Positions 1 to 64,000 of a DNA stretch of 64,000 bases are shown here, piece by piece (positions within the stretch are counted from its first letter, which is position 1; the number at the start of each line of letters is the position of its first letter). Source of the stretch: Patescibacteria group bacterium (GTDB lineage: Bacteria; Patescibacteriota; Microgenomatia; UBA10105; UBA927); contig DATKGN010000004.1 of assembly GCA_035510735.1 (NCBI GenBank), positions 177,039 through 241,038 on the forward strand, in the 5' to 3' direction. The translations under genes and the position numbers were made by a program. The notes under the pieces are model-generated. The model was not told the DNA's origin. It saw nothing but the letters and a program-made list of their open reading frames with translations, and searched no databases.

Positions 1-115
1 CATAGGAGAATTCGACTTTATCTTATCATAAATATATTTTCGTGGCAGGAGGGCGGAGGGTGCTATGATAATACCGGTTTTCGCGCATTAGGATTCCCTC
101 TGCTATAATCTAACC

Positions 116-652
116 ATGAACGAAGATAAAATCATTTTGGGGACAGCGTCAGGGGAAGGTAAAAATGCAGGTATTTTACATGGTGCAATCCGGAAATTAT
201 TTGAAGTAGGTTTAGGGATAATGGAAGACCCAGGTCAATCAGAAAGCGGGCCGCAAGCCGCCGTCGCAGTTGCTGAATATTTGGAGACTGTCGCTCGAGA
301 GGAACTCGATGAAGTTACGTATGTCTGTAAGACAAAGGACGGAGAAATAAAAAGATCACAACAATTTGAACAATCGGACTATACTCAGTGGCGCAAATTA
401 GCCGAAATGCTCCGTAATCCTGATCCTTATAGGGGTGACATTTTTGCGGCTGCAAAAGCCTGGGAAGTATTGCATGAAAGAGGTGCGCGGTTTGAATTAG
501 TTTCCGGAAGAGGTAATCAAGTGGCAAAAACATTAGGTTTAACTTTCGGTATGGCGGCTGACTATTTTCTTGGACAAACTGGCGTCGTGTTAGGTATTCC
601 CCACGATTTTGAGCCTAGCCATCTGCCGAATAGATATTGCTTTATCCCTTAA
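116..652 (+). CDS. hypothetical protein (178 aa)
   Basis: Long ORF with no motif I recognise. Its 3' end overlaps the next ORF by 44 nt in another frame. Confidence 0.35.
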   Translation: MNEDKIILGTASGEGKNAGILHGAIRKLFEVGLGIMEDPGQSESGPQAAVAVAEYLETVAREELDEVTYVCKTKDGEIKRSQQFEQSDYTQWRKLAEMLRNPDPYRGDIFAAAKAWEVLHERGARFELVSGRGNQVAKTLGLTFGMAADYFLGQTGVVLGIPHDFEPSHLPNRYCFIP

Positions 653-705
653 TACTGAGTATTTCTTTGAACAATTATCTATTTCAGTGCGAAACTCAAA
701 AAGTG

Positions 706-1199
706 GTATGATTTTGAGTATGGGTTGGGATCATTTACGCGATGTAATTGTAACTATAGTCAATAAAGCGGTACGACTTAAGGGAAAATACATTCAAGAA
801 CCATTGGGTTCTGTTGACTATGTTGCTATTTTCCCGAAGAGTAATGAAGAGAGAACGCAATATCTTGACTTAATGGGAGCGTTAAGCGCTAAGGTGGTCT
901 ACACCGATCACGATGGACCGCTTTACCACTTACCCAAAGCGATACAAACGGATTACGGATCAATCGATTTTATTAAAATCTGCAATGTGGATTCTATATA
1001 CAACCCGAAACGAGATCAAATCGGATACGTCGATTATCAGACGTCAGGGTATAACTTGTTGAAAGATAAGTACGGCAAAAATCCGGCTTTTTCATTTCTT
1101 TACGGAAAAGGTTGGGAAATACTCTGTTTGGCAAATCCAGATGAGGACGTGTCGGTATATATTCCAAACATCCCGTTATCAAAAGATTTGGGGTTTTGA
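706..1199 (+). CDS. hypothetical protein (start uncertain; ORF opens at 609)
   Basis: ORF 609..1199. The first internal ATG after the upstream ORF's stop is at about 706. No recognisable domain. It may be the 3' part of a gene frameshifted against ORF 116..652. Confidence 0.3.
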
Positions 1200-1292
1200 T
1201 AATACCCACCCCGATTTTTTTATAGAACATTTTTCTGTCCCGAAGCCCAAAACGTGGTATGATGAGGCTGGTTTAACTGGATAAGCCGATAT

Positions 1293-1859
1293 ATGGATAA
1301 ACTTTCTGACATGAATACAAAATCCGATTCACTCGTGTTTGTCGTGCAAAAGCATGCGGCGACGAGACTGCATTACGATTTCCGGCTTCAGATCGGTGAG
1401 ATGATGCCATCGTGGGCGGTGCCCAAGGGGCCGACTTTAGATTCGACCGTCAAGCGGCTCGCGATGGAAACAGGTGAGCATGATATGGAATATCGGCATT
1501 TCGAGGGCGTGATTCCTGAAGGATCATACGGCGCGGGCGCAGTTATGATCTGGGATGAGGGGACTTACGTTCCTGAAATTGAAACTGCTCTAGGTGTGCG
1601 GCAGCAGGTGAAAGACCCGGCTGAGGGACAACAGGTCATGAAAGAGGGATTGGCAAAAGGGGAGATAAAGTTTTTCATGAGGGGCAAGAAACTCAAAGGC
1701 TCATTTGCCCTCGTCAAAACCCACGGATTCGGACCGAAAAATTCCTGGCTCCTCATCAAACACAAAGATAAATACGTGGTTGTAGGCTACGACGCCAAAG
1801 ATAGTGATATGTCCGTCGTGTCAAAGCGGATGATAGAGGAAATTGCCGGTGGAAAATAA
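1293..1859 (+). CDS. DNA ligase D 3'-phosphoesterase (LigD-PE) domain protein, standalone
   Basis: Motif VVQKHAATRLHYDFRLQ...SWAVPKGPTLD matches the LigD N-terminal phosphoesterase signature (HYDFRLE...SWAVPKGPS). Its size (188 aa) equals an isolated PE domain. Confidence 0.7.
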   Translation: MDKLSDMNTKSDSLVFVVQKHAATRLHYDFRLQIGEMMPSWAVPKGPTLDSTVKRLAMETGEHDMEYRHFEGVIPEGSYGAGAVMIWDEGTYVPEIETALGVRQQVKDPAEGQQVMKEGLAKGEIKFFMRGKKLKGSFALVKTHGFGPKNSWLLIKHKDKYVVVGYDAKDSDMSVVSKRMIEEIAGGK

Positions 1860-1861
1860 CA

Positions 1862-2503
1862 TCACCTCATGAGATCGGCAAATACCACGAGGCGCTTCGT
1901 ATAGGTTTGCTTAGTCTGGTCCCACGCGCCTTCGCAGGTGATGAGGTTGAGGTGCGTCCCATCCTGGCTCGCGAAAATCTTTGATGTATCAACAGATTGG
2001 TCATACGTTTTACTATCCTTCACGATAAATGCGCCGATGTTTCCGAATGCATCTTCAACGCCTATCGCAGCGCCGGGTTTGAGGGATTTGAGCTGCGCAA
2101 ATACGCCGTCTTCCCCGTTTTTCCCATCAACGTGGCCCGCGATAACCGCAGTGCCTGTTTGTCCCGGGCGGGCTCCGAGTTTGTACCATCCGACATCCGT
2201 TATACTATCGGGAACCTGCATGGATCCGTCCTCTGTTACACCCATCGGAAGAATTGTTGCGTTCGTGTGGAGAAGGGGAATCATTAACCGAACTGGGACT
2301 CCGTGAAACGGGGAAATAGACGGGACGGAATCAGGAATCGGAGCCAGAGACGGAGTCGGTGTAGGTGCCTGCGCGTGAACCTCTTTACTTATCCCCAAAT
2401 ATTCCGGTTTTGTATATGCGATTCCTAACAGAAAGAATAAAATCGCAGTAATGCCGAATGAACAGATCAGTGCACTTAGGAGTTTCGTAGGTTTTTTTAC
2501 CGT
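1862..2503 (-). CDS. sortase family transpeptidase (start codon unresolved)
   Basis: TAVIAGH and LITC (catalytic Cys) motifs are present. The reading frame is open upstream to 2503 and encodes a TM anchor (LLSALICSFGITAILFFLLGIAYT), but the first canonical start (TTG) is at 2398, downstream of the TM. Confidence 0.7.
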   Translation of the reverse strand, partial: TVKKPTKLLSALICSFGITAILFFLLGIAYTKPEYLGISKEVHAQAPTPTPSLAPIPDSVPSISPFHGVPVRLMIPLLHTNATILPMGVTEDGSMQVPDSITDVGWYKLGARPGQTGTAVIAGHVDGKNGEDGVFAQLKSLKPGAAIGVEDAFGNIGAFIVKDSKTYDQSVDTSKIFASQDGTHLNLITCEGAWDQTKQTYTKRLVVFADLMR

Positions 2504-3702
2504 TTAAATGTTACGAGCCGTTTGATTTGGTGGGTTAGGAAAAACAAGGCGGACACAACAAGACCAAGCGAGAGTATCGGGAGCCATGGGAACGTTGATT
2601 TGGGTGCAAATCCCGTGTCGGGCATGCCGGGGGAATTTCCCGCAACAACGGCGGCGCTATATTGGCCGATCGCACAATTATCCGTTGCGGCCACATGGAT
2701 CCAGATGGGTTGGTTGGCCGGGAGATCATTAAGGTTGGTCGAAAACCCAGTCACTTTTGTGTTGTAGTCCCATTTTCCATCCGCGAGTCCGTATTCAACG
2801 ACGAATGTATCGATCCCTTCATACGGGCCCCAGTTCACTGAAACACTTGTCGGGCTTAACCGCTTGGTGTCAATTATTATTGGTACGGTTTTGATATCCG
2901 TTGCTGTACACACGGAGTCACCCTCAACGGATCCTGATGATTGGTTGGAATCGGACTCGGGCGAAGACGCGGAAGCTGGTATATTGCACGTTGATCCTGT
3001 AATGGAATTTCCGTCCAAGGTCACTTCGGCCGTATGTGCAAACGCTCGACCATCGAGGCTGGCGCCGGTTGCCAAGGTAACACTGGTATCAGCAATAATG
3101 GTACCGACAAGCGAACTTCCGGCATCCAAGGATGCAGTACTTGGAACATACCACCATACGTTACAGGCATTGCCGCCGCCGGAAAACACGACATTTGCGG
3201 TTGACCCTGTGGTTGTAAGTGAACTTGCGGCTTTAAAAATCCAGACGTCCGTTGGGCCGCCGTTTAATGTGAGTGTCCCGGTCAACAAAAATGCGTCCGA
3301 ACAATACACACCGGGAACAAGATTTTTACCAGCCAGATCCGTTATGACAGCGCCGTAGTCGGTGTCACAACCTTGCGCAGCAAGCGCACTATACGCAGTT
3401 CCTCTGTCCGTTTGGGCGGAATCAGCTTGGGTGTCCGCGTCATGTATGGTGCCGCCGAGAGTGACAGAACCAAAGCCGGTGTAGTTAGGGGGCGTAGTGC
3501 CGGGGCTGATACCGACGTCACCGCTTATGGTTGTTGTTCCCGTATTCGTAACCGCTGAACCGGCAATGACAGAATAACTTACAGCGCTACCGAGGGAGGG
3601 TGAAGAAGCGGCATACACCGGCGCTGCCAACCACCCCATGTGTGTCATTGCCCAGATGACTACGGGGAGTAGAGCAAACCACATCTTACCGGGCGTTTTC
3701 AT
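2497..3702 (-). CDS. secreted DUF3494 (ice-binding-like) beta-helix surface protein with Fn3-like domain and LPXTG-like C-terminal sorting signal
   Basis: N-terminal signal peptide. The repeated beta-helix pattern (AGSAVTNTGTTTISGDVGISPGTT ... NVWWYV ... GRAFAHTAEVTLDGNSIT) is typical of DUF3494. The C-terminus has MPDTG, then a hydrophobic stretch, then a basic tail (HQIKRLVTFKR). Confidence 0.65.
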   Translation of the reverse strand: MKTPGKMWFALLPVVIWAMTHMGWLAAPVYAASSPSLGSAVSYSVIAGSAVTNTGTTTISGDVGISPGTTPPNYTGFGSVTLGGTIHDADTQADSAQTDRGTAYSALAAQGCDTDYGAVITDLAGKNLVPGVYCSDAFLLTGTLTLNGGPTDVWIFKAASSLTTTGSTANVVFSGGGNACNVWWYVPSTASLDAGSSLVGTIIADTSVTLATGASLDGRAFAHTAEVTLDGNSITGSTCNIPASASSPESDSNQSSGSVEGDSVCTATDIKTVPIIIDTKRLSPTSVSVNWGPYEGIDTFVVEYGLADGKWDYNTKVTGFSTNLNDLPANQPIWIHVAATDNCAIGQYSAAVVAGNSPGMPDTGFAPKSTFPWLPILSLGLVVSALFFLTHQIKRLVTFKR

Positions 3703-4096
3703 GTCTTATCTAATTTAAGCATAGCATACCGGTACATATTTTTATATTTGTTGTTGATAGTATAATCCTATAGTATATTGACAACAAGGGGAATATGTGC
3801 TATACTTCGTTTACAGGTTTGAATTTATAAATCTGTCTATACTTCGAAGATTCAAAAAAGTCTTGCCCAGTATACATCCTTCTACTCTGTTATTTTGGTC
3901 CCATTAAACGGGAGCGCAAATCGGAATAAGATGGATAACATTCGATTTGTTGATTGAATAACAAGGGAGATTAAGATACCTCAATTATTTCTATTGTATC
4001 TTTTCCTTTATTCTAGACTGTTCTTATGTAGGCAGATTTATAGGTTCAAGCCTAAAAGGTGAGAATACCCTTCAAGAGTAATTCTCTCTAACCATT

Positions 4097-5302
4097 ATGT
4101 TCAGACAATCGTACGCAAGAAATCAATCACATCACCCATTCCGTTCCGTGGGGCGGAGAAACAGTTCTCATTTTGCGCCCAGAGCACGCGACGCTCGCGT
4201 TGAACCCACCCGCTATATCAGTAAAGCGACTGCGGTGGGAGATGCGGCACCTGAGGCGTATATCGCCACCCATCAGTTTGCTGACTTTGATATTGCGCCG
4301 GAACTAAAAGCGAATATCGTTGCCCGGGGGTATACAGCGCCTACGCCCATCCAGGATCAGGTTATTCCCTACGTTTTAAACGGACGTGATGTGGTGGGGG
4401 TCGCAAATACCGGAACGGGCAAAACCGCTGCGTTTCTAGTTCCCTTAATCGATAAAATCATGAGGAACAGGCTTTCTAAAGTCCTCGTTATCGCGCCGAC
4501 CCGTGAACTTGCCGTTCAAATCGATGATGAACTCAGACTTTTTTCTCGGAATCTTCATATCCAGTCGGCGCTTGTTATCGGCGGGGCGAGTATGGGTAAT
4601 CAGATTTGGAAATTGAAACAGCACCCGAATTTTCTTATCAGTACACCGGGACGGCTCAAAGATTTCGTGGGGCAGGGATTAATCGCACTCTCCGACTATA
4701 AAACGATCGTTCTTGACGAAGTTGACCGGATGGTGGACATAGGATTCATTACGGATATCCGGTATCTTATTTCTTTATTGCCAAAAGATCGCCAATCATT
4801 GTTTTTCTCTGCGACTGTATCAGGATCAGTAAGCGGTATCATTGCATCGTTTCTCAAAGATCCGGTCACGATATCAGTTAAGGTCAGGGAAACCTTGGCA
4901 AGTGTTGATCAGGATATCATCCGCGTGAGAAGCAAAGAAGAAAAGATGAGCATGCTCCAGACAATGCTTAAAAAGCAGGAATTTTCTAAGGTGCTTATTT
5001 TCGGCCGGACCAAGTGGAATGTCGAGAAACTTGCACGGAATCTTGCACAGAACGGATTTCTAGTCGGATCCATTCACGGAAATAAATCACAGGGCCAGCG
5101 CATGCGGGTCCTCGCCGATTTTAAACAAAACCGGCTCCAGATTCTTGTGGCTACCGACGTTGCATCCCGTGGGCTTGATATCAATGATGTTTCCCACGTC
5201 ATCAATTTTGACGAACCGCAGTCCTATGACGATTATGTGCACCGCATCGGGCGGACCGGCCGGGCGAATAAAACCGGCACCGCACTGACCTTCGTTGGGT
5301 AA
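4097..5302 (+). CDS. DEAD-box ATP-dependent RNA helicase (DEVD variant)
   Basis: Q-motif, TGTGKT (I), PTRELA (Ia), TPGRL (Ib), DEVD (II), SAT (III), HRIGRTGRA (VI). Arg-rich N-terminal tail. Confidence 0.85.
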   Translation: MFRQSYARNQSHHPFRSVGRRNSSHFAPRARDARVEPTRYISKATAVGDAAPEAYIATHQFADFDIAPELKANIVARGYTAPTPIQDQVIPYVLNGRDVVGVANTGTGKTAAFLVPLIDKIMRNRLSKVLVIAPTRELAVQIDDELRLFSRNLHIQSALVIGGASMGNQIWKLKQHPNFLISTPGRLKDFVGQGLIALSDYKTIVLDEVDRMVDIGFITDIRYLISLLPKDRQSLFFSATVSGSVSGIIASFLKDPVTISVKVRETLASVDQDIIRVRSKEEKMSMLQTMLKKQEFSKVLIFGRTKWNVEKLARNLAQNGFLVGSIHGNKSQGQRMRVLADFKQNRLQILVATDVASRGLDINDVSHVINFDEPQSYDDYVHRIGRTGRANKTGTALTFVG

Positions 5303-5316
5303 GTAACTGTATTTCA

Positions 5317-5997
5317 TTATATTTTTCCCCAGTGTGCTTTTCCCCGGCCTATGACGACGGGTTTTTCATTACCATTCCAGATTACTGCGGTATTTTCATC
5401 AATGCCAAGCCAGTTGGTCTTTACTTCTTCCGGCGCTTCATTCATTGAGCGCTCAATTTTATCTTTGAAGGTTTTGAGGCCCCAGTCAAAATGCGGCCAA
5501 ATGGTATAAGGGACAAGACCTAATGCCTTGGTCCAGCCGGGACCTTTTCCGTCCTGAAAGAATACAGAGCGGATGTTTGCCGGAATCCAACTCCCCAAAA
5601 GCATCGCACCTGCGGAACTGCCTGCGAGAGCGGCTCCCTCACGGAAGCGCGAATATATAGTTTCCCACGCGGGTGAATCTTGAATCGTCGATAACACATA
5701 CCCCGGATCGCCGCCTGAGAAGTAATACGCATTTGCTTTTCCGAGAACATCAATGACTGATTGTTTTTTCGCATCGCTTGGGGTTCGAAGCGGGATGCCG
5801 ATTGATGAAATACCGAGCTTTTCATAATAGCGGGTTCCGTCATCGACCCATTTCCACCATTTGCGTTCCTGTCCCGCAGCGGTCGGGATTATTGCGACCA
5901 TCGGGTTATGAATAGGTCGGAGAAAATACCGGTCAATATCGCGCATTGCGTCAGTAAATTCACCAGATCCTGCAAGAAGTAATGGTCCCTGTGACAT
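5317..5997 (-). CDS. peptidase S51 family (cyanophycinase / dipeptidase E-like)
   Basis: GSSAGAM nucleophile-elbow motif in a class I glutamine amidotransferase-like fold context. Confidence 0.6.
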   Translation of the reverse strand: MSQGPLLLAGSGEFTDAMRDIDRYFLRPIHNPMVAIIPTAAGQERKWWKWVDDGTRYYEKLGISSIGIPLRTPSDAKKQSVIDVLGKANAYYFSGGDPGYVLSTIQDSPAWETIYSRFREGAALAGSSAGAMLLGSWIPANIRSVFFQDGKGPGWTKALGLVPYTIWPHFDWGLKTFKDKIERSMNEAPEEVKTNWLGIDENTAVIWNGNEKPVVIGRGKAHWGKI

Positions 5998-6035
5998 AGA
6001 TAATATTTATTGTATCGTATTTATTATTCGTGGAA

Positions 6036-6542
6036 TTACGACATTTTTGTCAGCATCTTGTGGGCCCGTTTTTTTACTGTTCGTTTCCGGTAATTTTCTG
6101 AGAGGACGCTGATATTGCCGTCAACCTCTAAAATTGCCAAGTCGACATCGGCAACGTTCTGTACGCCGTGTTCCCGGACAGCCTCTGTCAGTTCTGCGTC
6201 AGCAATTTTTGCCTGGTTGAGATGTTCTTTGATTACCTTCCCTTTATAGATCAACATGAGGGGGTTTCCTTGGATGAGACCGCTTAATTTTTTGGAACGG
6301 AAAAGCAAGAATTTAAACAGATAATTAATTATAAATAATGATGTGGCGGCAATAATTCCTGCGGGGAGCGACGTGTTATTGCCCACCATGGCGTTTTGCA
6401 CCGCATTACTGATGAGAAGGATAAATACGAGATCGATAACGGATAATTGTGACAGCTCCTTTTTACCGAATAACCGAATGGCAAGGATAATAAATATGTA
6501 AACAACTGTTGCGCGCAGTGCGACTGTAAAAAGATCGTTCAT
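6036..6542 (-). CDS. DUF421 (YetF-like) membrane protein
   Basis: Two N-terminal TM helices and the LSQLSVIDLVFILLISNAVQNAM pattern typical of YetF/DUF421. Confidence 0.6.
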   Translation of the reverse strand: MNDLFTVALRATVVYIFIILAIRLFGKKELSQLSVIDLVFILLISNAVQNAMVGNNTSLPAGIIAATSLFIINYLFKFLLFRSKKLSGLIQGNPLMLIYKGKVIKEHLNQAKIADAELTEAVREHGVQNVADVDLAILEVDGNISVLSENYRKRTVKKRAHKMLTKMS

Positions 6543-6557
6543 AACAGTACAACTTAT

Positions 6558-7241
6558 CTATCGTTGGTATTTTGACGGATTGACGCTGATAACTGAACCA
6601 TTTGTGCTTGATAGGTTGAACAGTAACCGATCATGAAAAAGTCTTGTTGAGTTCGTCACAATGTTTAACGCGGTTGTAACATTTTGTTTTGCAGTATTCG
6701 GAACAAGCGTGAAAGAGGCAAGTTGAAATGTCCCGATAGCAGGAGCGCTATCTGATTGTGGTGTTAACGTCAAGCGAATATCGCCGGTTGTGTTTGAGGT
6801 GTTCATTGGCGTCATCGCAATAGTTCCGAATTGTTTTGACACGTCCGGAACTGTTTCCCGTGAAAGCTTAACGAGATTCGGGTCGAAAGTAATATCAATA
6901 CTGCCAGATGTAATCGAAGCGTCAGATGTAAGCCACACCTGTACAATGGCCGTTGTTGAAAGCGGTCCCTGAGCGGGTAAGAGATTGATACTTGCGTGAC
7001 CGATTGCGGCGTTTGTTTGTACGGTTTGCGTATTTTTGACTTGGAGAGTAACAGCCAAACTAATGATGAGCAACGCTAAAAATGTGACCCGCCACTTCAT
7101 TTCACTTGTCGGCGCCGCGCCGAGAATTTTTTTATACCATGGGACTGGGGTCACAACAGAATACGGCTCCAATACAACGGCTGGTCTTTTGGTTCCGCTT
7201 GACGATGGTGCCTGAGTAGGTGATTGTTTGTCGTTATCCAT
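6558..7241 (-). CDS. type II membrane-anchored hypothetical protein
   Basis: The ORF extends to 7346, but that would overlap the divergent LOG gene. Start at internal Met (MDNDKQ...) is preferred. Single TM (WRVTFLALLIISLAVTLQV), then a Thr/Ser/Asn-rich extracytoplasmic region. Confidence 0.4.
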   Translation of the reverse strand: MDNDKQSPTQAPSSSGTKRPAVVLEPYSVVTPVPWYKKILGAAPTSEMKWRVTFLALLIISLAVTLQVKNTQTVQTNAAIGHASINLLPAQGPLSTTAIVQVWLTSDASITSGSIDITFDPNLVKLSRETVPDVSKQFGTIAMTPMNTSNTTGDIRLTLTPQSDSAPAIGTFQLASFTLVPNTAKQNVTTALNIVTNSTRLFHDRLLFNLSSTNGSVISVNPSKYQR

Positions 7242-7328
7242 ATGATGTTTTCTCATACGTAAACGATGAGATGCGTATATTTGTATTGTATCACACGAAT
7301 TATAGTTGTCTTTGTTATAATAACCACT

Positions 7329-7874
7329 ATGAACGATCGCAATCAAATTTCAGTATTTTGTTCAGGGCGCGACGTCGACACCCGATACGTTCACGCTGCC
7401 CGGGCTTTTGCATTATTGATGATACGAAACAAATATGATTTAGTGTGGGGTGGCTCGGATACAGGACTTATGCATGTTGTCGCTTCAACGGTAAAGGCCG
7501 GTGGTGGAAGACTTATCGGCGTAACCATCAAGCGGTTTCTTCTAATTGTACGCAAAGACGCAGATGAGATGATTGTCGCACCATCGCTTGGGGAGCGAAA
7601 ACGCCTGATGATTGAAAGGGGATGTGCGATCGTGGTGTTACCCGGAGGAATCGGTACGGCAGACGAGCTTATGGAAGTATTGGAACGGAAGAAACAAGGG
7701 GAACACCATAAACCCGTTGTTGTATTAAATACTAGTAATTTTTATCGTGGTATTCATCTACAGCTTGATAAAATGTCTCGCGAGGGATTTATTCCTATGC
7801 CGCTTGAACAACTTGTATATTTCGCAGAAACACCCACGCAAGCAATACAATATATGTTGAAGTCAACAGCGTAA
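7329..7874 (+). CDS. LOG family protein (cytokinin riboside 5'-monophosphate phosphoribohydrolase-like, TIGR00730)
   Basis: VWGGSDTGLMH and PGGIGTADEL motifs. ORF opens at 7266; start chosen at MNDRNQ. Confidence 0.75.
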   Translation: MNDRNQISVFCSGRDVDTRYVHAARAFALLMIRNKYDLVWGGSDTGLMHVVASTVKAGGGRLIGVTIKRFLLIVRKDADEMIVAPSLGERKRLMIERGCAIVVLPGGIGTADELMEVLERKKQGEHHKPVVVLNTSNFYRGIHLQLDKMSREGFIPMPLEQLVYFAETPTQAIQYMLKSTA

Positions 7875-7885
7875 ATGAGCGCTGT

Positions 7886-8611
7886 TTACGATTTTAACGC
7901 CGCATCAATCTCAGTTTTGAGCTGATCATACGGCACTGCACCGACAATCGGCGTACCGTTGATAAAGAATGTCGGTGTACCTGTTACACCGCCCTGTTGA
8001 CCGGCGGTAAAATCACTGTTTACCTGTGCATTGTCTTTATTGCTGCTCAGGCATGATTGAAATTCGTCAGTATTCATGCCGAGAGTTCCAGCGACTTGCG
8101 TCAGCTTATCCGTTGTATACATGGATGTATCGGTTTCCGGAGGCTGATTTTTATAAAAGTAGTCATGCATATCCCAAAATTTTCCTTGATCGTTTGCACA
8201 TTCGACTGCATTTGCAGCGACTGTTGATGCGGGTCCCAAAAATGCATATTGCCGGAATGCAAATTTAACCTTACCGGTATCAATGTAATCTTTCTGGAGT
8301 TGTGGATACGTATTCGTAACAAATTGTTCACAAAACGGACACCGAAGATCCGCAAATTCCACAATGGTAACTTTGGCGTTTTTATTTCCCAACACCGGAA
8401 AATGCCCGACGTCCATTTTGACTTTTTGCGGCGCTGCCGATGGAGCTGCATTTGGAGCACCTTGAGCTGGTGCGCCCGCTGCGACTTGTGTGCCGCCCTT
8501 TTCCAAATACTGCACTTTGGTGTAAAGCGATCCGAGGAAAAATGCTGCAACAATAATAACTGCGACCAGAATATACATAGTGACATCTTTTTTAGCTGGA
8601 GTATTTTTCAT
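7886..8611 (-). CDS. DsbA-like thiol:disulfide oxidoreductase
   Basis: CPFC active site in a thioredoxin fold. N-terminal TM/signal. DsbA-like architecture. Confidence 0.75.
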   Translation of the reverse strand: MKNTPAKKDVTMYILVAVIIVAAFFLGSLYTKVQYLEKGGTQVAAGAPAQGAPNAAPSAAPQKVKMDVGHFPVLGNKNAKVTIVEFADLRCPFCEQFVTNTYPQLQKDYIDTGKVKFAFRQYAFLGPASTVAANAVECANDQGKFWDMHDYFYKNQPPETDTSMYTTDKLTQVAGTLGMNTDEFQSCLSSNKDNAQVNSDFTAGQQGGVTGTPTFFINGTPIVGAVPYDQLKTEIDAALKS

Positions 8612-8653
8612 ATGTAGACATCATAAAGGGTACAAATATTTTTGTAAAGTACT

Positions 8654-9523
8654 TCACAAACTTGAAATCATGCATTTAAGTGTTTTTGCAAATTTTATTG
8701 CGCTAGTTGGTGCGTATTCAAAATATAAATATGGCTCTATTAACTCAAGTTCCATTAACAATAATGTTCCGTTGGTGATGATTCCATCAACACGTGCATA
8801 GAGAAGCGGACTACCCAGTTTTTCCAGTATCCGCGCAGCCTGTCGGATAAGCGTATTACTTGGTTCAATTTTTATGACACCGCCGCGAGATATATGCGTT
8901 GGGCGAAAATCACCCTTTACTGGGCGTTTTAGAATTGCATGACTATAGTTGCCCCCTATAAACACGAATGAATATTCACCTCCAATGACGGCTTCATTCA
9001 TGAACGGCTGAACGAGAATGTCGCCCATTTTTAACAGATTGTCAAACGGTTTTTGGGAAGAATTTGTTAAATCTGTTGTAATGCGTGAGGCTCCAAAGCC
9101 ATCTGCTCCTACAGCCGGTTTAATTACAAGGTGTTTCCATCGCTTACGGTCTGCAATATCGCGTAAAAAATATTTTTCCCCTTGTTCTATATATACGGTC
9201 GGAATGATAGGAACGCCTTTATATTCAAGCTCTTTGAGATATTTTTTATTTGAATTCCACTTCAAAATCGGAAGGGGATTCCAGACATGAACGTGCATGG
9301 TTGATAATTGGGTGAGCCACGAAAGATAATCCTCAATATGTATATAATAATCCCAGCATGACCGGAGGATAAGATAGTCAAAAGAAGACCAATCCACTTT
9401 CTTGTTATTCCAAATAACGGGTTCTGGATTGAATCCGAGTTTTTCAAGCGGTTGTAGCAACAATTGATCGCTCATCGATAGCGTTGGGAGACGCTGACAC
9501 GTTACGATCCCGAGCTTTTTCAT
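8654..9523 (-). CDS. ATP-grasp domain protein (RimK / glutathione-synthetase-like)
   Basis: ATP-grasp pattern: VIKPAVGADGFG, EYSFVFIGG, ARVDGII...LLLMELELIEP. Confidence 0.6.
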   Translation of the reverse strand: MKKLGIVTCQRLPTLSMSDQLLLQPLEKLGFNPEPVIWNNKKVDWSSFDYLILRSCWDYYIHIEDYLSWLTQLSTMHVHVWNPLPILKWNSNKKYLKELEYKGVPIIPTVYIEQGEKYFLRDIADRKRWKHLVIKPAVGADGFGASRITTDLTNSSQKPFDNLLKMGDILVQPFMNEAVIGGEYSFVFIGGNYSHAILKRPVKGDFRPTHISRGGVIKIEPSNTLIRQAARILEKLGSPLLYARVDGIITNGTLLLMELELIEPYLYFEYAPTSAIKFAKTLKCMISSL

Positions 9524-9551
9524 GTACGTAGTATATAATGTGGGTAATCGT

Positions 9552-10436
9552 ATGTCGAAATATACCCGAGGGATTTTGTATTTATGTATTTCGGTTGTGC
9601 TTTATAGCATCATGCCGGTTCTCATACGGACGCTCGGACACGGACATATACCCCCGGCGTCACAGGTTTTCTTGCGATATATTGTGGCTTGTTGTGCGGC
9701 TATTCTATACTTTGTCCTTACGAAGTCAAAAGTTGTCGTAAAGAAACATGATATACCGCTTCTATTTTGCGTCGCGCTGTTTGGTTACGCCCTCGTCAAT
9801 CTTTTTTATACATGGGCGAACCTGAGTACGCAGATAGGCACCGTTCTTTTTATTTTCAACTGTTCAACCGTGTTAGGTCCGCTCCTTGGTTTCCTATTTC
9901 TCAAAGAAAAAATTAATTCGATAAAAATTGTGGCGATGACTATCGGACTTTTATCATTATTTTTTCTCTTCCGCCCCGGACCATTTGTGACGTGGGAACA
10001 GGGGGCGCTATTCGCATTTATTTCAGCGATCGGCTCATCGTTCTATGTCATCGGCAGAAAAAAATTGGGAAACTACGATTCAAAATTGATTCTCCTTACC
10101 AACACGGTCGTTGGCGTGGTGACATTAGGATTTATCGCGATTCTTACGGAGTCCTATTTCTTTACAAGAAGCGGGATTGGCTCCTTAACGCCTTCCACAT
10201 GGATTGTTACCATTCTTTTTGGGCTTGATAATTTTACGGCGTACTTATTTATGACAAAAGGATATCAACTCGTATCTGCAGGAACTGGGAGTATGGTGAT
10301 GCTCTCGGAAAATATTCTGGGCGTTTTGTTTGCGTTTTTGTTTTTTGCTGAAGTACCTACCATCACAACACTCATCGGAGGAATACTCATCCTTACCGCG
10401 TCAATGCTCGTTATACTCAAAAGTGAAAAAGTCTGA
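9552..10436 (+). CDS. EamA/DMT family transporter
   Basis: About 10 predicted TM helices and duplicated EamA-like halves. ORF opens at 9522; internal Met preferred to avoid overlap with the divergent gene. Confidence 0.7.
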   Translation: MSKYTRGILYLCISVVLYSIMPVLIRTLGHGHIPPASQVFLRYIVACCAAILYFVLTKSKVVVKKHDIPLLFCVALFGYALVNLFYTWANLSTQIGTVLFIFNCSTVLGPLLGFLFLKEKINSIKIVAMTIGLLSLFFLFRPGPFVTWEQGALFAFISAIGSSFYVIGRKKLGNYDSKLILLTNTVVGVVTLGFIAILTESYFFTRSGIGSLTPSTWIVTILFGLDNFTAYLFMTKGYQLVSAGTGSMVMLSENILGVLFAFLFFAEVPTITTLIGGILILTASMLVILKSEKV

Positions 10437-10445
10437 ATTATCCGT

Positions 10446-12257
10446 TTATCCTACCAAATCGAACGATTGAAGTTTTTCTTTTGTATCTTCAGACGGCGCC
10501 TTCAATAGACTTGCTTGTAGAGAAACCAGTTGCGCGTAGAGACCTTTCGTGTCATGGAGGAGCTCTCTGTGAGAACCGTATTGGGCAACCCTGCCGCCAG
10601 ACAATACCAGCAGATGGTTTGCGGACGCAATGGTTGAGAGTCGGTGGGCGATAATGATAGCAGTTCTTCCTTTTAGTAGTTCTTCAAGTCCTTTTTGTAC
10701 TTCAATTTCCGACTTGGAATCAAGGGAGCTTGTGGCTTCATCGAGGATGATGATTGCTGCGTTTTTGATCATTGCCCGCGCAATCGCGATACGCTGTTTT
10801 TGTCCGCCTGATAACTTTACACCGCGTTCTCCGATGGTGCTTTGATATCCTTCGGGCAGGCCCGTGATAAATTCGTGGGCGTTTGCGGCCTTTGCAGCTT
10901 TTATGACCATTTCATCGGTAGCATCGGGCTTACCGTATCTAATGTTATCCATAATGGAGCCGGAAAAAAGAAGAGACTCCTGGAATACGACGGCAATCTG
11001 GTCATGCAGCGATTTTTGTGTCACCCGTTCTATGTTTTCATTCCCAACCGTAATGGTGCCCTCCTGCGGTTCGTAATAGCGAAGAAGCAAATTGACGATC
11101 GTTGATTTTCCCTGGCCGGATTCACCGACCAGTGCAAATTTTTCTCCCCTGAAAACGGTAAATGAAATATCTTTAAGTACATCTTTGCCGGATTCATAAC
11201 GGAAGAATACATTTTTGAATTGAATAAACGGATCACGGGGTTTACAGTCCTTAATTTTAAGCGTCTGAGCTTCGGGTTTGTCATGGATTTCCGTTTGCGT
11301 TTCAAGAACCTTGAAATAGTCAGAGGAACCTGCGCTTGCCTGCTGGATTTGCTCCAAAATAAACGACATCGCAAATAAAGGAAACCGTGCTTGTTGCACA
11401 AGCTGTAAGAGAAACGTCATTTCTCCCAATGTGTATCGTTTTTGGAATGTCCAATAGACGATATAACCGAATATACCGAAAAGAATAAGGTTAAGCGTCA
11501 GTCGCCGAGCGAAATCATAGAGGTGCCATTGTCGCGTTTGTTTTTTCGTCAGTGTCTCGATTTCGTGACGGGATTTTAAAAATGCTTTCAGTTCGGCAAA
11601 CTCTGCAGCAAATGATTTAACGACACGGATGCCGACGAGACTCTCAAATACTCGCCCCTGGGAGAGATCGCTAATGGTGTTTTTCTGATCCTCTATACTC
11701 ATCCATGACGTGCTTGATCCGTGTGAAATGATGATGTAGACGGGGAACAGAATTGCCAAGAGGATAGCGATAACCGGTGAGTACCGCGCAAGAAGAATAA
11801 TGGTTACTAAGGCCGTCAGGAAAAAGGGGAGGAAATTGTTAAACATGCTTTGGATAAAGTCGGTAATTGATGTAATCCCTCTGTATAATTTATTAACGAT
11901 TTTACCGGTGATCTCATTGTCAAAATACCCGATGTGCAGGGACAAGACGTGTTCATAAAACCGTTTTGACAAGTATGTTTGGATTCTTATTGAGAGCAAA
12001 TCACCGGCCCATTGGCCGAATATGGTCAAGAGTGTGATGGATAGGTCGGTTCCTATGAATATCGCAAGAAGTGTCAGGATGTAGGAAACATTCGTCGGTT
12101 TTCCGTTCAATTGTCCCACAATGGCGTCCACGATGAGTTTTGTGATAAACGGACCAACCAAAGCAAGGACGGACACGAAGATCACAAATATGCTCATGAA
12201 AATGTACCATGGTGCGTACTGTTTGGTAAATTTAATGATGCGGAATATCGGTTGCAT
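10446..12257 (-). CDS. ABC transporter, fused permease/ATPase (type I exporter, MsbA-like)
   Basis: Six-TM N-domain; Walker A GESGQGKST; signature LSGGQKQRIAIARA; Walker B IILDEATSSLD. Confidence 0.85.
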   Translation of the reverse strand: MQPIFRIIKFTKQYAPWYIFMSIFVIFVSVLALVGPFITKLIVDAIVGQLNGKPTNVSYILTLLAIFIGTDLSITLLTIFGQWAGDLLSIRIQTYLSKRFYEHVLSLHIGYFDNEITGKIVNKLYRGITSITDFIQSMFNNFLPFFLTALVTIILLARYSPVIAILLAILFPVYIIISHGSSTSWMSIEDQKNTISDLSQGRVFESLVGIRVVKSFAAEFAELKAFLKSRHEIETLTKKQTRQWHLYDFARRLTLNLILFGIFGYIVYWTFQKRYTLGEMTFLLQLVQQARFPLFAMSFILEQIQQASAGSSDYFKVLETQTEIHDKPEAQTLKIKDCKPRDPFIQFKNVFFRYESGKDVLKDISFTVFRGEKFALVGESGQGKSTIVNLLLRYYEPQEGTITVGNENIERVTQKSLHDQIAVVFQESLLFSGSIMDNIRYGKPDATDEMVIKAAKAANAHEFITGLPEGYQSTIGERGVKLSGGQKQRIAIARAMIKNAAIIILDEATSSLDSKSEIEVQKGLEELLKGRTAIIIAHRLSTIASANHLLVLSGGRVAQYGSHRELLHDTKGLYAQLVSLQASLLKAPSEDTKEKLQSFDLVG

Positions 12258-12306
12258 TATGATAATTATCTCATGAATGTAAGATAGATGACAACGGTTG
12301 CGAAGA

Positions 12307-12693
12307 CTAGCGGGATGGCTGTTTTTTTAATTTCTTGACTAATGTTTCAAGCTGGGCCAGCGTTTGATCACTTAAATAATGTTCAAGTCCCTCGATGTCA
12401 TGTTCTATGACCCTGTCCGGGAGATGGAGGAGATGGAGAAATTCCGATAAAATTTTATGGCGCTTCTGAATCCGAAGTCCGACACTCCGACCCTTGGGAG
12501 TGAGCGTAAACCCACGGTAGCGTTCGCGCAAAATATATCCTGATATTTCGAGCTTCTTCACCATCATCGTAACTGATGCAGGTTTGACGTCCAAACGCTC
12601 TGCTATATCTACAACACGCGCATACCCTTTTTCATTCAAGAGTTCATAAATGCGTTCAAGATAATCTTCGTTTGGCGTGGTGAGATGCGTCAT
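12307..12693 (-). CDS. mntR: DtxR/MntR family metal-dependent transcriptional repressor
   Basis: HTH plus metal-binding domain pattern of the DtxR family (DYLERIYEL...VVDIAERLDVKPASVTMMVKKLE). Adjacent to an Nramp transporter. Confidence 0.7.
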   Translation of the reverse strand: MTHLTTPNEDYLERIYELLNEKGYARVVDIAERLDVKPASVTMMVKKLEISGYILRERYRGFTLTPKGRSVGLRIQKRHKILSEFLHLLHLPDRVIEHDIEGLEHYLSDQTLAQLETLVKKLKKQPSR

Positions 12694-12985
12694 AAATGTT
12701 CGTATTATATACCCATTGGCATTATTATTTTTTCAGGCTAATAAATATTTGTGTAACTATGAGAATAAAAGATAGTAAAACGTATACACGCATTGTCCAC
12801 AGTAAAATTTTAACGAACGGTTTAAGCTCAGCTTTCCCATAAGGTTTCGAGCACTTCGCATTTGCCAGACTCAAGTTGTCCGAATTAAGGATTTCAATGA
12901 CCCAGTCGTTATTTTCGACGTTAGAATTAGTCATTTTCTTTGTTGTTATCATAGCGTACCTCCTTGTAAATACTGTGTATATTTT

Positions 12986-14383
12986 TTATGAATTCGGTAA
13001 AATTCCTAAGCCCGTTAGAATCGTCATAATACCCCATATACTTCCAGCTAGAACGAGAAAAACCGTAACGCCTATTGCAAATATATTTGCTATGCGGCCA
13101 TTAACATAATCGCCCATCAGTTTTCGGTCATTCACGAGCAAGATGAGAAAGATTAATGCAGGTGGCATGGCAAGCGTCGCAATAACATTTACAACGAGTA
13201 CTATCAATGTTAACGGTGCGTGAGGAATAATTACGATTGCCGCGGCGAAGGCTGCACAAGCAATCATCACAGCATAGAAGCCTTTGGCTTCTTTAACGGA
13301 ACGATTGAGGCTGTGTGCGGCACCAGTCACCTCGCCGAATGCATAGGCGGTTGAGCTTGAAATTGTGATGGTAGCGAGCAATCCCGCTTCAAGAATCGCA
13401 AGGGCAAACAGAGTAGCTCCAATATGTCCTGCATAGGGTTCCAAGGCTTGTGCGAATTGGGCAGCAGCGAATGCGCCGCTTGAAAAGTTAGACGCATCTA
13501 CATGATGGGTAAATAGAACTGATGTTGCTACAATAGCCGCAACACCAAAAGCAGCAGCTAAAAATGCGCCGAGCGCCGTATCGATACGTGCGTGAGGAAT
13601 ATCTTTCGGAGTTAAGCCTTTATCTTTGAGCGCACTTTGTTGAAAAAACAGCATCCATGGTGTGACGGTTGCACCAATGTCCGACATGATGAACAAGAGG
13701 AGGTTCTGGTTAATTTTTCCAGGCAGCGGACTCCATGTGATGAGAGCTTGTCCTACTTGACCCCAATGCGGGTGGACGAGGATAGCAACCGGAATAAAAA
13801 GACAGTTAAATATAGATAACACGAGCGCAATACGTTCCCAGGTCCAATAGCGCCGTGAAAGCATGACGGTGATACTCAACAAAAGACCAATACTGACTGC
13901 AATCGGTGTCGGAACGCCAAAATAGCCTAAACCGGATTGGATGGCAATGAATTCGACAACCAGGGTAAGAAGATTTCCAATTGCAAGGTCAATCATTGAA
14001 AACCAGCCCCAAAATGAACCGAATCGTTCAAAGATAAGTTCAGCGTGACCGCGATGCGTAACCGCCGCCAGTCGCACCGTCAATTCCTGTACCACGAAGG
14101 CCATCGTAAAGGTTAATACGATGAAGGGGATAAAGAAGCCGATACCATATGTTGCCCCAGTAGCTGCGTATGAGAGCATGCTCGGCCCATCATTTTCTCC
14201 GAGCATAACGAGGATTCCCGGACCAATGAGTAAAAATAGAAGCAGTAAACGGCTAAAAGGGGTTTTACTTGTCCGTGCATTGCGAACACGAAGCCGATCT
14301 TTCGCCCGTTGAATATCCTCCGTAGTCACTTGCATTGATAATAAAGTTGCTTCAGAGCTTTTTTGCATACTTAATGTTACCAT
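12986..14383 (-). CDS. mntH: Nramp family divalent metal (Mn2+/Fe2+) transporter
   Basis: Nramp consensus LIGPGILVMLGENDGPSMLSYAATGATYG, 11-12 TM helices, about 460 aa. Confidence 0.85.
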   Translation of the reverse strand: MVTLSMQKSSEATLLSMQVTTEDIQRAKDRLRVRNARTSKTPFSRLLLLFLLIGPGILVMLGENDGPSMLSYAATGATYGIGFFIPFIVLTFTMAFVVQELTVRLAAVTHRGHAELIFERFGSFWGWFSMIDLAIGNLLTLVVEFIAIQSGLGYFGVPTPIAVSIGLLLSITVMLSRRYWTWERIALVLSIFNCLFIPVAILVHPHWGQVGQALITWSPLPGKINQNLLLFIMSDIGATVTPWMLFFQQSALKDKGLTPKDIPHARIDTALGAFLAAAFGVAAIVATSVLFTHHVDASNFSSGAFAAAQFAQALEPYAGHIGATLFALAILEAGLLATITISSSTAYAFGEVTGAAHSLNRSVKEAKGFYAVMIACAAFAAAIVIIPHAPLTLIVLVVNVIATLAMPPALIFLILLVNDRKLMGDYVNGRIANIFAIGVTVFLVLAGSIWGIMTILTGLGILPNS

Positions 14384-14394
14384 ACCTAATAATG

Positions 14395-14408
14395 TTAGAC
14401 AAGTCTAA
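14395..14408. promoter_or_regulatory. palindrome TTAGACAAGTCTAA upstream of mntH (candidate DtxR/MntR operator)
   Basis: Perfect 6-bp inverted arms TTAGAC/GTCTAA with 2-bp spacer, 10-25 nt upstream of the mntH start. Half-sites resemble the TTAG...CTAA core of DtxR-family boxes. Confidence 0.35.
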
Positions 14409-14438
14409 TATAGATCTATTGACGCCAACTTTGCTATA

Positions 14439-15032
14439 ATGAAGGCCATGAAGAAGAATTTCTCCGGCCCTCCGATTTTTTTGAGGCTTTTTTTATTTCT
14501 TTCCTGTGTCTTTATCATGTCTGTACTTGTGAGTCTTCCGTATTTTCTGGTTCAACAGGACCTGCGGCAAAGCGCGAATGACCCGCAAATTCAGATGGCG
14601 GAAGATCTTGCACGGCACTTATCAAAGGGCCAAGCGGTATCAGCTATTTCTTTTCCGGAATCCGTTAATATGTCAGAAGATCTCGGAGTATTTGTGAGTA
14701 TTTATGATGGCAAAGGTCAGTCTGTTGCATCGACTGCATATCTTAACGGTCAACTGCCGAACGTGCCTTTGGGAGTGTTGCTTTACGCGAAAGAACACGG
14801 TCAGAACCGAATAACTTGGCAGCCACAAGTTGGTGCGAGGGCCGCAATAGTTGTAACACCGTACCAAAACGGTACTTCATACGGCTATGTGGTTGTAGGA
14901 AGATCGCTTCGGGAAGTTGAAAAACGTGAAGACCAGATATTTTCTATTGTCAGTCTCATTTGGATTGGATTATTTTGCCTCATATCCGTTTTGTTTTTCT
15001 TTTTGCCAAAATCCACGGTGAAATCCCGCTAA
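14439..15032 (+). CDS. hypothetical membrane protein (N- and C-terminal TM)
   Basis: ORF with hydrophobic N-terminus and C-terminal TM. No known motif. Confidence 0.4.
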   Translation: MKAMKKNFSGPPIFLRLFLFLSCVFIMSVLVSLPYFLVQQDLRQSANDPQIQMAEDLARHLSKGQAVSAISFPESVNMSEDLGVFVSIYDGKGQSVASTAYLNGQLPNVPLGVLLYAKEHGQNRITWQPQVGARAAIVVTPYQNGTSYGYVVVGRSLREVEKREDQIFSIVSLIWIGLFCLISVLFFFLPKSTVKSR

Positions 15033-15038
15033 TATCAT

Positions 15039-15665
15039 ATGGTGTTCGTTTGTTTTGATCTTAACGGAACGCTTGTCACCAATCCGACGTGGCTTGAATT
15101 AAACGCTGCGCTTGGAGTTACGAAAGAAGAAGATGCTACAATCATGCGCCTATACCGCGAGAAGAAACTTTCTTACAGAGAGGGACAAAAGAGGTTAGAA
15201 ATGATATACAGGGAACGGGGGAAAGCAACAAGAAAAAATATCGAAAAAATTCTTTCCAGCTATTCCCTTCGTCCGGACGCGCGGGAAACAGTTTCTTACC
15301 TTCAGTCAAAAAATTATATTGTGGCAATTATTTCCAATTCGATTGATATATTAGTCGATGAGGTCGGGCGTGACCTTCATATCCCATATGCAATTGCTAA
15401 TAATCATTTTATATTTGATGACAGGGGACAATTACGAGAAATCGCTGTTTCCGACAATGATATCCATTTTAAATGGAAAGAGCTCCAACAATTGTGTAAA
15501 AAACTGTTTATTAAGCCAGATGATTGTTTTTATATTGGAGATGGGGAAGATGACCGGGAAATATTTTTACACATAAAACACGGAATAACTTTTCGGGATT
15601 CGTCGGTTGCGCCTATTGCATGGAAGACGATAGATAATTTTATTAATTTGAAAACGATTCTTTAA
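15039..15665 (+). CDS. HAD superfamily hydrolase (phosphoserine-phosphatase-like subfamily)
   Basis: Motif I variant FDLNGTLV. Motif IV IGDGEDD. Confidence 0.6.
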   Translation: MVFVCFDLNGTLVTNPTWLELNAALGVTKEEDATIMRLYREKKLSYREGQKRLEMIYRERGKATRKNIEKILSSYSLRPDARETVSYLQSKNYIVAIISNSIDILVDEVGRDLHIPYAIANNHFIFDDRGQLREIAVSDNDIHFKWKELQQLCKKLFIKPDDCFYIGDGEDDREIFLHIKHGITFRDSSVAPIAWKTIDNFINLKTIL

Positions 15666-16729
15666 CAAATTAACATGGCATCGCCAAAACTATAGAAGCG
15701 ATAGTGATTATTAATTGCCTCCCGATATGCGTGCAATATTAGTTCCCGCCCGGTCCGCCTGTTAGCGCCTGATGGTGCAGCCTCTGGCGGGCAGGCAAAT
15801 GCAGAAACCAACACTATAAGCGTGGATTTCGGCAAATGGAAGTTCGTGAGCATGCTGTCGATAACTTGAAAATGAAAACCTGGCGTAATAAAAAGGTTTA
15901 TATCGCCTCGGAAATTTTTAAGTACTCCGTCGTGTAATGCGGCAACTCCTTCAAGTGTTCGTACCGTTGTTGTACCTACCGCAACAATCCGTTGTCCATT
16001 CTGTTTTCCTTTGTTGATTGTGTGCGCAACTTCATCCGTAATCTCAACCCATTCGCTGTGCATCGTGTGGGATTCTAAAGTGTCTGATTTAATCGGCATG
16101 AATGTTCCTAAGCCAACATGAAGGGTGATTTCCAGAATGGTTACCCCGTTTTCCTTGAGTGTTGTAAGAATTTGTTTCGTCAGATGAAATCCGGCGGTGG
16201 GTGCGGCGACCGATCCGACATATTTTGCATAGATCGTCTGATAATCGCTGTCTTTGGGAACTTTCTTTATATACGGAGGCGTAGGGATATCCCCATACAT
16301 ATTTGCCAGATTAATGACGTCTTCGGGTGTCTGAGGGAACGTTACGGTAAACGTACCATCAGAATTTTTTTCGGTAACCCGACAGAAAAAATTTTCTGCA
16401 ATCAAAATGGTTGATCCGGTCAGAATCTTTTTTCCCGGTTTTCCTAGTGCCAACCACTGATTGTTTTCAACCGGTCGGACGAGAAATAACTCTATGCGTT
16501 TGTCCAGTATAGTGCCATGTAGGCGGGCATGAAATACTTTTGTGTTATTGATAACGACAATATCCCCCGGATAAAAATAAGAAGGGAGATCTCCGACATG
16601 ATGATGTTCAATTGCCCCTGTCGAACGGTTAAAGAGCATCAGTTTTGCATTTTCGCGGGGTTGTGCTGGTGATTGCGCAATTAACTCCTGCGATAAATCG
16701 TAATCAAAATCAGACACTAATTGCGGCAT
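15662..16729 (-). CDS. queA: S-adenosylmethionine:tRNA ribosyltransferase-isomerase
   Basis: Start MPQLVSDFDYDLSQELIAQSPA...GDIVVINNTKV is the typical QueA N-terminus. The ORF extends to 16795, but that 5' extension is probably not translated. Confidence 0.85.
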   Translation of the reverse strand: MPQLVSDFDYDLSQELIAQSPAQPRENAKLMLFNRSTGAIEHHHVGDLPSYFYPGDIVVINNTKVFHARLHGTILDKRIELFLVRPVENNQWLALGKPGKKILTGSTILIAENFFCRVTEKNSDGTFTVTFPQTPEDVINLANMYGDIPTPPYIKKVPKDSDYQTIYAKYVGSVAAPTAGFHLTKQILTTLKENGVTILEITLHVGLGTFMPIKSDTLESHTMHSEWVEITDEVAHTINKGKQNGQRIVAVGTTTVRTLEGVAALHDGVLKNFRGDINLFITPGFHFQVIDSMLTNFHLPKSTLIVLVSAFACPPEAAPSGANRRTGRELILHAYREAINNHYRFYSFGDAMLIC

Positions 16730-16791
16730 ATCACGTATTCTAGTATATCGATATTGGCGAGACCATTTTTCTAACGTGCTAGCTTTGCATC

Positions 16792-17760
16792 TCAATTACT
16801 ATGTAACAATACACGATAGAGCGCATCCAGAGGACAGGTGGCCAAACATATTCTTGTATCGGCCCCTCCATAGTAAACGCCGAGATTATTGTTGACGATA
16901 AGTGCTCCGGAGGGAAAAACGATATTGGGAATTTTTCCCTGCACCTCATAGTCCGTTTCTGGGTAGAGAAGCGGCTCCTGAGTTCTCCCTATCACCTTGG
17001 TCGGCTCGTTATTATCAAGTAGCGCCGCCTCAATGGTGAAAAATTTGTGTGACGTCAAATAGCTTTTGATGTAACAGTAAATAAAAAGCCATCCGTATTT
17101 TGTTTGGATCGGCGGCGCTCCGACTTCGACATGGTCATGCGTTGTTCTTAAAAGAGGAATGGTGTGTGTGCTAACTGACCTACGCCATCGTTTCCAATAG
17201 ATGGCGTCCCACATGTCACTTAGTTTTTCAAAATATGCGACACACATACTGGACGGCGGTTTGTCGGGATTAATAGTCAACAGTGCACAATACTTACCGT
17301 TTATCCGCTCGGGGAAAAGCGCCATTGCTTTCGCATTAAAGGGAGTAATTCGGTATTTATGATCAATGGAGATAAAATTTTTGGTTGTTGCAAGAGCTAC
17401 GGTAATACCGGTGGGTGTTGGTGGCCAGTCAGCAAGGGCAGTGTAAAAAATGTAATAGGTATCGCCGATTTTCGTGACCCGAGGATCCTCGCATCCGAAT
17501 TTTTCCCAATCATGTTCCGGTACAATGAGTTGTTTTCTTTTCGTAAATGTAACACGATCGCGGCTTATCGCGTGACCGATGGTCGAAAGTTCAAGTGTTT
17601 TTCCGCCAATTTGCTGCGGGTAGGACTGTGCGCGATATACCATGTGGCACGTATTTCCGTCTATAATCGGACATCCGTTGAATGTCGCTTCCTGTTCCCA
17701 TTCATGAGTATTTACAGGAGAAAGAATCGGGTTTTCGGGGAACCGCTTGAGGGTTACCAT
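16792..17760 (-). CDS. glycoside hydrolase family 130 protein (beta-mannoside phosphorylase/hydrolase-like)
   Basis: FPENPIL..., GCEDPRVTKIGDTYYIFYTA and YYGGAD motifs of the GH130 beta-propeller. Confidence 0.7.
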   Translation of the reverse strand: MVTLKRFPENPILSPVNTHEWEQEATFNGCPIIDGNTCHMVYRAQSYPQQIGGKTLELSTIGHAISRDRVTFTKRKQLIVPEHDWEKFGCEDPRVTKIGDTYYIFYTALADWPPTPTGITVALATTKNFISIDHKYRITPFNAKAMALFPERINGKYCALLTINPDKPPSSMCVAYFEKLSDMWDAIYWKRWRRSVSTHTIPLLRTTHDHVEVGAPPIQTKYGWLFIYCYIKSYLTSHKFFTIEAALLDNNEPTKVIGRTQEPLLYPETDYEVQGKIPNIVFPSGALIVNNNLGVYYGGADTRICLATCPLDALYRVLLHSN

Positions 17761-17773
17761 AGAAGATTATCGA

Positions 17774-19624
17774 TTAATGCAAAACCGGTCGTCCGCCGGA
17801 CGGTGTAAGTGACGCCTCTTCAGAAGTCTTGAGGTGTTCCAGAAATTCATGGATAGGTGCAGTTGCGGCACACGTCACCATATCAGCGCCGCCGTAATAT
17901 ACATGTAATTTGTCATTCATGATCACGGATCCGCACGGATAGGCGACTCCTGCTTTGTATCCTTCATTTTCATACCATTCCGTCGGCTCCAAGATTGGTT
18001 TAACCGACCGGTGCAGGACTTTTGATGGATTCTTGAGATCAAGAAGCATCGCTCCCATTTTATATTTGCTTGGATCCTGATCGCCGACCGCCTGATAGAT
18101 CAGAAGCCATCCGTCATCTGTTTTGATGGGTGGTGCGCCCACGCCGACTTTTCTGCTGTCCCAATAATGCGGTCTTGGTGAAATTTTATCATGACCGGTC
18201 AGCCACCTTGTCTTGCCGTCGAAATCAAGATCATCGACGTAATCAAGAAGGATGTTGGGAAAAATCCGATGGAATACAACATATTTCCCGTCTATTTTTT
18301 CGGGTAGTAAACATGCGTTTTTATTCACCTGGTTCGGTTTTGAGATAAGAACGGGCTTTTTCCAGTTCCAGCGATGTGAGAGAAAGTCATTGACATCGAT
18401 TGATGTTAACGCCACGCGGGGTGGGCTCCAGCCGTCATACGCAACGTACGTCATATAGACCGTTTTGCCGATTTTTGTGAGTCTCGGGTCCTCGCATCCG
18501 CCGTAGCATCCGCCGCCTGAAGCGTAGGGTGAGTATGATGTGTTTTGTGCAAACGGCGTATTACACTCAAATGGTTCCGTTGGCGTATAAATAGGTTCGC
18601 TAAGCCGTTCATCAAAGTTTGTTCCGTCGGCACTTGATGCATAGCCCAATACTGAGACGTCCTGATCTCCGATTGCGCGATATACCATGTGGACACGGCC
18701 CTCCTCATAGAGGGCTCCGGGATTAAAGACTGCGCGAGATTCCCAAAAATGATCCGCAATGGGTTTGATAATCGGGTTATCTTTTATTTTTTTCAACAGA
18801 AACGCTGGAGTACCTCTTTTATATTCACCGAGTTTATTGAAACCAGGATGAGTCAGCGCGAATAGGCCGTCTTTATCGGAAAGCCAGTATGAAATATAGA
18901 GTCCGTGGAACGTGATAACACCGACCGGGTATGCTTCCTTATTCTGCCAATCAGCAGGCGCTTCCCAAATGGGTTCAGGATAGGAGATGAGGAGCTTCTC
19001 CGGGTTTTGTTTATCAAATAGCGCGGCATTGAGGGCAACATGGTGCCCGTCTTTTATGACGTAATAGAGAAGTAAAATTCCGTCATGTGTGACCTCGACA
19101 TGAGCTACTTTGACCGGCCAGACGCCAAAAAAGTCTTTTTGCGGCGTAAGTACAGGCTCTTCTTTTACATTCCACGTCGTGAGATCGGAGGCATATGCGA
19201 CACGGATTGAGCTTTCTCCCACATACATGACTGACGAGTTGTTATATTGATAGTCGCTTACGACAACACCGGTTTCACTGATCCCTTCGGCTCTTCCGAT
19301 CCGCTGCCAACGGATGAGATCTTTTGAGGTGGCGATATACGAGCTGCAATTTTTTTCTTTCCTATATTTATACAGCAACACATACATATTCCCGACGTGA
19401 GCCATGCGGAAATCCTGTGCTTTATGCGGGTTAACATTTCTGCGTTTTTCATCAACAATTTTTGCTTTATCCGTGTGTGAAGCAAAAGAAAATCCGTCAA
19501 GACTGTGATCAGCCTGGTAAAATTTACCGTTTCCGGTGAGCGTATGATAGAGGAAGACACCGTTTTTATCCGCAATAACGCCTAAGGGAGTGGTTTCCTT
19601 TATGATGCGATGAGGGTTTTCCAT
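17774..19624 (-). CDS. double-domain GH130 family protein
   Basis: The C-terminal half carries the GH130 signature (FNPGALYEEGRVHMVYRA, GCEDPRLTKIGKTVYMTYVAYDG, YYGGADM). The N-terminal 290 aa is a second, degenerate GH130-like propeller. Confidence 0.65.
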   Translation of the reverse strand: MENPHRIIKETTPLGVIADKNGVFLYHTLTGNGKFYQADHSLDGFSFASHTDKAKIVDEKRRNVNPHKAQDFRMAHVGNMYVLLYKYRKEKNCSSYIATSKDLIRWQRIGRAEGISETGVVVSDYQYNNSSVMYVGESSIRVAYASDLTTWNVKEEPVLTPQKDFFGVWPVKVAHVEVTHDGILLLYYVIKDGHHVALNAALFDKQNPEKLLISYPEPIWEAPADWQNKEAYPVGVITFHGLYISYWLSDKDGLFALTHPGFNKLGEYKRGTPAFLLKKIKDNPIIKPIADHFWESRAVFNPGALYEEGRVHMVYRAIGDQDVSVLGYASSADGTNFDERLSEPIYTPTEPFECNTPFAQNTSYSPYASGGGCYGGCEDPRLTKIGKTVYMTYVAYDGWSPPRVALTSIDVNDFLSHRWNWKKPVLISKPNQVNKNACLLPEKIDGKYVVFHRIFPNILLDYVDDLDFDGKTRWLTGHDKISPRPHYWDSRKVGVGAPPIKTDDGWLLIYQAVGDQDPSKYKMGAMLLDLKNPSKVLHRSVKPILEPTEWYENEGYKAGVAYPCGSVIMNDKLHVYYGGADMVTCAATAPIHEFLEHLKTSEEASLTPSGGRPVLH

Positions 19625-19768
19625 ATAGACAAAATCCTGACCATAATCAGTGCTTGCACATTAAGATTACACTGTTTTTTTGACGTTGTATATAGCATAT
19701 TTTTATTACAGGATAATGAAAATTTCCGTGAGATAGATTAAGCCTCAGATGCTTGGAATAGGCCGTTA

Positions 19769-21313
19769 TTACGGATAGAATCGCGAGAACACTTCAATAA
19801 AAAGATCTGCAATTTTTCCGATTGCAACGCGATTTTCCGTCCCGACTGCGACACGGATAAATGGTTTTGTCGGAACACTTCGCAGAGCGGTGAGATAAAC
19901 GCGTGTGGTGTCGAGTCCAAAACTCGTTCCTGCGACGATTTGTATCTGTTTTTTCTTTGCAATTGTTATAACTGATTTAATGAACCGTTGGTAAGTTGGT
20001 ATAGTTTGATATTGTTTTTTCAATTCAATAGCGAGAAAACTTCCGTGAAATATCATATCTTTTGCCCAATCATATGATGGGTGATTTGTGAGCCCTGGGT
20101 ATGAGATTGAAGCAAATGGACCTTCAGGATGTAGATTAATCCACGATTGTAGACACGATGCGACGATTGAAGCATTGCGAGAATGTTTTAACAGTTTTCG
20201 ATGCAGGAGTTTTCGATTTGGACTTGGAAGCGACATCACAACTGAGTCAAGAATATTGGTACCGAGACGTTCACGATAATCAGAAAGCTTCGTACCGACT
20301 CCATAGCACCAAATAAGACCCGCCGTGACCCGATCCATACCGAATTGGTGGTATTTATTGAGGCTTTCAAAAACAATCAGGCGGACGGGGGAGCGTTTTC
20401 CGAAAACGTGCTTAAGCGGTTGGAGCATACACGTAAGGCAGGTGTTATCAATAATAAGGTATGTTTCCTCTTTCGCGTACTTGACTATAGCCGGAATGAT
20501 TACAGAAAGATCGGGGACTGAGACTCCTTCAGAGTTCGCTAGGCTATCAAAGAGAATAACGGAAGGCTTTATATTTTTAATGACGTTCAGAATTTTTGGC
20601 GTTTCAGATTCATTAACGGAAATTATTTGATCTGCAAAAGCCGTCGTGATAAGTGCTTTATTCTCAAACCAGGTGGAATTTCCAATAAGGACCTTTCTTT
20701 TAACCTTCTTTTCCAACAGCAGAAAGTTGAGAATGGTAGTGAACGCTGCCATGCCGCTTGAGGTTGCATACGCATATACAGGAAATTTAATCCAATTATC
20801 AACGTATTCCCTCACAAACGTCCGTTCGTAGCGAAACGCGTCTTCGTGGCGGTCCCGCTTGTAATCATTGATCGTTGCATAAATTGTGTTGGTTTGTCTA
20901 CCCGCTTGGGAGCGAAGCGAATGATCAAAGGACGGTGATTGCCAATCCGTGCTTGTTATTAAAGCCCCAAATAGGGCTTGGTGGGTTCGTAAGAATTCAC
21001 GGATCGATAGAATGCGCCCCGTTGATTCTACGACAAGTTCGTACGTCGGGGTACTGTTTAAGATTATTTTATATGATGCGTTAATTTGTTGGAGTTCTGT
21101 AGCACAAAGTTGAATATATTCCCGTGCGGCTGTTGCTTTGTCATTGTATGTCGAAAGAGAGATATACTTTCTTGTTTTTTTGATATCTCGCAGGAATTTA
21201 TTAAGACGGCTCATTGAGTCTATTACGAGGTAGCGTACTTCATCAAGGTCGTTTTTGCAGTCGTGGATTGCGACGGATAGCAGTTCATTATTCGTGGACG
21301 GTTCTTTTGTCAT
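19769..21313 (-). CDS. PLP-dependent enzyme, Cys/Met-metabolism (cystathionine gamma-synthase) family, with about 150-aa N-terminal extension
   Basis: ESLNKYHQFGMDRVTAGLI matches the S-x-T/N-K-Y...G-H/M-x-D...G PLP-lysine signature of the family. Confidence 0.55.
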   Translation of the reverse strand: MTKEPSTNNELLSVAIHDCKNDLDEVRYLVIDSMSRLNKFLRDIKKTRKYISLSTYNDKATAAREYIQLCATELQQINASYKIILNSTPTYELVVESTGRILSIREFLRTHQALFGALITSTDWQSPSFDHSLRSQAGRQTNTIYATINDYKRDRHEDAFRYERTFVREYVDNWIKFPVYAYATSSGMAAFTTILNFLLLEKKVKRKVLIGNSTWFENKALITTAFADQIISVNESETPKILNVIKNIKPSVILFDSLANSEGVSVPDLSVIIPAIVKYAKEETYLIIDNTCLTCMLQPLKHVFGKRSPVRLIVFESLNKYHQFGMDRVTAGLIWCYGVGTKLSDYRERLGTNILDSVVMSLPSPNRKLLHRKLLKHSRNASIVASCLQSWINLHPEGPFASISYPGLTNHPSYDWAKDMIFHGSFLAIELKKQYQTIPTYQRFIKSVITIAKKKQIQIVAGTSFGLDTTRVYLTALRSVPTKPFIRVAVGTENRVAIGKIADLFIEVFSRFYP

Positions 21314-21527
21314 GAGGATTTATTGCAGCGTGTATGGCAGTAACAATCTGCCTCATGATTATATCACCGTTATTCGTGGGTACGTCGGTACGCGTAGAGT
21401 TTTCCGAAAATTGTATTAATAATACTGTCTATTTTCAATTGTCTGTGTTTGAGTGCAAGAGCGGTGAGCATACTAATAATGTATATCGGTAGATTGTGCG
21501 AGAATTCCCGTGATATGATACAAGAGT

Positions 21528-23213
21528 ATGATTCTGCCCGATGATCAGCTTAAGACACTCCTCCTGCAAAGCAATATTCTTCCTCAGGAAAAGCTTGAAG
21601 AGATTGCCGAAAAATCAAAAGCCTCTCAAACAACGCTTGCGAACGGGCTCATTGACGCCGGAGTTCTGACGGACGAACAGATTGGTCAGGTCGTCGCCAG
21701 TAGCTTCAAAGTACCGTTTGTTGCGCTCTCAAAGACATCCATCTTCGAGGACGTTTTTCATATCATTCCTGAAAAAATCGCGCGGAAGCAAAAAACTGTG
21801 GTATTTGCCCGTGACGGTGAGGGTGTCAAAATTGCCATGGCGGAACCAAAAAACACGGATTTACTTGATATGGTAGTCAAAAAGACCAACCAGAAAGTTT
21901 CTGTGTATTACGCGACGGATAAAGATATTGATAATACCCTTCAAATTTATAAAAAAGTCCTCCAAAAAACGATTGACGAGTTATTAAAAGAGGATATTAA
22001 AAAAGCGACGACACTTGTCTCGGATGATTTGCCGATTGCAAAAATTGTTGACGTGCTTCTCGACGCTGCATATCAGGATAAAGCCTCAGATGTCCATATT
22101 GAGCCGGAGGAAAATAATTCGCTTATCCGGTTCCGTATAGACGGAGTACTTCACGACGTACTCCGGGTGCCGAAAGTTCTTCATGATCGTATTATGACAA
22201 GGATTAAAGTGCTCTCGAGCCTAAGAACCGACGAACATATGAGTGCACAAGACGGGAAAATGCGTATGGCGATGGATGAAGAGCAATTAGACATCCGCGT
22301 TTCTATCCTTCCGGTTTCAGAGGGAGAGAAGGCAGTGCTGAGGCTGTTATCCTCCCATTCGCGTGAATACTCATTATCCGATTTAGGTATGATTGAAGGC
22401 GATCTTTTGAAAGTGACTAATTCATATAATAAATCATACGGGATGATTTTATCTACCGGGCCGACCGGATCAGGAAAAACGACATCAATTTATGCCATAT
22501 TAAAAATTCTTAATACCCGGGAAAAGAATATTACAACGATTGAAGACCCTGTCGAATACCGTGTAAAAGGCGCAAGCCAGGTGCAGGTAAATGTGAAGAC
22601 GAACTTAACATTTGCCAACGGTCTTCGATCAATTTTACGTCAGGACCCGAATATAATCTTCGTCGGAGAGATCCGTGACAGCGAAACGGCAAGCATTGCC
22701 GTTAATGCCGCTTTAACCGGTCATTTGGTCCTCTCAACGCTTCATACAAATGATGCAGCAACAGCAATACCGCGGCTTACCGATATGGGCGTTGAGCCGT
22801 TTCTAGTCGCCTCTACAGTAAATCTCATAATTGCCCAACGGCTTCTGCGGAAAATCTGCGATTCATGCAAAACATCGGTAACCATGACGCAGAAAGAGAT
22901 TGAAAAGCATATTCCGCGGTCGGCGATACAAAAACATTTTGGCGCAGAACCCGTGTTAACGATCTATCAGGGAAAGGGCTGTAAAATGTGTCATCATACG
23001 GGATATCTCGGGCGATTGGGTGTGTTTGAAGTCCTTGAAGTATCAAAAGAAATACGGAAACTCATCTCTGAAAAGGCTGACGCAGATGAAATTAATAAAA
23101 AAGCGCAGGATGAAGGGATGAACACGATGCTTGATGACGGACTTGATAAAGTACTTAAAGGATTAACGACGATTGAAGAGGTGTTACGTGTGACGAAAGT
23201 GGAAACATTATGA
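21528..23213 (+). CDS. pilB: type IV pilus / T2SS assembly ATPase (GspE/PilB family)
   Basis: N-terminal GspII domain; Walker A GPTGSGKTTS; Asp and His boxes; C-terminal CxxC...CxxC zinc motif (CDSC...CKMC). Confidence 0.85.
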   Translation: MILPDDQLKTLLLQSNILPQEKLEEIAEKSKASQTTLANGLIDAGVLTDEQIGQVVASSFKVPFVALSKTSIFEDVFHIIPEKIARKQKTVVFARDGEGVKIAMAEPKNTDLLDMVVKKTNQKVSVYYATDKDIDNTLQIYKKVLQKTIDELLKEDIKKATTLVSDDLPIAKIVDVLLDAAYQDKASDVHIEPEENNSLIRFRIDGVLHDVLRVPKVLHDRIMTRIKVLSSLRTDEHMSAQDGKMRMAMDEEQLDIRVSILPVSEGEKAVLRLLSSHSREYSLSDLGMIEGDLLKVTNSYNKSYGMILSTGPTGSGKTTSIYAILKILNTREKNITTIEDPVEYRVKGASQVQVNVKTNLTFANGLRSILRQDPNIIFVGEIRDSETASIAVNAALTGHLVLSTLHTNDAATAIPRLTDMGVEPFLVASTVNLIIAQRLLRKICDSCKTSVTMTQKEIEKHIPRSAIQKHFGAEPVLTIYQGKGCKMCHHTGYLGRLGVFEVLEVSKEIRKLISEKADADEINKKAQDEGMNTMLDDGLDKVLKGLTTIEEVLRVTKVETL

Positions 23214-24262
23214 AAACAGATAACGTGACTCTTTCAAGCAGTGAAAAGTTAGGTCTTATTGGGAGTCTGGCAACCATGTTGACCGCAGGAATTCCTATTC
23301 TCGAAGTAGTTAATTCTCTCCGGGAGGACGCAAAAGGTAATCAGAAAAAAATTCTTGATACAATGATAGAAGATTTGATGCAGGGAAAGCATATTAACCT
23401 CACTCTGTCGAGATTTCCTGGAGTATTTGATAAGGTTACTGTCAACGTTATTAAAGCGTCGGAAGAGGCGGGGACGTTGGACGTTGCCCTTATTGATCTT
23501 AAGCAAACGATACAAAAAGAAATAGAGTTTAACGATAAAGTACGTTCTGCTCTCATCTACCCCGTATTCATTATTATGATATTTTTCGCCGTACTTCTTA
23601 TGATTCTTATTGTCGTTGTTCCGAAAATCAGCACCGTGTTTTCACGTTTACACGTTGTACTGCCGCTTCCGACAAGAATTATGATTTTTTTGTCTAATCT
23701 TATCCTCGATCATACACTCCTTGTTGTCGTATCCTCGATTATCGTTGTCGTCGGTGTGTATTTTTTATATAAACAACAAAAAGGTATTATTATGGAACTT
23801 CTTTTCCGGTTGCCGGTTGTTTCCAAGCTCGTCCAGGAGATTGATATAACAAGGTTTTCGCGGAGTCTCTATTTGTTACTATCATCGGGACTTCCTATTA
23901 CGGCGGCTCTTGAATTAACGAAGGATGTTGTGGTGCGGAGGAAAACTGCGCAGATTATCTCATCGTCGCGTGAGATGGTGTTTGCCGGTAAGCCCCTTTC
24001 AGAAGGTTTTCGTGCTGCAAAAGGATATATTCCTTCTATTATGATCAAACTCATGGAGGCAGGTGAAAAAACAGGATCGCTGGACCGTTCTATGCAGGAT
24101 GTTTCTGAATATTTCGACTATGAGGTAACCAATACCCTTAAGTTGTTAACCGCGCTACTTGAACCAATTCTTCTCGTTCTTGTCGGTGTGGTCGTTGGAG
24201 GTATGATGCTTTCGATAATCGGGCCTATTTATGGAATGATCGGTCAGGTCGGCGCGCATTGA
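23210..24262 (+). CDS. pilC: type II secretion system F family platform protein (PilC/GspF)
   Basis: Two GspF repeats and a 3-TM topology. ATGA overlap with pilB. Confidence 0.85.
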   Translation: MKTDNVTLSSSEKLGLIGSLATMLTAGIPILEVVNSLREDAKGNQKKILDTMIEDLMQGKHINLTLSRFPGVFDKVTVNVIKASEEAGTLDVALIDLKQTIQKEIEFNDKVRSALIYPVFIIMIFFAVLLMILIVVVPKISTVFSRLHVVLPLPTRIMIFLSNLILDHTLLVVVSSIIVVVGVYFLYKQQKGIIMELLFRLPVVSKLVQEIDITRFSRSLYLLLSSGLPITAALELTKDVVVRRKTAQIISSSREMVFAGKPLSEGFRAAKGYIPSIMIKLMEAGEKTGSLDRSMQDVSEYFDYEVTNTLKLLTALLEPILLVLVGVVVGGMMLSIIGPIYGMIGQVGAH

Positions 24263-24266
24263 TATT

Positions 24267-24746
24267 ATGAAACAACGCGGGTTCGTGTTTATGGAACTTA
24301 TTATCGTTTTTGCGGTGGTCGCCATACTTGCGAGTATTTCCGTCATCAATATATTCGGGTCAAAACGAAAGGCATCACTCACGGGGACTATAGATCCGCT
24401 TCTTGCTGATATCAAGAGCCAACAGACCAAAGCGATGGAAGGGTCCATCGCGAACGGAAGCGCTCAGGCTGCATTCGGAGTTCATTTTGCATCAAATCAA
24501 TACGTACTGTTTAACGGCGCTACGTATAACGGATCTGACAGTGCAAACGCCGTAGTTCCTCTTGATTCTCGTGTTACGTTCAGTACGATATCCTTGCCAA
24601 GTAATACTATTGTTTTCGCTTCGAAAAGTGGGGAGGTTGTAGGGTATGCGACGAATTCAAGTACCCTAACGGTAAAACAAATTGACAGCGGAGAAATTCA
24701 AACAATTAAGCTTAATCATTATGGTGTTATCACATCGGCTCAATAA
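24267..24746 (+). CDS. prepilin-type N-terminal cleavage/methylation domain protein (minor pilin)
   Basis: Class III signal KQRG|FVFMELIIV with Glu at +5. Confidence 0.7.
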   Translation: MKQRGFVFMELIIVFAVVAILASISVINIFGSKRKASLTGTIDPLLADIKSQQTKAMEGSIANGSAQAAFGVHFASNQYVLFNGATYNGSDSANAVVPLDSRVTFSTISLPSNTIVFASKSGEVVGYATNSSTLTVKQIDSGEIQTIKLNHYGVITSAQ

Positions 24747-27165
24747 CACGCGGTTTGGATCACGCGGTCAACTTCTCGTGGAGTTGCTCCTTGCTATGGC
24801 AATTTCGGCAATTATGCTTCCGGCGCTTCTTGTTGGACTCGTGGCATCGCGTCAGGGGAAAGCCCAACAAAGTGAACGTCTTGATGCCACGACACTCTCG
24901 AAAGAAGCATACGATATTATCCGTATTATCCGTGAGCAGGGCTGGTCGAATGTGTCAGCGGACGGTACCTATTACCCGGTTCTCAACGGGAATTCGTGGT
25001 CGCTTGCAACGGGGTCTGCGCAGGTTGGTGAGTTTACACGGTACCTAACGATAACGGATGTATACCGCAACGCGTCAACAGGCGCAATCGCAACGTCTGG
25101 TGGAGTACTTGACCCCTCGACGAAGAAAATCATTATCACCGTCATATGGAATTCTCCGATCGCTTCAAGCGTGAGCGCTACCTATTATCTCGCACGGACC
25201 GATAATGCAGTATTTACCCAAACCAGTTATGCGGATTTTAATGCTGGGACAAAGACGAACGTTCAGGTTGATAACCCAACTGATGGTCAGGTGCAGCTTT
25301 CCAATAACACGAAAGGACAATGGTGTAAGCCTTCATTTTCAAGCGCTACAATAACCCTTCCGGATGGGCCGCCCGTTGCGGTTGCTGCCTACGCCGATCC
25401 CAATACGACCAGTAATCCTAATAAAGTATTTGTTGCTGATTCTTCAACAGCTGCGACATCGACAAAATTGGCCTATTTGACGGTGACCGCAAATACCGAT
25501 CCGCCGGTGCCCACGCTTCAGGGGACGTTTACCATGGATTCATCTAAGTACAGTAATTCAAACCTTGTTCCTACAGGAACGGGTTTAGATAATTCATTTA
25601 TTACCAACCAAGTAAAGTATTATAAATCATCATCCGGCAAAACGTATGCGCTCCTTGCAACCACAAAGCCGGATAAAGAGATTATCGCAATTTTAGTCGA
25701 TGACGGCGATCCATCCAATGACAACACCAACAACGGTGAGTTTCAGGATCATGTCAATCACATCTATAAATACTGGACATTTTTTAATACGCGCATCTAT
25801 CAAGGCACGGGAACGCAGGATCAGGCGCCGTATGCCGGTGGGGCATCTTCCTTGGCAGTCTATCAAAATACAGGATATGTCACTTCGGGTGGATTCCTCT
25901 ATGTGTTTGATTTAAGTAATATTGACAGTAAGTCAGCTAGCAACGGGTTGGATATGGTTGGATGCCGAATAGAATTGGACGGAGATGACTGTAATGCCTC
26001 GACAAGTAAAGTCCGAAAATACGCGGCCGGGAATACCGGGACAAATTGGGGTTCTGAATCGGCAGGACAAACTGGTTGTATGGACGGCGGTAATACCGAA
26101 ATATATGCGGATAACGATATTTATCCTGTGCAGGTCGGTGGCAATACGTACGTTTATGTCGCCGTAGGAGCAGGAGTAGATCCTGAATTTAACATTGCGA
26201 ATGTTACCAGTGTTCCGACAGGAAGTTCAAATCCGACAATCAGCAATAGTAAATGCGGGACAATCGCAAATGGAAATGCAGCATGGAAACGGGTGAGTAG
26301 TTATGATTTCAACTCTGCTTCAAATACTCAGGAGACCGCAAATTCCGTGTTCGGAAGCGCGGATGGGACGCGTGCATTTATTTCGTCAAACGGCACGGTA
26401 GACGGTAATCACGACGGAAAGCCGGATAGCGATCAATTCTACGTTATCGATACGTCCGACAAAAATAATCCTAAATTTTTATCGGGAACACCCTCAACGG
26501 GGGCTCAGAGCGGGTATTACTTAGGAACGGGTGCAGATGTGCAGTTGTACCCGCGCCGGTCAGTCACAGTGTTTGGGGACTCCCGTGCGCTACTGGCTGG
26601 AATAGACGGCGTATCCGACAGCAATAATGCTGAAGAATACCAGGTACTCAATATCAGCAATCAATCGTCTCCGTCCTATTGCGGTGGCCTACAGTTTGAT
26701 CAGGGAATAAACGACATGACCTCAATTTCCGAAGCAGACGGCGACAAGTTTGTCTATATGATAGCCAATACCACGGTCAATGAATTGAAAATCATACAGG
26801 GGGGACCGGATGGAAATTATCTGGATAGCGGGACGTATGAATCAGCAATCATCAATATGAATGCGCCGGTGACGTTCAATCGTTTTGATGTTGATGAAAA
26901 TTTACCGGCAAATACGAGTATTCAGTACCAAGTTGCAATTGCTAATCCCGTCAGCGGGAGCTGCACGAATGCAAACTATGTATTTATTGGACCTGATGGA
27001 TCGAACAATACAAAATTCGCGACCGGTAGCGCCTTACCGCTTAATAACAGCGGAACGGGATATAGAAATCCCGGACAATGTCTCAAATACCGCGCATTTT
27101 TATCAACGACCAACTATAACGTGACTCCGACATTACTGGATATTACCTTTAATTTTTCTCCATGA
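24721..27165 (+). CDS. giant pilin-like protein (prepilin N-terminus plus about 750-aa Thr/Ser/Asn/Gly-rich C-terminal region)
   Basis: GSRG|QLLVELLLAMAI with Glu+5, then a large region of predicted beta-rich repeats. Start at ATG 24721 overlaps the preceding pilin gene. Confidence 0.6.
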   Translation: MVLSHRLNNTRFGSRGQLLVELLLAMAISAIMLPALLVGLVASRQGKAQQSERLDATTLSKEAYDIIRIIREQGWSNVSADGTYYPVLNGNSWSLATGSAQVGEFTRYLTITDVYRNASTGAIATSGGVLDPSTKKIIITVIWNSPIASSVSATYYLARTDNAVFTQTSYADFNAGTKTNVQVDNPTDGQVQLSNNTKGQWCKPSFSSATITLPDGPPVAVAAYADPNTTSNPNKVFVADSSTAATSTKLAYLTVTANTDPPVPTLQGTFTMDSSKYSNSNLVPTGTGLDNSFITNQVKYYKSSSGKTYALLATTKPDKEIIAILVDDGDPSNDNTNNGEFQDHVNHIYKYWTFFNTRIYQGTGTQDQAPYAGGASSLAVYQNTGYVTSGGFLYVFDLSNIDSKSASNGLDMVGCRIELDGDDCNASTSKVRKYAAGNTGTNWGSESAGQTGCMDGGNTEIYADNDIYPVQVGGNTYVYVAVGAGVDPEFNIANVTSVPTGSSNPTISNSKCGTIANGNAAWKRVSSYDFNSASNTQETANSVFGSADGTRAFISSNGTVDGNHDGKPDSDQFYVIDTSDKNNPKFLSGTPSTGAQSGYYLGTGADVQLYPRRSVTVFGDSRALLAGIDGVSDSNNAEEYQVLNISNQSSPSYCGGLQFDQGINDMTSISEADGDKFVYMIANTTVNELKIIQGGPDGNYLDSGTYESAIINMNAPVTFNRFDVDENLPANTSIQYQVAIANPVSGSCTNANYVFIGPDGSNNTKFATGSALPLNNSGTGYRNPGQCLKYRAFLSTTNYNVTPTLLDITFNFSP

Positions 27166-27647
27166 AACATAATCGCGGGTTTACGATTGTTGAACTCCTA
27201 ATTTATTCCGCCATTCTTGTCGCTTTTTTGTATATTATGACGAACATTTTTACGGAAACGCTTGATATGCAGCTTGAGTCGGAAACGGCAAGCGCGGTAA
27301 GCCAGGACAGCCGATATATTCTTTCAAGATTAAGTTACGATATTGCCCGTGCATCATCAATCACGCAGCCGGCATCACTTGGTCAACAGACAAGCTCGCT
27401 CGTCCTGCGGATTGGCCCCGCAACATATACATACGCATTATCAAACGGCAACCTATTACTCACGGACCCAATTGAGACGGGAGCGCTCAATAGTTACGGG
27501 TCAACGGTATCAAATCTCACGTTCCGCAGGTACGGGAACGTGAACGGAAAACCAAGCGTCCGTTTAACGTTCACACTCGCCAGCGTTGCACAACGAACGA
27601 GTGGCGCACAGTCAGAGGATTTTGAAGCAACGTATGGAACACGGTAA
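27162..27647 (+). CDS. prepilin-type N-terminal domain protein (minor pilin)
   Basis: MKHNRG|FTIVELLIYSAILVAF with Glu+5. ATGA overlap with the upstream gene. Confidence 0.7.
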   Translation: MKHNRGFTIVELLIYSAILVAFLYIMTNIFTETLDMQLESETASAVSQDSRYILSRLSYDIARASSITQPASLGQQTSSLVLRIGPATYTYALSNGNLLLTDPIETGALNSYGSTVSNLTFRRYGNVNGKPSVRLTFTLASVAQRTSGAQSEDFEATYGTR

Positions 27648-28032
27648 TCAAAAGAATACAGTTAGTCGATCTAATGGGCAGGCGCTTGTTGTATTATTGT
27701 TTTACATGATCATTGCTATTACCATTGCAACGACCGCGGTTGCTGTTGTTGTATCTAATTCGCTTTCAGTCACGAGAAGTGAAGACGGAATAGTCGCGAT
27801 GGATATCGCGGAAACGGGCGGTGAAAATGCCATCATCCGGCTTCTTCGTGATACGAATTATACCGGAGAAACATTAGCGATAGGGGACGGAAGCGCAGTC
27901 GCGACAGTAAGCGGTACGACAACAAAAACAATTACATCTATGGGTACTGTGAATGGTTCATCCAGAACGGTGCAAATTGTTGCAACCTTGACGAATGGTG
28001 TATTAACCGTGACGTCCTGGCAGGAATTATAA
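27634..28032 (+). CDS. pilin-like protein lacking Glu+5 (GspK/PilX-like minor pilin)
   Basis: SRSNG|QALVVLLFYMIIAITIATTAVAVVV hydrophobic N-terminus. Position +5 is Val. ORF opens at 27586. Confidence 0.5.
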   Translation: MEHGNQKNTVSRSNGQALVVLLFYMIIAITIATTAVAVVVSNSLSVTRSEDGIVAMDIAETGGENAIIRLLRDTNYTGETLAIGDGSAVATVSGTTTKTITSMGTVNGSSRTVQIVATLTNGVLTVTSWQEL

Positions 28033-28034
28033 TT

Positions 28035-28709
28035 ATGTTTAATCAAAAATATATTATTCTTTTTATAGATAGAAATCGTTTCTATCTCTGTAGCGGCGTG
28101 GTGTCAAATATCGCACTCCTTGATGTTCCTGAATCAATACTTCATGATCTGGAAATAATTCAGAAAGACGGATTTTATACACTTATTAAACAATGGGTAA
28201 AGGAATATGCGCTCATCGGCTCTCAACTTATTATCATTCTTTCAACGAGAACATATTTTGAAAAATTATTATTAACTGCTGAGCACGATCAAATAGAAAG
28301 CGATATTCTGAGATTTTTTGACACTGTTCCGTATGAGTCAATATGGACAAAAGTATATCCTGTAGATAAGGGAAAACGTGCGGTCGTACTCAATAAATCT
28401 CTTTATGAAGCGCTTTATCAGGGATTTGCCCTCCAGGGGGTAACAGAAAAGGCGATATTGCCGGAATTTGTCCTTGGGCCATTAGCAGGGAAGCAGACCT
28501 TGACTTCAGAAGCCGCAGAATATGTATTTAAAAACATTGATCTCCTCGCAAAACAAAGCCTGTTGGATATCCAGGAGAGTATCACTGCCTCTCAGCCGCC
28601 GAGAGATGAGACGGCTGTTCCTAAAAAGAAATCTAATCTTCAGGCCTTGTTGGGCGTTTTTGGTGTATTGATTCTCATATTAGCTATCTTACTTCTCACA
28701 CGACATTAA
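28035..28709 (+). CDS. hypothetical protein with C-terminal TM anchor, pilus-locus associated
   Basis: In the operon between the minor pilins and the major pilin. C-terminal TM LGVFGVLILILAILLL. No known motif. Confidence 0.4.
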   Translation: MFNQKYIILFIDRNRFYLCSGVVSNIALLDVPESILHDLEIIQKDGFYTLIKQWVKEYALIGSQLIIILSTRTYFEKLLLTAEHDQIESDILRFFDTVPYESIWTKVYPVDKGKRAVVLNKSLYEALYQGFALQGVTEKAILPEFVLGPLAGKQTLTSEAAEYVFKNIDLLAKQSLLDIQESITASQPPRDETAVPKKKSNLQALLGVFGVLILILAILLLTRH

Positions 28710-28763
28710 AAAATAGACTTACTACTTGACAAGGGGTGGTATCTCCTAGTACGGTTAAAGTAT

Positions 28764-29237
28764 ATGAAACACTATCTGCCTGTTGGGCGTCGGGGCTTTA
28801 CGCTCATCGAGTTACTTGTTGTCATCGGTATCTTGGCGGTACTTTTGGCAATTACATTGATCGCCATAAATCCTGCACGTCAATTTGCGCAGGCGAATAA
28901 TACCAAGCGTGCTAGTGATGTCAATGCGCTTTTGAACGCAATTGATCAGTACGCTGCGGACAATAAAGGTGCGCTTCCAGCTGGAATTGACACCACGGTG
29001 AAGAATATTAGCGACACCGGTGCCAATATTTGTGATGCTTTAATCACAAAATACCTGGCTGCGCTTCCGGTCGATCCATTAACAAGTAATGGAACGCCGA
29101 TATCACAGGTGAGCGGCGCATGTCCGACACCGTATGATACAAATTATACGGTCATCAAGAGCGCGAATGATAACCGCATAACCGTATCAGCTCCGGCGAC
29201 AGAGCTTGGAGTAGCGGCAATCTCGGTGACGAGATAA
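28764..29237 (+). CDS. pilA: type IV major pilin (PilA-like)
   Basis: Canonical RRG|FTLIELLVVIGILAVLLAI N-terminus with Glu+5. Followed by a strong intrinsic terminator. Confidence 0.75.
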   Translation: MKHYLPVGRRGFTLIELLVVIGILAVLLAITLIAINPARQFAQANNTKRASDVNALLNAIDQYAADNKGALPAGIDTTVKNISDTGANICDALITKYLAALPVDPLTSNGTPISQVSGACPTPYDTNYTVIKSANDNRITVSAPATELGVAAISVTR

Positions 29238-29262
29238 CAGAGAAGATTAGAGTATAAAACAA

Positions 29263-29287
29263 AAGCCCCGCGAAAGCGGGGTTTTTG
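29263..29287 (+). terminator. rho-independent terminator after pilA
   Basis: GCCCCGC-GAAA-GCGGGGC stem-loop followed by TTTTT. Confidence 0.7.
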
Positions 29288-29446
29288 GTGGCTTCACGAG
29301 ATTGCACGATACTATTTGGATCAGATATCGTGCGATTGAAGCAGCCGTGAGGGGTCTTATGTATTACGATAGTATGCTCGTTGTCCAATTGTTCGTATTG
29401 TTTAGGGGACTTCGACAGGAACTCTTTGGTTTACTCCTCAAATAGA

Positions 29447-30220
29447 TCATCGGAGCACGAGGAACGCATAGAGGACGGCAACGAGGATTCTGTAGACACC
29501 AAACGGGATAAAGGTGTGTTTCTTGACGAAGCCAATGAACCATTTAACGACGATGAGCGCGGAAATAAACGCGCCTATAAGGCCTATGCCCAATAATTCA
29601 TATTGATTACCGGTGAAATGTCTTCCGCTTTTTATAAAATCCAATCCTGTCGCCGCAGCCATAGTAGGGATGGCAAGTAAAAATGAAAATTCAACGGCAG
29701 GATCGCGTTTTACCCCTAAGAGCAATGCGCCGACGATGGTTGCGGCTGATCGTGAAACGCCTGGAATAATGGATAAGGATTGTGCGCAGCCCACAAGGAA
29801 TGCCTGCATATAACTCATATCGTTGATGTTTTGTTTATGATCTGCGGATTCTTTGTGGGTTACCTCAAGAAGAATAAGGAGCACGCCGCCGATACCTAAA
29901 CTCCAGACAACAATCCAGGGATTGCCTAATAAAACAGTTTTGATAAATTTATACAATACGAGTCCGACGATAGCGGTAGGAATAAACGCCAGTGCAACGC
30001 GAATAAATGTTTCTTTATTCAAGAGCAGCTTTTTCCAATAAAGAACCAAAACAGCCAAAATTGCGCCGAACTGGATAATAATTTCGAAACTTTTTAAAAA
30101 ATCAGTTTCCGGAAGTTTGAGAAGTGAACTTGCTAACACCATGTGCCCGGTGCTAGAGATTGGTAGAAATTCACTGATTCCTTCGATGAGCGAAAGGATT
30201 ATTGCATGAATAATGGTCAT
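29447..30220 (-). CDS. uppP: undecaprenyl-diphosphatase
   Basis: MTIIHAIILSLIEGISEFLPISSTGHM is the typical UppP/BacA N-terminus; 7-8 TM helices. The ORF extends to 30295, but that 5' extension is probably not translated. Confidence 0.85.
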   Translation of the reverse strand: MTIIHAIILSLIEGISEFLPISSTGHMVLASSLLKLPETDFLKSFEIIIQFGAILAVLVLYWKKLLLNKETFIRVALAFIPTAIVGLVLYKFIKTVLLGNPWIVVWSLGIGGVLLILLEVTHKESADHKQNINDMSYMQAFLVGCAQSLSIIPGVSRSAATIVGALLLGVKRDPAVEFSFLLAIPTMAAATGLDFIKSGRHFTGNQYELLGIGLIGAFISALIVVKWFIGFVKKHTFIPFGVYRILVAVLYAFLVLR

Positions 30221-30326
30221 AAAGCACATAATACACGAAAAGAAGAAATTTCGCAGCAGGTAAAATACGTTGCTGCATTGCTCCATAGTAGTCAATATGA
30301 TATAATTTCATTGAGCCATTCGACAG

Positions 30327-30363
30327 GCTCAGGGTCATCCTGAGCGATGTTGAACGGATGACC
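30327..30363 (+). promoter_or_regulatory. two mutually exclusive hairpins in 5' leader of RRM gene
   Basis: Hairpin 1 is GCTCAGG/CCTGAGC (30327-30345). Hairpin 2 is GGTCATCC/GGATGACC (30333-30363) and shares bases with hairpin 1. Located downstream of a TTGCTC-17-TATAAT promoter-like element (30278-30306). Confidence 0.4.
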
Positions 30364-30466
30364 TAGGAAAAAAGTGTTGGCCCACGTCTTTGAAGTTATG
30401 AGCACACTCATAACATTCTCTTTAGGCGTCGATGTCCCCTTTAAGTCCTAAGGAGAAAGGAGCAAT

Positions 30467-30733
30467 ATGGCAACTAATCTGTTCGTCGGAAATCTTCCGT
30501 ACACAATGGACAGCAAACGTCTTGAAGAAGTGTTTGCTCAAGCCGGAACAGTCGTTTCAGCGAAAGTGATCTCTGATAAATACTCAGGCCGATCACGAGG
30601 TTTTGGTTTTGTCGAAATGTCGAGTGAAGAAGAAACCAAGAAAGCGATCGAAATGTTCAACGGCAAAGATGTTGATGGACGCCCGTTGGTCGTCAATGAA
30701 GCACGACCCCGCGAAGAGCGACCGCAACAGTAA
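30467..30733 (+). CDS. RNA-binding protein with single RRM domain
   Basis: RNP-2 LFVGNL and RNP-1 RGFGFVEM octamer. 88 aa, glycine-free C-tail. Confidence 0.85.
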   Translation: MATNLFVGNLPYTMDSKRLEEVFAQAGTVVSAKVISDKYSGRSRGFGFVEMSSEEETKKAIEMFNGKDVDGRPLVVNEARPREERPQQ

Positions 30734-30757
30734 TCTTTGATTACTTTGAAAAGTTAA

Positions 30758-30787
30758 CCCAGCCCTTCGCGAAGGGCTGGGTTTTTG
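30758..30787 (+). terminator. rho-independent terminator after RRM gene
   Basis: CCCAGCCCTTCG/CGAAGGGCTGGG perfect 12-bp stem followed by TTTTT. Confidence 0.75.
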
Positions 30788-30834
30788 GTGATCTATTTGC
30801 CATCCCTACATCACTTTGATACCATACGCTTCGT

Positions 30835-31305
30835 ATGTTTCAAAGTCCTACATACGGAGCGCTTACACTCCCTCAAATACGGGAACGAATCCTCGATTTC
30901 CTTAAGAAGGACCCGAAAAAGGAATATCACATTGTCATTGGCACTGATTCTCAACCGCATAATGGGTCAGGTGTTGACTTTGTCACCGCCGTCGTCGTTC
31001 ATCGGGTGGGGATGGGCGGCATCTATTTTTGGAAGCGTGTCGTAAATAAAAAACACTACGTGCTTCGGCAGCGAATGTATGAGGAGGCGACCATGTCACT
31101 TGATATGGCAGAAACGGTCCTTACACTCTTTCAGAAAGACGGGATAACGAAGTACGACCTCGAGATTCATGTCGATATCGGTACGGTAGGTGATACGCGT
31201 GATATGATTGCTGAGATCGTCGGAATGGTGAGGGGAAGCGGATATGCTGTTAAAACGAAACCGGAAAGCTATGCAGCAAGTAAAGTCGCAGACAGGTATA
31301 CTTGA
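30835..31305 (+). CDS. DUF458 / YkuK-like RNase H-fold protein
   Basis: IVIGTDSQ...VTAVVVH...GGIYF pattern reminiscent of YkuK-family proteins. Low certainty. Confidence 0.45.
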   Translation: MFQSPTYGALTLPQIRERILDFLKKDPKKEYHIVIGTDSQPHNGSGVDFVTAVVVHRVGMGGIYFWKRVVNKKHYVLRQRMYEEATMSLDMAETVLTLFQKDGITKYDLEIHVDIGTVGDTRDMIAEIVGMVRGSGYAVKTKPESYAASKVADRYT

Positions 31306-31320
31306 AATGGAGGTGAGAAG

Positions 31321-31800
31321 ATGAATAATAAACTATTTTTTGGACTGCTTATCGTAGTCGCCGGCATATTAGTCGGATGGTTTTTATTAAGGAATACTAT
31401 GCCAGCCGGGAATAATCAATTAAATCAATCCGTAACTCCTGCACAATCGGGGAGTCAATATGCACTTGGTTATTCTGGGCCAACTGTTTCCGTAGAACCG
31501 ATGGCAAAAGGTGGCGGTGTGACAAGGGAGGTTGTTACCTATACTGATAGCGGATTCGCGCCAACGCCATTAACAGTGAGCGCAGGGACAACCGTAACAT
31601 TCGTGAATGAATCAAGTCATGGTATGTGGGTAGCGTCTGATATTTATCCGACCGATCAACTATTACCAGGGTTGAATGCCCATGGATTAGTTGCCAAAAG
31701 CGGAACGTATGAATATACGTTTACCAACGTCGGAACGTGGCGATATCATAATGACGCTAATCCACATGACGTCGGATCAATTGTTGTGGCTGCGAAGTAG
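31321..31800 (+). CDS. membrane-anchored cupredoxin-fold-like protein (no Cys ligand)
   Basis: N-terminal TM, then a beta-sandwich-like region (TVSAGTTVTFVNESSHGMWV...GTYEYTFTNVGTWRYHNDANPH) resembling plastocyanin-like domains. His-rich but no Cys. Confidence 0.45.
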   Translation: MNNKLFFGLLIVVAGILVGWFLLRNTMPAGNNQLNQSVTPAQSGSQYALGYSGPTVSVEPMAKGGGVTREVVTYTDSGFAPTPLTVSAGTTVTFVNESSHGMWVASDIYPTDQLLPGLNAHGLVAKSGTYEYTFTNVGTWRYHNDANPHDVGSIVVAAK

Positions 31801-31809
31801 TGAGGGTAA

Positions 31810-34410
31810 TTATGGAGCCGGAGTCGGGCTTCCTGTTGGTGTTGGTGTCGGGATTGGCGCACATCTGCCGCCCGGCGGCTCAGTGCCTGCAATAAAGTAT
31901 TCAGGGCGGTTAAAATAACACGGTACTGCGATAACGTCGTCAGGTTTTGCGGCAACTTCATCCGGTTTATTTTTGAGAAGCTCGGTCATAATATCATGCC
32001 AAATCGGTGCGGCTCCTGTTATCCCCGATGTTAAATACGGATTCATCGGCGCATTATTATTGTTTCCCACCCAAACCGCAACGACGACAGAAGGAGTATA
32101 TCCAATGGTCCAATTGTCGCGTTTGTCGTTTGTCGTTCCGGTTTTAACCGAAACGGTTTTCCCGCTCACTACCAAGCTTGAGTTCGGACCGAATTCAGTA
32201 ATTCTCGCGGTATTGTCGCTTAAAATATTACTCAGGATCCATGCAACTTCCGGTTTGACCGCCTGAACGGGAGGAGTAGGTGTATCTTTTTCGTATACAT
32301 GTCCCGTATAGTCAGTGACTTCGAGAATCGGGTTGAGATCAACCCTGTCGCCAAGATTCGCAAGCGTTCCAAAGACCTTTGTCATATCAAGCATTGTGAC
32401 GTCACCTCCACCTAATGTAAGCGATAGGCCATATTGGCTTGAATCTTCCCACGTGGTGATTCCCATAAGTTTTCCCTTATTGACCATTGTTTGTACACCG
32501 ATACTGTTTAACACTTTTACCGCAGGAATATTAAATGAATTCCCGAGGGCATAGCGAAGCGGTGTCGGTCCATGAAATTTGCCGTCATAGTTAACAGGAG
32601 CGTACGGGGTGCTCCCCACGTTTTGATACACAACAGGTGAATCATCAAGGATTGACGCTGCAGTAAACCCATTTTCAAGGGCAGCTGCATAGTTAACAAC
32701 TTTTATTGATGAACCGGGTTGCCGAAGACTTGTTGTGACGTTCACATTGCCGTCAATATTGGTATCGAAAAAGTCTTTACTTCCGACCATCGCAAGAATT
32801 TCTCCGGTTCTAGGGCTTGTGACCATCGCAGCACCATTGCCGACCTGAAGATTGGCAAGAGCATTTACTTGATTCGTTACGATATCCTGTACTTTATTTT
32901 GGATTGATAAATCCAATGACGTCGTGACACGAAGACCTCCCTGTTCGACAAGACGTGGTCCATACCGCTGTTCCAAAATATTTCGCACATACATAACAAA
33001 ATGCGGTGCCTGGATGGAGACTCTGGGTTCAATAAATTTAACGGGTGTTGCAAGAGCAAGTTGTTCCTGTTCGCTGGTGATATCATGATCTTCTGTCATT
33101 CGGCGTAGCACCTCTTTTTGGCGTTCAAAGGCTTTTTCGGGGTGTTCGCCGAACGGTGAATATTCAGATGGAGCGGCCGGGAGCCCCGCAAGGAGCGCCG
33201 CTTCGGCAAGATTTAGATCTCTTGCGGATTTTCCGAAATAGGCCTGACTTGCCGCCTCCACACCCCACGCAGTGCCGCCGTAGGGAACTTGGTTAAGATA
33301 CATTTCAAGAATCTGGTTTTTCGTATAGAGTCGTTCTGCCCAAAATGCTAAAAAAATTTCTTTCAGTTTTCGTGTGACGCTCACCTCAGGTGACAACAAA
33401 GCAGATTTGATAAGCTGCTGCGTGATCGTTGAGCCTCCCTGAATTTGATTATTAAAGAGTGTTTCCCGGGCCGCCCGAACGATTCCAGGGATCGAGACAC
33501 CTTGGTGATGATAAAAGTCTTTGTCTTCTATTGCGATAGTTGCTTCCTGTAAATCTTGCGGAATTTGTGTAAGCGGGAGTGGCGTGCGGTTTTGGTCAGC
33601 GTAAATTTCAAATAATAACGCCCCGTTCCGGTCAAAGATTTTAGTAGTCACTTGGAGGTCCCGTCGGGTTAACAGTTGGGGGTTGGGGAGCATTTTGAGC
33701 CATTGATAGGTGGTGTACGGGGTGAAGAAAAAAACAACCGTTACTGCGATTCCCGCGACAAACGATTTCACTTGTTCTATAAAAGGGCGCTGTAATTTTT
33801 TTCCGTGTTCGAAAATTACAATCGGTTTATTTGCAGGCTCTGAAATATTAAATTTCGGAAACGAAATTTTAGGAATTTGCAGTTTAGGTGGATTCCAGGA
33901 GGATTTAGCAATTTGTGCAAGTTCCCGTTCTTTTTCCAATTTTTTCTGTTTGAGTTTTCCCCGGAGTTCGCGATGCTCCTTTGCAGTTATTTGCATTGAT
34001 GTAAAACGCGTGCGGGTTGTTTGCCAAATTGATGACAGGAGAACAAACGGAAATTTGATGATTGAAGAGAAAATTTCTTCAGTACTGGAAAAAAATCTTC
34101 TGGACCTTTGTGACCATGAATTCCGATAGGATTCTATGCTCACTGAAATCAATATTGTTTTTTTGGGTCTCCCAGGCGGGCGCCTGTATTGAAATGATGT
34201 TGCTATTCGATCCACGAGCCGTCCGCATTGATCCGCCCCTGATTTTATCAAAGAAACGAGCGCGTTATAGGTCCGTACCGGTAGTAAAAAAACGGACCGA
34301 AAAAAGAAGCGTACAACATCACCGATTGCGATGAATATGCGCAAAATAAAAATGATCACCAATACAATAAACCCTCTTTGAGGGTAATTTTGACCGTTTG
34401 GATACTTCAT
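31810..34410 (-). CDS. class A penicillin-binding protein (transglycosylase + transpeptidase) with long N-terminal cytoplasmic extension
   Basis: GT51 motifs EDKDFYHHQG and GGSTITQQL. Transpeptidase SSIK (SxxK) and KTG. About 200 aa of charged N-terminal region precede the TM. Confidence 0.85.
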   Translation of the reverse strand: MKYPNGQNYPQRGFIVLVIIFILRIFIAIGDVVRFFFRSVFLLPVRTYNALVSLIKSGADQCGRLVDRIATSFQYRRPPGRPKKTILISVSIESYRNSWSQRSRRFFSSTEEIFSSIIKFPFVLLSSIWQTTRTRFTSMQITAKEHRELRGKLKQKKLEKERELAQIAKSSWNPPKLQIPKISFPKFNISEPANKPIVIFEHGKKLQRPFIEQVKSFVAGIAVTVVFFFTPYTTYQWLKMLPNPQLLTRRDLQVTTKIFDRNGALLFEIYADQNRTPLPLTQIPQDLQEATIAIEDKDFYHHQGVSIPGIVRAARETLFNNQIQGGSTITQQLIKSALLSPEVSVTRKLKEIFLAFWAERLYTKNQILEMYLNQVPYGGTAWGVEAASQAYFGKSARDLNLAEAALLAGLPAAPSEYSPFGEHPEKAFERQKEVLRRMTEDHDITSEQEQLALATPVKFIEPRVSIQAPHFVMYVRNILEQRYGPRLVEQGGLRVTTSLDLSIQNKVQDIVTNQVNALANLQVGNGAAMVTSPRTGEILAMVGSKDFFDTNIDGNVNVTTSLRQPGSSIKVVNYAAALENGFTAASILDDSPVVYQNVGSTPYAPVNYDGKFHGPTPLRYALGNSFNIPAVKVLNSIGVQTMVNKGKLMGITTWEDSSQYGLSLTLGGGDVTMLDMTKVFGTLANLGDRVDLNPILEVTDYTGHVYEKDTPTPPVQAVKPEVAWILSNILSDNTARITEFGPNSSLVVSGKTVSVKTGTTNDKRDNWTIGYTPSVVVAVWVGNNNNAPMNPYLTSGITGAAPIWHDIMTELLKNKPDEVAAKPDDVIAVPCYFNRPEYFIAGTEPPGGRCAPIPTPTPTGSPTPAP

Positions 34411-34483
34411 ACGGGCTGCAGTAAGCGTTTATACCACAATCTATAGGCCCTAACAAGAGGCTAATGGTATAGAGACAATCGGG

Positions 34484-36676
34484 TTATTTAATGAGGATCG
34501 GTTTATTATCCTGATGTTGACAGTCAAGACACCACTGGGATAGGCCATCATTAAGCACGGGATGAACCTGTGTCTCGACAGGATCAGTCGTGCCTGGCTC
34601 TGCGATATCCCCGGTTGATTTATCAATAATCACGGGTTGTTGCAGTTGTTCCTTTTGGGTCGGCACGGTCCCTTTGATGAAATATTCAAACCGTATCGGA
34701 CAACCAGGATCTCCCTGATCGTTTGGCGGCATTAACCCTGATACAGAACAAATTCGAGCGCCGACAACGCCATCCGGCATTGTCGGCCAAAGATCCAGCT
34801 TCCCCTGAAGCACTTTGACCATTAATTTGTGCCAAATAGGTGCTGCCCCGGTTATTCCTGAAACAAGCGCAGGATTCATGGGACTATTGTCATTATTACC
34901 GACCCAGGTTGCGACCAAAAACTGCGGAGTAAAGCCAATGGTCCAGTTGTCACGCAGATCGTCCGTTGTGCCGGTTTTCACCGATACGGCATGGTTGGGT
35001 ATGACAAGTTCAGAATCGGACCCAAATTCGGCCGTCCGCGCATTATTATCCAACAGTATGTGTGAGATAAGAAATGCCGTCTCGGGAGAGATAACCCGTG
35101 ATCCTTGGAGCAAAAGATGTGAGGGGATATCTTTGCCAAGATTTGGATCTTTATCTTCCTCCAGAACATTTCCATTTTTATCTGTCACTTTGAGAATCGA
35201 AACGAGGTCTTTACGGATTCCGCCGTTTGCAAATACCCCGAACGCTTCAGCCATATCGGTCATATGGACCTCAGCGCCTCCCAACGTCAGTGATAACCCG
35301 TATTTACTCGGATCCTTGAGCGTCGTAAGACCAAATGCGCTGGCTGATGCGATCATGGTAGTCACCGTATTGAGCTTGAGCATTTTTACCGCCGGTATGT
35401 TAAATGAATTACCGAGCGCCATACGAAGCTGAACCGGCCCGTGGAATTTGCCGTCATAATTATGCGGGCAGTAGAGCGGTTGGTTAACGACTCCGAAGCA
35501 GGTAGGCTCGTCTAAAAACATGGTGGCCGGAGTCACGATATGGTTTTCTATGCCGATGGCATAATTAATGGGTTTAATGGATGATCCCGGTTGCCGAAGC
35601 GCGGTTGTGACATTGTAGCTCCCTGAGGGCGAGGCGAAATAGTCAGTGCTGCCGACCATTGCAAGAATTTCGCCGGTAGCCGGTTTTGTGATGAGTGCGG
35701 CACCGTTTGAAACCCGATATCCTTTCAGATTCGCAACTTCAGCGGCAAGCGTTGCCTGTGCATACTCCTGAAGATCCAGATCAAGCGTCGTCGTCACTTT
35801 GAGTCCTCCGCGTTCGACCATAGCATCGCCGTATTTTTGAACCAAAAGATCTTTGACGTACATTACAAAATGTCCGGCTTTCAGTTCCGATTGCTTCTTA
35901 AAATGAAGCGGTTCATTGAGAGCCTGATTTTCCTGTGTCTGTGTAATATAGCGATCTTCAACCATACGCGTTAATACCTCTTTTTGTCGTACGGTTGCAT
36001 ATTCCGGATGGGCGCCGAATGGAGAATATAAGGATGGCGCCTGAGGAAGTCCTGCAAGAAGTGAGCATTCCGCAAGATCGAGATCCTTCACTTTTTTACC
36101 AAAATATCGTTCAGCTGCTGACTCGACGCCCCACGCCGTGCCGCCATAGGGGACTTGATTGAGGTAGAGTTCGAGAATTTTATTTTTTGAGTAAAGAGTT
36201 TCCACCCAAACAGCCAAAATCGCTTCCCTGATTTTTCTGGTGATCGTTTGTTGTGATGAGAGGAGCGCTAATTTGACCAGTTGTTGTGTGATCGTCGAAC
36301 CTCCCTGCACTTCATGTCGTGTGACCATCGCCGCGATGGCCCGAAGCACTCCTCCGACTGGATTAATGCCGGCGTGATGGTAAAAATCTTTATCCTCAAT
36401 GGATATCGTTGCCTCCTGCAGATATTTGGGAATTTCCGAAAGTGGGACTGCGGTTCTGTTTTGGTCGGCGAATATATCATAAATTAATTTTCCGTTTCGA
36501 TCGTAGATTTTGGTAGCTAGCGGAATATCATATTTTCCAAGTGATGTTGGGGACGGAAGGTCCTTCAGTATGAGCACATACACCATAAATATCATGATGA
36601 GCGGCAAAAGCCAAAATGCCCATTTGATAATTTTTAACGTTGAAGAAAATTGTTTTGAATGAAGATTTTTTTTCAT
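34484..36676 (-). CDS. class A penicillin-binding protein (second paralog)
   Basis: EDKDFYHHAG and GGSTITQQL (GT51). SSIK and KTGT (transpeptidase). Single N-terminal TM. Confidence 0.85.
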   Translation of the reverse strand: MKKNLHSKQFSSTLKIIKWAFWLLPLIMIFMVYVLILKDLPSPTSLGKYDIPLATKIYDRNGKLIYDIFADQNRTAVPLSEIPKYLQEATISIEDKDFYHHAGINPVGGVLRAIAAMVTRHEVQGGSTITQQLVKLALLSSQQTITRKIREAILAVWVETLYSKNKILELYLNQVPYGGTAWGVESAAERYFGKKVKDLDLAECSLLAGLPQAPSLYSPFGAHPEYATVRQKEVLTRMVEDRYITQTQENQALNEPLHFKKQSELKAGHFVMYVKDLLVQKYGDAMVERGGLKVTTTLDLDLQEYAQATLAAEVANLKGYRVSNGAALITKPATGEILAMVGSTDYFASPSGSYNVTTALRQPGSSIKPINYAIGIENHIVTPATMFLDEPTCFGVVNQPLYCPHNYDGKFHGPVQLRMALGNSFNIPAVKMLKLNTVTTMIASASAFGLTTLKDPSKYGLSLTLGGAEVHMTDMAEAFGVFANGGIRKDLVSILKVTDKNGNVLEEDKDPNLGKDIPSHLLLQGSRVISPETAFLISHILLDNNARTAEFGSDSELVIPNHAVSVKTGTTDDLRDNWTIGFTPQFLVATWVGNNDNSPMNPALVSGITGAAPIWHKLMVKVLQGKLDLWPTMPDGVVGARICSVSGLMPPNDQGDPGCPIRFEYFIKGTVPTQKEQLQQPVIIDKSTGDIAEPGTTDPVETQVHPVLNDGLSQWCLDCQHQDNKPILIK

Positions 36677-36907
36677 TTGATCGATTACCTTCTTTGATAT
36701 GGGTCTATTATATCAGGAACATAAAATGATGCGATGGTTTTGATTGAGGCACAATACTGTATAATAGATTACAAGAATATTTTTCCTCCTATTCTTACTT
36801 CTCGCCTTATCCCGCTCAAGAGGGACGGCGCCGAGAGCGAATTTAGGAGGACTTAAGATTTGCTAAGCCAAAACTAAGTTTTGGCAAGCAACTCTAAAGG
36901 AGGCAAT

Positions 36908-37513
36908 ATGTTCACATTACCGGAGTTACCGTATGCATTTGATGCGCTGGAACCGTATATTGATGCGCGTACCATGCAAATTCATCATGATAAACATCAT
37001 GCAGCCTATGTAAAAAATCTCAACGATGCACTAGTGGGATCGGATGCGCTTTTGGCGATGCCGATTGAATCGTTAGTTGCCAACCTCACCAAAGTCCCTG
37101 AGGCGGTAAGGACGAAAGTGAGAAACAATGCAGGTGGTCACGCAAATCATAGTATGTTTTGGGAGACGATGGCTCCGAAAGCCGGCGGACAACCCACGGG
37201 TGCGCTTCTTAAAGCTATAGAAGTCTCATTTGGCGGATTTTCCCAATTTCAGGAAAAATTTTCGAGCGTAGCACTTGGACATTTCGGCAGCGGTTGGGCA
37301 TGGTTAGTAAAAGAAAATGGGGGATTGAAGATAGAAGATAGTGCAAATCAAGATTCCCCATTAATGAATGGAAAGACGCCTATCCTGGGCCTTGATGTAT
37401 GGGAACATGCCTATTACCTTAAGTATCAGAATATGAGGGTAGATTACATAAAAGCATGGTGGAATGTGGTTAACTGGAGCGCAGTTGAAAAGCGATTCGT
37501 ACAACCGGCATAA
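36908..37513 (+). CDS. sodA: Fe/Mn superoxide dismutase
   Basis: [18 protein letters not shown]...IHHDKHH and DVWEHAYY signatures. ORF opens at 36881; Met at 36908 preferred. Confidence 0.9.
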
Positions 37514-37516
37514 TCC

Positions 37517-38257
37517 ATGAGGTTTCCTGATCCGGCACTAATAAAAAAACAACTCGCGAAGGAGCGGATTATTTTCGCCGCAACCCAACTTCAGGGAAGC
37601 CGTGAATCTCAAGAGGATTATTTTATTAATTACAACGATGAGTGTTTTGCCGTTGCAGATGGTGTTGGCAGTATACCCAATGGCGAAGTCGCTTCTAAAC
37701 TGGCCGCTGAAACGGCCATTTGGGGCTATAAACACATCCGCATGCGACCGTTTTATTGGGCGGATAAACAACTTCTAATAAAACGGATTTTCAGGTCTTC
37801 TAACCTCGCTGTTTGGCAGAAACGACGGGAAAGTGGTTTTGAAGCAGGGCTTGCGACAACTCTCTCTATTCTTATTGTGAGCGCGCAGAAGATTTGGGCG
37901 GGGAGTGTCGGTGATACGAGTATTCTTCTTTACCGTGACGGTCTTATTGATGAGCTGACGCTCCGCGATGTTAATGAGTTGGGGACAATGACGCGTGCTG
38001 TGGGGTTTCAACGTTTGGGACTCGTGCCGCATATAGCGGTTGAGAAATTGTTGCCACGGGACGTTTTTCTTCTTGCGACTGATGGAGTTATAAATTGTAT
38101 TGATGAAGAGGAGCTCCGCGCGACGTTTGATGTCGTTGGTGAAACAACACAGAGTATTACCAATGCGGTTGTGCATCTCCTTACCATGGCACAATCACGT
38201 GGGAGTACTGATAATATGACAGCGTGTTTAGTGAAACGTCTGGGAAACAGCGAATAA
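37517..38257 (+). CDS. PP2C-family Ser/Thr protein phosphatase
   Basis: SQEDYF, FAVADGVGS, LLATDGV and GSTDNMT motifs (metal-binding Asp residues). Confidence 0.8.
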   Translation: MRFPDPALIKKQLAKERIIFAATQLQGSRESQEDYFINYNDECFAVADGVGSIPNGEVASKLAAETAIWGYKHIRMRPFYWADKQLLIKRIFRSSNLAVWQKRRESGFEAGLATTLSILIVSAQKIWAGSVGDTSILLYRDGLIDELTLRDVNELGTMTRAVGFQRLGLVPHIAVEKLLPRDVFLLATDGVINCIDEEELRATFDVVGETTQSITNAVVHLLTMAQSRGSTDNMTACLVKRLGNSE

Positions 38258-38300
38258 ATAACTCTTTACAAGTTTATCGTTATAGCTCTATACTATCATT

Positions 38301-39785
38301 ATGCCTGCCGAATTTTTTGAACCAATTAGTAATAACGCTACGCCTCCAGTATATCGATACTTCAACGGAAAAGAATGGAAAGAAAGCACCAGTGGAAAAC
38401 GAACGTCTATATTGTCTCCGATAGACGGGTCAGTGGTTGGTGAACTCCAGGTGGTGACGCATGAGGAAATTGATGAGGTTATGGAAAAGGCCTTTGCGGC
38501 CCAAGCGAAATGGGAAGCGACACCCCTTAACGAACGAGTAAAAATCGTTCACTTAGCTGCTGACTGGGTCATGCATTACGAAGAATATTTAACGGCACTT
38601 TTAGCACGTGAAGTCGGAAAAACATTGAAAGAAGCAAAAAGCGAAATTAAACGAACCGCAGAACTTACTGATTATTTTGCAGATGAAGTGCAGTCAATCC
38701 GCGGTGAAACGCTTGATAGTGATAATTTCCCCGGATATGATAAAGGCAGGATTGCCGTCATAGAGAGGGCCGCGCACGGTGTCGTTTTATGTATTGCGCC
38801 ATTTAATTATCCCGTAAATCTAGCTGGTAGTAAAATTGCACCGGCACTTCTTATGGGTAATTCCGTTGTTTTTAAGCCGCCGACCCAGGGAGGAATCAGC
38901 GGACTTCATCTTACAAGAATATTTGAAAAAGCAGGTGTTCCTGAAGGTGTTATAACCTGCCTGACGGGTGGAGGCGGAGAGATTGGAGATTATTTGGTAA
39001 GCCACAAGAGAGTTGCGATGGTGGCATTCACCGGTAATTCTGATACAGGGATGGCTATAGCGAGTAAAGCGCCGATGAAGCAGTTGTTATTTGAATGCGG
39101 CGGTAATAACGCAACCATAGTTTTCCCCGATGCTGATATGAATTTAACTGCCAAGGAAATTATTAGTGGCGGATATTCCTACGCGGGTCAGCGATGTACA
39201 GCTATTAAATATGTAATGGGGACGCAGGGAGTGCTTGATCAATTATTGCCGATAGTTTTAGAACAAATGAAAGAGTCAGTTCATATGGGGGATCCGCGAG
39301 ATGCAACGACGAAAATGGTGGGCCCAGTTGTGACTGTTCAAGTAGCGGAAAACATTGAAAAAATTATTAATGAGGCAGTTACCGAAGGCGCGATTGTCGC
39401 AACGGGTGGACATCGGAAGGATGCATATATTGAGCCGACAATCCTGACGAACGTCAAACCGACAATGAAAATTGTATCTACCGAAGTATTCGGTCCGGTT
39501 ATCTCGTTTATAACGGTTAACGATATGGATGAAGCAGCGCGCATTGTGAATGGACAACGATTTGGACTTCAGGCGTGTGTATTTACAAAAGACGAGGGAA
39601 CGGGCCTCAAATATTCAAATCTCCTAAATGTCGGCACGGTTCAGATTAACGGTTCACCACAGAGGGGACCTGATCACTTCCCGTTCCTGGGAGTCAAACA
39701 GTCAGGGATCGGCGTGCAAGGTGTACGTTATTCCCTCGAGGCTATGTCCCGCCTCAAGCCGGTTGTTATTAATAAACCCCAGTAA
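38301..39785 (+). CDS. aldehyde dehydrogenase family, likely non-phosphorylating NADP-dependent glyceraldehyde-3-phosphate dehydrogenase (GapN-like)
   Basis: ALDH fold with catalytic Cys (FECGGNNATIV... AGQRCTA) and Glu. N-terminal region resembles GapN. Confidence 0.7.
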   Translation: MPAEFFEPISNNATPPVYRYFNGKEWKESTSGKRTSILSPIDGSVVGELQVVTHEEIDEVMEKAFAAQAKWEATPLNERVKIVHLAADWVMHYEEYLTALLAREVGKTLKEAKSEIKRTAELTDYFADEVQSIRGETLDSDNFPGYDKGRIAVIERAAHGVVLCIAPFNYPVNLAGSKIAPALLMGNSVVFKPPTQGGISGLHLTRIFEKAGVPEGVITCLTGGGGEIGDYLVSHKRVAMVAFTGNSDTGMAIASKAPMKQLLFECGGNNATIVFPDADMNLTAKEIISGGYSYAGQRCTAIKYVMGTQGVLDQLLPIVLEQMKESVHMGDPRDATTKMVGPVVTVQVAENIEKIINEAVTEGAIVATGGHRKDAYIEPTILTNVKPTMKIVSTEVFGPVISFITVNDMDEAARIVNGQRFGLQACVFTKDEGTGLKYSNLLNVGTVQINGSPQRGPDHFPFLGVKQSGIGVQGVRYSLEAMSRLKPVVINKPQ

Positions 39786-40898
39786 TTATTTCCCCCTGAC
39801 ACGAAGAGAGTCTGCAGTGAATGTTATTCCTAAGGGATTTATGCGGACACGTTTCGATCCTGATGAGACAACTCCCCCATGCCAGACTTTTAACCCGTGG
39901 CGTTTCGCACATTTTTTCACTGTTGGAATATCGTCTGCTGGAAGAAACAGTGCAAACCCCGCACCCATGTTAAACGTTTCATACATTTCTTTATCGCTCA
40001 GTCTGCTTACGGATTGTATATAGGAAAATTCAGGTTGGGGAGCGGGTACACTATCAATAGTGTATGTAAAGTCACGGTCAGCACGCATGAGTTTTCGCCA
40101 CCCGTGTCCGGTGATATTTACCATGTAATGGATGTCTACGTCATGGCCGAAAAGATCTGACACAAATTTTGCATATATATGCGTGGGCCGAAGAAGCGCT
40201 TCACCAAACAATGATCCGTCAGATAAACGAGTAGCATATCCTTTCTGTACGAGCCCAGCGACCGATCTTGCAAGTGTCAATCCGTTTGCGTGAATGCCGC
40301 TACTTTCCACGAGAACAATTGCATCTCCGGAGGTTAATTTGTCGCCCAACGTAAGATGGTTCTTTGGTTGTATGATGCCAACGGCAGAACCCGCCAGATC
40401 AATTGTGTCCGGTCGAAGGATATCCTTGAGCGTCGGCGTCTCACCGCCGCCCCAGATCGCGCCGCTATCACGGCACGCCGCGGCCCAGCCTGTTATCAAG
40501 TCGACAGCACGTTTTTTATCTGAAAACCAATCTGAACCGCCGACGGCAAAATATGCCGTTACTACTTGAGGCGAGGCACCCACGACGATTAAATCGTTTA
40601 CAATCATTGCAACGGTGTCCTTCGCGATTGCTCCATAATAGGATTTGCCCGTGACAGATCTCATCTCATCGGCGACGAGATTTTTTGTTCCTAAGCCCTC
40701 CATCACAAATGCACGGTAGCAGTTTTTTTCTTCCCATACATACGCGGACTCCCCCCGGCTTTTTGAAACTTCATGAACCGATGTATGCCGACCACCGAGT
40801 GACGTACGTTTTCCTTCTCTTTGGGAAAGACGTTTTACTTCGTCTAATATTCGGTAACTGACACCTGCGTCCGCATACGATATGTGTTTCTTCCTCAT
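39786..40898 (-). CDS. purM: phosphoribosylformylglycinamidine cyclo-ligase (AIR synthetase), divergent
   Basis: SYADAGV, GLGTKNLVA, VAMIVNDLIVVGASP, GGGET, SSGIHANG and MYETFNMGAGF align to PurM blocks. Confidence 0.7.
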   Translation of the reverse strand: MRKKHISYADAGVSYRILDEVKRLSQREGKRTSLGGRHTSVHEVSKSRGESAYVWEEKNCYRAFVMEGLGTKNLVADEMRSVTGKSYYGAIAKDTVAMIVNDLIVVGASPQVVTAYFAVGGSDWFSDKKRAVDLITGWAAACRDSGAIWGGGETPTLKDILRPDTIDLAGSAVGIIQPKNHLTLGDKLTSGDAIVLVESSGIHANGLTLARSVAGLVQKGYATRLSDGSLFGEALLRPTHIYAKFVSDLFGHDVDIHYMVNITGHGWRKLMRADRDFTYTIDSVPAPQPEFSYIQSVSRLSDKEMYETFNMGAGFALFLPADDIPTVKKCAKRHGLKVWHGGVVSSGSKRVRINPLGITFTADSLRVRGK

Positions 40899-41827
40899 AT
40901 CTCGAGGGATTTGCGGATAGCGTTTTCAACAGGGTATGTATATTTTTTAAAATGCCTGCCGGTAATTTTTTGATAGACTGCTATATAGCGTTTTGAAAGC
41001 GCGTTCATGAGTGTAGCGGGCATCGTCGGTGGTTTTCCATCTCCACGGTAGCCGCGCTTGGCATACCAGAGCCGTAGAAATTCTTTATCGAAATTTTCCG
41101 GTTCCAATCCTTTTTTAAACCGCTGTTCATACGTTTTGGCTATCCAAAACCGTGAAGAATCTGGCGTGTGGATTTCATCAATAAGCATCAGTTTTCCTTT
41201 ATACAACCCGAATTCGTATTTTGTATCCACAAGAATAAGACCATGCTTTTTGCAGATTCTGCTTCCGCGATCGAATAATGCGAGCGCTGCTTTTTCCATT
41301 TGTTCATACAGTTTTTTTGGAACTATTTTTCTTTTGATTATCTCTTCGCGCGTGAGGCGCTCATCATGTCCGCCTTTGCCCCCTCCGTGAGTGGTCGGCG
41401 TGATAACGGGTTTTGGGAGTTTTTGATTTTTTTTCAGTCCGTCAGGAAAATGTATACCGTAAATGAACCGTTCACCCTGCTCGTATGAATACCAAATGGA
41501 AGTTTTCGTGACGCCGGAGATATATCCACGCACAATCATTTCAATAGGAATAGGTTTTGTATCGTGGGCGATAAGAACATTTGGATGGGGGACTGATATT
41601 TTATGATTCGGGACGATATCGCTTGTCGTGTCAAACCAAAACGCGGAAAGTTGATTTAATACGGCGCCTTTGTATGGTATGTGTCCCAAAATAACATCAA
41701 ACGCGGATTGCCGGTCCGTCGTCACGATGATGCGTTTGCCGTCTTTAATATAAAAATCCCTGACTTTTCCATGTAGTTTTTTTCCGTATTTAGGAAGATT
41801 AATAGTTTTAAGCATGTTAGTTGCCAT
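40895..41827 (-). CDS. purC: phosphoribosylaminoimidazole-succinocarboxamide synthase (long form)
   Basis: KVRDFY...TDRQSAFD and ILVDTKYEFG motifs of SAICAR synthetase. Confidence 0.85.
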   Translation of the reverse strand: MATNMLKTINLPKYGKKLHGKVRDFYIKDGKRIIVTTDRQSAFDVILGHIPYKGAVLNQLSAFWFDTTSDIVPNHKISVPHPNVLIAHDTKPIPIEMIVRGYISGVTKTSIWYSYEQGERFIYGIHFPDGLKKNQKLPKPVITPTTHGGGKGGHDERLTREEIIKRKIVPKKLYEQMEKAALALFDRGSRICKKHGLILVDTKYEFGLYKGKLMLIDEIHTPDSSRFWIAKTYEQRFKKGLEPENFDKEFLRLWYAKRGYRGDGKPPTMPATLMNALSKRYIAVYQKITGRHFKKYTYPVENAIRKSLEI

Positions 41828-42329
41828 ATTTTTTCCAACCCGCGCGGGTTAACGCTATATTTTTCTCGCGGACTCTTTTCTCTAAATCGAGTTTATATAA
41901 CTGTAATCGTTTAGCGAGATGTTCATCTTTGATTGCGAGGATTTGGACAGCGAGTAGCGCAGCGTTTTTCGCGGCATTGATTCCAACGGTTGCAACGGGT
42001 ACTCCAGGCGGCATTTGGACGGTTGAATAGAGCGAGTCTGCTCCACCCAGCGATTTACCGAGTATCGGAATTCCGATAACCGGACGCGCTGTATGGGCGG
42101 CAATGACGCCGGCCAGATGCGCAGCCCCGCCTGCTGCGGCGATAAAGACGAGTACTCCTCCCATGTCGGATTTTTTTACGAACGAGACCGTATCTTCAGG
42201 GCTCCGGTGAGCAGAAAGGACCCGAACGTCAAACGGAATGTTGAATTGCTCTAATATGATAAGTGCATCCCTAACGACTGGGAGATCGGAATCGCTTCCC
42301 ATGAGTACGGCGACAGTGGGTTTAGGCAT
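41817..42329 (-). CDS. purE: 5-(carboxyamino)imidazole ribonucleotide mutase / AIR carboxylase
   Basis: VAVLMGSDSD, SAHRSP and AAGGAAHL motifs. Confidence 0.85.
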   Translation of the reverse strand: MPKPTVAVLMGSDSDLPVVRDALIILEQFNIPFDVRVLSAHRSPEDTVSFVKKSDMGGVLVFIAAAGGAAHLAGVIAAHTARPVIGIPILGKSLGGADSLYSTVQMPPGVPVATVGINAAKNAALLAVQILAIKDEHLAKRLQLYKLDLEKRVREKNIALTRAGWKKYGN

Positions 42330-43731
42330 ATTTTTTTATTGTTTTTGTAATTTCATCGACAAGGGATAGCGCACGCTCCGGTGCGTCACCGATGTGACTG
42401 GCTACATCAAGACACCCACAAATTTCATCATTCTTCAGGTATTGTTTGATAATCTTATTTTGATTGAGGAGATCTGTCATTGGATTTGGCTTTCCTTCCT
42501 GAACTGCTTCCCATGACTTCATGGAAATAGTGCGCAACAGTTCATGCATCTCCTGGCGGTTAGCGCCGCGTTTAACGAGTATAATGAGGATTGATTCGGT
42601 GGCAGCAAACGGGGCAAATTGATTGACATTATATTCAATACGCCGGGTGTTAATGACGAGACCGGAAACAATTTTTTCTGCGGTTATGAGTATTTCATCC
42701 GATGCTAAAAACGCTTCCGACATGACAATCCGTTTGTTTGCAGAATCGTCAAGTGTCCGTTCTAAATAATTTACCGTCGCGTTTCCGAGGGCGACCTCGG
42801 GTAACGATGTAACATACCGTGCGAGAGAACAAATTTTCTCAGAGTTAATCGGATTTCTCTTGAACGGCATCGCGGAAGACCCCACCTGTTTTTTCCCGAA
42901 CGGTTCGCTCCATTCTCCGACCCCGGCAGATTGCAATATACGGACATCGCCAGCGAATTTTGCGAGGGAAGAGGCGATGCTTGCAAGCGCTGAAATTACC
43001 AAAAAATCGTATTTACGAGGGGCAACTTGTGAAGTAATCAGTGATGCCGGTATGCCCAGCGTTTTCATAACGCTCACATCAAGCTCTTTAGGTGACATAC
43101 GACTGCCCGTTAGAGCTGCTTTATAGCTTGCAGAGGAGCCGACTGCTCCTTTCATACCTTTACCTTTATAGATGGAGCGCACAAAGTTGAGAAATGCAAG
43201 GTCGGTTAACAAATCCTGTGCATAAAAAGCCAGTCGGTATCCGACTGTTGTCGGTTCCGCCGGTTGCAGGTGAGTGTACCCCATGCAGGGAGTGGTTGCG
43301 TATGTGCGTATATGAGTAGCAAACAATTTTAAGAGTGTAATGAGACGGGTTTGAATTTCTTCCATCGCTTCATGGATACGAATGGCGTCCGCATTATCGA
43401 CAATATCCATACTGGTAGCACCGAGATGTATTTTTCCGCCACCAACTGGCGATTTCCCAGCAAATTCACGAATTGCGGCGACAACATCATGATTTGTTTC
43501 CTTTTCAATGGAAAGTATTTCAGCGATATCGATATCATCCTCATGACGCTTCAAGTCCTCTAGTTCGTGTTTGGAAACCAGGCCGGCTTCATGCTGCGCC
43601 TCTGCCAGTGCGACCCAAATTTTGCGCCAAATACGATATTTATTTTTTTCACTGAAAATTTCCCTCATGCGGTCGCTACCGTAACGCCAGGAAAAAGGGG
43701 ATACGTAATTGGAAAAATCTGTGCTATTCAT
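42322..43731 (-). CDS. purB: adenylosuccinate lyase
   Basis: Fumarate-lyase signature GSSAMPFKRNP. About 470 aa long form. Confidence 0.85.
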   Translation of the reverse strand: MNSTDFSNYVSPFSWRYGSDRMREIFSEKNKYRIWRKIWVALAEAQHEAGLVSKHELEDLKRHEDDIDIAEILSIEKETNHDVVAAIREFAGKSPVGGGKIHLGATSMDIVDNADAIRIHEAMEEIQTRLITLLKLFATHIRTYATTPCMGYTHLQPAEPTTVGYRLAFYAQDLLTDLAFLNFVRSIYKGKGMKGAVGSSASYKAALTGSRMSPKELDVSVMKTLGIPASLITSQVAPRKYDFLVISALASIASSLAKFAGDVRILQSAGVGEWSEPFGKKQVGSSAMPFKRNPINSEKICSLARYVTSLPEVALGNATVNYLERTLDDSANKRIVMSEAFLASDEILITAEKIVSGLVINTRRIEYNVNQFAPFAATESILIILVKRGANRQEMHELLRTISMKSWEAVQEGKPNPMTDLLNQNKIIKQYLKNDEICGCLDVASHIGDAPERALSLVDEITKTIKKYA

Positions 43732-43735
43732 ATAG

Positions 43736-44833
43736 TTATGTAACGATTTTTTTCAACTGTTTAGAATGAATTGCTTCTTTAATTTCCAGTGCAACGCGCC
43801 TGCCGGCTGACATGCTGGCTCCCCAAAGATACCCTGAATACGGACCTGATGCAATACCCGGAGATCCTGGCATACGGGGCGATACATCGATAACAACAAT
43901 ATCTTTTTTGGGCGGGCCGGAGGTGATGATCGATTGGAGTGCAAACGGACCGATGACGCCGGGTGGATAGAGAATCCTTGTGGCTTTTACAAACGCTTCG
44001 CCTAAAGCGAATGCTTTTTCAAGCATTGATTCCAGCACCGTCACTGCAATATGACCTGATTCTTCAAACGTGAGTGGTGAAGACGCAAGTACAGTATCCT
44101 GATACATAGCTGGCACCCGCAAAAATCCATCAAGATTCGTCTGTCTTCTCGTGTCCGTTCCCATAAGTTCAAGGCGGTTATTAATCTGAGAATAAAAGAA
44201 ATTAAAATTGACTGGGGTTCCAAGGATAAATTCTTCAATAACCTGGGAGTCAAGTGCTGCTTTTGAGATTTTTTTGATCCGTATCAATTCTTTACTTTTT
44301 TTCGTATAGTCCTTAAAACTCGAAACGAGAAAGAACGCTCGTTCATATGTGCGCTCCCGTTCCGCAACTTTCACAATACATAGTCTGTCAATTTCATCCG
44401 GTGAATTGAAATGCCTCGGGTACCGGATCTTGGCTGCATGTAGCACATCATATTGGTTCGGTTTAGTTTTTCGTTCCTCTATTTTTAAGAGAAATTTATT
44501 TCCGAATATCGGTATATGTATATCGTTTTCGATCGCATGATAATCAAAATTGAGATACGCTTCCAGAGATCGGTGGGGGATGAGAATCGCGTTACGTTGT
44601 TGTAATTGTTTTTGAATATTCTTTGTTAACATATCATGAAAATCGTTTACCACGATGCACGTATCGATACATCCGAGACTATTGTGACTACGGTAATAAT
44701 CCGTGTATGTTTTCTCCCGGCCCTTTTGGGCGATCACAAGGGTTGCAAATCCCTCATCTTTTGCACCGCGGCAGACGTCAAGCGCACTGTGGCTTCCGAG
44801 TACCGCGATGGTAACCTTGTTCGTTTTTTCCAT
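43736..44833 (-). CDS. archaeal-type 5-formaminoimidazole-4-carboxamide ribonucleotide synthetase-like (PurP paralog, ATP-grasp)
   Basis: N-terminus VTIAVLGSHSALDV, IPHRSLEAY, PIFGN, and C-terminal GPFALQS ... RVALEIKEA blocks parallel PurP. Confidence 0.65.
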   Translation of the reverse strand: MEKTNKVTIAVLGSHSALDVCRGAKDEGFATLVIAQKGREKTYTDYYRSHNSLGCIDTCIVVNDFHDMLTKNIQKQLQQRNAILIPHRSLEAYLNFDYHAIENDIHIPIFGNKFLLKIEERKTKPNQYDVLHAAKIRYPRHFNSPDEIDRLCIVKVAERERTYERAFFLVSSFKDYTKKSKELIRIKKISKAALDSQVIEEFILGTPVNFNFFYSQINNRLELMGTDTRRQTNLDGFLRVPAMYQDTVLASSPLTFEESGHIAVTVLESMLEKAFALGEAFVKATRILYPPGVIGPFALQSIITSGPPKKDIVVIDVSPRMPGSPGIASGPYSGYLWGASMSAGRRVALEIKEAIHSKQLKKIVT

Positions 44834-44838
44834 TGTTT

Positions 44839-45846
44839 TTAATCGATTATCATGTCTAGTTTGTTTTTTGTGATCGCGAATTTAATTTCCCTGGCAATTC
44901 TTCTCCCGGTACTCATGGGCTCATTATATGTTAACCAGGAGTATGGGGAGCCCTCAATAAACAGGTTGGTGCCGGCAACAATTCTGCATGATATTTCCAT
45001 GGCGTAAAACCGCTGATCAGGAGTGATAACCGTTTCCAAACAAAATGGGCCGATGAGACCCCGGCGGTCAATAAGTTTTTTTGATGTGGCGACTATACGT
45101 TCACCCATCGCGTATGCTTCTGGTAAAAGAGACTCGCGAAGAACGAGCGAACTGTTGCCGACAACCACGTAACTGGGATCGATGTGCATGGAATGTTGAT
45201 ATTGTGAAGGAATTCTTCCCAGCCCGTCGACATTGGTCTCATACCTCCGGTCGATACTCATAAGCTCAACCACATTGGTTAATGGTGAATAAAAATAGTG
45301 CAGATAACATGTTACACCCACGATGTATTGTTGAATAACATAACGGGAGGATTTTATTGAGCGGATTTTTTCCGTAAATTCCTTTTTATTTGCAGCGAGG
45401 AAATATCCCGATCCTCCTGCTGCGCCGAACGTTTTGACAATAACAGGGAACTTTATAGTTTTTTCCGTAAATTCCTGTGGCATCAATATGCAGGCGTCTA
45501 CAATCCACTGTCGTTGCAGCCTGCGGTCTTCTTCCCAATCGAGAACCTTTTTATTTCCGAAATAGGGAATTGTTATTCTTTTATTTCCCTCTTTCCCAAG
45601 ATACGCGACGAAGGATCCGTGGGGGATGAGGATGCAAGTTTCTTTTTTCAATTGTTTTTCAACTTTTGGAAAATCGGAGTAGCGCGTTATCCCGATAACC
45701 TTGTCGATAAACGGAAACCTTCGGTAAAAACTTGCTTTATCGTGAAGTGCGATAAGCATCGTGCGGAATCCCTCATCTTTGGCGCCTTTCATAATCTGAA
45801 GAGCACTGTGGCTTCCGAGCGTGGCGATGGTGGTATTTATTTTCAT
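44839..45846 (-). CDS. purP: archaeal-type FAICAR synthetase (formate- and ATP-dependent AICAR formyltransferase)
   Basis: Blocks [66 protein letters not shown] and RIAREIK match characterised archaeal PurP. The ORF extends to 46095, which would overlap purQ; start at MKINTT preferred. Confidence 0.75.
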
Positions 45847-45847
45847 A

Positions 45848-46651
45848 TTAGTCTTTGAAATATGATACAGCATTTTTAAATAGTTGAAGACCGGGTCCCG
45901 CTGTTGGTACCGGTAAACCTCTCCGAGTATACACCTCTTTGAGATAGGTCCAGTTGGGAAGTTGCGTAAAGAATAGTGCGCGTTCAGGGTGGGGCATAAG
46001 GCCGAGTATTTTTCCGGTCCGATCGGTGATTCCCGCAATATCATCCATGGTGCCGGTCGGGTTAGCGGGGAGATCCTGATATATGCATGTATCACCCCTC
46101 ACATATCGAAGCGCGATCATTCCGTTTTTCCTCATTTGCTCCAACGTCGTCTGTTTGGTGTACAAGCGTCCCTCTCCGTGCCCGATAGGCAAAGAAAACG
46201 TAGTTATCCCCCGAAGCCAGGGTGATGAGCTAAAATTTTTAAGATCTGTCCAGCGATCTATTAACCGTGAGGACGAATTTTGAAGAAGGGCGATGTCCTT
46301 CGTTCCGATTTTTTCACTGAGTCCTGACAAGAGACCCGTATTGACCAAAATCTGGAATCCGTTACAAATTGCAATGACGAGTTTGTCACCTGCGGTAAAC
46401 TGCAAGAGCGCTTCCCATAAATGATTTTTTAACTTATTTGCGTACGCATTACCGGCGCCCGTATCGTCGCCGTATGAGAAGCCTCCTGGAATTACGAGTA
46501 TCTGATAGCGCATTAGTGTACTGGGCCGTTCAATGCAATCGTTGATATGGACAATGTCCGCATAGCTGCCCGCCATGCGGAACCCGAACTGCGTTTCCTC
46601 TTCACAGTTCAATCCGTATCCTGAAAATATAAGCGCTTTTGGTTTTTTCAT
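45848..46651 (-). CDS. purQ: phosphoribosylformylglycinamidine synthase glutaminase subunit
   Basis: Class I GATase with catalytic ICNGFQ and His/Glu. ALIFSGYG N-terminus. Confidence 0.85.
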   Translation of the reverse strand: MKKPKALIFSGYGLNCEEETQFGFRMAGSYADIVHINDCIERPSTLMRYQILVIPGGFSYGDDTGAGNAYANKLKNHLWEALLQFTAGDKLVIAICNGFQILVNTGLLSGLSEKIGTKDIALLQNSSSRLIDRWTDLKNFSSSPWLRGITTFSLPIGHGEGRLYTKQTTLEQMRKNGMIALRYVRGDTCIYQDLPANPTGTMDDIAGITDRTGKILGLMPHPERALFFTQLPNWTYLKEVYTRRGLPVPTAGPGLQLFKNAVSYFKD

Positions 46652-46685
46652 AATTAATATATTATCGTGTTAACATATGAATATA

Positions 46686-49589
46686 CTAATAATCCCGAAA
46701 CGTGCGCTGATATGCCTCTTGCATCGTTCTGAGTGAGCATCGAATAGTCACCTTATTAGCGTTACGTATAACAAAGTATTGTCCGTCAGTCACGCTACCA
46801 ATGAGGCTTAGCACATTCCCGTGCATAATCGACTCAAACTCCTTTTTGTTTTGTGGCGCGACAGTTACAACAATCCTTCCCTGGTTTTCATTCCATAGTA
46901 TGTTTTGCGGAACTTTTGCCGTTCCGGGAACTGCGGATAGGTCGATATCCAATCCCAACATTCCGCCCAATGCGGTTTTGGCAAGTGCGATACCTAATCC
47001 TCCTCGGTACACGCTTATTGCCGAAGCGATTGCATTGTTGCTTGTCATGTTATAAAAAGCACGGTAGAGCGCTGCATTTTTTTTGCCATTCACGGGCGCA
47101 TATGCATCCTCGTGTGTTTCTCCTAAAATATAGATAAGGTCTCCCGGTAATTTAACATCGAGCGAAATACATTTGGTGACATCGGGAATTACGCCGATCG
47201 CCGAGATAAGAAGGGTTGGTGGGATGGAGATCATAACGGGTTTTCCTTCGTCATCAAAGCCTTTAAAATCATTAAACATACTGTCTTTGCCTGATATAAA
47301 CGGCGTGCCGTACACTACGGCATAATCGTAGCAGGCCTGGGCCGCACGTTTGAGCTGCCCCAACCGGACAGGGTCATTTGCGCTACACCAGCAGAAATTA
47401 TCGAGTAGCGCAATATGGTCGACGTCTCCCCCTACCACAACTGCATTTCGTATTGCTGTATCAATTGAACAGGCTGCCATGTAATAGGCGTCATAATCGC
47501 TGTAGCGTGGATATAAACCCTGTGACAGCACAACTCCTTTTTGCGAAGAGAGAACCGGGCGGGAAACGGTTGCGTCGGCATTGATGCGCCCGCGGCCCTG
47601 CAACGGTTTTAATACGGAAAATCCCTGAACCTGATGATCATACTGCTGTGATATAAATGAAAAGCCTGCAATGTTCGGATCTGACAGTTTTGAAAGAAGC
47701 GCTTCTGTTTGGGAATCAAAAAGTTTTGCGTCAACGCCCTTAAGTGTTTTGGGCGGAGCAACTGTTGTAAGCCTGCGTGGTGGGAGACCGTCATGGAGAA
47801 ATTCCATGTCGAGATCCATAACAACCTCTTTATAATAGGTAACCACACACTTGCCTGATTTGGTAAACTCACCGATAACTGTGGCTTCGACGCCCCTTCG
47901 TTTCATGAGACGCGAAAACGCCGGCCACTTATTTTTTGGAACGGCGAGCGTCATGCGTTCCTGCGACTCGGAAATCCACAATTGCCATGGTGCAAGACCA
48001 GGATATTTTACCGGAATTTTATCGAGAGTGACAATGCAGCCGCCCGATTCTTTTGCCATTTCAGCAACGGAACAGGATAAGCCGCCCGCGCCGTTGTCGG
48101 TGATACTATGAAACAATCCAATGTCGCGGGCTTCTTTGACGATCGCGTCGCTTAACTTTTTTTGTGTGATGGGGTCTCCGATCTGAACTGCAGTAGCGGG
48201 GCTGCCGGTGCTCAGGGCCTCAGATGAAAATGTTGCCCCGTGGATGCCGTCAAGCCCAACACGGCCGCCGACCATCACAATGAGGTCGTCGGGTTGAGCA
48301 TGTTTTTCATACATTTTCTTACCTTTTATTTTTCGTGGAAGCAGACCTACGGTTCCTGCAAAAACAAGCGGTTTGCCGCGGTATCTGTCGTCAAAAAATA
48401 TAAATCCCTGCGGGGTCGGAATTCCGGAACAGTTGCCTCCTGCGTTGACCCCTGCTACGACGCCGTCAAAGATGCGCCGCGCTGATAACATCGGTTGTGT
48501 CCGTTCCGTATCGCGATAGAGGATGGAGGTATTTTTTGGCGGCGCCAGGCAAAATCCGTATGTATTAATAATCGGTTTTGCCCCGAGTCCGAATCCGATT
48601 GCGTCGCGATTCACGCCGACGATGCCGGTAATTGCACCGCCAAATGGGTCGAGAGCTGAGGGACTGTTGTGCGTTTCCACTTTATGGGAAATCATAAAGG
48701 TGTCGTCAAACGTGATTGCTCCGCTGTTGTCGGTAAATACAGAAACGCAGATATCCTTTTTCCTTTTTTGTTTTCGAATAATGTCAGTTGCTCTCTTAAT
48801 ATATGTGCGAAACAACCCCTTGGGCACATCATCAATATGGTCGGCAAATATCGTGTGTTTACAGTGTTCGCTCCATGTCTGTGCTATGGACTCAAGCTCT
48901 ATATCCGTTGGGTGCCGTCCGATTTTTCTAAAATATTTTTGTATGGCCTTCATGTAAGTGAGATCAAGAGCGAGAGGGCCACGATGAGTCCCGTCATCAT
49001 TTATAATTCCCTTCTTACCGATGTTCACGAGCTCTTCGTCGGAAACGTCTAGTGACACATCATTTACCCGTTGGGTTTTTGTAAGATGTACTTTCGGGAT
49101 TTGGTACCCGGTACGGTGTCCTTTATGAAATTCTCTGGAGCTTCGCACATATGCGCTTTGAATAAGCGGATTATAGAGACTTGCGGCTACCATTTTTATG
49201 CGTTGATCGGATATGGCACCATCTACAAAAAGTATTTGTGATGTATATACACTTGGTGCATCGAAAAAATCTTTATGCAATGTATCTGCAATCATTTCTT
49301 TCGTGGTATTTCCTATATTATCCGTTACTCCCGGTAAATATCCAATTTCAATCGCCCACGTAAATTTTTTTAGCGCCAGTGGTTTATCTACTGATGCTTT
49401 TTGAGTTAACGGGTGAGTAAGAAGTGGGATAATTCGGGTGACATCTTTTGATGATAAATCGGAGTCGACCGTATAGACATCAACGACATATGTTTTTGTC
49501 ACATTAAATCCGTCCTCGCGCAATCGCTTACATAATGCAATTGCACGAGGATCCGGAACTGTTGATGCTACCTCAATTCTTATTGCCAT
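46686..49589 (-). CDS. purL: PurS-PurL fusion: phosphoribosylformylglycinamidine synthase II with N-terminal PurS-like domain
   Basis: About 80-aa PurS-like N-domain, then the PurL AIRS/AIRS_C duplicated domains. 967 aa. Confidence 0.8.
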   Translation of the reverse strand: MAIRIEVASTVPDPRAIALCKRLREDGFNVTKTYVVDVYTVDSDLSSKDVTRIIPLLTHPLTQKASVDKPLALKKFTWAIEIGYLPGVTDNIGNTTKEMIADTLHKDFFDAPSVYTSQILFVDGAISDQRIKMVAASLYNPLIQSAYVRSSREFHKGHRTGYQIPKVHLTKTQRVNDVSLDVSDEELVNIGKKGIINDDGTHRGPLALDLTYMKAIQKYFRKIGRHPTDIELESIAQTWSEHCKHTIFADHIDDVPKGLFRTYIKRATDIIRKQKRKKDICVSVFTDNSGAITFDDTFMISHKVETHNSPSALDPFGGAITGIVGVNRDAIGFGLGAKPIINTYGFCLAPPKNTSILYRDTERTQPMLSARRIFDGVVAGVNAGGNCSGIPTPQGFIFFDDRYRGKPLVFAGTVGLLPRKIKGKKMYEKHAQPDDLIVMVGGRVGLDGIHGATFSSEALSTGSPATAVQIGDPITQKKLSDAIVKEARDIGLFHSITDNGAGGLSCSVAEMAKESGGCIVTLDKIPVKYPGLAPWQLWISESQERMTLAVPKNKWPAFSRLMKRRGVEATVIGEFTKSGKCVVTYYKEVVMDLDMEFLHDGLPPRRLTTVAPPKTLKGVDAKLFDSQTEALLSKLSDPNIAGFSFISQQYDHQVQGFSVLKPLQGRGRINADATVSRPVLSSQKGVVLSQGLYPRYSDYDAYYMAACSIDTAIRNAVVVGGDVDHIALLDNFCWCSANDPVRLGQLKRAAQACYDYAVVYGTPFISGKDSMFNDFKGFDDEGKPVMISIPPTLLISAIGVIPDVTKCISLDVKLPGDLIYILGETHEDAYAPVNGKKNAALYRAFYNMTSNNAIASAISVYRGGLGIALAKTALGGMLGLDIDLSAVPGTAKVPQNILWNENQGRIVVTVAPQNKKEFESIMHGNVLSLIGSVTDGQYFVIRNANKVTIRCSLRTMQEAYQRTFRDY

Positions 49590-49591
49590 AG

Positions 49592-51766
49592 TTATAATCC
49601 GATATCGGTACGGTATTGCATACCGTTAAAACTAATTTGTTTTCCGATAAGCGCATATACCTGTGCACGGGCTTTTTCTATTGAACTCTCCCACGCAGTG
49701 ATTCCGAGAACTCTTCCGCCGGTTGTAATTGTCGTCGATTCACTCCGCGAGGTGCCGGCATGAAACACAGTCACTGTATTGTTATGCGGTTTCGCTAGCC
49801 CCACTATTTGTATGTTTTTTAAATAGTGCCCCGGATAGCCCGGTGCCGCTAAAACAACACATACGCAGGTTTGGTTGCTGAAAGATACGAGCCGCGGGGA
49901 AAGAGAGCCGTTGAGACAGGCTTCAACGATAGATAATAGATCGCTCTTAAGAAGCGGTAATTGGACCTCTGTTTCGGGGTCTCCAAATCTGCAGTTAAAT
50001 TCCAAAATATAGGGTTTTCCCTCCGCGATCATCAATCCTGCATAGAGAACACCTTGATATGGTCGACCCTCCTTTTTCATGCATTGAACTGCATATTGTA
50101 ATAACTGATATATCTTCTTTAGTTGCTGTGGAGTCGCGTTATCGGATGGCGCCATTGATCCCATGCTTCCGGTATTGGGACCAACATTACCATCTCCGAG
50201 TCGCTTGTAGTCTGAGGTTGCAATAATCGGAGCGACCCGTGTGCCGTCACTAAAGACCATAACTGACACTTCTTTTCCGACAAGTTTTTCCTGAATCACT
50301 ATTCGATCTCCCGCTCGTCCCAACGTTTTATTAATCATAAGCGATCGTATTGCATCACTTGCAGTCTTCATGCTGTCACAGACGAAAACTCCTTTACCCT
50401 GACAGAGCCCGTCCGCTTTAATGACGACATTACCGTTATATTGTCCGCTGTATGCAATTGCAGATTTCGGATCATTGAAAGTCTTTGAGGCTGGACGGGG
50501 GAGGTTGTGGCGTTTTAAAAATTCAGAGGCCCAAACTTTACTGGTTTCTAATTGTGCTGCTTCGCGGGTTGGTCCGAAGATTTGTAGGCCCTCTTGGGTA
50601 AATTTGTTGACGATTCCCAAAGACAGGGGAGCTTCGGGTCCGACGACCGTAACATCAATGCCTGCCGTCTTTGCAAATTGCAGGAGCCCATCAACATTAT
50701 CGGCGGCAATCGGTAAATTTTGGCCTAACGTCGAAGTGCCACCATTGCCCGGGGCAAAGTATAGTTGCCCAATATTTTTTGATTTCGCGAGCTTCCATCC
50801 GATAGCGTGTTCACGGCCGCCTGACCCTACAATCAATATTGTCTTTTTGTCTACGATTTTCATTATTTTTCTTTCAAATTCCTTTTTCAAAGGTAAACCC
50901 ACCCGCGCGCCGGACTTACGTACGCAAAATCCTGCGAGCGTATTGCCTGCATCTGCGCACATTCTTAAATTTTTTTGACGGAGGACCCCCCATAAATAAC
51001 CGGCAATGAACGCATCACCTGCGCCGGTTGTATCTACCGCAGAAACCGAAACCGTAGGAATATGTGTGATGCAATAGATTATGGAAACAAAACATCCGTT
51101 GGATCCGTCCGTGATAACGACAGTGGAAACGCCAAGATCATGCAGTAGTTTTGTTCCTGTTAGATTTTCTTTTCCCGTTAGCGTTTGCAATTCTTCTTTG
51201 GTTAGAAAAACGATTGCGCATCGGCGAAGAATCGGTGTGAGGCGGGTCATCCCCAGTCTGCAGTAGATAATCCCTGGGGCAAAAGAGATAATTATAGTTT
51301 TATGTAATTTAGAAATGAAAGATTCCTGCACACTCAGCTGTTTGGTATTAACGAATGAACTTACGTGCATAATTTTAGTGTGGATTGTTGATGGCGCCGG
51401 CATATCGCGTGAAGTGAGATCGCTATTTATTCCCGGAAAAATATTCAGAAGCCGATGCCCCTTTTTATCTACAAGTCCCAAAACAACACCGCTGTTACCA
51501 GATTTTTTCCGTATTAACGTTGTGTCTACATGGTCTGCCTTAAAAGCCGAGATATGTAATTTCCCCTCCGCGTCATCGCCGATTGTACCGATGAACGCGG
51601 CTTTTTGACCGAGCCGACCCAGTGCGGCTATTGTATTTGCGGCTGACCCGCCGGGTGCGCGTGTTTCGTATTCCACGAGCGCCTCGCCTTCACTTGTAAA
51701 TTGGGGGACTGTGCCCAAGCGATCAACATTCAGCGCACCGAAACCGATAATGTCGTAGGTTTTCAT
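49592..51766 (-). CDS. purD: fusion of PfkB-family (ribokinase-like) sugar/nucleoside kinase with phosphoribosylamine-glycine ligase (PurD)
   Basis: Residues 1-300 carry the GG motif (PGGSAANTIAALG) and the ribokinase anion-hole motif VDTTGAGDAFIAGY. Residues 302-724 are PurD (ILIVGSGGREHA...). No stop codon between the two halves. Confidence 0.8.
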   Translation of the reverse strand: MKTYDIIGFGALNVDRLGTVPQFTSEGEALVEYETRAPGGSAANTIAALGRLGQKAAFIGTIGDDAEGKLHISAFKADHVDTTLIRKKSGNSGVVLGLVDKKGHRLLNIFPGINSDLTSRDMPAPSTIHTKIMHVSSFVNTKQLSVQESFISKLHKTIIISFAPGIIYCRLGMTRLTPILRRCAIVFLTKEELQTLTGKENLTGTKLLHDLGVSTVVITDGSNGCFVSIIYCITHIPTVSVSAVDTTGAGDAFIAGYLWGVLRQKNLRMCADAGNTLAGFCVRKSGARVGLPLKKEFERKIMKIVDKKTILIVGSGGREHAIGWKLAKSKNIGQLYFAPGNGGTSTLGQNLPIAADNVDGLLQFAKTAGIDVTVVGPEAPLSLGIVNKFTQEGLQIFGPTREAAQLETSKVWASEFLKRHNLPRPASKTFNDPKSAIAYSGQYNGNVVIKADGLCQGKGVFVCDSMKTASDAIRSLMINKTLGRAGDRIVIQEKLVGKEVSVMVFSDGTRVAPIIATSDYKRLGDGNVGPNTGSMGSMAPSDNATPQQLKKIYQLLQYAVQCMKKEGRPYQGVLYAGLMIAEGKPYILEFNCRFGDPETEVQLPLLKSDLLSIVEACLNGSLSPRLVSFSNQTCVCVVLAAPGYPGHYLKNIQIVGLAKPHNNTVTVFHAGTSRSESTTITTGGRVLGITAWESSIEKARAQVYALIGKQISFNGMQYRTDIGL

Positions 51767-52677
51767 AGCATTTCCCTCCGGGGCGATCGGGTCTCAATCG
51801 AATGAATTCCCGTTCCCTCATTTCCAGGCCAGATTGCATGATCCCCGACGATTTCTTCCGTTAAATCCAGTCCGTTCTCCAATGCTATACTATTTGTTCC
51901 AATAATTTTCCCTTCTACAACAGAGAGCCTGCCTTCTGCAAACGCTCCTATCGTACGAATGACGAGTTCCGGTTCAAATGCTGCTTCCGCCTGACGGAGT
52001 TCTGTGAATAAGGGGTGAGTCGGTTTATCTTTCAGTGACGTTTGTTCTTGGATAAGCTTTTCCAATTCATCGTGATCAGTTGGCAGCGTGTCCCACAGAC
52101 GGCTTAGATTTATACCATTAATAATTCCCTTGGCAGGAAGACGGAAATAGGCAATTGGGGTACCCGCGTCAAGCGTCGGGATTGCAAGATGCATCATGCC
52201 ACCGATTTCTTTTCTTTTTTCCCGGACCCAAGTCCCTATAACGTTCCAGTACACACCCTCTCTTCCGCCCATTGATAATGGTAAATCGGGGTGGAGATTC
52301 AAGGATGGCAGGGTATTACACCATTCTGATCCTTTTATTACCATGTCTCCAGCCATGATATTGAGATCGGATTTTTCCCGTATTTGTTTCAAGATTGCCG
52401 TATCGTATTCATTTTTATCAGCATCCGTTGGGTTTTTCTTTATTCTCCCGTGCTGTTTAGCAGAATACATAATAAGAGGCACGTCAGAATAGTTATTCAT
52501 TAATCGCGTAAGCAACAGATCGGTCATTCTTCTCGCATCGTCTCCCACCTCTCGGGTAGAAATAACAGCTGAAACGTGCACACCGGGAAGTTCACCTAGG
52601 GTAGCGGCGTCTATGATACCTGTTACTAATTTGTATGCTTCAAAATCGATGAGTGTTGAACTTATGCTTATGTTCAT
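51763..52677 (-). CDS. formyltransferase-domain protein (PurN-like GAR transformylase candidate) with C-terminal extension
   Basis: NIMAGDMVIKGSEW...SLNLHPDLP (N-x-H) and HLAIPTLDAGTPIA (catalytic Asp region) align to the PurN/Fmt formyltransferase core. About 100 extra C-terminal residues. Confidence 0.5.
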   Translation of the reverse strand: MNISISSTLIDFEAYKLVTGIIDAATLGELPGVHVSAVISTREVGDDARRMTDLLLTRLMNNYSDVPLIMYSAKQHGRIKKNPTDADKNEYDTAILKQIREKSDLNIMAGDMVIKGSEWCNTLPSLNLHPDLPLSMGGREGVYWNVIGTWVREKRKEIGGMMHLAIPTLDAGTPIAYFRLPAKGIINGINLSRLWDTLPTDHDELEKLIQEQTSLKDKPTHPLFTELRQAEAAFEPELVIRTIGAFAEGRLSVVEGKIIGTNSIALENGLDLTEEIVGDHAIWPGNEGTGIHSIETRSPRREML

Positions 52678-52683
52678 ATGGTT

Positions 52684-53733
52684 TTATCCGAGTACTGCAG
52701 CATCAGCGCGAATTATTTTTCTCATCTTCGTATGACGTGCTACTAAAGAATTAAACAGAGACTTGTTTTGTGGATTCACGCGAACAAAGTGAGCGTCAGA
52801 ATGTTTGCTTTGTTTTTGAATAAACGATGAGACTGCATCATTGCCTCCCTTGATCCATGCGTTCAGGAGGGGAATGAGAAATTCCATATTCGGTGTTGAA
52901 ACTGCCACTTTTGCTGCCTCTAACGCATAGTGGTTGCCGTTGATTGCTATTGATAATCCACCGGCGCGGTTGATTGCCTGAAAAAGTTCGACATCAGTTA
53001 TGCTGTCTCCAATGTAGATCACATCTTTGAGTGTTACTTTCAACTGTCGAGCAAAACGTTCTGCGGCTTCAACTTTGCGTTTTCCGCCGATGACATGAAT
53101 CGCTGAGAGTATTTCCAAGCCTGCATCAGGAAGATCTTTCCAAAAAAATCGGTCTAGTCGTTTTCGTAGGAAAATACACGACTCATTATTCATAAATAGA
53201 TCTATTGTGGAAGAATTTGTTCCCTCTGAGTTCAACATCCGCAAACAGGAGGGCGTCATTGATTTAATATCTTTTTCAGTTTCGGTAATTACGTTCATTA
53301 TTTTTTTTGTCGAAAATTGACGGTGGAGTTTATCAAGCTGCAAGTCAGTTGATGCGATATCCATGTGGGGAATATTCAGGTGCGCTCCAACCGTTTCCCA
53401 TAAATATGTATACGCAGTAGATATAATCCGGATGTTCCACTCATCATGGCGAAGTTTCCTAACGCATTGCACTACTCCGGGCGTCAACCTTGCATGTTGC
53501 GCGATCTTTTTCATTTTAGCGTCGGTTACACCATGCGAAATAAAGAGAGGGATGATAAGCGCAAGTGTGTCACCTGCCTGGTACTCATCAGGACCATGAA
53601 CGGAAAGATAATCATCATATGCACTCAAAAGTAAAAACAAATTTTTGTCAATGGTCGAGGTGACATCAAGGGCAAAATCATTTGTAACGATAGGACCCTC
53701 GCCGTCAGTAAACAAAACCTTGCGGGTGTTCAT
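52684..53733 (-). CDS. HAD-superfamily-like hypothetical protein with atypical motif I, embedded in pur operon
   Basis: LFTDGEGPIV (D-x-E in place of D-x-D), IISTAY (motif II), K in GGKRK, YIGDSITD (motif IV). Confidence 0.4.
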   Translation of the reverse strand: MNTRKVLFTDGEGPIVTNDFALDVTSTIDKNLFLLLSAYDDYLSVHGPDEYQAGDTLALIIPLFISHGVTDAKMKKIAQHARLTPGVVQCVRKLRHDEWNIRIISTAYTYLWETVGAHLNIPHMDIASTDLQLDKLHRQFSTKKIMNVITETEKDIKSMTPSCLRMLNSEGTNSSTIDLFMNNESCIFLRKRLDRFFWKDLPDAGLEILSAIHVIGGKRKVEAAERFARQLKVTLKDVIYIGDSITDVELFQAINRAGGLSIAINGNHYALEAAKVAVSTPNMEFLIPLLNAWIKGGNDAVSSFIQKQSKHSDAHFVRVNPQNKSLFNSLVARHTKMRKIIRADAAVLG

Positions 53734-55273
53734 AGATGTTTTTGGGCAGTATGTCTTTTATTATTTTGATCCTTTTCGATTTTTGAACGACCGTGTTTCC
53801 ATTTATATCCACCGGCGGCTGATGTCCCGCCATGCAACCCATGCAGAATCCGCGTGTCTTCGGATCTCCCGTAATGGCTTCCCGCAAACCTTCAGCACTT
53901 AAGTATGCCAGTGATTTCGCGCCGAGCTCGATCCTGATTCTCTCAACATCTCCGTTTAAACGGGCAGCGATCAGTTCTTTTGAAGACCGTGTATTTACTC
54001 CCAAGTGGCACGCTTTATCGATTGGAGGACTGACGATGCGCAGATGAACATCAATGACGCCATAATAGTGTTTGAGTAAATAAATAAGACCCCGCGTTAT
54101 ATTTCCACGGACTATCGAGTCATCGACCAGAACGACGCGGCGCCCGTGTAATGCTTGGGCGTCAAAACAAAAATGCTCCAGCACCTTTTGATAGATACTA
54201 TCAATATCGGCAGTCATGAATGTTCGTTGCTCTGTGAGACTGACCGATTTATCCGTAATCGCCTGAAAGTAGGGAAGATCAAGCGCCCGCGCGTAGGTCA
54301 TGCCGCCTTCGATACCTGTTCCCGGGACTCCTATAACCATATTCACTTCACGTAATGAAATAGGCGCTTCACGGGCGAGGATTTTGCCACTGCGTCTCCT
54401 CACATCGTCAATAGTAGGCGACCGTTTCACTGCCCGAATGCTGCTTCGCGGCATGTGCGCTTTGCCCGCACCGTGTTGCAAATAGATATTTTCAAAAATA
54501 CAGAGAGCCCGTTGCCGTTCATGCTGTTTTGCTAAAATGATAAGACCTTTGTCGGAAATTTTAGCAATCGTGCCGGGCATTAATTCAAAATAATCGGTAA
54601 CTCCCATGGCATCCAACGCACTTGTTTCTGAAGCCGCTACCCAAACAAACTGACGTGTTATACTATCCCACAGGTGTCCGTATACAAACGGACGTAACCC
54701 CCAGGAGTCCCTCGCCACATACAGTGCGTTATCCGTGCTTACCACCAAGCTCCATGCGCCGCGTTTGGTCGATAGGACGCGGACGATTCGCTCATCCCAA
54801 TTTTGGCCGTCTGCATCACGGAGTTCTTGAGTGAATAGTAATGTGTCGCTTTGTCCGGATTGTTTCACGTTGGCGCTCTGAGAAAACTGGCCGTTATGAA
54901 CAACCATAAATGTTTCACCTGCCTGTCCAAGTTTTGTGACAATAGGTTGGACGTTATTTGTTGTAAATTCGCCGCTTGTCCCATAGCGTACCTGATAAAC
55001 CCAACTTTTTGCGCGAATTGTCTTAAGATCTTTCGCGATTGACGGGCGAAATACTTCCCGGACCATTCCTTTGTCTTTATGCTCAAAGAGCTGGCCCTTT
55101 TCACTCTTGGCGCAAAAGCCGGCGCCGTCATATCCACGAGTTTGCAATATTGACAGTCCTGCTAACCCAGTTTTGAAGAATTCAAAATCTTTTGGTGCAA
55201 ACGCGGCGACGATGCCGCAGTGGTCCTGAAGGGGTAAACGTTCAGCAACAAAAAAAGGATACGACGATTTCAT
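53705..55273 (-). CDS. purF: amidophosphoribosyltransferase
   Basis: N-terminal CGIVA nucleophile after a short propeptide, Ntn-GATase domain, PRT motif VVLVDDSIVRGNIT. ORF opens at 55324; Met at 55273 has an AGGGA RBS. Confidence 0.85.
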   Translation of the reverse strand: MKSSYPFFVAERLPLQDHCGIVAAFAPKDFEFFKTGLAGLSILQTRGYDGAGFCAKSEKGQLFEHKDKGMVREVFRPSIAKDLKTIRAKSWVYQVRYGTSGEFTTNNVQPIVTKLGQAGETFMVVHNGQFSQSANVKQSGQSDTLLFTQELRDADGQNWDERIVRVLSTKRGAWSLVVSTDNALYVARDSWGLRPFVYGHLWDSITRQFVWVAASETSALDAMGVTDYFELMPGTIAKISDKGLIILAKQHERQRALCIFENIYLQHGAGKAHMPRSSIRAVKRSPTIDDVRRRSGKILAREAPISLREVNMVIGVPGTGIEGGMTYARALDLPYFQAITDKSVSLTEQRTFMTADIDSIYQKVLEHFCFDAQALHGRRVVLVDDSIVRGNITRGLIYLLKHYYGVIDVHLRIVSPPIDKACHLGVNTRSSKELIAARLNGDVERIRIELGAKSLAYLSAEGLREAITGDPKTRGFCMGCMAGHQPPVDINGNTVVQKSKRIKIIKDILPKNIYEHPQGFVY

Positions 55274-55362
55274 CGCAATCGTATCCCTTATGTACAGAGT
55301 AAAAAAGAACGGGTGGGTTGTCAAGAGCTCAATATTGTTTAAGCTTGTGCTTTTTTGGCCAA

Positions 55363-55391
55363 TTGACAGACTTCTTTCTGACAGTTTATAG
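55363..55391 (+). promoter_or_regulatory. sigma70-like promoter for purA
   Basis: TTGACA-17 nt-TTATAG, about 35 nt upstream of the purA start. Overlaps a TTGGCCAA palindrome. Confidence 0.35.
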
Positions 55392-55426
55392 TAAATACTA
55401 TTGTTCTGCCCTTTAGGAACTTTATT

Positions 55427-56971
55427 ATGCCGATTCCTAGAGCGGGAAGCCTCAAATTCACCTTACAACAAGAACGCTTTTTGCACCCAGAAAAAGAAAT
55501 AACCAAAGACTATCAAGCGGTCTACAAAAAAAACCGTATCGTTGTCGGTTGGCCCAACGGGAAGAAAAAAGTATTTCATGAAATTTCCCGACTCCATACA
55601 GTATGCGTTGTCGGTGTTGCATTAGGCGATGAGGGAAAGGGAAGAATTATTGATAATCTTATAGGGTCGTATTTAAAAACCAAGGGCGTCTCTGGCGTAA
55701 CGGTGATCCGGTTTCAGGGCGGCAATAATTCAGGTCATACCGTTGAAGTAAACGGCGTTCATCTGGCTCTTCATCAAATACCCTGCGGTGTTATGTATAA
55801 TAATGTGACGTGCATCATGGATCGCGGGATGACCATAAATCCCGAAGATCTCGTTGATGAGATCCATATCGTAGAGAAAATAACCGGTAACACAAAAGGA
55901 AAATTGTTTTTATCCGCAGATGCAGTGCTTAATACTGATTTAGATCGGGCGGAAGAATTACTCAATCGTAAGCGTCAGGGGAAATCGGGCGGCGGGACCG
56001 GTCGTGGCATCGGACCGTCATATGCTCATCATTATGATCGGTTAGGATTTCATATTTTTGACTTACTTGGGTCAGATTGGCGGGAAAAATTAGGTGCCCA
56101 GTATGATCGTTATCAAAAAGAATTCAAACTCTACGGATTGACACTTGAAACAGTGGAGGTTCCGGATTTTAAGAAAACAAAAAAAATGCGTCGCGAATAT
56201 AAACGGATGGTAGGGTCAAGGGAAGAGTTTTTACACCGCATCGGTAGGGCACGTAAAGAATTGATCGCGAGAAAATTAATTACCAATACGTTTCCTCTGC
56301 ACGAGCGGGTCTATCAAAAAAAATCAGAAGCGGTTCTGTTTGAGGGCGCCCAATCATTAGGTTTGCATGCCTGGCTTGGGACGGTGCCGGATATCACGGC
56401 ATCCGATACATCAACGTTCGGCATACAAAGCGGGACTGCCTTTTGGAAAATGCAGAATATTGAAGACCGTATAGGAATTTTTAAAGTTCCCTATACATCA
56501 AGTGTTGGTGCGCGTCATATGCCGACACAAGCTGATGAAGCGTGGGCAACGAAAGTCCGGGATGAGGCGCATGAATATGGGACAACAACAGGAAGACCGC
56601 GCGATATTTTATACCCGGATCTCCCGCTTCTTTCTTATAATATCCGCATGTCGGGCGTCGAAATGATCATAGGAACCCACTTGGATACTTCGTGGGAGGA
56701 TGTTCCCATTAAGGTCTGTACACACTATACAGATAAAAAGGGAAATACCCTCCCGTATCAACCCGGATTGCATCATCTCGTTGGCGTGGTTCCTCATTAC
56801 ATTACCTTGCCAGGATGGGATGGGGTAAAGGTTAGGAGTGCGAAATCATTCAAACAGCTTCCTGAAAACGCAAAAAAGTTTTTGGCGTTTTTACAATTGC
56901 GGCTGGGGACTCCGATTATTGCGGTAACAACCGGACCGGCGCGGGAAAATTATATTACCACTCCATCTTAA
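55427..56971 (+). CDS. purA: adenylosuccinate synthetase with N-terminal extension
   Basis: GDEGKGRIID P-loop, GGNNSGHTVE, GTTTGRPR. About 55 extra N-terminal residues and several insertions (514 aa vs about 430). Confidence 0.85.
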   Translation: MPIPRAGSLKFTLQQERFLHPEKEITKDYQAVYKKNRIVVGWPNGKKKVFHEISRLHTVCVVGVALGDEGKGRIIDNLIGSYLKTKGVSGVTVIRFQGGNNSGHTVEVNGVHLALHQIPCGVMYNNVTCIMDRGMTINPEDLVDEIHIVEKITGNTKGKLFLSADAVLNTDLDRAEELLNRKRQGKSGGGTGRGIGPSYAHHYDRLGFHIFDLLGSDWREKLGAQYDRYQKEFKLYGLTLETVEVPDFKKTKKMRREYKRMVGSREEFLHRIGRARKELIARKLITNTFPLHERVYQKKSEAVLFEGAQSLGLHAWLGTVPDITASDTSTFGIQSGTAFWKMQNIEDRIGIFKVPYTSSVGARHMPTQADEAWATKVRDEAHEYGTTTGRPRDILYPDLPLLSYNIRMSGVEMIIGTHLDTSWEDVPIKVCTHYTDKKGNTLPYQPGLHHLVGVVPHYITLPGWDGVKVRSAKSFKQLPENAKKFLAFLQLRLGTPIIAVTTGPARENYITTPS

Positions 56972-57016
56972 ACTTACTGGAAAACGTTTCGGATAACAGA
57001 GTATAATCAGTCTTCT

Positions 57017-57625
57017 ATGAATTGGGAACAACGAAGCGAGCTCGGCGGGATCAAACGACCCGAGCCCCTAGTGGCTAATCCTAAGTATATTGCTATTGAT
57101 TTGGAGGGCACGATCATTGAGCCGTTATTTGCTCATGGACCTATGACAATTGTTGGGCGGCCGGGTTCCACAAGATTGTTAACTGAGTTAGTCAACCGGG
57201 GATTTACGAATATTGTTATGTCAGGGTCGTCAATGCCAACTGAAACATTTTTCAGTTCACTTCCTCGTTGGAAACCACTCATTAATAGGATTATTTGGGA
57301 TCCTGAATGTAAGGAAATACAAAATACGTTTATCAAAAGTGAATGGATGAAATCGTTATTTGATTCGGATGAGTCTATATATTATTCACTGGAAGATATT
57401 TTTCATGGTACTAATGGAGGTAAGTATCCACCCCTATTCGGAATCGGCGGAGGCATAATAGATGATATTCTTGCACATGTGTCACAAGAGAAAGGTAGGT
57501 TAACTGAATTGAAAGAATATGGATTTCCGATATTTGATCCCCGTCAAAAACAGGATGACAGTACACAGGAGACTTGGGTTGACAGACTGCTACAGCAGAT
57601 AGATATTAATAATTCAGTTTTTTGA
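57017..57625 (+). CDS. hypothetical protein with HAD/NIF-like DLEGT motif
   Basis: YIAIDLEGTII resembles HAD/FCP1 motif I with Glu at the second acidic position. Otherwise unknown. Confidence 0.35.
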   Translation: MNWEQRSELGGIKRPEPLVANPKYIAIDLEGTIIEPLFAHGPMTIVGRPGSTRLLTELVNRGFTNIVMSGSSMPTETFFSSLPRWKPLINRIIWDPECKEIQNTFIKSEWMKSLFDSDESIYYSLEDIFHGTNGGKYPPLFGIGGGIIDDILAHVSQEKGRLTELKEYGFPIFDPRQKQDDSTQETWVDRLLQQIDINNSVF

Positions 57626-58460
57626 AAAAACTTTTGAAGATTCGATAAAGTTTTTCTTCTGTTTTTTTGCTCTCCAATACGGCAACAACTTCTTCGTGAT
57701 TGGTCGCATTCGTACCGTCTTTGGCAATTGCGTTCGTTATCATGGAAACGCCAAGAGTTTCCAAGCCACGATTGGTTGCTGTGATAATTTCCGGGATTGT
57801 AGACATGCCAACAGCATTGGCTCCCATTGCGCGAAGCATTAGGCATTCTGCCTGCGTTTCATATGTTTTACCGGTAAGCGCAACATATACCCCCTCGTGA
57901 ATTGAGGGGTCAATGGTGCAAAATAGTTTCCGTAATCTTGGAGAATATTCCGTATTTTGCGGTTGGAAAAAATCATTGTTGCCGAAATCATGATGAGGTC
58001 CCAAAAGGGGATTGGGTTGAAATATCCCAATATGGGAAGTTATAACCATGAGATCTCCGACGCGGAATTTTGGGTTGAGGCCCCCGGCGGCATTCGTCGC
58101 AACATACAGTCTGCATCCTAAGCTCGCCACTACATTGACCGGGAACGTGACGATATCCATTGGCCTCTCTTCATGGGCAACTTCGTAGTAATGTTTTCTT
58201 CCCTGAAGTCCTAAAACAGGAACTCCCTCAAGATATCCTAGAATCATATTGCTCTCATGTCCGGGAACGGTTGAGATGGGAAAGTGGGGGATTTCTGAGT
58301 AGCTCAGTATTGCAACAGGTTTTATAAGAGATGCAAGCTTGTTCAGACCTGAACCTAAAGTTAATGTAACGGTGGGAGAAAATTTTTTCTTTTTACAGTG
58401 TTTATTGATGAAAGTAACTGCTTCATTAACTCGGGTAACATACGCGTCCTTTGTTTTCAT
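57606..58460 (-). CDS. purine nucleoside phosphorylase (PNP/MTAP family I)
   Basis: TLGSGL phosphate-binding loop, GMSTIPE and NATNHEEV motifs of trimeric PNPs. Confidence 0.8.
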   Translation of the reverse strand: MKTKDAYVTRVNEAVTFINKHCKKKKFSPTVTLTLGSGLNKLASLIKPVAILSYSEIPHFPISTVPGHESNMILGYLEGVPVLGLQGRKHYYEVAHEERPMDIVTFPVNVVASLGCRLYVATNAAGGLNPKFRVGDLMVITSHIGIFQPNPLLGPHHDFGNNDFFQPQNTEYSPRLRKLFCTIDPSIHEGVYVALTGKTYETQAECLMLRAMGANAVGMSTIPEIITATNRGLETLGVSMITNAIAKDGTNATNHEEVVAVLESKKTEEKLYRIFKSFFKKLNY

Positions 58461-58461
58461 G

Positions 58462-59925
58462 TTATTTCAAATCCCGTTTATTTTCGGTTGCACCCGCTCC
58501 TGTGACGACGATAAACTGTCCTTTTCTCTGCATTTCGGCTATTGTGTGGGCGCCGACATAGCTCATGCTGGATCGTAGACCCCCGTCAAAATCAAATAAC
58601 AGTTTTGTGACAGATCCTTTATACGGTGTCGCAATTGCCCGGCCTTCAGGAGTATAGTGAGCTCCGTTTGTCGTGCTGCCGCCGATACTTTTCCGTTTTT
58701 GAAATGCACTGGCTGACGCCATGCCGCGAACGAGTTTTTTGAGCGTTCCATTTTCAAGCATCTGCTCGCCGGGGCTTTCGCGAGTTCCGGCAAAGAGGCT
58801 TCCGATCATAACGCTATTTGCTCCGGCAACGATTGCCTTCGGCAGATCTCCGGGTTCACGAATGCCTCCGTCCGCGACGATCGGGATGGGGTTTCGTTTT
58901 TTTGCCATCATTTCTGCCACTTCCATAATTGCAGTTATCTGAGGGACGCCGACACCTGCGACGTTTCTTGTCTCACATACATACCCGGGTCCGACGCCGA
59001 CTTTTATTCCATCCGCACCATTCTCATAAATATATTTTGCGCCTTCCTCGGTTGCGATATTCCCCGCAATGATGGGTATTTTTATTTTTTCCTTATTTTT
59101 TAGGCGATGGAGCATTTCCGATGTATAGATTAATCCACCATGCGCGATATCCAACACAAGGACATCAACTCCCGCTTCGATAAGCATATGGACGCGGTCA
59201 ATATCGGGAGATTGGACGCCGATGGCAGCTCCGACTAAAAGGCGACCCATTTTATCAAATGATGCCTGCGGATATTGCGTTTGATAGGAAAAATCTTTTA
59301 ATGTATACACTCCGACCAGATGACCCTTCCGGTCAACGACGGGAATTTTCTGAATTCTGTTTGTCTTCATGACATCAATGGCTTTTGCAGTTGGCGTATC
59401 TCGGGTCACGGCAATAACTTTATTTTTGGGTGTCATAACTTTGGCAATCGGGGTCGTGAGTGGTGCTGTCAGAAAATCCCTGGGGGTAGCGATTCCGATA
59501 AATGTGCCGTCAAAATATTCACCGGGATACACAATGACATATCCGCGGTTCCGTTTCGTTTGTAAACTTATAACCTCTGCTATTGTTGTACGCTCACTGA
59601 CGAGCGGCGGATCATCCTCAATCATCCTGACTAAATCTTTTACTTTTTTTACCTCATTGGCCTGTTCTTCAGGCGTCATAAACCGGTGAATAATTCCTAT
59701 GCCTCCGTAGAGTGCCATTGTGATAGCCATACGGTGTTCCGTCACGGTATCCATGTTCGCAGAGAGAATCGGAAGTTTAATTGGCGGGAGACCTTTTGCG
59801 ATAAGTGTCGACGGGTCAAGATGTTCACTGTGACGCGAACGTATGTCGGAAAGTCTGGGTCGTATTAAGACGTCTGAATATGCTAGTCCCTGACCGGTTA
59901 TTTTATCTGGCATAGTTACTCCCAA
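58462..59925 (-). CDS. guaB: inosine-5'-monophosphate dehydrogenase
   Basis: TIM barrel with tandem CBS insert, catalytic loop GVGPGYVCETR, IIAGNIAT, GGIREPGD. Confidence 0.85.
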   Translation of the reverse strand: MGVTMPDKITGQGLAYSDVLIRPRLSDIRSRHSEHLDPSTLIAKGLPPIKLPILSANMDTVTEHRMAITMALYGGIGIIHRFMTPEEQANEVKKVKDLVRMIEDDPPLVSERTTIAEVISLQTKRNRGYVIVYPGEYFDGTFIGIATPRDFLTAPLTTPIAKVMTPKNKVIAVTRDTPTAKAIDVMKTNRIQKIPVVDRKGHLVGVYTLKDFSYQTQYPQASFDKMGRLLVGAAIGVQSPDIDRVHMLIEAGVDVLVLDIAHGGLIYTSEMLHRLKNKEKIKIPIIAGNIATEEGAKYIYENGADGIKVGVGPGYVCETRNVAGVGVPQITAIMEVAEMMAKKRNPIPIVADGGIREPGDLPKAIVAGANSVMIGSLFAGTRESPGEQMLENGTLKKLVRGMASASAFQKRKSIGGSTTNGAHYTPEGRAIATPYKGSVTKLLFDFDGGLRSSMSYVGAHTIAEMQRKGQFIVVTGAGATENKRDLK

Positions 59926-61448
59926 CGCATAGTGGCAGGAGGTTTGGTAGTGATATCATATACTACCCGTGAGATATTGGGAACCTCGTTAACGATTCTT
60001 GATGACATTTTTGCTAAGACTTCATATGGAATCCGCGTCCACTGTGCGGTCATCACATCAATGGAATCAAGTGATCGGATTGCGATAACTTCGGCGAATA
60101 CCCGTCCGTCGCCCTTAACAGCTGTTGAGTATGCGCCGGTCATGACAGCCCAGCATTCAAACACCTTGTCGTACAATCCCGCGTTTTTCATTTCCTCCAC
60201 AACGATGGCGTCTGCCACTTTGATTTGGTCTAAGCGTTTTTCCGTGACCTCACCGCGGATATTGATGGCATATCCCGGGCCCGGCCAGGGCTGTTGTGAT
60301 ACGACGTCATTTGGCAGTCCGGCCAATCTGCCGAGTTCACGTACTTCATCCTTATAAAATTCACGCACCGGTTCCAAAAGTCGGAATTGTAAATCAGCGG
60401 GGAGTCCGCCGACGTTATGATGCGATTTTATTTTTGATGCATGCTTGCTGCCTTTGGATTCTATAACGTCCGAATAGATTGTTCCTTGGGCGAGGAATGT
60501 CGCGTCCGTATGTCGCGAGGCGACTTCGCCGAAGATATCGATGTACAATTTCCCGATGGTTTTTCTCTTTTCTTCTGGATCGGTAATTCCTTGAAGCGCG
60601 GTAAGGAATCTTTTTTTGGCTTCAACAATTTCAAGATTTGCAAAAATAAGTTTTGTAAAAATATATTTGACTCTTGTATCGGTTCCGGGGCGCATCAATC
60701 CTGAATCAACATAGACCGGGATTAAATTTTTTCCGATGGCTTTGCCGATGAGAAATGCAGTGACGGTTGAATCCACGCCTCCTGAGACTGCGCAGATAAC
60801 TTTACTATTACCGACTGTTTCCTTAATTGCGGCAATACTTTTTTTCGGATCAAGCATCAGTGGTGTAAGCGTTTCCTTGCAGACCAAAACGGCAAAGTTT
60901 TTCAATAAATCCAACCCGTATTGAGTATGGTGTGCTTCGGGATGAAATTGTATGCCGAATATTTTTTCTTTCCCGTTTATAACCGCAGCGTATTCAACCT
61001 GTTTAGTGTGTCCGACTGCTGTGAATCCTTTCGGAAGCACAGTTACCGTGTCACCGTGGGACATAATCGCGGAAAATTTCTTTTTGGGTAGGGCAAATAT
61101 ACCGGGTTGTGAATCAAATATAATATCTTCAGGACCGAATTCTTTTTTGGAGTGTTTGACCGTCCCCCCCAACAGGTACGCAATGAGCTGCCACCCGTAG
61201 CAAATGCCCAGTACCGGAATTCCAAGTGAAAATACCCGCTTATCCATGGATAACGATGCGTCATGGCTGATATCGTTCGGGCCGCCCGAGAGAATAATTC
61301 CTTTCGGTTGTTTTTCTTTGATGAAAGGAAGTGCGTCTTCGGGGTTAACGTAGGAGACGGTAACGCCCAGTTGCCGCAAACGTCGTCCGATTAAATGAGC
61401 GGTCTGCGATCCGAAATCGACAACGACTATCATATATGCATTTGTCAT
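59916..61448 (-). CDS. guaA: GMP synthase (glutamine-hydrolysing)
   Basis: GATase N-domain (IVVVDFGSQ, catalytic C in GICYGWQ). ATP-PPase SGGVDS. C-terminal dimerisation domain ending PATMRWE. An alternative start at Met6 (61433) has better RBS spacing. Confidence 0.9.
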   Translation of the reverse strand: MTNAYMIVVVDFGSQTAHLIGRRLRQLGVTVSYVNPEDALPFIKEKQPKGIILSGGPNDISHDASLSMDKRVFSLGIPVLGICYGWQLIAYLLGGTVKHSKKEFGPEDIIFDSQPGIFALPKKKFSAIMSHGDTVTVLPKGFTAVGHTKQVEYAAVINGKEKIFGIQFHPEAHHTQYGLDLLKNFAVLVCKETLTPLMLDPKKSIAAIKETVGNSKVICAVSGGVDSTVTAFLIGKAIGKNLIPVYVDSGLMRPGTDTRVKYIFTKLIFANLEIVEAKKRFLTALQGITDPEEKRKTIGKLYIDIFGEVASRHTDATFLAQGTIYSDVIESKGSKHASKIKSHHNVGGLPADLQFRLLEPVREFYKDEVRELGRLAGLPNDVVSQQPWPGPGYAINIRGEVTEKRLDQIKVADAIVVEEMKNAGLYDKVFECWAVMTGAYSTAVKGDGRVFAEVIAIRSLDSIDVMTAQWTRIPYEVLAKMSSRIVNEVPNISRVVYDITTKPPATMRWE

Positions 61449-61467
61449 CCCCGACTTGATCGGGGAT
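61447..61467 (-). promoter_or_regulatory. 8-bp perfect stem-loop overlapping guaA RBS/start region
   Basis: ATCCCCGA-CTTGA-TCGGGGAT. The GGGGA purine tract of the 3' arm is the only Shine-Dalgarno-like sequence before the guaA start codons. Confidence 0.35.
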
Positions 61468-61512
61468 CCATTCTAAAACCGATTCCCGCACCAGCGGAAA
61501 TGACATTAATTG

Positions 61513-62136
61513 CTACTCTGCAAGTGCTACACTATCACCTTTTCCTATTTTTTCAACCCTTACACATGAAAACGTCTTGACACCGAGCGTTGCGACGTAC
61601 TCGAGTCCTCCCTGAAAAATTTTATCAAACATTACAGCATATCCCGCGACATTGACCCCGCGTTTCTGAAGACCGCTGACGATATGGTACCCGGTTTCGC
61701 CGGTTGCGCAGACATCATCAAGGAGGAGCACATGGTCTCCCTTTTGGACAAATGATAAATTGATGCCGGAAAACACTGTGAGAAAATCACCGCTTGTCGT
61801 GAACGACCGGATTTCTTCGCGATAAACATCTTTCCAAGTTGTGGGAATATTCTGATCTTTCCGCGAACTGTGGAGCCGGACATTGTCTCCAAGTTCCAGC
61901 GCAACGGCCGTTGCCAGATAATTTCCGGAGTGGGGGATACCGTGGACGATATCAACCTTATCGTTTTTAAATTCGTTGGCAATGATTTTGGCGGCAGCCC
62001 GAAGGACTCCTGCCTTCATCCGTAAATTAAACGAGGAAACGGAAATGTAGCCGCGGTCGGGGTCTAGAACTTTTGCATCACGCAAAAATTCACTTTTGAG
62101 GTAGGCAAGCTCGCTTTGAAGGGCCGTTGCCGTCAT
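61513..62136 (-). CDS. type I phosphoribosyltransferase (purine salvage PRTase-like)
   Basis: PRPP-binding motif VLLLDDVCATGET. Confidence 0.7.
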   Translation of the reverse strand: MTATALQSELAYLKSEFLRDAKVLDPDRGYISVSSFNLRMKAGVLRAAAKIIANEFKNDKVDIVHGIPHSGNYLATAVALELGDNVRLHSSRKDQNIPTTWKDVYREEIRSFTTSGDFLTVFSGINLSFVQKGDHVLLLDDVCATGETGYHIVSGLQKRGVNVAGYAVMFDKIFQGGLEYVATLGVKTFSCVRVEKIGKGDSVALAE

Positions 62137-62169
62137 ACGCTATTATATCACTTAGAGATAAATCAATGA

Positions 62170-62598
62170 TTATCCCGTTGTACTCAAACCATTTATGATT
62201 TGAAAAGCTGGCCGATCGCTTGTTTGAAAGATAGTTGTTGGGATGGAGTCGCCCACGTAAATATTTCGATCGACTGGTTTCCAACCTTCTCCAGGCTCAA
62301 TGCCCACCGGGCCTGTAAATATTATGCCTGCGTAATTTACAAATTGAACCCGTTCATCGTAAACATAAATAATATCCTCACCAAGTAGTATGTAACGGTT
62401 TTCTGTCAGAGGAGTATTAGGTTTTTCATGAATTTCTGCAACGTGGGAAAAATCGTCAATGACAACATCCTGTGGCCCTCGGCCAAGTGTCGTATGATGA
62501 ATACGACCATCGTTTTCAATTCTTCCGTGAAGAGTATTTTTAACTTCACCGTTCGGTCCTGGAACTATTAAACAAACCTCAACACTAGCTATTGCCAT
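62170..62598 (-). CDS. small hypothetical protein, possible dCTP-deaminase/dUTPase-like beta-barrel
   Basis: GAAAGGAA RBS before the Met at 62598 (MAIASVEV). The block GIIFTGPVGIEPGEGW weakly resembles the r-IDPGW-G motif of the Dcd/dUTPase superfamily. ORF opens at 62715. Confidence 0.35.
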   Translation of the reverse strand: MAIASVEVCLIVPGPNGEVKNTLHGRIENDGRIHHTTLGRGPQDVVIDDFSHVAEIHEKPNTPLTENRYILLGEDIIYVYDERVQFVNYAGIIFTGPVGIEPGEGWKPVDRNIYVGDSIPTTIFQTSDRPAFQIINGLSTTG

Positions 62599-62648
62599 AT
62601 AATTCCTTTCTTCGCCAATAACATATTTATTATTTGACCCCACACCAT

Positions 62649-62819
62649 CCTTACCTCCCGATCGTGCTCTACGTGCACGCGTCGGAGGGGTGGAGGTAGC
62701 GGGGTTGATCGGCAACTAAACTCATGAATAGGAATTCATTCGTTAATTTGCCATCAAAAATAGGGCGCTGAGCAAGCCCTAATAATTTTGTTATACATTA
62801 CAAGGGATCAATCGTCAAG
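62649..62819 (-). repeat. structured intergenic module, copy 1 (promoter-like TTGACG-17-TATAAC, hairpin + U-run, long-range stem, CCTTACCT box)
   Basis: About 75-80% identical to 63427..63591 with conserved blocks CAATCGTCAAG, TTATACA, AGGGCGCT..AAGCCCT, TTGATGGCAAATTAACG, GAGTTTAGTTGCCGATCAA and AGGTAAGG (minus-strand sense). Confidence 0.6.
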
Positions 62820-62826
62820 TCGAAAA

Positions 62827-63369
62827 TTATAATTGTATTCCAGCTTCAAATACTACAACTACTCTTTTAGAAACGACATTTTGATTCTCATCTCGATGAT
62901 AAATGTCTTGTGCAATATTAAAGTATGCAGGAATTAAACTGAATGCCCCTTTGCGTTTGACAATTTCTGGTTTGATCTCTTGCGTTCGGAGTATTGGCTT
63001 AGTCGAATCCGATAATTTTGAAACTACTGTATTTTTCCGACCTTCAATATCTTCATTCGTATTAAATTTTTGTTGTATCCAATCCGTTGGCTCAGTAACA
63101 ATTAAACCTCCATGGCGGTCAGGTTTTATTGTAATATTAGAATCCGTTAACGTGATTATGGCGTCACCAACTAATTGATTTGCATTAGGAATTGAAGCTA
63201 TCATAGCGCCCTCACATCCATCATATAACTCATTATCTAGGTAATGAAATGTACCATTTCCGTCAAGCAAGCCCTCTAAGTCTTGTACGGATGGAGTTTC
63301 TCCATGAAGCTTCGTAATATGCAGTGTGGCACGTATACCAATTATGTTACCCAGCTCAATGTTATCCAT
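62827..63369 (-). CDS. small hypothetical protein, dCTP-deaminase/dUTPase-superfamily-like
   Basis: AAAGGAG RBS before the ATG at 63369 (MDNIELG). ITIKPDRHGGLIVTEPTDW parallels the Dcd/dUTPase motif r-IDPGW-G-ivLE. Distant paralog of 62170..62598. Confidence 0.4.
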   Translation of the reverse strand: MDNIELGNIIGIRATLHITKLHGETPSVQDLEGLLDGNGTFHYLDNELYDGCEGAMIASIPNANQLVGDAIITLTDSNITIKPDRHGGLIVTEPTDWIQQKFNTNEDIEGRKNTVVSKLSDSTKPILRTQEIKPEIVKRKGAFSLIPAYFNIAQDIYHRDENQNVVSKRVVVVFEAGIQL

Positions 63370-63426
63370 AATGAACTCCTTTAATGCGCCGGGAAAATAT
63401 CTATATCCGCCGTATCTTAGCACTCG

Positions 63427-63591
63427 CCTTACCTACTATTCGTAGCGCGGCTCGTGCAGCGATTATTGGCGGATTGATCGGCAACTAAACTCTCCTTCGA
63501 CTTCGCTCAGGATCGTTAATTTGCCATCAAAAAAGGGCGCTAAATAAGCCCTATTAAATTTCTTATACACGACAAGAGAGCAATCGTCAAG
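63427..63591 (-). repeat. structured intergenic module, copy 2
   Basis: Same block order as copy 1. Promoter-like TTGACG-17-TATAAG, hairpin AGGGCGCT-AAATAA-GCCCT plus U-run, long-range stem TTGATGGCAA/TTGCCGATCAA. Confidence 0.6.
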
Positions 63592-63684
63592 AGTGAAACA
63601 GTTGTCATTTCCGCGAAGGCGGGAATCTTGTTGTTGAAGAGTGGATCATCGGGTCAAGCCCGATGATGACATAGAACCAAGAAT

Positions 63685-64000
63685 TTACTTCACGTAAAAT
63701 TTTTTGACGAAGGATATTTGTTCTTTCGTGAAATGAAGGTTTTCAAGAAATTTATTAATTTCTGTATTTGATTTTCCCTCTTTGTGCATACTATTAAATA
63801 TATTTAATATCATTTCCGAGGGCTCATAGGGAAATGATATCCATGCTGAAGTAGTCTTAGCAAAGTAATCGGGTTTATAAACAGAGTGCGGTTTGTAATA
63901 GAGAGTTAAGGTATAGATTTTTTTCGGGGTAAACATTTTAAGATACTCGATCGCGCGAACCATTGTGTTGCCCCGATCAGCAACATCGTCCACCAATAGT
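63685..64000 (-). CDS. phosphoribosyltransferase-domain protein (5' end beyond window)
   Basis: PRPP-binding motif VDDVADRGNT near the N-terminal end of the visible part. The ORF runs off the window edge. Confidence 0.5.
   Translation of the reverse strand, partial: LLVDDVADRGNTMVRAIEYLKMFTPKKIYTLTLYYKPHSVYKPDYFAKTTSAWISFPYEPSEMILNIFNSMHKEGKSNTEINKFLENLHFTKEQISFVKKFYVK

Follow-up and report, generated by a model that had tools for sequence, protein, structure and literature searches.

How is a sortase made when its reading frame holds no ATG, GTG, or TTG codon until the membrane anchor has already been encoded? This question is raised by two neighboring genes on the minus strand of the 64-kb stretch of DNA analyzed here (referred to below as the window), where a gene for a surface protein is followed almost immediately by the reading frame of a sortase. 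A previous, sequence-only reading of the locus had offered three ways out: a noncanonical start, coupling of termination to reinitiation, or a sequencing error in a homopolymer. On the basis of comparison with orthologous loci, we consider it reasonably probable that ribosomes terminating on the surface protein (substrate) gene reinitiate at a near-cognate ACG codon (2488 to 2486), which would yield little sortase per substrate.

The surface protein and its sorting signal

The substrate gene (3702 to 2497, minus strand; TAA stop at 2499 to 2497) encodes a secreted surface protein of 401 amino acids (aa), for which a signal peptide, a DUF3494 domain, an Fn3-like domain, and a variant sorting signal had been proposed. 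The first two elements were readily recovered: in a profile search, the protein matched PF11999 (Ice_binding/DUF3494) full-length, with 164.6 bits against a gathering score of 28.7, and an AlphaFold2 model with 32 homologues as input (mean pLDDT, 81.7) contains, in this order, an N-terminal signal helix (aa 4 to 23), a β-solenoid with a flanking helix (the DUF3494 part, aa ~43 to 235), a disordered, Ser-rich linker (aa 240 to 264), a seven-strand β-sandwich (aa 275 to 354), after which the sorting signal follows, and a C-terminal helix. In a Foldseek search, the modeled solenoid matched structures 6eio and 7bwy with an E value of 1e-16 and a TMt of 0.86 to 0.94. The Fn3-like domain, on the other hand, stands by its fold (model aa 275 to 354 matched, e.g., 3d1m_C with a TMt of 0.80 and a root mean square deviation of 2.1 Å in Foldseek) but not by its profile, the score for Pfam fn3 (PF00041) being 14.8 bits against a gathering score of 25 (E = 0.033).

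With the DUF3494 ice-binding proteins of known structure (PDB 6eio, 7bwy, 3wp9, and 4nu2), the substrate thus shares the β-solenoid with flanking helix (target TM-score, 0.8 to 0.94; identity, 27 to 39%). Unlike them, however, it scores far below the cutoff of the NCBIfam ice-binding equivalog NF045625 (68.9 versus 400 bits) and is fused to an Fn3-like domain as well as a signal for a sortase. The match does not imply that this protein binds ice, and a function as a surface adhesin or wall protein is more likely.

The C terminus has the proposed layout of a sorting signal: the pentapeptide MPDTG (2625 to 2611, minus strand) is followed by six residues, a 20-residue hydrophobic stretch (2592 to 2533), and the basic tail HQIKRLVTFKR (2532 to 2500), the last two together covering 2592 to 2500. 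MPDTG is a variant and does not match the strict LPXTG pentapeptide; the corresponding motifs in the orthologues are MPNTG, LPNAG, LPDAG, LPDTG, LPNTG, or LPNSG. All other hallmarks, i.e., the hydrophobic segment, the positively charged tail, and the N-terminal signal helix, are present, and both the sorting signal and the tail are conserved among the orthologues. No other protein encoded in the 64 kb carries a sorting signal of this type. Upstream of the substrate gene lies a promoter-like site (TTGTCA-16-TACTAT; 3784 to 3757, minus strand), a consensus match only, which is the sole such site on that strand within positions 1700 to 4100; between the substrate and sortase genes, neither a promoter-like nor a terminator-like site was found.

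A sortase frame that lacks a canonical start before its membrane anchor

The sortase gene as we propose it (2488 to 1862, minus strand) comprises 208 codons plus a TGA stop (1864 to 1862). Its product matches the sortase profile PF04203 over positions 2 to 124 of 125, with 76.2 bits against a gathering score of 26.6, and holds the expected catalytic residues (between 2140 and 1880), namely, His119 in AGHVDG (2140 to 2123), Cys185 in the TLxTC-type motif LITC (1945 to 1934), and Arg199 in KRLVVF (1897 to 1880), all three of which are invariant in alignments of 18 and of 7 sequences. Among six sortase models, that of class F (NCBIfam NF033748) scored highest (runner-up, 31 bits), and class F is also the name given by NCBI to the relatives of this sortase from the candidate phyla radiation (CPR); since the score of 129.2 bits stays below the class F cutoff of 166, we refer to the enzyme as class-F-like and not as a certified member of that class. 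With class F sortases, of which the housekeeping sortase F of Cutibacterium acnes is a studied example, it shares the membrane anchor at the N terminus and the triad of His, Cys, and Arg. Unlike them, it appears to be dedicated to a single, adjacent substrate, with a predicted specificity for [LM]P[DN][TA]G as opposed to LPXTG. Presumably, going by what is known of the family, cleavage of this motif by the sortase leads to attachment of the DUF3494-Fn3 protein to the wall.

The anomaly lies at the N terminus. The sortase frame opens at 2503, and not four nucleotides after the substrate stop, as had been described, but 4 nt upstream of it, so that frame and stop overlap. From there to the first canonical start, a TTG at 2398 to 2396, the frame reads T V K K P T K, then the residues of the membrane anchor, LLSALICSFGITAILFFLLGIAY (codons 3 to 25 of the proposed gene; 2482 to 2414, minus strand), and finally T K P E Y. 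The observation that a transmembrane (TM) helix is encoded in this frame ahead of any ATG, GTG, or TTG was therefore accurate: the anchor, which is preceded by Lys2 (the peptide after Lys2 being LLSALICSFGITAILFFLLGIAYTK), lies upstream of every canonical start, and the TTG, at codon 31, follows the TM helix. Public gene callers instead choose an ATG at 2284 to 2282, resulting in a truncated product of 140 aa (P0002) whose initial Met is not conserved in the orthologues.

Between the substrate stop and the ACG codon (2488 to 2486, minus strand), the proposed initiation codon, lies a spacer of 8 nt (AAAAACCT; 2496 to 2489), which would remain untranslated and which holds most of a run of seven A's (A7; 2498 to 2492), likewise reported before. 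That earlier reading had considered only CTG, ATT, and ATC to be available as starts and had overlooked the ACG, the one conserved candidate. By a rough estimate, the chance of 35 sense codons without a canonical start is (58/61)^35, i.e., about 0.17; the absence of such a codon is thus unremarkable by itself, and its significance rests on the comparative data.

An assembly error at the junction could be excluded, since the independent assemblies are identical: contigs from SRR8676592, SRR8693976, and JGI 3300048768 agree base for base here, and replicate assemblies of three orthologues are likewise concordant. Among the 58 genes of the window, neither other startless genes nor signs of genome-wide recoding were found; only in the sortase gene is the first canonical start preceded by a stretch that looks coding. 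There are no tRNA genes in the 64-kb window. At the junction itself, RNAalifold predicted no conserved RNA structure (0 pairs) and an Rfam scan returned nothing relevant.

Start codons in the orthologous loci

For comparison, we took the syntenic Ice_binding-sortase loci of the closest relatives, which belong to a group of ultra-small CPR bacteria that have not been cultured, the closest named one being a Candidatus Gottesmanbacteria MAG. In 7 of 7 lineages in which the called sortase starts within or after the TM helix (the window, L004, L005, L007, L008/9, L010/11, and L141; protein identity, 48 to 79%), an ACG followed by AAA or AGA occupies the same aligned codon, in the local contexts CCT ACG AAA (four lineages), CAT ACG AAA, CGT ACG AGA, and GCT ACG AAA. 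Precisely at the ACG-equivalent codon, two sister lineages carry an ATG (TAA CCT ATG CGG in L138-140 and TAA CTTT ATG AAG in L142), and for a third, P0007, whose start codon is presumably canonical, the start Met is placed, without gaps, on the ACG codon in the protein alignment; the codon of P0123, which like P0007 comes from JGI 3300075153, is presumed to be ACG. From the ACG/ATG codon on, the N termini align without a gap. No canonical or single-mismatch codon other than ACG recurs at the same place in each of the seven lineages. The suggestion of a noncanonical start is hence supported for ACG but not for CTG, ATT, or ATC, none of which is positionally conserved.

The spacer between stop and ACG, with lengths of 8, 5, 5, 4, 4, 4, and 4 nt in the seven lineages, bears on all explanations that look upstream, i.e., an assembly error in A7, a GTA start within the GTAA at the substrate stop, or a -1 frameshift fusing both proteins. 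The GTA (2500 to 2498) does overlap the TAA in frame in the window, L004, and L007, A AAA AAC has the form of a classical slippery heptamer, and a fusion would fit the topology. However, a 1-nt spacer indel between L007 and L008 (GTAAATCCT versus GTAATCCT) shifts GTA, together with all sequence before it, out of frame in L008/9, and the GTA is missing altogether in L005, L010, and L141. The heptamer lies past the stop and lacks conservation: the A run, which differs by 3 nt in the nearest orthologue (A4 in L004), is absent elsewhere, and a frameshift would have to do without a conserved RNA structure. With the independent assemblies agreeing on A7, these spacer indels exclude a GTA start, a frameshift fusion, and a role for A7, including the homopolymer error suggested previously; as a group, we regard the upstream explanations as exceedingly improbable. 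Judging from the alignment, the sequence ahead of ACG is not translated.

Downstream of the ACG, the picture is the opposite. Between the window and L004, codons 2 to 31 show 15 synonymous and 5 nonsynonymous differences (pS, 0.69; pN, 0.07; dN/dS, about 0.04), and in every pair compared pS exceeds pN by a wide margin, with dN/dS values for the anchor segment of about 0.04 to 0.5. By this measure, the codons that follow the ACG are translated and under strong purifying selection. The comparison thus reveals a conserved near-cognate codon at the position of an orthologous AUG, with coding constraint beginning there.

Since the startless segment is under purifying selection, decay was excluded as an explanation, although ATG-to-ACG is a classical knockout mutation and the sortases of this clade might have become decaying pseudogenes after losing their start codon. 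One ACG lineage, L141, indeed has a 1-nt deletion in a downstream T run, which is either an assembly error or real decay, and the sorting motifs in ACG lineages are noncanonical (MPxTG and LPxAG), compared to LPxTG in ATG lineages. Nevertheless, the sortase frames of six ACG lineages have stayed intact while their synonymous sites diverged to saturation, no change is seen at the catalytic His, Cys, or Arg, the dN/dS values of the anchor segment are low, and the substrate sorting signal and tail have been conserved as well. The comparative data speak strongly against both this very improbable scenario and the upstream explanations.

Against a third alternative, the same data speak only moderately. 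The sortases might be N-terminally shortened proteins, translated from various downstream codons in or after the TM helix (GTG, TTG, or ATG or else CTG, ATT, or ATC), with the conservation of ACG being coincidental. Every lineage has some canonical codon 8 to 31 codons past the ACG, public gene callers choose these codons, and ACG is the commonest Thr codon in the sortases compared (41 of 105). On the other hand, their positions are not conserved (codons 8, 10, 14, 16, 18, 24, and 31, depending on the lineage), the window and L007 proteins, if started there, would lose the membrane anchor entirely or for the most part, purifying selection acts on the segment ahead of these codons, and the gapless alignment begins at the ACG/ATG codon. 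The idea that orthologues might normally lack the TM helix and start at the TTG did not hold either: the orthologues retain the helix and have CTT, CTC, or CTA in place of TTG 2398. We grant these downstream starts a low, albeit real, probability.

How much weight the ACG codon itself can bear was estimated from its third base. Synonymous sites are saturated across six orthologues, and in only 2 of 29 invariant 4-fold-degenerate columns do all six have the same third base; the ACG is one of these two. Given that Thr is most often encoded by ACG in these sortases and that the lineages are only partly independent, this argument is suggestive rather than decisive (roughly, p = 0.004 to 0.07).

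In a neighbor-joining (NJ) tree, whose deep nodes are weakly supported, the ACG lineages form two groups (support of 90% and 100%), one of which has the ATG-bearing L138 as its sister (70%); at least two switches between ATG and ACG at the codon in question are implied by this topology. Of ~100 further sortase loci from the CPR, almost all begin with an ordinary start codon upstream of the TM helix, and metagenome and genome scans added no members to the ACG clade that the protein search had not already yielded. Taken together with the single case among 58 window genes, the ordinary starts elsewhere in the CPR mark the missing start codon as a gene- and clade-specific feature and not as a recoding of the genome. 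In other CPR lineages, independent ATT and startless sortases are present.

Proposed initiation at the junction

If the sortase is initiated at ACG, the question becomes how a ribosome would get there. At gene starts in the window, no Shine-Dalgarno signal is apparent (median anti-Shine-Dalgarno pairing of -1.5 kcal/mol, versus -2.2 kcal/mol at random positions), and no compensating, stronger Shine-Dalgarno-like sequence was found in the ACG lineages. With starts that lack a Shine-Dalgarno advantage, de novo recruitment of ribosomes to such a weak codon seems unlikely. What all ten lineages do share is a tight junction, with a stop-to-start distance of 1 to 8 nt (8 nt in the window); among 51 nonredundant CPR Ice_binding-sortase loci, junctions are likewise tight, often with 4-nt TTGA overlaps. 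For codirectional genes, a start that lies -8 to +10 nt from the preceding stop has been taken to predict termination-reinitiation (PMC10666635), and the substrate-sortase pair falls within that range. Among the options raised at the outset, termination-reinitiation is therefore the one that gained support from both the junction distances and the lack of Shine-Dalgarno use.

We therefore favor, as stated above, a two-gene operon that pairs one substrate with a sortase dedicated to it and in which ribosomes that finish the substrate frame would stay on the mRNA and restart at the ACG 8 nt past the TAA, probably with initiator tRNA. The predicted product, MKLLSALICSFG..., would be a membrane-anchored, class-F-like sortase with an N-in/C-out topology. 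As ACG is a very poor start and the genome does without Shine-Dalgarno use, synthesis of the sortase is expected to be low relative to that of the substrate; its output may amount to a constant, small share of that of the substrate, so that a catalytic amount of enzyme would be supplied per abundant surface protein.

Translational coupling has been described for co-oriented genes whose stop and start lie close together, as they do here (Huber et al. 2019, PMC6728339; PMC10666635). In the described pairs, however, translation restarts at AUG, GUG, or UUG and subunits of stoichiometric complexes are enriched, whereas the pair in the window has ACG and consists of an enzyme and its substrate, for which a strongly unequal ratio is expected.

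In Escherichia coli, a gene with an ACG start gives rise to detectable protein, with an N-terminal Met according to mass spectrometry, while some N-terminal Thr was seen as well; non-near-cognate codons reach about 0.1 to 1% of the AUG level there, a level that we also take for ACG (bioRxiv 10.1101/063800). In the T7 gene 0.3, changing AUG to ACG severely lowers translation (PMC5499595), and in bacteria ATG-to-ACG serves routinely as a start knockout. The yield from ACG might thus not suffice, unless start discrimination is relaxed by coupling or by a mode of initiation specific to the CPR. ACG is neither among the annotated starts of curated bacterial genomes nor offered by open reading frame tools that use table 11, and in the searchable literature, with its limited coverage, we found no report of a natural bacterial ACG start, which is absence of evidence only.

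Two other ways of using the ACG, both of which we regard as quite unlikely, would leave the junction looking the same: a restart without initiator tRNA, in which an elongator tRNA would provide an N-terminal Thr, or conversion of ACG into AUG by C-to-U editing of the mRNA. A stop codon is found 4 to 8 nt upstream in all ACG lineages, and the N-terminal Thr observed in E. coli is in line with a restart of this kind. In plant organelles, ACG-to-AUG editing creates start codons; we know of no enzyme or precedent for C-to-U mRNA editing at bacterial start codons. While sequence data do not separate either from near-cognate initiation, near-cognate pairing with the initiator tRNA offers the simplest reason for the strict conservation of a codon with a single mismatch. 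Should one of them be true, it would represent a mode of expression not established in bacteria, and the ATT and startless CPR sortases would suggest that it has recurred behind substrate genes.

Near-cognate initiation at the ACG would have its closest known counterparts in E. coli infC and pcnB, which start with AUU, and in the alternatives listed in NCBI table 11 (CTG, ATT, ATC, and ATA). As in those cases, a conserved single-mismatch codon takes the place of AUG, and strongly reduced initiation is to be expected. The ACG differs from them in having its mismatch in the middle position, and no autoregulatory logic like that of IF3 and infC is evident for the sortase. Noncanonical starts are known, as is translational coupling; what would set the sortase apart is a naturally conserved ACG in the role of start codon.

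If ACG is indeed a maintained start, the natural repertoire of bacterial start codons gains a codon that annotation pipelines have never considered. By cutting off the anchor (calls of 140 to 196 aa, compared to 208 aa), these pipelines would cause the sortase to be mispredicted as soluble or cytoplasmic. An ACG kept by selection in a functional gene would also advise caution with ATG-to-ACG null mutations in tightly coupled genes. The junction, at ~100 nt, provides a compact and clonable natural test of how far termination-reinitiation can relax start discrimination without a Shine-Dalgarno sequence. Finally, the arrangement suggests a simple evolutionary route to a fixed and very low enzyme-to-substrate ratio inside a single operon.

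Gene starts and annotation in the window

Across all 57 scored gene starts of the window, upstream pairing with the anti-Shine-Dalgarno sequence was no better than at random positions (median, -1.5 versus -2.2 kcal/mol), and this genome appears to be Shine-Dalgarno independent. The start codons in the window comprise 44 ATG, 12 TTG, and 2 GTG codons. For the substrate gene itself (3702..2497, minus strand), one public call (P0232, 377 amino acids) begins 24 codons downstream and thereby loses the signal peptide (window 3630-3702, minus strand); therefore, like the neighboring sortase gene, the substrate gene is also mis-started in some annotations. Labeling of a different kind was seen in the records of several CPR-like contigs carrying these loci (L012 [CAYLQG010000006.1], L017, and L022), which bear the title "uncultured Gammaproteobacteria bacterium." Since both their relatives and their gene content indicate Patescibacteria, these taxonomic labels are probably wrong.

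Start positions of other CPR sortases

At another CPR sortase, likewise located downstream of an Ice_binding substrate, an ATT (L119:204-300 and L121:1022-1120) occupies the exact position of the ATG in a relative (L028:2432-2530), with codons TGT ATT CGC CAC AAA TAT in the former two loci versus TGT ATG CGC CGC AAA TAT in the latter. Here, a near-cognate codon has independently taken the place of the start. In two saccharibacterial loci (L021:604-900 and L086:2255-2550), the sortase frame opens directly after the tail of the upstream substrate (...RNRKFTSNR*, CGT TAA G CTA GAA...) and 98 of its codons, TM included, pass without ATG, GTG, or TTG; no conserved near-cognate codon was found in this startless stretch. 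A Saccharimonadales locus (L018:2432-2500) does show a TTGA stop/start overlap, but its TTG does not share the reading frame of the sortase ORF, whose earliest in-frame canonical start falls within the TM region. Either an indel or an assembly error could account for this arrangement, or the locus may be a further startless case.

Irregular loci and the sorting motif

One sortase of the ACG lineages (L141:517-600) has a T-run that is short by 1 nucleotide (GCCGTTTTTTATTTT), splitting the conserved N-terminus over two frames; because the locus is represented by a single 1.6-kb Logan contig, the deletion may be either a homopolymer error or real decay. On another Logan contig (2,816 nucleotides), a single ORF (P0293, 528 amino acids) joins an Ice_binding-Fn3 substrate to a sortase catalytic domain. 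The fusion point lies just past the LPNAG motif of the substrate, and both TM segments are absent; the ORF resembles the product of either a deletion or a chimeric assembly.

Sorting motifs were compared among the window (2611-2625), eight related loci (L004, L005, L007, L008, L010, L138, L141, and L142), and two substrate proteins (P0236 and P0243). LP[DN]TG was found in the lineages with a canonical start, i.e., L138 and L142 (both ATG) and P0243, the partner of sortase P0007; MP[DN]TG or LP[DN]AG was found in the ACG lineages, and LPNSG in P0236, the partner of a sortase with a truncated gene call (P0123). This association between start codon and motif may be a phylogenetic coincidence, or the enzyme level may co-vary with the substrate motif.

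Follow-up and report, generated by a model that had tools for sequence, protein, structure and literature searches.

A prepilin-type front, a predicted seven-bladed beta-propeller and a predicted C-terminal jelly roll are joined in a single chain of 814 residues, which Microgenomates (candidate phyla radiation) strongly conserve as a component of their pilus operon. On balance we regard this protein as probably a modular minor type IV pilin, which would belong to the complex that primes the pilus and forms its tip, displaying a PilY1-like, calcium-dependent module for binding a conserved ligand. The original prediction was of a pilus-tip adhesin or host-attachment factor. Its core, a large pilin fusion with binding-type modules, has held up, while its picture of a low-complexity, variable and host-specific determinant has not.

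A prepilin gene within a pilus operon

The gene lies in a DNA stretch of 64,000 nucleotides, analysed as a whole (the window, whose numbering is used here and in Table 1), within the gene order pilB-pilC-pilin-814-residue pilin-pilin-(pilin without Glu+5)-p224-major pilin. Judged from its sequence, with gene overlaps of 4, 26, 4 and 14 nt, the operon is translationally coupled. As expected of a type IV pilin, the 814-residue protein is encoded together with an assembly ATPase, a platform protein and the major pilin; Pfam recognises PilB and PilC, and the locus holds three more pilins of N-methyl type. Most of 74 Microgenomates loci share this gene order (pilB in 61, pilC in 65, the adjoining pilins in 64-71), and a 1.2-Mb Gottesmanbacteria contig carries the identical pil arrangement. 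Many loci bear the title 'uncultured Gammaproteobacteria'; these were treated as placeholder labels, because every informatively named relative belongs to Microgenomates or Patescibacteria.

The open reading frame is uninterrupted from a TTG at 24682 to the stop, and before the Gly of the cleavage site it offers just three in-frame starts: that TTG, ATG 24721 and GTG 24724. In all four relatives compared, ATG 24721 is unchanged, and the codons that follow it differ mostly at third positions (Gly-1 as GGT, GGC or GGA; Gln+1 as CAA or CAG; Glu+5 as GAG or GAA), which is the behaviour of coding sequence. The product from this ATG has 814 residues; the original coordinates of the reading frame stand, and the 815 residues first claimed correspond to the codon count with the stop included.

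The N-terminus reads MVLSHRLNNTRFGSRG followed, across the cleavage site, by QLLVELLLAMAISAIMLPALLVGLVA, with Gly at -1, Glu at +5 and a mature start of QLLVE. A short basic leader ending in Gly (...RFGSRG), about 20 hydrophobic residues and Glu+5 together constitute a class III signal, that of type IV pilins (PF07963/TIGR02532/IPR012902). Of the 120 top-ranking relatives in the database, 107 have the prepilin motif, 80 of them with Gly followed by Gln, and the remaining 13 are gene calls cut at an internal Met. Glu21, which is Glu+5, is invariant in an alignment of 82 sequences. With the conserved ATG, these counts bear out the canonical prepilin leader that had been proposed, the one departure being Gln at +1 in place of the usual Phe or Met. 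The possibility that this segment belongs to the small pilin gene upstream fails: that 159-residue pilin has its own signal (MKQRG, then FVFME) and ends in a different frame at TAA 24744-24746, 26 nt inside the larger gene. The 26-nt overlap is kept in relatives, and a Gottesmanbacteria genome is annotated identically.

Table 1. Features of the modular pilin and its operon, in window coordinates
Feature	Position	Strand	Basis
PilB-type assembly ATPase	21528..23213	+	Pfam T2SSE 1e-127, MshEN
PilC-type platform protein	23210..24262	+	Pfam T2SSF 7e-44
159-aa minor pilin (G/FVFME)	24267..24746	+	Weak GspH/ComGD-like matches; 26-nt overlap with 814-aa pilin gene
Modular minor pilin gene (814 aa)	24721..27165	+	Stop 27163-27165; ORF; ATG kept in relatives; at least 410 homologues
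Class III (prepilin) leader, residues 1-16, Gly-1 at end	24721..24768	+	Sequence; Gly16 at least 90% conserved; motif in relatives
Mature N-terminal alpha-1 helix, residues 17-72, Glu+5 = residue 21	24769..24936	+	AF2 helix 15-72
Pilin beta-sheet head, residues 73-176	24937..25248	+	AF2 strands 82-167; sub-threshold ComGE/GspI/XpsI matches
Predicted seven-bladed beta-propeller, residues ~177-707, acidic, net charge -25	25249..26841	+	
Dx[DN]xDGxxD calcium-blade motif DGNHDGKPD, residues 561-569, loop between strands 551-555 and 573-577	26401..26427	+	Translation
Predicted C-terminal jelly roll (discoidin/CBM32/galactose-binding-like), residues 708-814, invariant Cys748 and Cys787	26842..27162	+	
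161-aa minor pilin (G/FTIVE)	27162..27647	+	Start overlaps stop of 814-aa pilin gene by 4 nt
132-aa pilin-like protein, G/QALVV, without Glu+5	27634..28032	+	PilX/GspK/ComGG-type feature
224-aa conserved protein (p224), C-terminal membrane anchor	28035..28709	+	No family match (Pfam, NCBIfam)
157-aa major pilin (RRG/FTLIE)	28764..29237	+	Pfam N_methyl 1.3e-7; TIGR02532 3.6e-8

We tried to class the 161-residue neighbour as GspJ-like and the 132-residue neighbour as GspK-like. The former gave a mixture of ComGD/E/F and 'Verru_Chthon cassette C' matches, and PilX_N was matched by only 1 of 14 members of the latter; with matches so mixed and sparse, an H-I-J-K order is putative, drawn from gene order and the missing Glu+5. 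A scan of the operon for promoters and terminators yielded no more sites than shuffled sequence, and the 64-kb window contains no gene for a prepilin peptidase or PilT, no tRNA genes and no Rfam elements.

Predicted architecture and family assignment

The AF2 model of the full-length protein, with a mean pLDDT of 86.4, opens with the lollipop fold of a pilin (helix 15-72 and strands 82-167; block-mean pLDDT 73-92 over residues 21-170). For the large remainder, for which either a beta-propeller or a beta-helix had been envisaged, the model gives a seven-bladed beta-propeller and, as a candidate for the lectin-like domain to be looked for, a discoidin/CBM32-like jelly roll at the C-terminus. A pilin module is here combined with folded non-pilin modules (propeller 177-707, jelly roll 708-814), of which a modular pilin needs at least one. 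The calcium blade DGNHDGKPD is conserved in 74 of the 82 aligned sequences (by position, D561 in 74, N/D563 in 72, D/N565 in 72, G566 in 74 and D569 in 80), and the eight Cys residues (202, 415, 424, 453, 512, 654, 748 and 787), each invariant in the family, likely form four disulfides.

The composition of the protein, in which Ser, Thr, Asn and Gly account for 38% of residues, had been read as low-complexity beta-repeat sequence. Both parts of that reading were rejected: a search of the 814 residues for tandem repeats returned nothing meaningful, and only 8 of 794 20-residue segments fall below 2.8 bits, 7 of them within the hydrophobic helix. The confidence of the model and a mean column identity of 52% in the 82-sequence alignment also contradict it.

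When the whole protein and a family profile were compared with Pfam, NCBIfam and PDB sequences, only weak N-terminal pilin matches were obtained. There was no Pfam match for the protein at E<=0.1, and the propeller and jelly roll are covered by no family in Pfam, NCBIfam or the PDB sequences. In particular, the PilY1/PilC C-terminal domain (PF05567) gave no Pfam match and no PDB sequence match even with the family profile, and RCC1 repeats gave no Pfam match in the protein. Its TIGR02532 score of 10.1 bits lies below the curated N-methyl cut-off of 16.3, a shortfall that the unusual Gln+1 would fit; PF07963 was matched by 12 of 20 relatives at E<=1 (best 4e-6). Residues 1-185 of 20 members produced sub-threshold matches to ComGE in 18 (best 1.4e-6; 14.0 bits for the 814-residue protein itself against a cut-off of 49), to GspI in 7 and to XpsI in 6. 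One relative carries the NCBI name 'PilV family protein'. For the GspI/PilV/ComGE class (models TIGR01707, TIGR02523 and NF041013) all matches are below curated cut-offs and mostly within the helix, and the putative GspI/PilV assignment of the pilin module rests on them.

Comparison with known pilus systems

Modular pilins are known from Streptococcus sanguinis, in which PilB has a vWA module and PilC a lectin module (Raynaud et al. 2021, PMC8179133; PMC9934059), and the grafted module of such pilins is presented at the tip (PMC8179133). As in PilB and PilC, the 814-residue protein begins with a class III signal and small pilin module and continues into bulky functional modules, and the whole is a minor pilin of a pilus operon in a cell without an outer membrane, so that tip display and ligand binding would be expected. 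The differences are a seven-bladed propeller and discoidin-like jelly roll, unrecognised by signature databases, Gln at +1, and the lack of any sequence relationship.

A second likeness is to PilX2 and PilX1 of Nanosynbacter lyticus TM7x (Saccharibacteria), also Patescibacteria, with the largest pilin of the locus at issue in both cases. Efficient host binding by TM7x requires PilX2, a minor pilin whose propeller has seven blades, whereas filament formation does not, and the TM7x pilins are poorly conserved in other Patescibacteria phyla (PMC11623550). The propeller of PilX2 is C-terminal and PilX1 has a jelly-roll-like domain; the 814-residue pilin joins both module types in one chain. Unlike PilX2 as described, it has no detected RCC1 repeats, and its class III signal is clear, whereas PilX2 lacks a predicted PilD signal.

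The propellers of PilY1, integrin and fungal lectins bind calcium through a linear Dx[DN]xDGxxD motif, which in PilY1 is required for piliation, and calcium blades are known also in rhamnogalacturonan lyase (PMC3123361). Pilus assembly is primed by minor pilins together with PilY1, which then remain at the tip (PMC8833165). The PilY1/PilC tip proteins (PF05567/IPR008707) resemble the 814-residue protein in having a propeller of seven blades, here predicted, that bears a Dx[DN]xDG site, and in being encoded with four core minor pilins; priming followed by residence in a tip complex mediating adhesion would be expected here too. The PilY1/PilC proteins are non-pilins with a type I signal peptide, whereas the 814-residue protein combines a class III signal with a pilin module.

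Of the sub-threshold matches of that module, those to ComGE, GspI and XpsI are the commonest. Among the four minor pilin genes of its operon, that of the 814-residue protein comes second, a position held in their own operons by gspI and comGE, although GspI, PilV and ComGE have only ~100-130 residues and no additional module. CofB and TcpB, the type IVb minor pilins that start assembly and work at the tip, are likewise large and have beta-rich C-terminal domains, including a beta-sandwich, but their domains are different and without a propeller, and they share no sequence similarity and belong to another pilus class and to Gram-negative hosts. YVTN-type seven-bladed propellers such as Escherichia coli YncE and Leptospira Lp49 are free periplasmic or surface proteins of a family whose models the 814-residue pilin does not match, and their ~300-residue propellers compare with ~530 residues and much longer loops in the latter.

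Conservation, proposed role and alternatives

In conservation the 814-residue pilin, among the best-conserved products of its operon, is close to PilC and far above the other minor pilins, the median identities over 42 loci being 55%, 59% and 36-44%, respectively. Because dS is saturated for all relatives except the closest, only dN ranks and a single dN/dS value are usable: relative to locus L022, dN is 0.151 for the pilin and 0.194 for PilC, and relative to L001, dN/dS is 0.035, or ~0.09 when dS is taken from neighbouring genes. The protein is under strong purifying selection, with dN/dS at most about 0.09. Within the subfamily the entire chain is conserved, the propeller core more than the pilin module. 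In the wider family, relatives of ~620-700 residues retain residues 1-267 and ~540-810 with divergent middle blades, and many relatives have an extra domain of 173-222 residues inserted after residue 362. This domain is 64% identical among its carriers and, in the ~980-residue relatives, matches nothing in Pfam.

From these observations and the precedents above, a course of events may be proposed. Prepilin peptidase would cut off the 16-residue leader, and the alpha-1 helix would dock with three small minor pilins, including the one without Glu+5, a trait of GspK/PilX/ComGG. The resulting complex would prime polymerisation of the 157-residue major pilin and, having been laid down first, would remain at the distal tip. 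There the propeller and jelly roll (~68 kDa), probably too bulky for the filament body, would form a cap that depends on calcium to bind its conserved surface ligand, which is most likely a glycan. Functionally, the protein would be akin to a PilY1-type tip protein covalently fused to a minor pilin of the GspI/PilV position. It most likely forms the pilus tip, and an adhesive role there is the most plausible, since propeller and discoidin/CBM32-like jelly roll are binding-type modules. A bolder version, which we offer tentatively as a possible but doubtful extension, is that Microgenomates have fused the job of a separate PilY1 onto this minor pilin, so that one chain primes and caps with a calcium-gated propeller; the extreme conservation would on this view reflect a universal target or catalysis at the tip, where a widespread cell-wall glycan might be cut or gripped, and not adhesion to particular hosts.

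Conservation on a par with machinery proteins and a fixed place in the operon could also signify a purely structural priming or capping subunit with no role in ligand binding. Its calcium-blade motif would then serve stability or an extension-retraction switch, as in PilY1, whose piliation is controlled by calcium binding. We consider this unlikely, since an exposed propeller and discoidin-like jelly roll of 640 residues far exceed the needs of a cap, and TM7x forms filaments without PilX2.

An adhesin that diversifies rapidly, is host-specific and decides to which host cell an episymbiont attaches would be in keeping with the binding-type modules, the TM7x PilX2 precedent, the divergent middle blades of the shorter relatives and the insertion in many others. 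Yet the variability looked for among homologues proved to be strong conservation under purifying selection: the subfamily conserves the whole chain, its identity exceeds that of the other minor pilins, dN is below that of PilC, and even the inserted domain is conserved among its carriers. Moreover, episymbiosis is unproven for this lineage of uncultivated Microgenomates, and the window encodes a near-complete pathway for de novo purine synthesis. No evidence marks the protein as a variable attachment determinant, and such a role is improbable.

Still less credit attaches to a role as receptor for DNA at the tip of a competence-type pilus, comparable to that of Thermus ComZ or of the minor pilins that serve as DNA receptors. 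Among sub-threshold families, ComGE does fit the pilin module best, and the operon resembles comG, which runs from ATPase through platform to minor pilins. The mature protein, however, is strongly acidic (pI 4.5, with the negatively charged propeller of Table 1), no DNA-binding motif was found in its 814 residues, and the purine pathway weakens any argument from nucleotide scavenging. Very improbable, too, is a pilus-displayed enzyme whose propeller, of glycosidase or lyase type, would modify a polymer or the wall of a target cell and whose jelly roll would be the carbohydrate-binding module. A propeller with a CBM32-like module is a common layout among carbohydrate-active enzymes, rhamnogalacturonan lyase has calcium blades, and the invariant positions of the propeller include many acidic, Arg, Trp and Tyr residues; but neither the protein nor its family profile matched an enzyme family in Pfam, NCBIfam or PDB sequences, and the top fold matches are non-catalytic WD40-type scaffolds. 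Finally, a non-pilin translated from Met26, with the hydrophobic segment as a plain signal anchor, is scarcely credible: the JGI call for an identical protein (P0001) does begin there (ATG 24796), with a GGAG 13 nt upstream, but this GGAG is the Val-Glu(+5) codon pair, the 25 preceding residues are conserved as protein with synonymous variation, and ATG 24721 is invariant whereas Met26 is replaced by Leu or other residues in many relatives, including L002 and L003, in which Leu makes such a start impossible.

The modular minor pilin favoured here would extend a known kind of protein, resembling the modular pilins of S. sanguinis and the PilX2 of Saccharibacteria. Modular pilins are under-counted, because their extra modules have no database signature and gene callers often drop the pilin signal. 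Nearly all Patescibacteria have type IV pili, the leading candidates for how such very small cells locate partners and keep hold of them; to our knowledge, only the pilins of Saccharibacteria have been studied so far. Microgenomates now gain a defined, high-confidence structural model of a probable tip subunit, with testable sites in its calcium blade, its four likely disulfides and its lectin-like domain. The unexpected conservation suggests that the family either recognises one ligand throughout the class or is essential to assembly.

Start codon and prepilin signal

At the locus of the propeller pilin, a modular minor pilin, the window contains a single long ORF (24682-27165, +), in which TTG 24682, ATG 24721 and GTG 24724 are the only in-frame starts 5' of the putative cleavage Gly. 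Because it is unchanged in four relatives of 70-88% identity, among which the codons that follow differ mostly at third positions, ATG 24721 was taken as the start, yielding 814 residues. The N-terminus, MVLSHRLNNTRFGSRG/QLLVELLLAMAISAIMLPALLVGLVA (slash, putative cleavage), has the Gly-1 and Glu+5 of a class III (prepilin) signal. The original prediction had proposed such a signal, and the motif recurs in 107 of the 120 best database relatives, the other 13 being calls similarly truncated. One of these, P0001, is a 100% identical protein whose JGI call begins at Met26; the GGAG 5' of that start is the Val-Glu(+5) codon pair in the window, and residue 26 is Leu in the homologous loci L002 and L003. 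Internal-Met starts, which remove the signal, are frequent among gene callers in this region (24721-24800; also P0010, P0012, P0014-P0017, P0023, P0027, P0039, P0040, P0059 and P0065).

By its own refutation test, the original prediction would fall if the prepilin segment belonged to the small pilin upstream. The sequences argue otherwise: the 159-aa gene has a separate signal at its own N-terminus, and its TAA stop (24744-24746) lies 26 nt into the propeller pilin gene but out of frame with it. This overlap is kept in relatives, and the gene calls of a 1.2-Mb Gottesmanbacteria contig reproduce it.

Prepilin peptidase substrates normally carry Phe or Met at +1, and Gln is unusual. Here +1 is Gln in 80 of the 107 motif-bearing family members (24766-24771) and in the neighbouring 132-aa pilin-like protein (27676-27681).

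Features of the window; identity is the median best-HSP value over the 42 loci having all eight operon genes
Feature	Position	Strand	Identity	Remark
LigD 3'-phosphoesterase domain protein	1293-1859
401-aa protein	2497-3702	-		ice-binding-like (DUF3494) domain, E 3e-48
GH130 and class A penicillin-binding protein gene pairs	16792-19624 and 31810-36676	-
pilB	21528-23213	+	64%
pilC	23210-24262	+	59%
159-aa pilin	24267-24746	+	36%
Propeller pilin	24721-27165	+	55%
 helix	residues 15-72			AlphaFold2 model
 small beta head	residues 82-167			AlphaFold2 model
 large all-beta domain	residues ~177-707			AlphaFold2 model; ~28 strands in seven groups
 beta-sandwich (jelly roll)	residues 711-813			AlphaFold2 model
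161-aa pilin	27162-27647	+	41%
132-aa pilin-like protein	27634-28032	+	44%	G/QALVV, without Glu+5
224-aa anchored protein (p224)	28035-28709	+	26%
157-aa major pilin	28764-29237	+	60%
Purine cluster	39786-61448	mostly -		PurM-like, PurC, PurE, PurB, PurQ, PurL, PurF-like, PurA; two archaeal-type PurP-like ATP-grasp genes (DUF1246/DUF1297); PfkB-kinase::PurD fusion, nucleoside phosphorylase, IMPDH, GuaA

Predicted fold and family variation

The protein had also been described as low-complexity beta-repeat sequence, a description that does not hold. Ser, Thr, Asn and Gly make up 38% of residues, local entropy departs from normal only in the hydrophobic helix and in a single 20-residue window at residue 238, and real tandem repeats are absent. 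Pfam, NCBIfam and PDB sequence searches gave no match past the N-terminal helix; the AlphaFold2 model, built with the family alignment, has a mean pLDDT of 86.4. In the loop joining strands 551-555 and 573-577, DGNHDGKPD matches the Dx[DN]xDG-xx-[DE] 'calcium blade' pattern of propellers in PilY1, integrin-alpha, rhamnogalacturonan lyase and a fungal lectin (PMC3123361). Of the 82 family members, 74 keep the motif and eight have a deletion at that point.

When residues 1-185 of 20 members were searched for a pilin-module class, the most frequent sub-threshold matches were to ComGE (18 members, with E down to 1.4e-6), the prepilin peptidase-dependent protein PRK10557 (nine), the generic N-methyl domain TIGR02532 (eight), GspI (seven) and XpsI (six), and NCBI labels one relative 'PilV family protein'. 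Membership of the GspI/PilV/ComGE class is likely but unproven. The family already bears the database names 'hypothetical protein', 'PulG' and 'PilV family'; a literature search yielded no publication on it.

When 1.84 billion representatives were searched with a profile, 370 proteins matched at E<=1e-30, rising to 2558 at E<=1e-10. Many wider relatives are 620-700 aa long, retaining residues 1-267 and ~540-810 with divergent middle blades, while 31 of the 82 close relatives (~38%) carry a conserved insert of 173-222 aa after residue 362. Variation is thus modular and not diffuse, touching the middle blades and a single site of insertion. The inserted domain is beta-rich, contains Cys and matches no Pfam family; its copies share 64% identity, and carriers (among P0018-P0117) measure ~970-1035 aa, and the insertion point corresponds to 25806/25807.

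Operon context and evolutionary constraint

The gene sits within a tightly packed pil operon, whose order is preserved in nearly all of the 74 loci found by scanning one genome per species. Informatively named records are Levyibacteria, Gottesmanbacteria, Woesebacteria, Shapirobacteria and Roizmanbacteria, all Microgenomates; three further records (L017, L056, L062) are labelled Saccharibacteria or Saccharimonadales. The closest are L001 (88% identity) and a Gottesmanbacteria MAG (80%) that also shares flanking genes with the window. The title 'uncultured Gammaproteobacteria/Pseudomonadales bacterium' stands on most MAG records of related loci; since they carry a Microgenomates-type operon at 50-88% identity, such titles appear to be placeholders or taxonomic errors.

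Across 82 aligned sequences, mean column identity is 52%, with ~90 invariant columns that include all eight Cys; conservation is even over the chain, peaking in the core (residues 180-700). In comparison with L022, the propeller pilin has a dN of 0.151, lower than that of PilC (0.194) and those of the small minor pilins and p224 (0.29-0.36). With L001 as comparator, its dN/dS is 0.035 (0.08/2.26), or ~0.09 with the neighbours' dS of ~0.93. Taken as a whole, the gene shows strong purifying selection.

Other genes merit mention. Encoded after the minor pilins and before the major pilin, p224 has a C-terminal membrane anchor, is kept in 53 of 74 operons and matched no family in Pfam or NCBIfam; it may be a component for alignment or assembly that has escaped recognition. 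The operon is flanked by GH130 mannoside-phosphorylase and class A penicillin-binding protein genes, each an adjacent pair, a neighbourhood retained in the Gottesmanbacteria MAG. Elsewhere, one cluster encodes a near-complete de novo purine pathway with the IMP-to-GMP/AMP steps, which is unusual for Patescibacteria, a group usually portrayed as unable to make nucleotides.

Proposed function

Signal, predicted fold, operon and constraint come from the analyses above, and the mechanism is inferred from systems already characterised. [quoted passage not shown] Modular pilins of S. sanguinis display grafted modules for adhesion (PMC8179133), and Saccharibacteria PilX2, a propeller-bearing minor pilin, is needed for efficient host binding and not for filament formation (PMC11623550). 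By analogy, the propeller pilin would be a tip-displayed subunit of the Microgenomates pilus, anchored within the priming complex by its alpha-1 helix; propeller and jelly roll would be its binding modules for a conserved ligand that is probably a glycan, and calcium may stabilise or gate the propeller.

Less probable alternatives are a pure structural cap, a tip enzyme and a mis-started non-pilin. A role as host-specificity determinant is countered, in the form of a fast-evolving factor, by conservation in identity rank, dN and dN/dS, and one as DNA receptor by the acidic charge of the mature protein (~85 kDa, pI 4.5).

In function, the protein would resemble PilY1 fused onto a minor pilin. 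Membership of the PilY1 family was rejected: there is no PF05567 match, the signal is class III whereas that of PilY1 is type I, and PilY1 is not among the top fold matches. PilX2 of TM7x would work similarly but has RCC1 repeats, of which none were detected in the propeller pilin. The protein does qualify as a modular type IV pilin, and its interest rests on an architecture without database signature, a confident model, unexpectedly high conservation and a directly testable calcium blade.

Follow-up and report, generated by a model that had tools for sequence, protein, structure and literature searches.

Locus organization and gene content

The window, i.e. the whole stretch of 64,000 nucleotides that was analysed, belongs to a Patescibacteria metagenome-assembled genome (MAG), and the nearest relatives are Candidatus Gottesmanbacteria, which bears out the CPR-like host considered in an earlier note. 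A block of twelve uninterrupted coding sequences occupies 15,488 nt of the minus strand (Table 1) and is essentially 100% coding. All twelve genes start with ATG and are free of internal stops. From purF to purM the junctions are -29, +6, -4, +2, +34, +1, +5, +4, -8, -11 and -4 nt; the compaction described before is real, with a largest spacer of 34 nt rather than 30 nt.

Gene identities were determined from Pfam and NCBIfam profile matches, by which all twelve genes were assigned and the earlier description as a de novo purine operon was upheld; the PurN-like protein had no match in Pfam. The scores of purF, purL, purQ, purM, both purP genes and the PurN-like gene lie under the curated NCBIfam cutoffs, and their functions were therefore assigned by homology and context. 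The gene order, with pathway steps in parentheses (x, HAD gene or PfkB domain), is purF (1), EhaR-type HAD (x), PurN-like (3), pfkB::purD (x-2), purL (4), purQ (4), purP-a (9), purP-b (9), purB (8), purE (6), purC (7) and purM (5); it had been called near pathway-ordered, which fits the first five genes only; as a whole the order follows the pathway loosely. No convincing promoter or terminator signals were found, site counts being equal to the shuffle expectation, and searches for a purine riboswitch or PurR box gave nothing. The genes are probably transcribed as a single unit from the 153-nt divergent region between purF and purA.

Table 1. Features of the purine locus, listed along the direction of transcription of the block.
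Feature	Position	Strand	Product or remark	Profile matches
phosphoribosyltransferase	61513-62136	-		
guaA	59916-61448	-		
guaB	58462-59925	-		
PNP	57606-58460	-	purine nucleoside phosphorylase	
202-aa ORF	57017-57625	+	no assigned function	
purA	55427-56971	+	upstream of purF, divergent	
purF	53705-55273	-	glutamine PRPP amidotransferase, step 1	TIGR01134 205 bits, full length (cutoff 350)
HAD gene	52684-53733	-	EhaR-type HAD-IB protein, 349 aa; overlaps purF stop by 29 nt	
PurN-like gene	51763-52677	-	formyltransferase, 304 aa	TIGR00639 30.6 bits
pfkB::purD	49592-51766	-	fusion, 724 aa	
PfkB domain	50849-51766	-	ribokinase-like, residues 1-305 of the fusion	PF00294 1.6e-45
PurD domain	49592-50848	-	GAR synthetase, step 2, residues ~306-724 of the fusion	TIGR00877 469 bits (cutoff 288); GARS_N, GARS_A, GARS_C
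purL	46686-49589	-	FGAM synthetase II, step 4	TIGR01736 452 bits, residues 214-966
purQ	45848-46651	-	FGAM synthetase glutaminase subunit, step 4	PF13507 3e-68; NF002252 189 bits
purP-a	44839-45846	-	step 9 homologue, 335 aa; ATG at 45846	DUF1246, DUF1297
purP-b	43736-44833	-	divergent PurP paralogue, 365 aa	DUF1246, DUF1297
purB	42322-43731	-	adenylosuccinate/SAICAR lyase, step 8	TIGR00928 388 bits (cutoff 326)
purE	41817-42329	-	step 6b	TIGR01162 195.5 bits (cutoff 149.6)
purC	40895-41827	-	SAICAR synthetase, step 7	NF009251 404 bits (cutoff 371)
purM	39786-40898	-	AIR synthetase, step 5, last gene	TIGR00878 198 bits (cutoff 236); AIRS, AIRS_C
aldehyde dehydrogenase	38301-39785	+	convergent, abuts purM stop	

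The genes purA, guaB and guaA, said earlier to follow the block immediately, do lie near it, but purA is divergent on the plus strand, and PNP, guaB and guaA are found beyond purA on the minus strand. A LOG-like nucleotide nucleosidase is also encoded within the window.

Related CPR contigs carry the same string of genes, and chance is thus no explanation for the arrangement: L004 has purF, PurN-like, PurD, PurL, PurQ, PurP, PurP, PurB, PurE and PurC, whereas L005 and L006 have purF, HAD, PurN-like and PfkB::PurD, with L005 continuing through PurL, PurQ, PurP and PurP. Among more than 7,000 homologues of PurP-b, the best 120 (at least 60% identity) are from CPR bacteria where named (Gottesman-, Shapiro-, Woese-, Davies- and Curtissbacteria), and all of these named members are of the Microgenomates group. 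PRPP-to-IMP synthesis was scored as complete in 32% of 399 CPR MAGs (PMC11608272). Taken together, these figures indicate a lineage trait. The pathway, which had been called unexpected for such an organism, is not unusual in this group, and of the bacterial/archaeal mosaic suggested earlier the archaeal affinity of the PurP pair and of the HAD-like protein stands, whereas a one-off mosaic does not.

Early and middle steps of the pathway

The block is likely an operon for de novo purine (IMP) synthesis in a CPR bacterium resembling Gottesmanbacteria, and this assessment covers the step assignments given below and the accessory cassette. PurF (522 aa) has an 18-residue propeptide, ending in LQDH, ahead of the catalytic Cys of CGIVA, and a C-terminal FCMGC motif; it would perform step 1 with glutamine once the propeptide is removed on maturation. 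Step 2 would fall to the PurD domain of the PfkB::PurD fusion. For step 3 (GAR transformylase) the divergent 'long' PurN-like protein is the candidate, probably with a folate-type donor. Its homologues are PF00551 proteins of ~275 aa, alignments show the catalytic residues N127, H129 and D170 to be kept, and the best 16 Foldseek matches of its AF2 model (pLDDT 92.8) in the PDB are all GAR transformylases; conservation does not extend to the N-terminal G-x-G-S-N loop, and the protein has inserts and a C-terminal extension.

PurL (967 aa) is extended at its N-terminus by ~200 aa, probably a PurS-like module. No separate purS ORF is present in the block, and the reading of this gene as purS-purL is hinted at by a match of residues 1-63 to the PurS model NF005019 (E 1e-4), but the Pfam PurS model found nothing in PurL. 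Together with PurQ, this protein would carry out step 4, followed by PurM at step 5, PurC at step 7 and PurB at step 8. For step 6, the PurE signature SAHR...GGAAHLAG is presumably that of class I (N5-CAIR mutase), and N5-CAIR would be made by a PurK encoded elsewhere or arise without an enzyme where CO2 is high.

The PurP pair and the late steps

PurP-a is a homologue of the ATP-grasp formate-dependent AICAR formyl ligases and is closest to Pyrococcus furiosus PF1517 (PurP II type), with Methanocaldococcus jannaschii PurP next (E 1e-93 and 1e-88, respectively; PDB 2R84 1.8e-93, 2R7K 1.9e-88). PurP-b, which shares 35% identity with PurP-a and has several insertions, matched 2R7K at 3e-61 and 2R84 at 2e-45, and it resembles PurP III. 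A survey from 2019 had found purP in Archaea only (GBE 2019, PMC6486802), which the bacterial pair contradicts. The pair would catalyse step 9 with formate and ATP. The PurP II and III proteins of P. furiosus did not act as FAICAR synthetases in vitro (Zhang et al. 2008, as cited in PMC6486802).

The scanned ORFs of the window (most of those of at least 150 aa) and the genes called in the 10 kb upstream gave no match to PurH, PurO, PurK, PurT, Prs, FolD or Fhs domains. The reported absence of purH, purK and purT thus holds for the block itself, and of purH, purO, purK and prs, which were to be sought in the rest of the genome, none was found in the 74 kb around the operon. The description of the pathway as complete went too far, the IMP cyclohydrolase not being identified and a class-I PurE occurring without PurK. 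The gene for step 10 is likewise not identifiable in many archaea with the PurP II/III pair (PMC3261824; PMC6486802); our guess is that the PurP pair itself or an unlinked gene covers it.

It is possible, though the less probable case, that an ordinary purH (or purO/purJ) and purK lie elsewhere in the genome, the PurP pair being redundant or otherwise employed and only the gene order remarkable. The inspected part is ~17% of a 382-kb contig and a smaller share of the genome, ten archaeal genomes have PurP II/III alongside PurH (PMC6486802), and the CPR-like contig L092 has purK inside its operon. Against this stand the 74 kb around the operon, in which no such gene was found, the relatives L004 and L005, whose operons share the PurP-PurP string and are devoid of purH, and the rarity with which small genomes keep two redundant systems.

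The late steps are most like the archaeal PurP II + III pathway of Crenarchaeota and some Thermococcales (Brown et al. 2011, PMC3261824; GBE 2019, PMC6486802) in the two adjacent PurP paralogues, one near PF1517/M. jannaschii PurP and the other more divergent, in the lack of purH, purO and purJ nearby, in a class-I-like PurE without PurK, and in a PurS function apparently residing within PurL. Differences are the bacterial (CPR) host, GAR formylation assigned to a PurN-type enzyme, the concentration of all genes in one 15.5-kb operon, and the additional HAD gene and PfkB domain. The purEKBCSQLFMNHD operon of Bacillus subtilis is similar as a single, long, tight operon for nearly the whole pathway, with a PurF bearing a propeptide and cluster-type cysteines and an FGAM synthetase split into PurL and PurQ; the present block differs from it in gene order, in having no purK, purH or separate purS, in the two PurP proteins that replace the PurH transformylase, in the lack of a detectable riboswitch or PurR box, and in its two extra genes.

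The formyltransferase-HAD-PfkB cassette

The HAD-like protein is homologous to Archaeoglobus fulgidus AF1437, has the HAD fold with a large extra cap, and contains the motifs D-G-E-G-P (I, Asp+2 replaced by Glu), IST (II), GGKRK (III) and GDSITD (IV). (Note that the label 'EhaR-type' derives from JGI names of HAD homologues, not from an alignment to methanogen EhaR.) The PfkB domain matched the ribokinase model TIGR02152 with 135 bits (cutoff 300) and two ribose-1-phosphate kinase models with ~103 bits; PDB alignments show that N-x-D and GAGD have been preserved, that Lys43 of Escherichia coli RbsK is replaced by Ser, and that NXXE reads T-K-E-E. Its matches include the PfkB-family aminoimidazole riboside kinase 1TYY (E 1e-18).

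Both had been treated as incidental, but they belong to a conserved cassette present in Chloroflexota, Bacillota, Thermoplasmata and CPR. Of 78 genome loci identified through the HAD alignment, 46 have PurN directly upstream of the HAD gene and 38 have PfkB directly downstream; these raw counts overstate independence, since 41 of the 80 loci returned were from Chloroflexota with common flanking synteny. PurN, HAD and PfkB are consecutive in Chloroflexota, Bacillota and Thermosaccharophagus, PurN is divergent from HAD-PfkB in Thermoplasmata, and the order is PfkB-PurN-HAD in one Actinomycetota locus, HAD, PurN, PfkB::PurD in CPR, and PurN, PurD, HAD, PfkB in L008. The cassette lies within pur operons in L008, L014, L015, L049 and L059, and in L059 its PurN is the sole one of the operon. 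Loci from ANME and Methanosarcinales have the HAD gene without PurN or PfkB, and L092 has PfkB::PurD with no HAD gene nearby; L004 has neither HAD gene nor PfkB domain, and the two thus behave as one accessory unit.

Fusions connect the cassette with the making of GAR and its formylation: PfkB::PurD (window, P0336, P0337), PurN::PurD (P0338) and PurN::HAD (L014, seen once, in a MAG with 3.3x coverage). Of 1.84 billion cluster representatives, only two span the complete PfkB::PurD protein. The fusion is present in at least three clusters at 50% identity, and L092 has it twice in tandem. Early purine enzymes are also fused in the eukaryotic trifunctional GART (PurD-PurM-PurN), and PurD::PurM and PurN::PurD were seen here too; unlike in GART, the partners in PfkB::PurD and PurN::HAD are a sugar kinase and a HAD protein, neither with a textbook step in the pathway. 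In Methanothermobacter, an Ftr-type formyltransferase has been assigned to ehaS and a ribokinase to ehaT, and ehaR, ehaS and ehaT are co-transcribed with the rest of ehaA-R (Kaster et al. 2011, PMC3087415). By analogy, and with EhaR homology taken from the JGI names, this would be the same trio of HAD protein, formyltransferase and PfkB kinase built around an unrelated formyltransferase (methanofuran/H4MPT instead of PurN-type), although it is appended to the operon of a membrane hydrogenase rather than to pur genes, and has been interpreted as hydrogenase subunits (PMC3087415). The unrelated formyltransferase disfavours a role of the cassette on the cofactor side.

In the window, HAD gene and PfkB domain are a rearranged, partly fused copy of the cassette, and their products may form an accessory phosphotransfer pair that works at the PurD and PurN steps on the side of the acceptor (ribose-phosphate) rather than that of the C1 cofactor. 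Tentatively, ribose 5-phosphate, phosphoribosylamine or early intermediates that have lost their phosphate could be supplied or recycled by the pair. A role as feeder of ribose 5-phosphate leaves the tie to the formyltransferase unexplained.

Somewhat doubtful is a plain salvage function, merely co-regulated with purine synthesis, in which scavenged ribose is converted to ribose 5-phosphate for PRPP; PfkB would be a ribokinase or ribose-1-phosphate kinase and the HAD protein phosphopentomutase-like or a ribose-1,5-bisphosphate 1-phosphatase. The top NCBIfam matches of PfkB are of these kinds, a PNP and the LOG-like nucleosidase are encoded in the window, and CPR and Dehalococcoidia are known as scavengers (PMC11608272). 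Salvage does not explain, however, why the genes persistently stay next to a formyltransferase when the order is rearranged, or why PurN::HAD and PfkB::PurD fusions exist; for a product as stable as ribose 5-phosphate there is no advantage in a fusion with PurD, the RbsK Lys43 and the Asn of NXXE are replaced, and autotrophic methanogens would have little need for such a feeder.

Phosphoribosylamine is very short-lived and is therefore the one intermediate for which a fusion between its producer and PurD is mechanistically reasonable. The kinase domain could accordingly make phosphoribosylamine, or use the riboside of an early intermediate, and pass its product straight to PurD, giving a GAR route independent of, or backing up, PurF, with the HAD protein acting at the PurN end. 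The recurrence and tandem pairing of PfkB::PurD and the match to 1TYY speak for this proposal, which we nevertheless regard as improbable: purF is intact in every operon seen, evidence of a ribosylamine source is lacking, PfkB is a stand-alone protein in most lineages, and the role of the HAD protein is left unexplained. Least probable of all is that the HAD protein is a phosphoserine phosphatase that supplies PurD and PurN with glycine and C1 units by way of serine, as its Asp+2 is Glu, it carries the large extra cap, the PfkB partner is left unexplained, and an ordinary PSP-like HAD-IB protein is already present in the window at 15039-15665 (TIGR01491 79 bits; serB 71 bits).

Operon structure, host and genomic context

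The composition of the purine operon is a genuine variant: it combines a bacterial PurP pair with a long, divergent PurN and with a conserved but uncharacterised cassette in fused form (genes for a PurN-type formyltransferase, an EhaR-type HAD-IB protein and a PfkB-type kinase), with neither a known IMP cyclohydrolase nor PurK nearby. The block described in the earlier note was found to be real and correctly located by ORF listing, a per-CDS check and Pfam/NCBIfam searches. It consists of 12 consecutive genes (15,488 nt) with ATG starts and no internal stops, joined by junctions that overlap by up to 29 nt or leave gaps of up to 34 nt; the start of purP-a was placed at the ATG one base past the purQ stop, at 45846. 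HMM searches of each ORF returned the identities and order claimed, namely purF, HAD-like, purN-like, pfkB::purD, purL, purQ, purP-a, purP-b, purB, purE, purC and purM. Steps 1-9 were all recognisable by family models (PurF, PurD, PurN-like, PurL, PurQ, PurM, PurE, PurC, PurB and PurP), several of the proteins scoring below the curated cutoffs of these models. To call the genes nearly pathway-ordered was generous, as the steps read 1, x, 3, x-2, 4, 4, 9, 9, 8, 6, 7, 5 (x, HAD gene or PfkB domain). The genes purA, guaB and guaA do lie nearby, as had been noted, but purA is divergent and upstream of purF; beyond it follow a 202-aa ORF, a purine nucleoside phosphorylase gene, guaB, guaA and a phosphoribosyltransferase gene. 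The coordinates of all features are collected in the table below.

Coordinates of the features discussed (window positions unless a comparison locus is named)
Feature	Locus	Position (strand)	Remarks
De novo purine operon	window	39786-55273 (-)	12 genes
EhaR-type HAD-IB gene	window	52684-53733 (-)	within the operon
202-aa ORF	window	57017-57625 (+)	between purA and nucleoside phosphorylase gene, overlapping the 3' end of the latter by 20 nt
LOG/TIGR00730-family gene	window	7266-7874 (+)	nucleotide 5'-monophosphate phosphoribohydrolase type
PSP-like HAD-IB gene	window	15039-15665 (+)	TIGR01491 79 bits, serB 71 bits
Ice-binding-like protein, 401 aa	window	2497-3702 (-)	PF11999 3e-48, adjoins sortase gene
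ATP-grasp-like protein, 289 aa	window	8654-9523 (-)	
GH130 gene, first	window	16792-17760 (-)	beta-1,4-mannooligosaccharide phosphorylase family
GH130 gene, second	window	17774-19624 (-)	same family, adjacent to the first
Type IV pilus-like cluster	window	21528-29237 (+)	T2SSE ATPase, T2SSF platform, then 827-aa ORF and several small ORFs
827-aa ORF	window	24682-27165	in pilus-like cluster
224-aa ORF	window	28035-28709	in pilus-like cluster
Class A PBP gene, first	window	31810-34410 (-)	transglycosylase and transpeptidase
Class A PBP gene, second	window	34484-36676 (-)	transglycosylase and transpeptidase
HicA toxin gene and small upstream ORF	L004	4514-4741	between pyrD/LOG-like and pyrF
438-aa ORF	L005	6923-8239	between PfkB::PurD and PurL
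Fusion region	L014	5541-10632	PurD::PurM (782 aa), PurN::HAD (621 aa), then PfkB
Fusion region	L092	10001-16010	two PfkB::PurD genes (733 and 731 aa)

Domains of PurH, PurO, PurK, PurT, Prs, FolD and Fhs were not found in the scanned window ORFs or in the genes called in the 10 kb upstream, which bears out the reported lack of purH, purK and purT; the absence of purH, purO and purK is a local one, covering the 64-kb window and these 10 kb, and is not genome-wide. The 10 kb upstream contained no pur genes. No tRNA and no Rfam family at gathering thresholds was detected across the whole window, and an E-value scan of 55200-55500 for a riboswitch or leader RNA upstream of purF yielded a chance match only. 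Promoter and terminator counts equalled the shuffle expectation and were uninformative on a single transcript.

The nearest named relatives of the window proteins belong to Candidatus Gottesmanbacteria, and the remaining gene content of the window fits the CPR, with a sortase, type IV pilus genes, a pair of PBP1A genes and few biosynthetic genes. The statement that a complete pathway is unexpected in such an organism was too strong (de novo purine synthesis was scored complete in 32% of 399 CPR MAGs; PMC11608272). Since the same operon occurs in three related CPR contigs (L004, L005 and L006), its genes are conserved and not pseudogenes, contrary to an objection that had been anticipated. The order is purF, PurN-like, PurD, PurL, PurQ, PurP, PurP, PurB, PurE, PurC in the Gottesmanbacteria contig L004, where a pyrimidine operon lies upstream and both the HAD gene and the PfkB domain are absent, and purF, HAD, PurN-like, PfkB::PurD in L005 and L006. 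In L005 this is followed by the gene for a 438-aa protein (no Pfam match; not present in the window), which could be a further pathway component, and then by PurL, PurQ, PurP and PurP. A HicA toxin gene and a small ORF upstream of it are found inside the L004 pyrimidine operon.

Individual enzymes

PurF has an 18-residue propeptide in front of its Cys nucleophile, with a CxxC motif at the C-terminus, and so looks functional and glutamine-dependent. The PurN-like protein is a member of a 'long PurN' subfamily, whose proteins are about 275 aa in length. It yielded no Pfam match and only 30.6 bits with TIGR00639 (cutoff 150), and the G-x-G-S-N phosphate loop is not conserved at its N-terminus, which reads ISSTLIDF. 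Residues N127, H129 and D170 were invariant in two alignments (A2 and A3) and correspond to N106, H108 and D144 of E. coli. With the predicted structure (pLDDT 92.8) as query, the top 16 Foldseek matches in the PDB were all PurN/GART (target-normalised TM-scores 0.66-0.79), GAR transformylases ranking above PurU, ArnA and sugar formyltransferases.

PurL carries about 200 extra N-terminal residues, of which residues 1-63 matched the PurS model NF005019 weakly (E 1e-4; 22 bits, cutoff 122); Pfam PurS gave no match, nor did BLASTP with an approximate B. subtilis PurS sequence. The PurL orthologue of comparison locus L008 showed a faint match to PF02700, and the block contains no separate purS gene. 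PurE scored 195.5 bits with TIGR01162 (cutoff 149.6) and has the signatures SAHR and GGAAHL(P/A)G, which we take to indicate class I PurE (N5-CAIR mutase). No PurK partner for it was found within the window, and purK is present in the pur operon of the L092 lineage. At high CO2, N5-CAIR can arise without an enzyme, as was also noted for archaea by Brown et al. 2011 (PMC3261824).

PurP pair and IMP cyclohydrolase

Both PurP proteins contain the two Pfam domains DUF1246 and DUF1297. The closest match of PurP-a was P. furiosus PF1517 (PurP II; 1.8e-93), followed by M. jannaschii PurP (2R7K; 1.9e-88). PurP-b is the more divergent copy (3e-61 with 2R7K), being 35% identical to PurP-a and bearing several insertions. 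The best NCBIfam scores, 370 bits for PurP-a and 264 bits for PurP-b, do not reach the curated PurP equivalog cutoffs (556-603). More than 7,000 homologues of PurP-b were found, and the best 120 (at least 60% identity) are from CPR where named, including Gottesman-, Shapiro-, Woese-, Davies- and Curtissbacteria; judged by these homologues, the pair is not a one-off transfer. Among 1,403 complete genomes surveyed in 2019, purP occurred only in Archaea, PurP III accompanied PurP II in every case, and 37 genomes had the PurP II/III pair with no known IMP cyclohydrolase (PMC6486802); the last gap was likewise stated by Brown et al. 2011 (PMC3261824). The window shows such a PurP pair, putatively of types II and III, in a bacterium. 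None of the papers among the ranked results of a literature search pairing purP with CPR terms mentions purP. As the operon shows, the Microgenomates-type CPR, a large bacterial group, use the archaeal PurP pair as a regular component of their purine synthesis. As these organisms have genomes of about 1 Mb with the pathway packed into one operon, they narrow the search space for two old gaps, the IMP cyclohydrolase missing from organisms with PurP II/III and the GAR formyltransferase that some methanogens lack. The operon also bears on the nucleotide dependence of episymbiont-like bacteria on their hosts.

No match to MGS, AICARFT_IMPCHas or IMP_cyclohyd was obtained in the scanned window ORFs or the genes called in the 10 kb upstream. 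As one reading, offered in parallel to those of the cassette, the PurP pair alone would cover both AICAR formylation and ring closure; if true, this would account for the IMP cyclohydrolase that is missing from Crenarchaeota and Thermococcales. The HAD protein was rejected as the essential missing enzyme, because L004 has the same operon without it; as the PfkB domain is absent there too, the two as a pair cannot fill this role either. The 202-aa ORF next to purA contains a HAD-like stretch (IAIDLEGTII) with the Asp-x-Glu-Gly pattern of the EhaR-type protein. It matches nothing in Pfam, NCBIfam or the PDB and has no counterpart in the other loci, and was rejected both as an IMP cyclohydrolase of the PurO kind and as a paralogue of the operon HAD protein, to which it has no detectable similarity.

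Formyltransferase-HAD-PfkB cassette

The HAD protein matches AF1437 (PDB 1Y8A) in sequence and fold, and the four HAD motifs are present. When the HAD alignment was used to search GTDB species genomes, 80 loci were obtained, 78 of them with a called HAD gene; PurN lies directly upstream of HAD in 46 of the 78 and PfkB directly downstream in 38.

Neighbours of the HAD gene by lineage
Lineage	PurN adjoins HAD	PfkB near HAD
Chloroflexota	38/41	30/41
Thermoplasmata	3/3	3/3
Bacillota	3/3	2/3
Thermosaccharophagus	2/2	2/2
Actinomycetota	1/1	1/1

The Chloroflexota loci amount to roughly one observation because of the wider synteny common to them; in the other lineages the arrangements differ and are independent. 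HAD and PfkB without PurN were found in Altiarchaeia, Hydrothermarchaeales and Acidobacteriota, and the HAD gene alone in ANME and Methanosarcinales loci. Dehalococcoidia contigs have PurN directly followed by HAD, with PfkB close by, and comparison locus L007 has the order PurL, PurQ, PurN-like, HAD. The cassette is located inside pur operons in five loci (L008, L014, L015, L049 and L059), the order in L008 being PurN, PurD, HAD, PfkB, PurL, PurQ, PurM; the L059 operon has the order PurE, PurB, PurC, PurF, PurM, PurH, PurD, and its only PurN is that of the cassette.

Coverage of the whole PfkB::PurD fusion was found in only two other cluster representatives out of 1.84 billion. L092 (GCA_040960175.1) has two such genes, between which lie four small ORFs (one of them encoding an HTH domain), in an operon with purF, PurN, ..., PurL, PurQ, PurB and PurK and no HAD gene. 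The Caldilineae MAG locus L014 contains PurD::PurM and PurN::HAD ORFs; its coverage is only 3.3x and PurN::HAD is a single case, so that these fusions need checking. A PurN::PurD fusion occurs in comparison protein P0338. The cassette and the PurD and PurN fusions are concrete candidates, inexpensive to test, for a reaction that has gone unrecognised in a very well-studied pathway.

The PfkB domain (PF00294, 1.6e-45) shows N-x-D, GG and the GAGD catalytic Asp in an alignment to 1GQT, with the ribose-contact Lys43 replaced by Ser and NXXE by TKEE. It scored below every equivalog cutoff, including that of the ribokinase model TIGR02152 (135 bits against 300). We commit only to HAD and PfkB being a putative pair of accessory phosphotransfer proteins linked to the steps of PurD and PurN. 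In Methanothermobacter, ehaS (annotated as an Ftr-type formyltransferase) and ehaT (annotated as a ribokinase) are co-transcribed with ehaA-R, Kaster et al. 2011 (PMC3087415). If EhaR belongs to this HAD family (the label is the JGI product name of the homologues), ehaR-S-T is the same trio as the cassette, except that the EhaS formyltransferase is unrelated to the PurN type. The window has no hydrogenase genes, and the HAD gene stands among pur genes and not in an eha operon. Pfam detected no Ftr-like neighbour of HAD in the archaeal loci examined (Methanosarcinales, Methanophagaceae, Hydrothermarchaeum and unclassified Methanobacteriota MAGs), where the neighbours are DtxR-like repressors, FBPase, chaperonin and YhcG nuclease, so the methanogen parallel rests on the literature. 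The literature searched contained nothing on the function of EhaR, of AF1437, or of an eha operon with ribokinase.

Because the same HAD and kinase would be built around unrelated formyltransferases, they would most likely act, if the EhaR homology holds, on what is common to both systems, i.e., the ribose-phosphate acceptor side and not the C1 cofactor. The wider proposal, which we advance tentatively and at somewhat under even chances, is that HAD and PfkB form a pair, widespread but so far unrecognised, that is accessory to early purine synthesis, serving either a PurN-type GAR formyltransferase (as would be the case in Chloroflexota, Bacillota, Thermoplasmata and CPR) or the Ftr-type EhaS (Methanobacteriales). 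The GAR formyltransferase is missing in Archaeoglobi, Methanobacteriales and Methanopyrus, Brown et al. 2011 (PMC3261824), which makes EhaS a candidate for this enzyme in Methanobacteriales. Were the proposal true, the 'hydrogenase subunits' EhaR, EhaS and EhaT would be purine enzymes, EhaS being the enzyme missing from Methanobacteriales since 2011, and a phosphotransfer step in the vicinity of phosphoribosylamine, GAR or FGAR would be missing from the textbook pathway.

Four roles were considered. The pair could feed ribose or ribose-1-phosphate into PRPP, or the kinase could produce phosphoribosylamine or recover early intermediates in their riboside forms, its product passing to PurD. That the HAD protein is a plain phosphoserine phosphatase is weakened by an ordinary PSP-like HAD-IB gene elsewhere in the window, and a role on the C1-cofactor side is disfavoured by the Ftr/PurN swap. 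The window also encodes a LOG-family protein, which could free ribose 5-phosphate from nucleotides in a scavenging organism.

Other features of the window

The 289-aa ATP-grasp-like protein had D-cycloserine synthetase DcsG as its best NCBIfam model (166 bits against a cutoff of 360) and a weak match to the tetrahydromethanopterin:glutamate ligase MptN. The 827-aa and 224-aa ORFs of the pilus-like cluster gave no family match when scanned. The 401-aa ice-binding-like protein is possibly a sortase-anchored surface protein. In the second of the GH130 genes, about 290 aa of additional N-terminal sequence gave no match. The class A penicillin-binding protein genes stand in tandem, a duplication unusual for a small genome.
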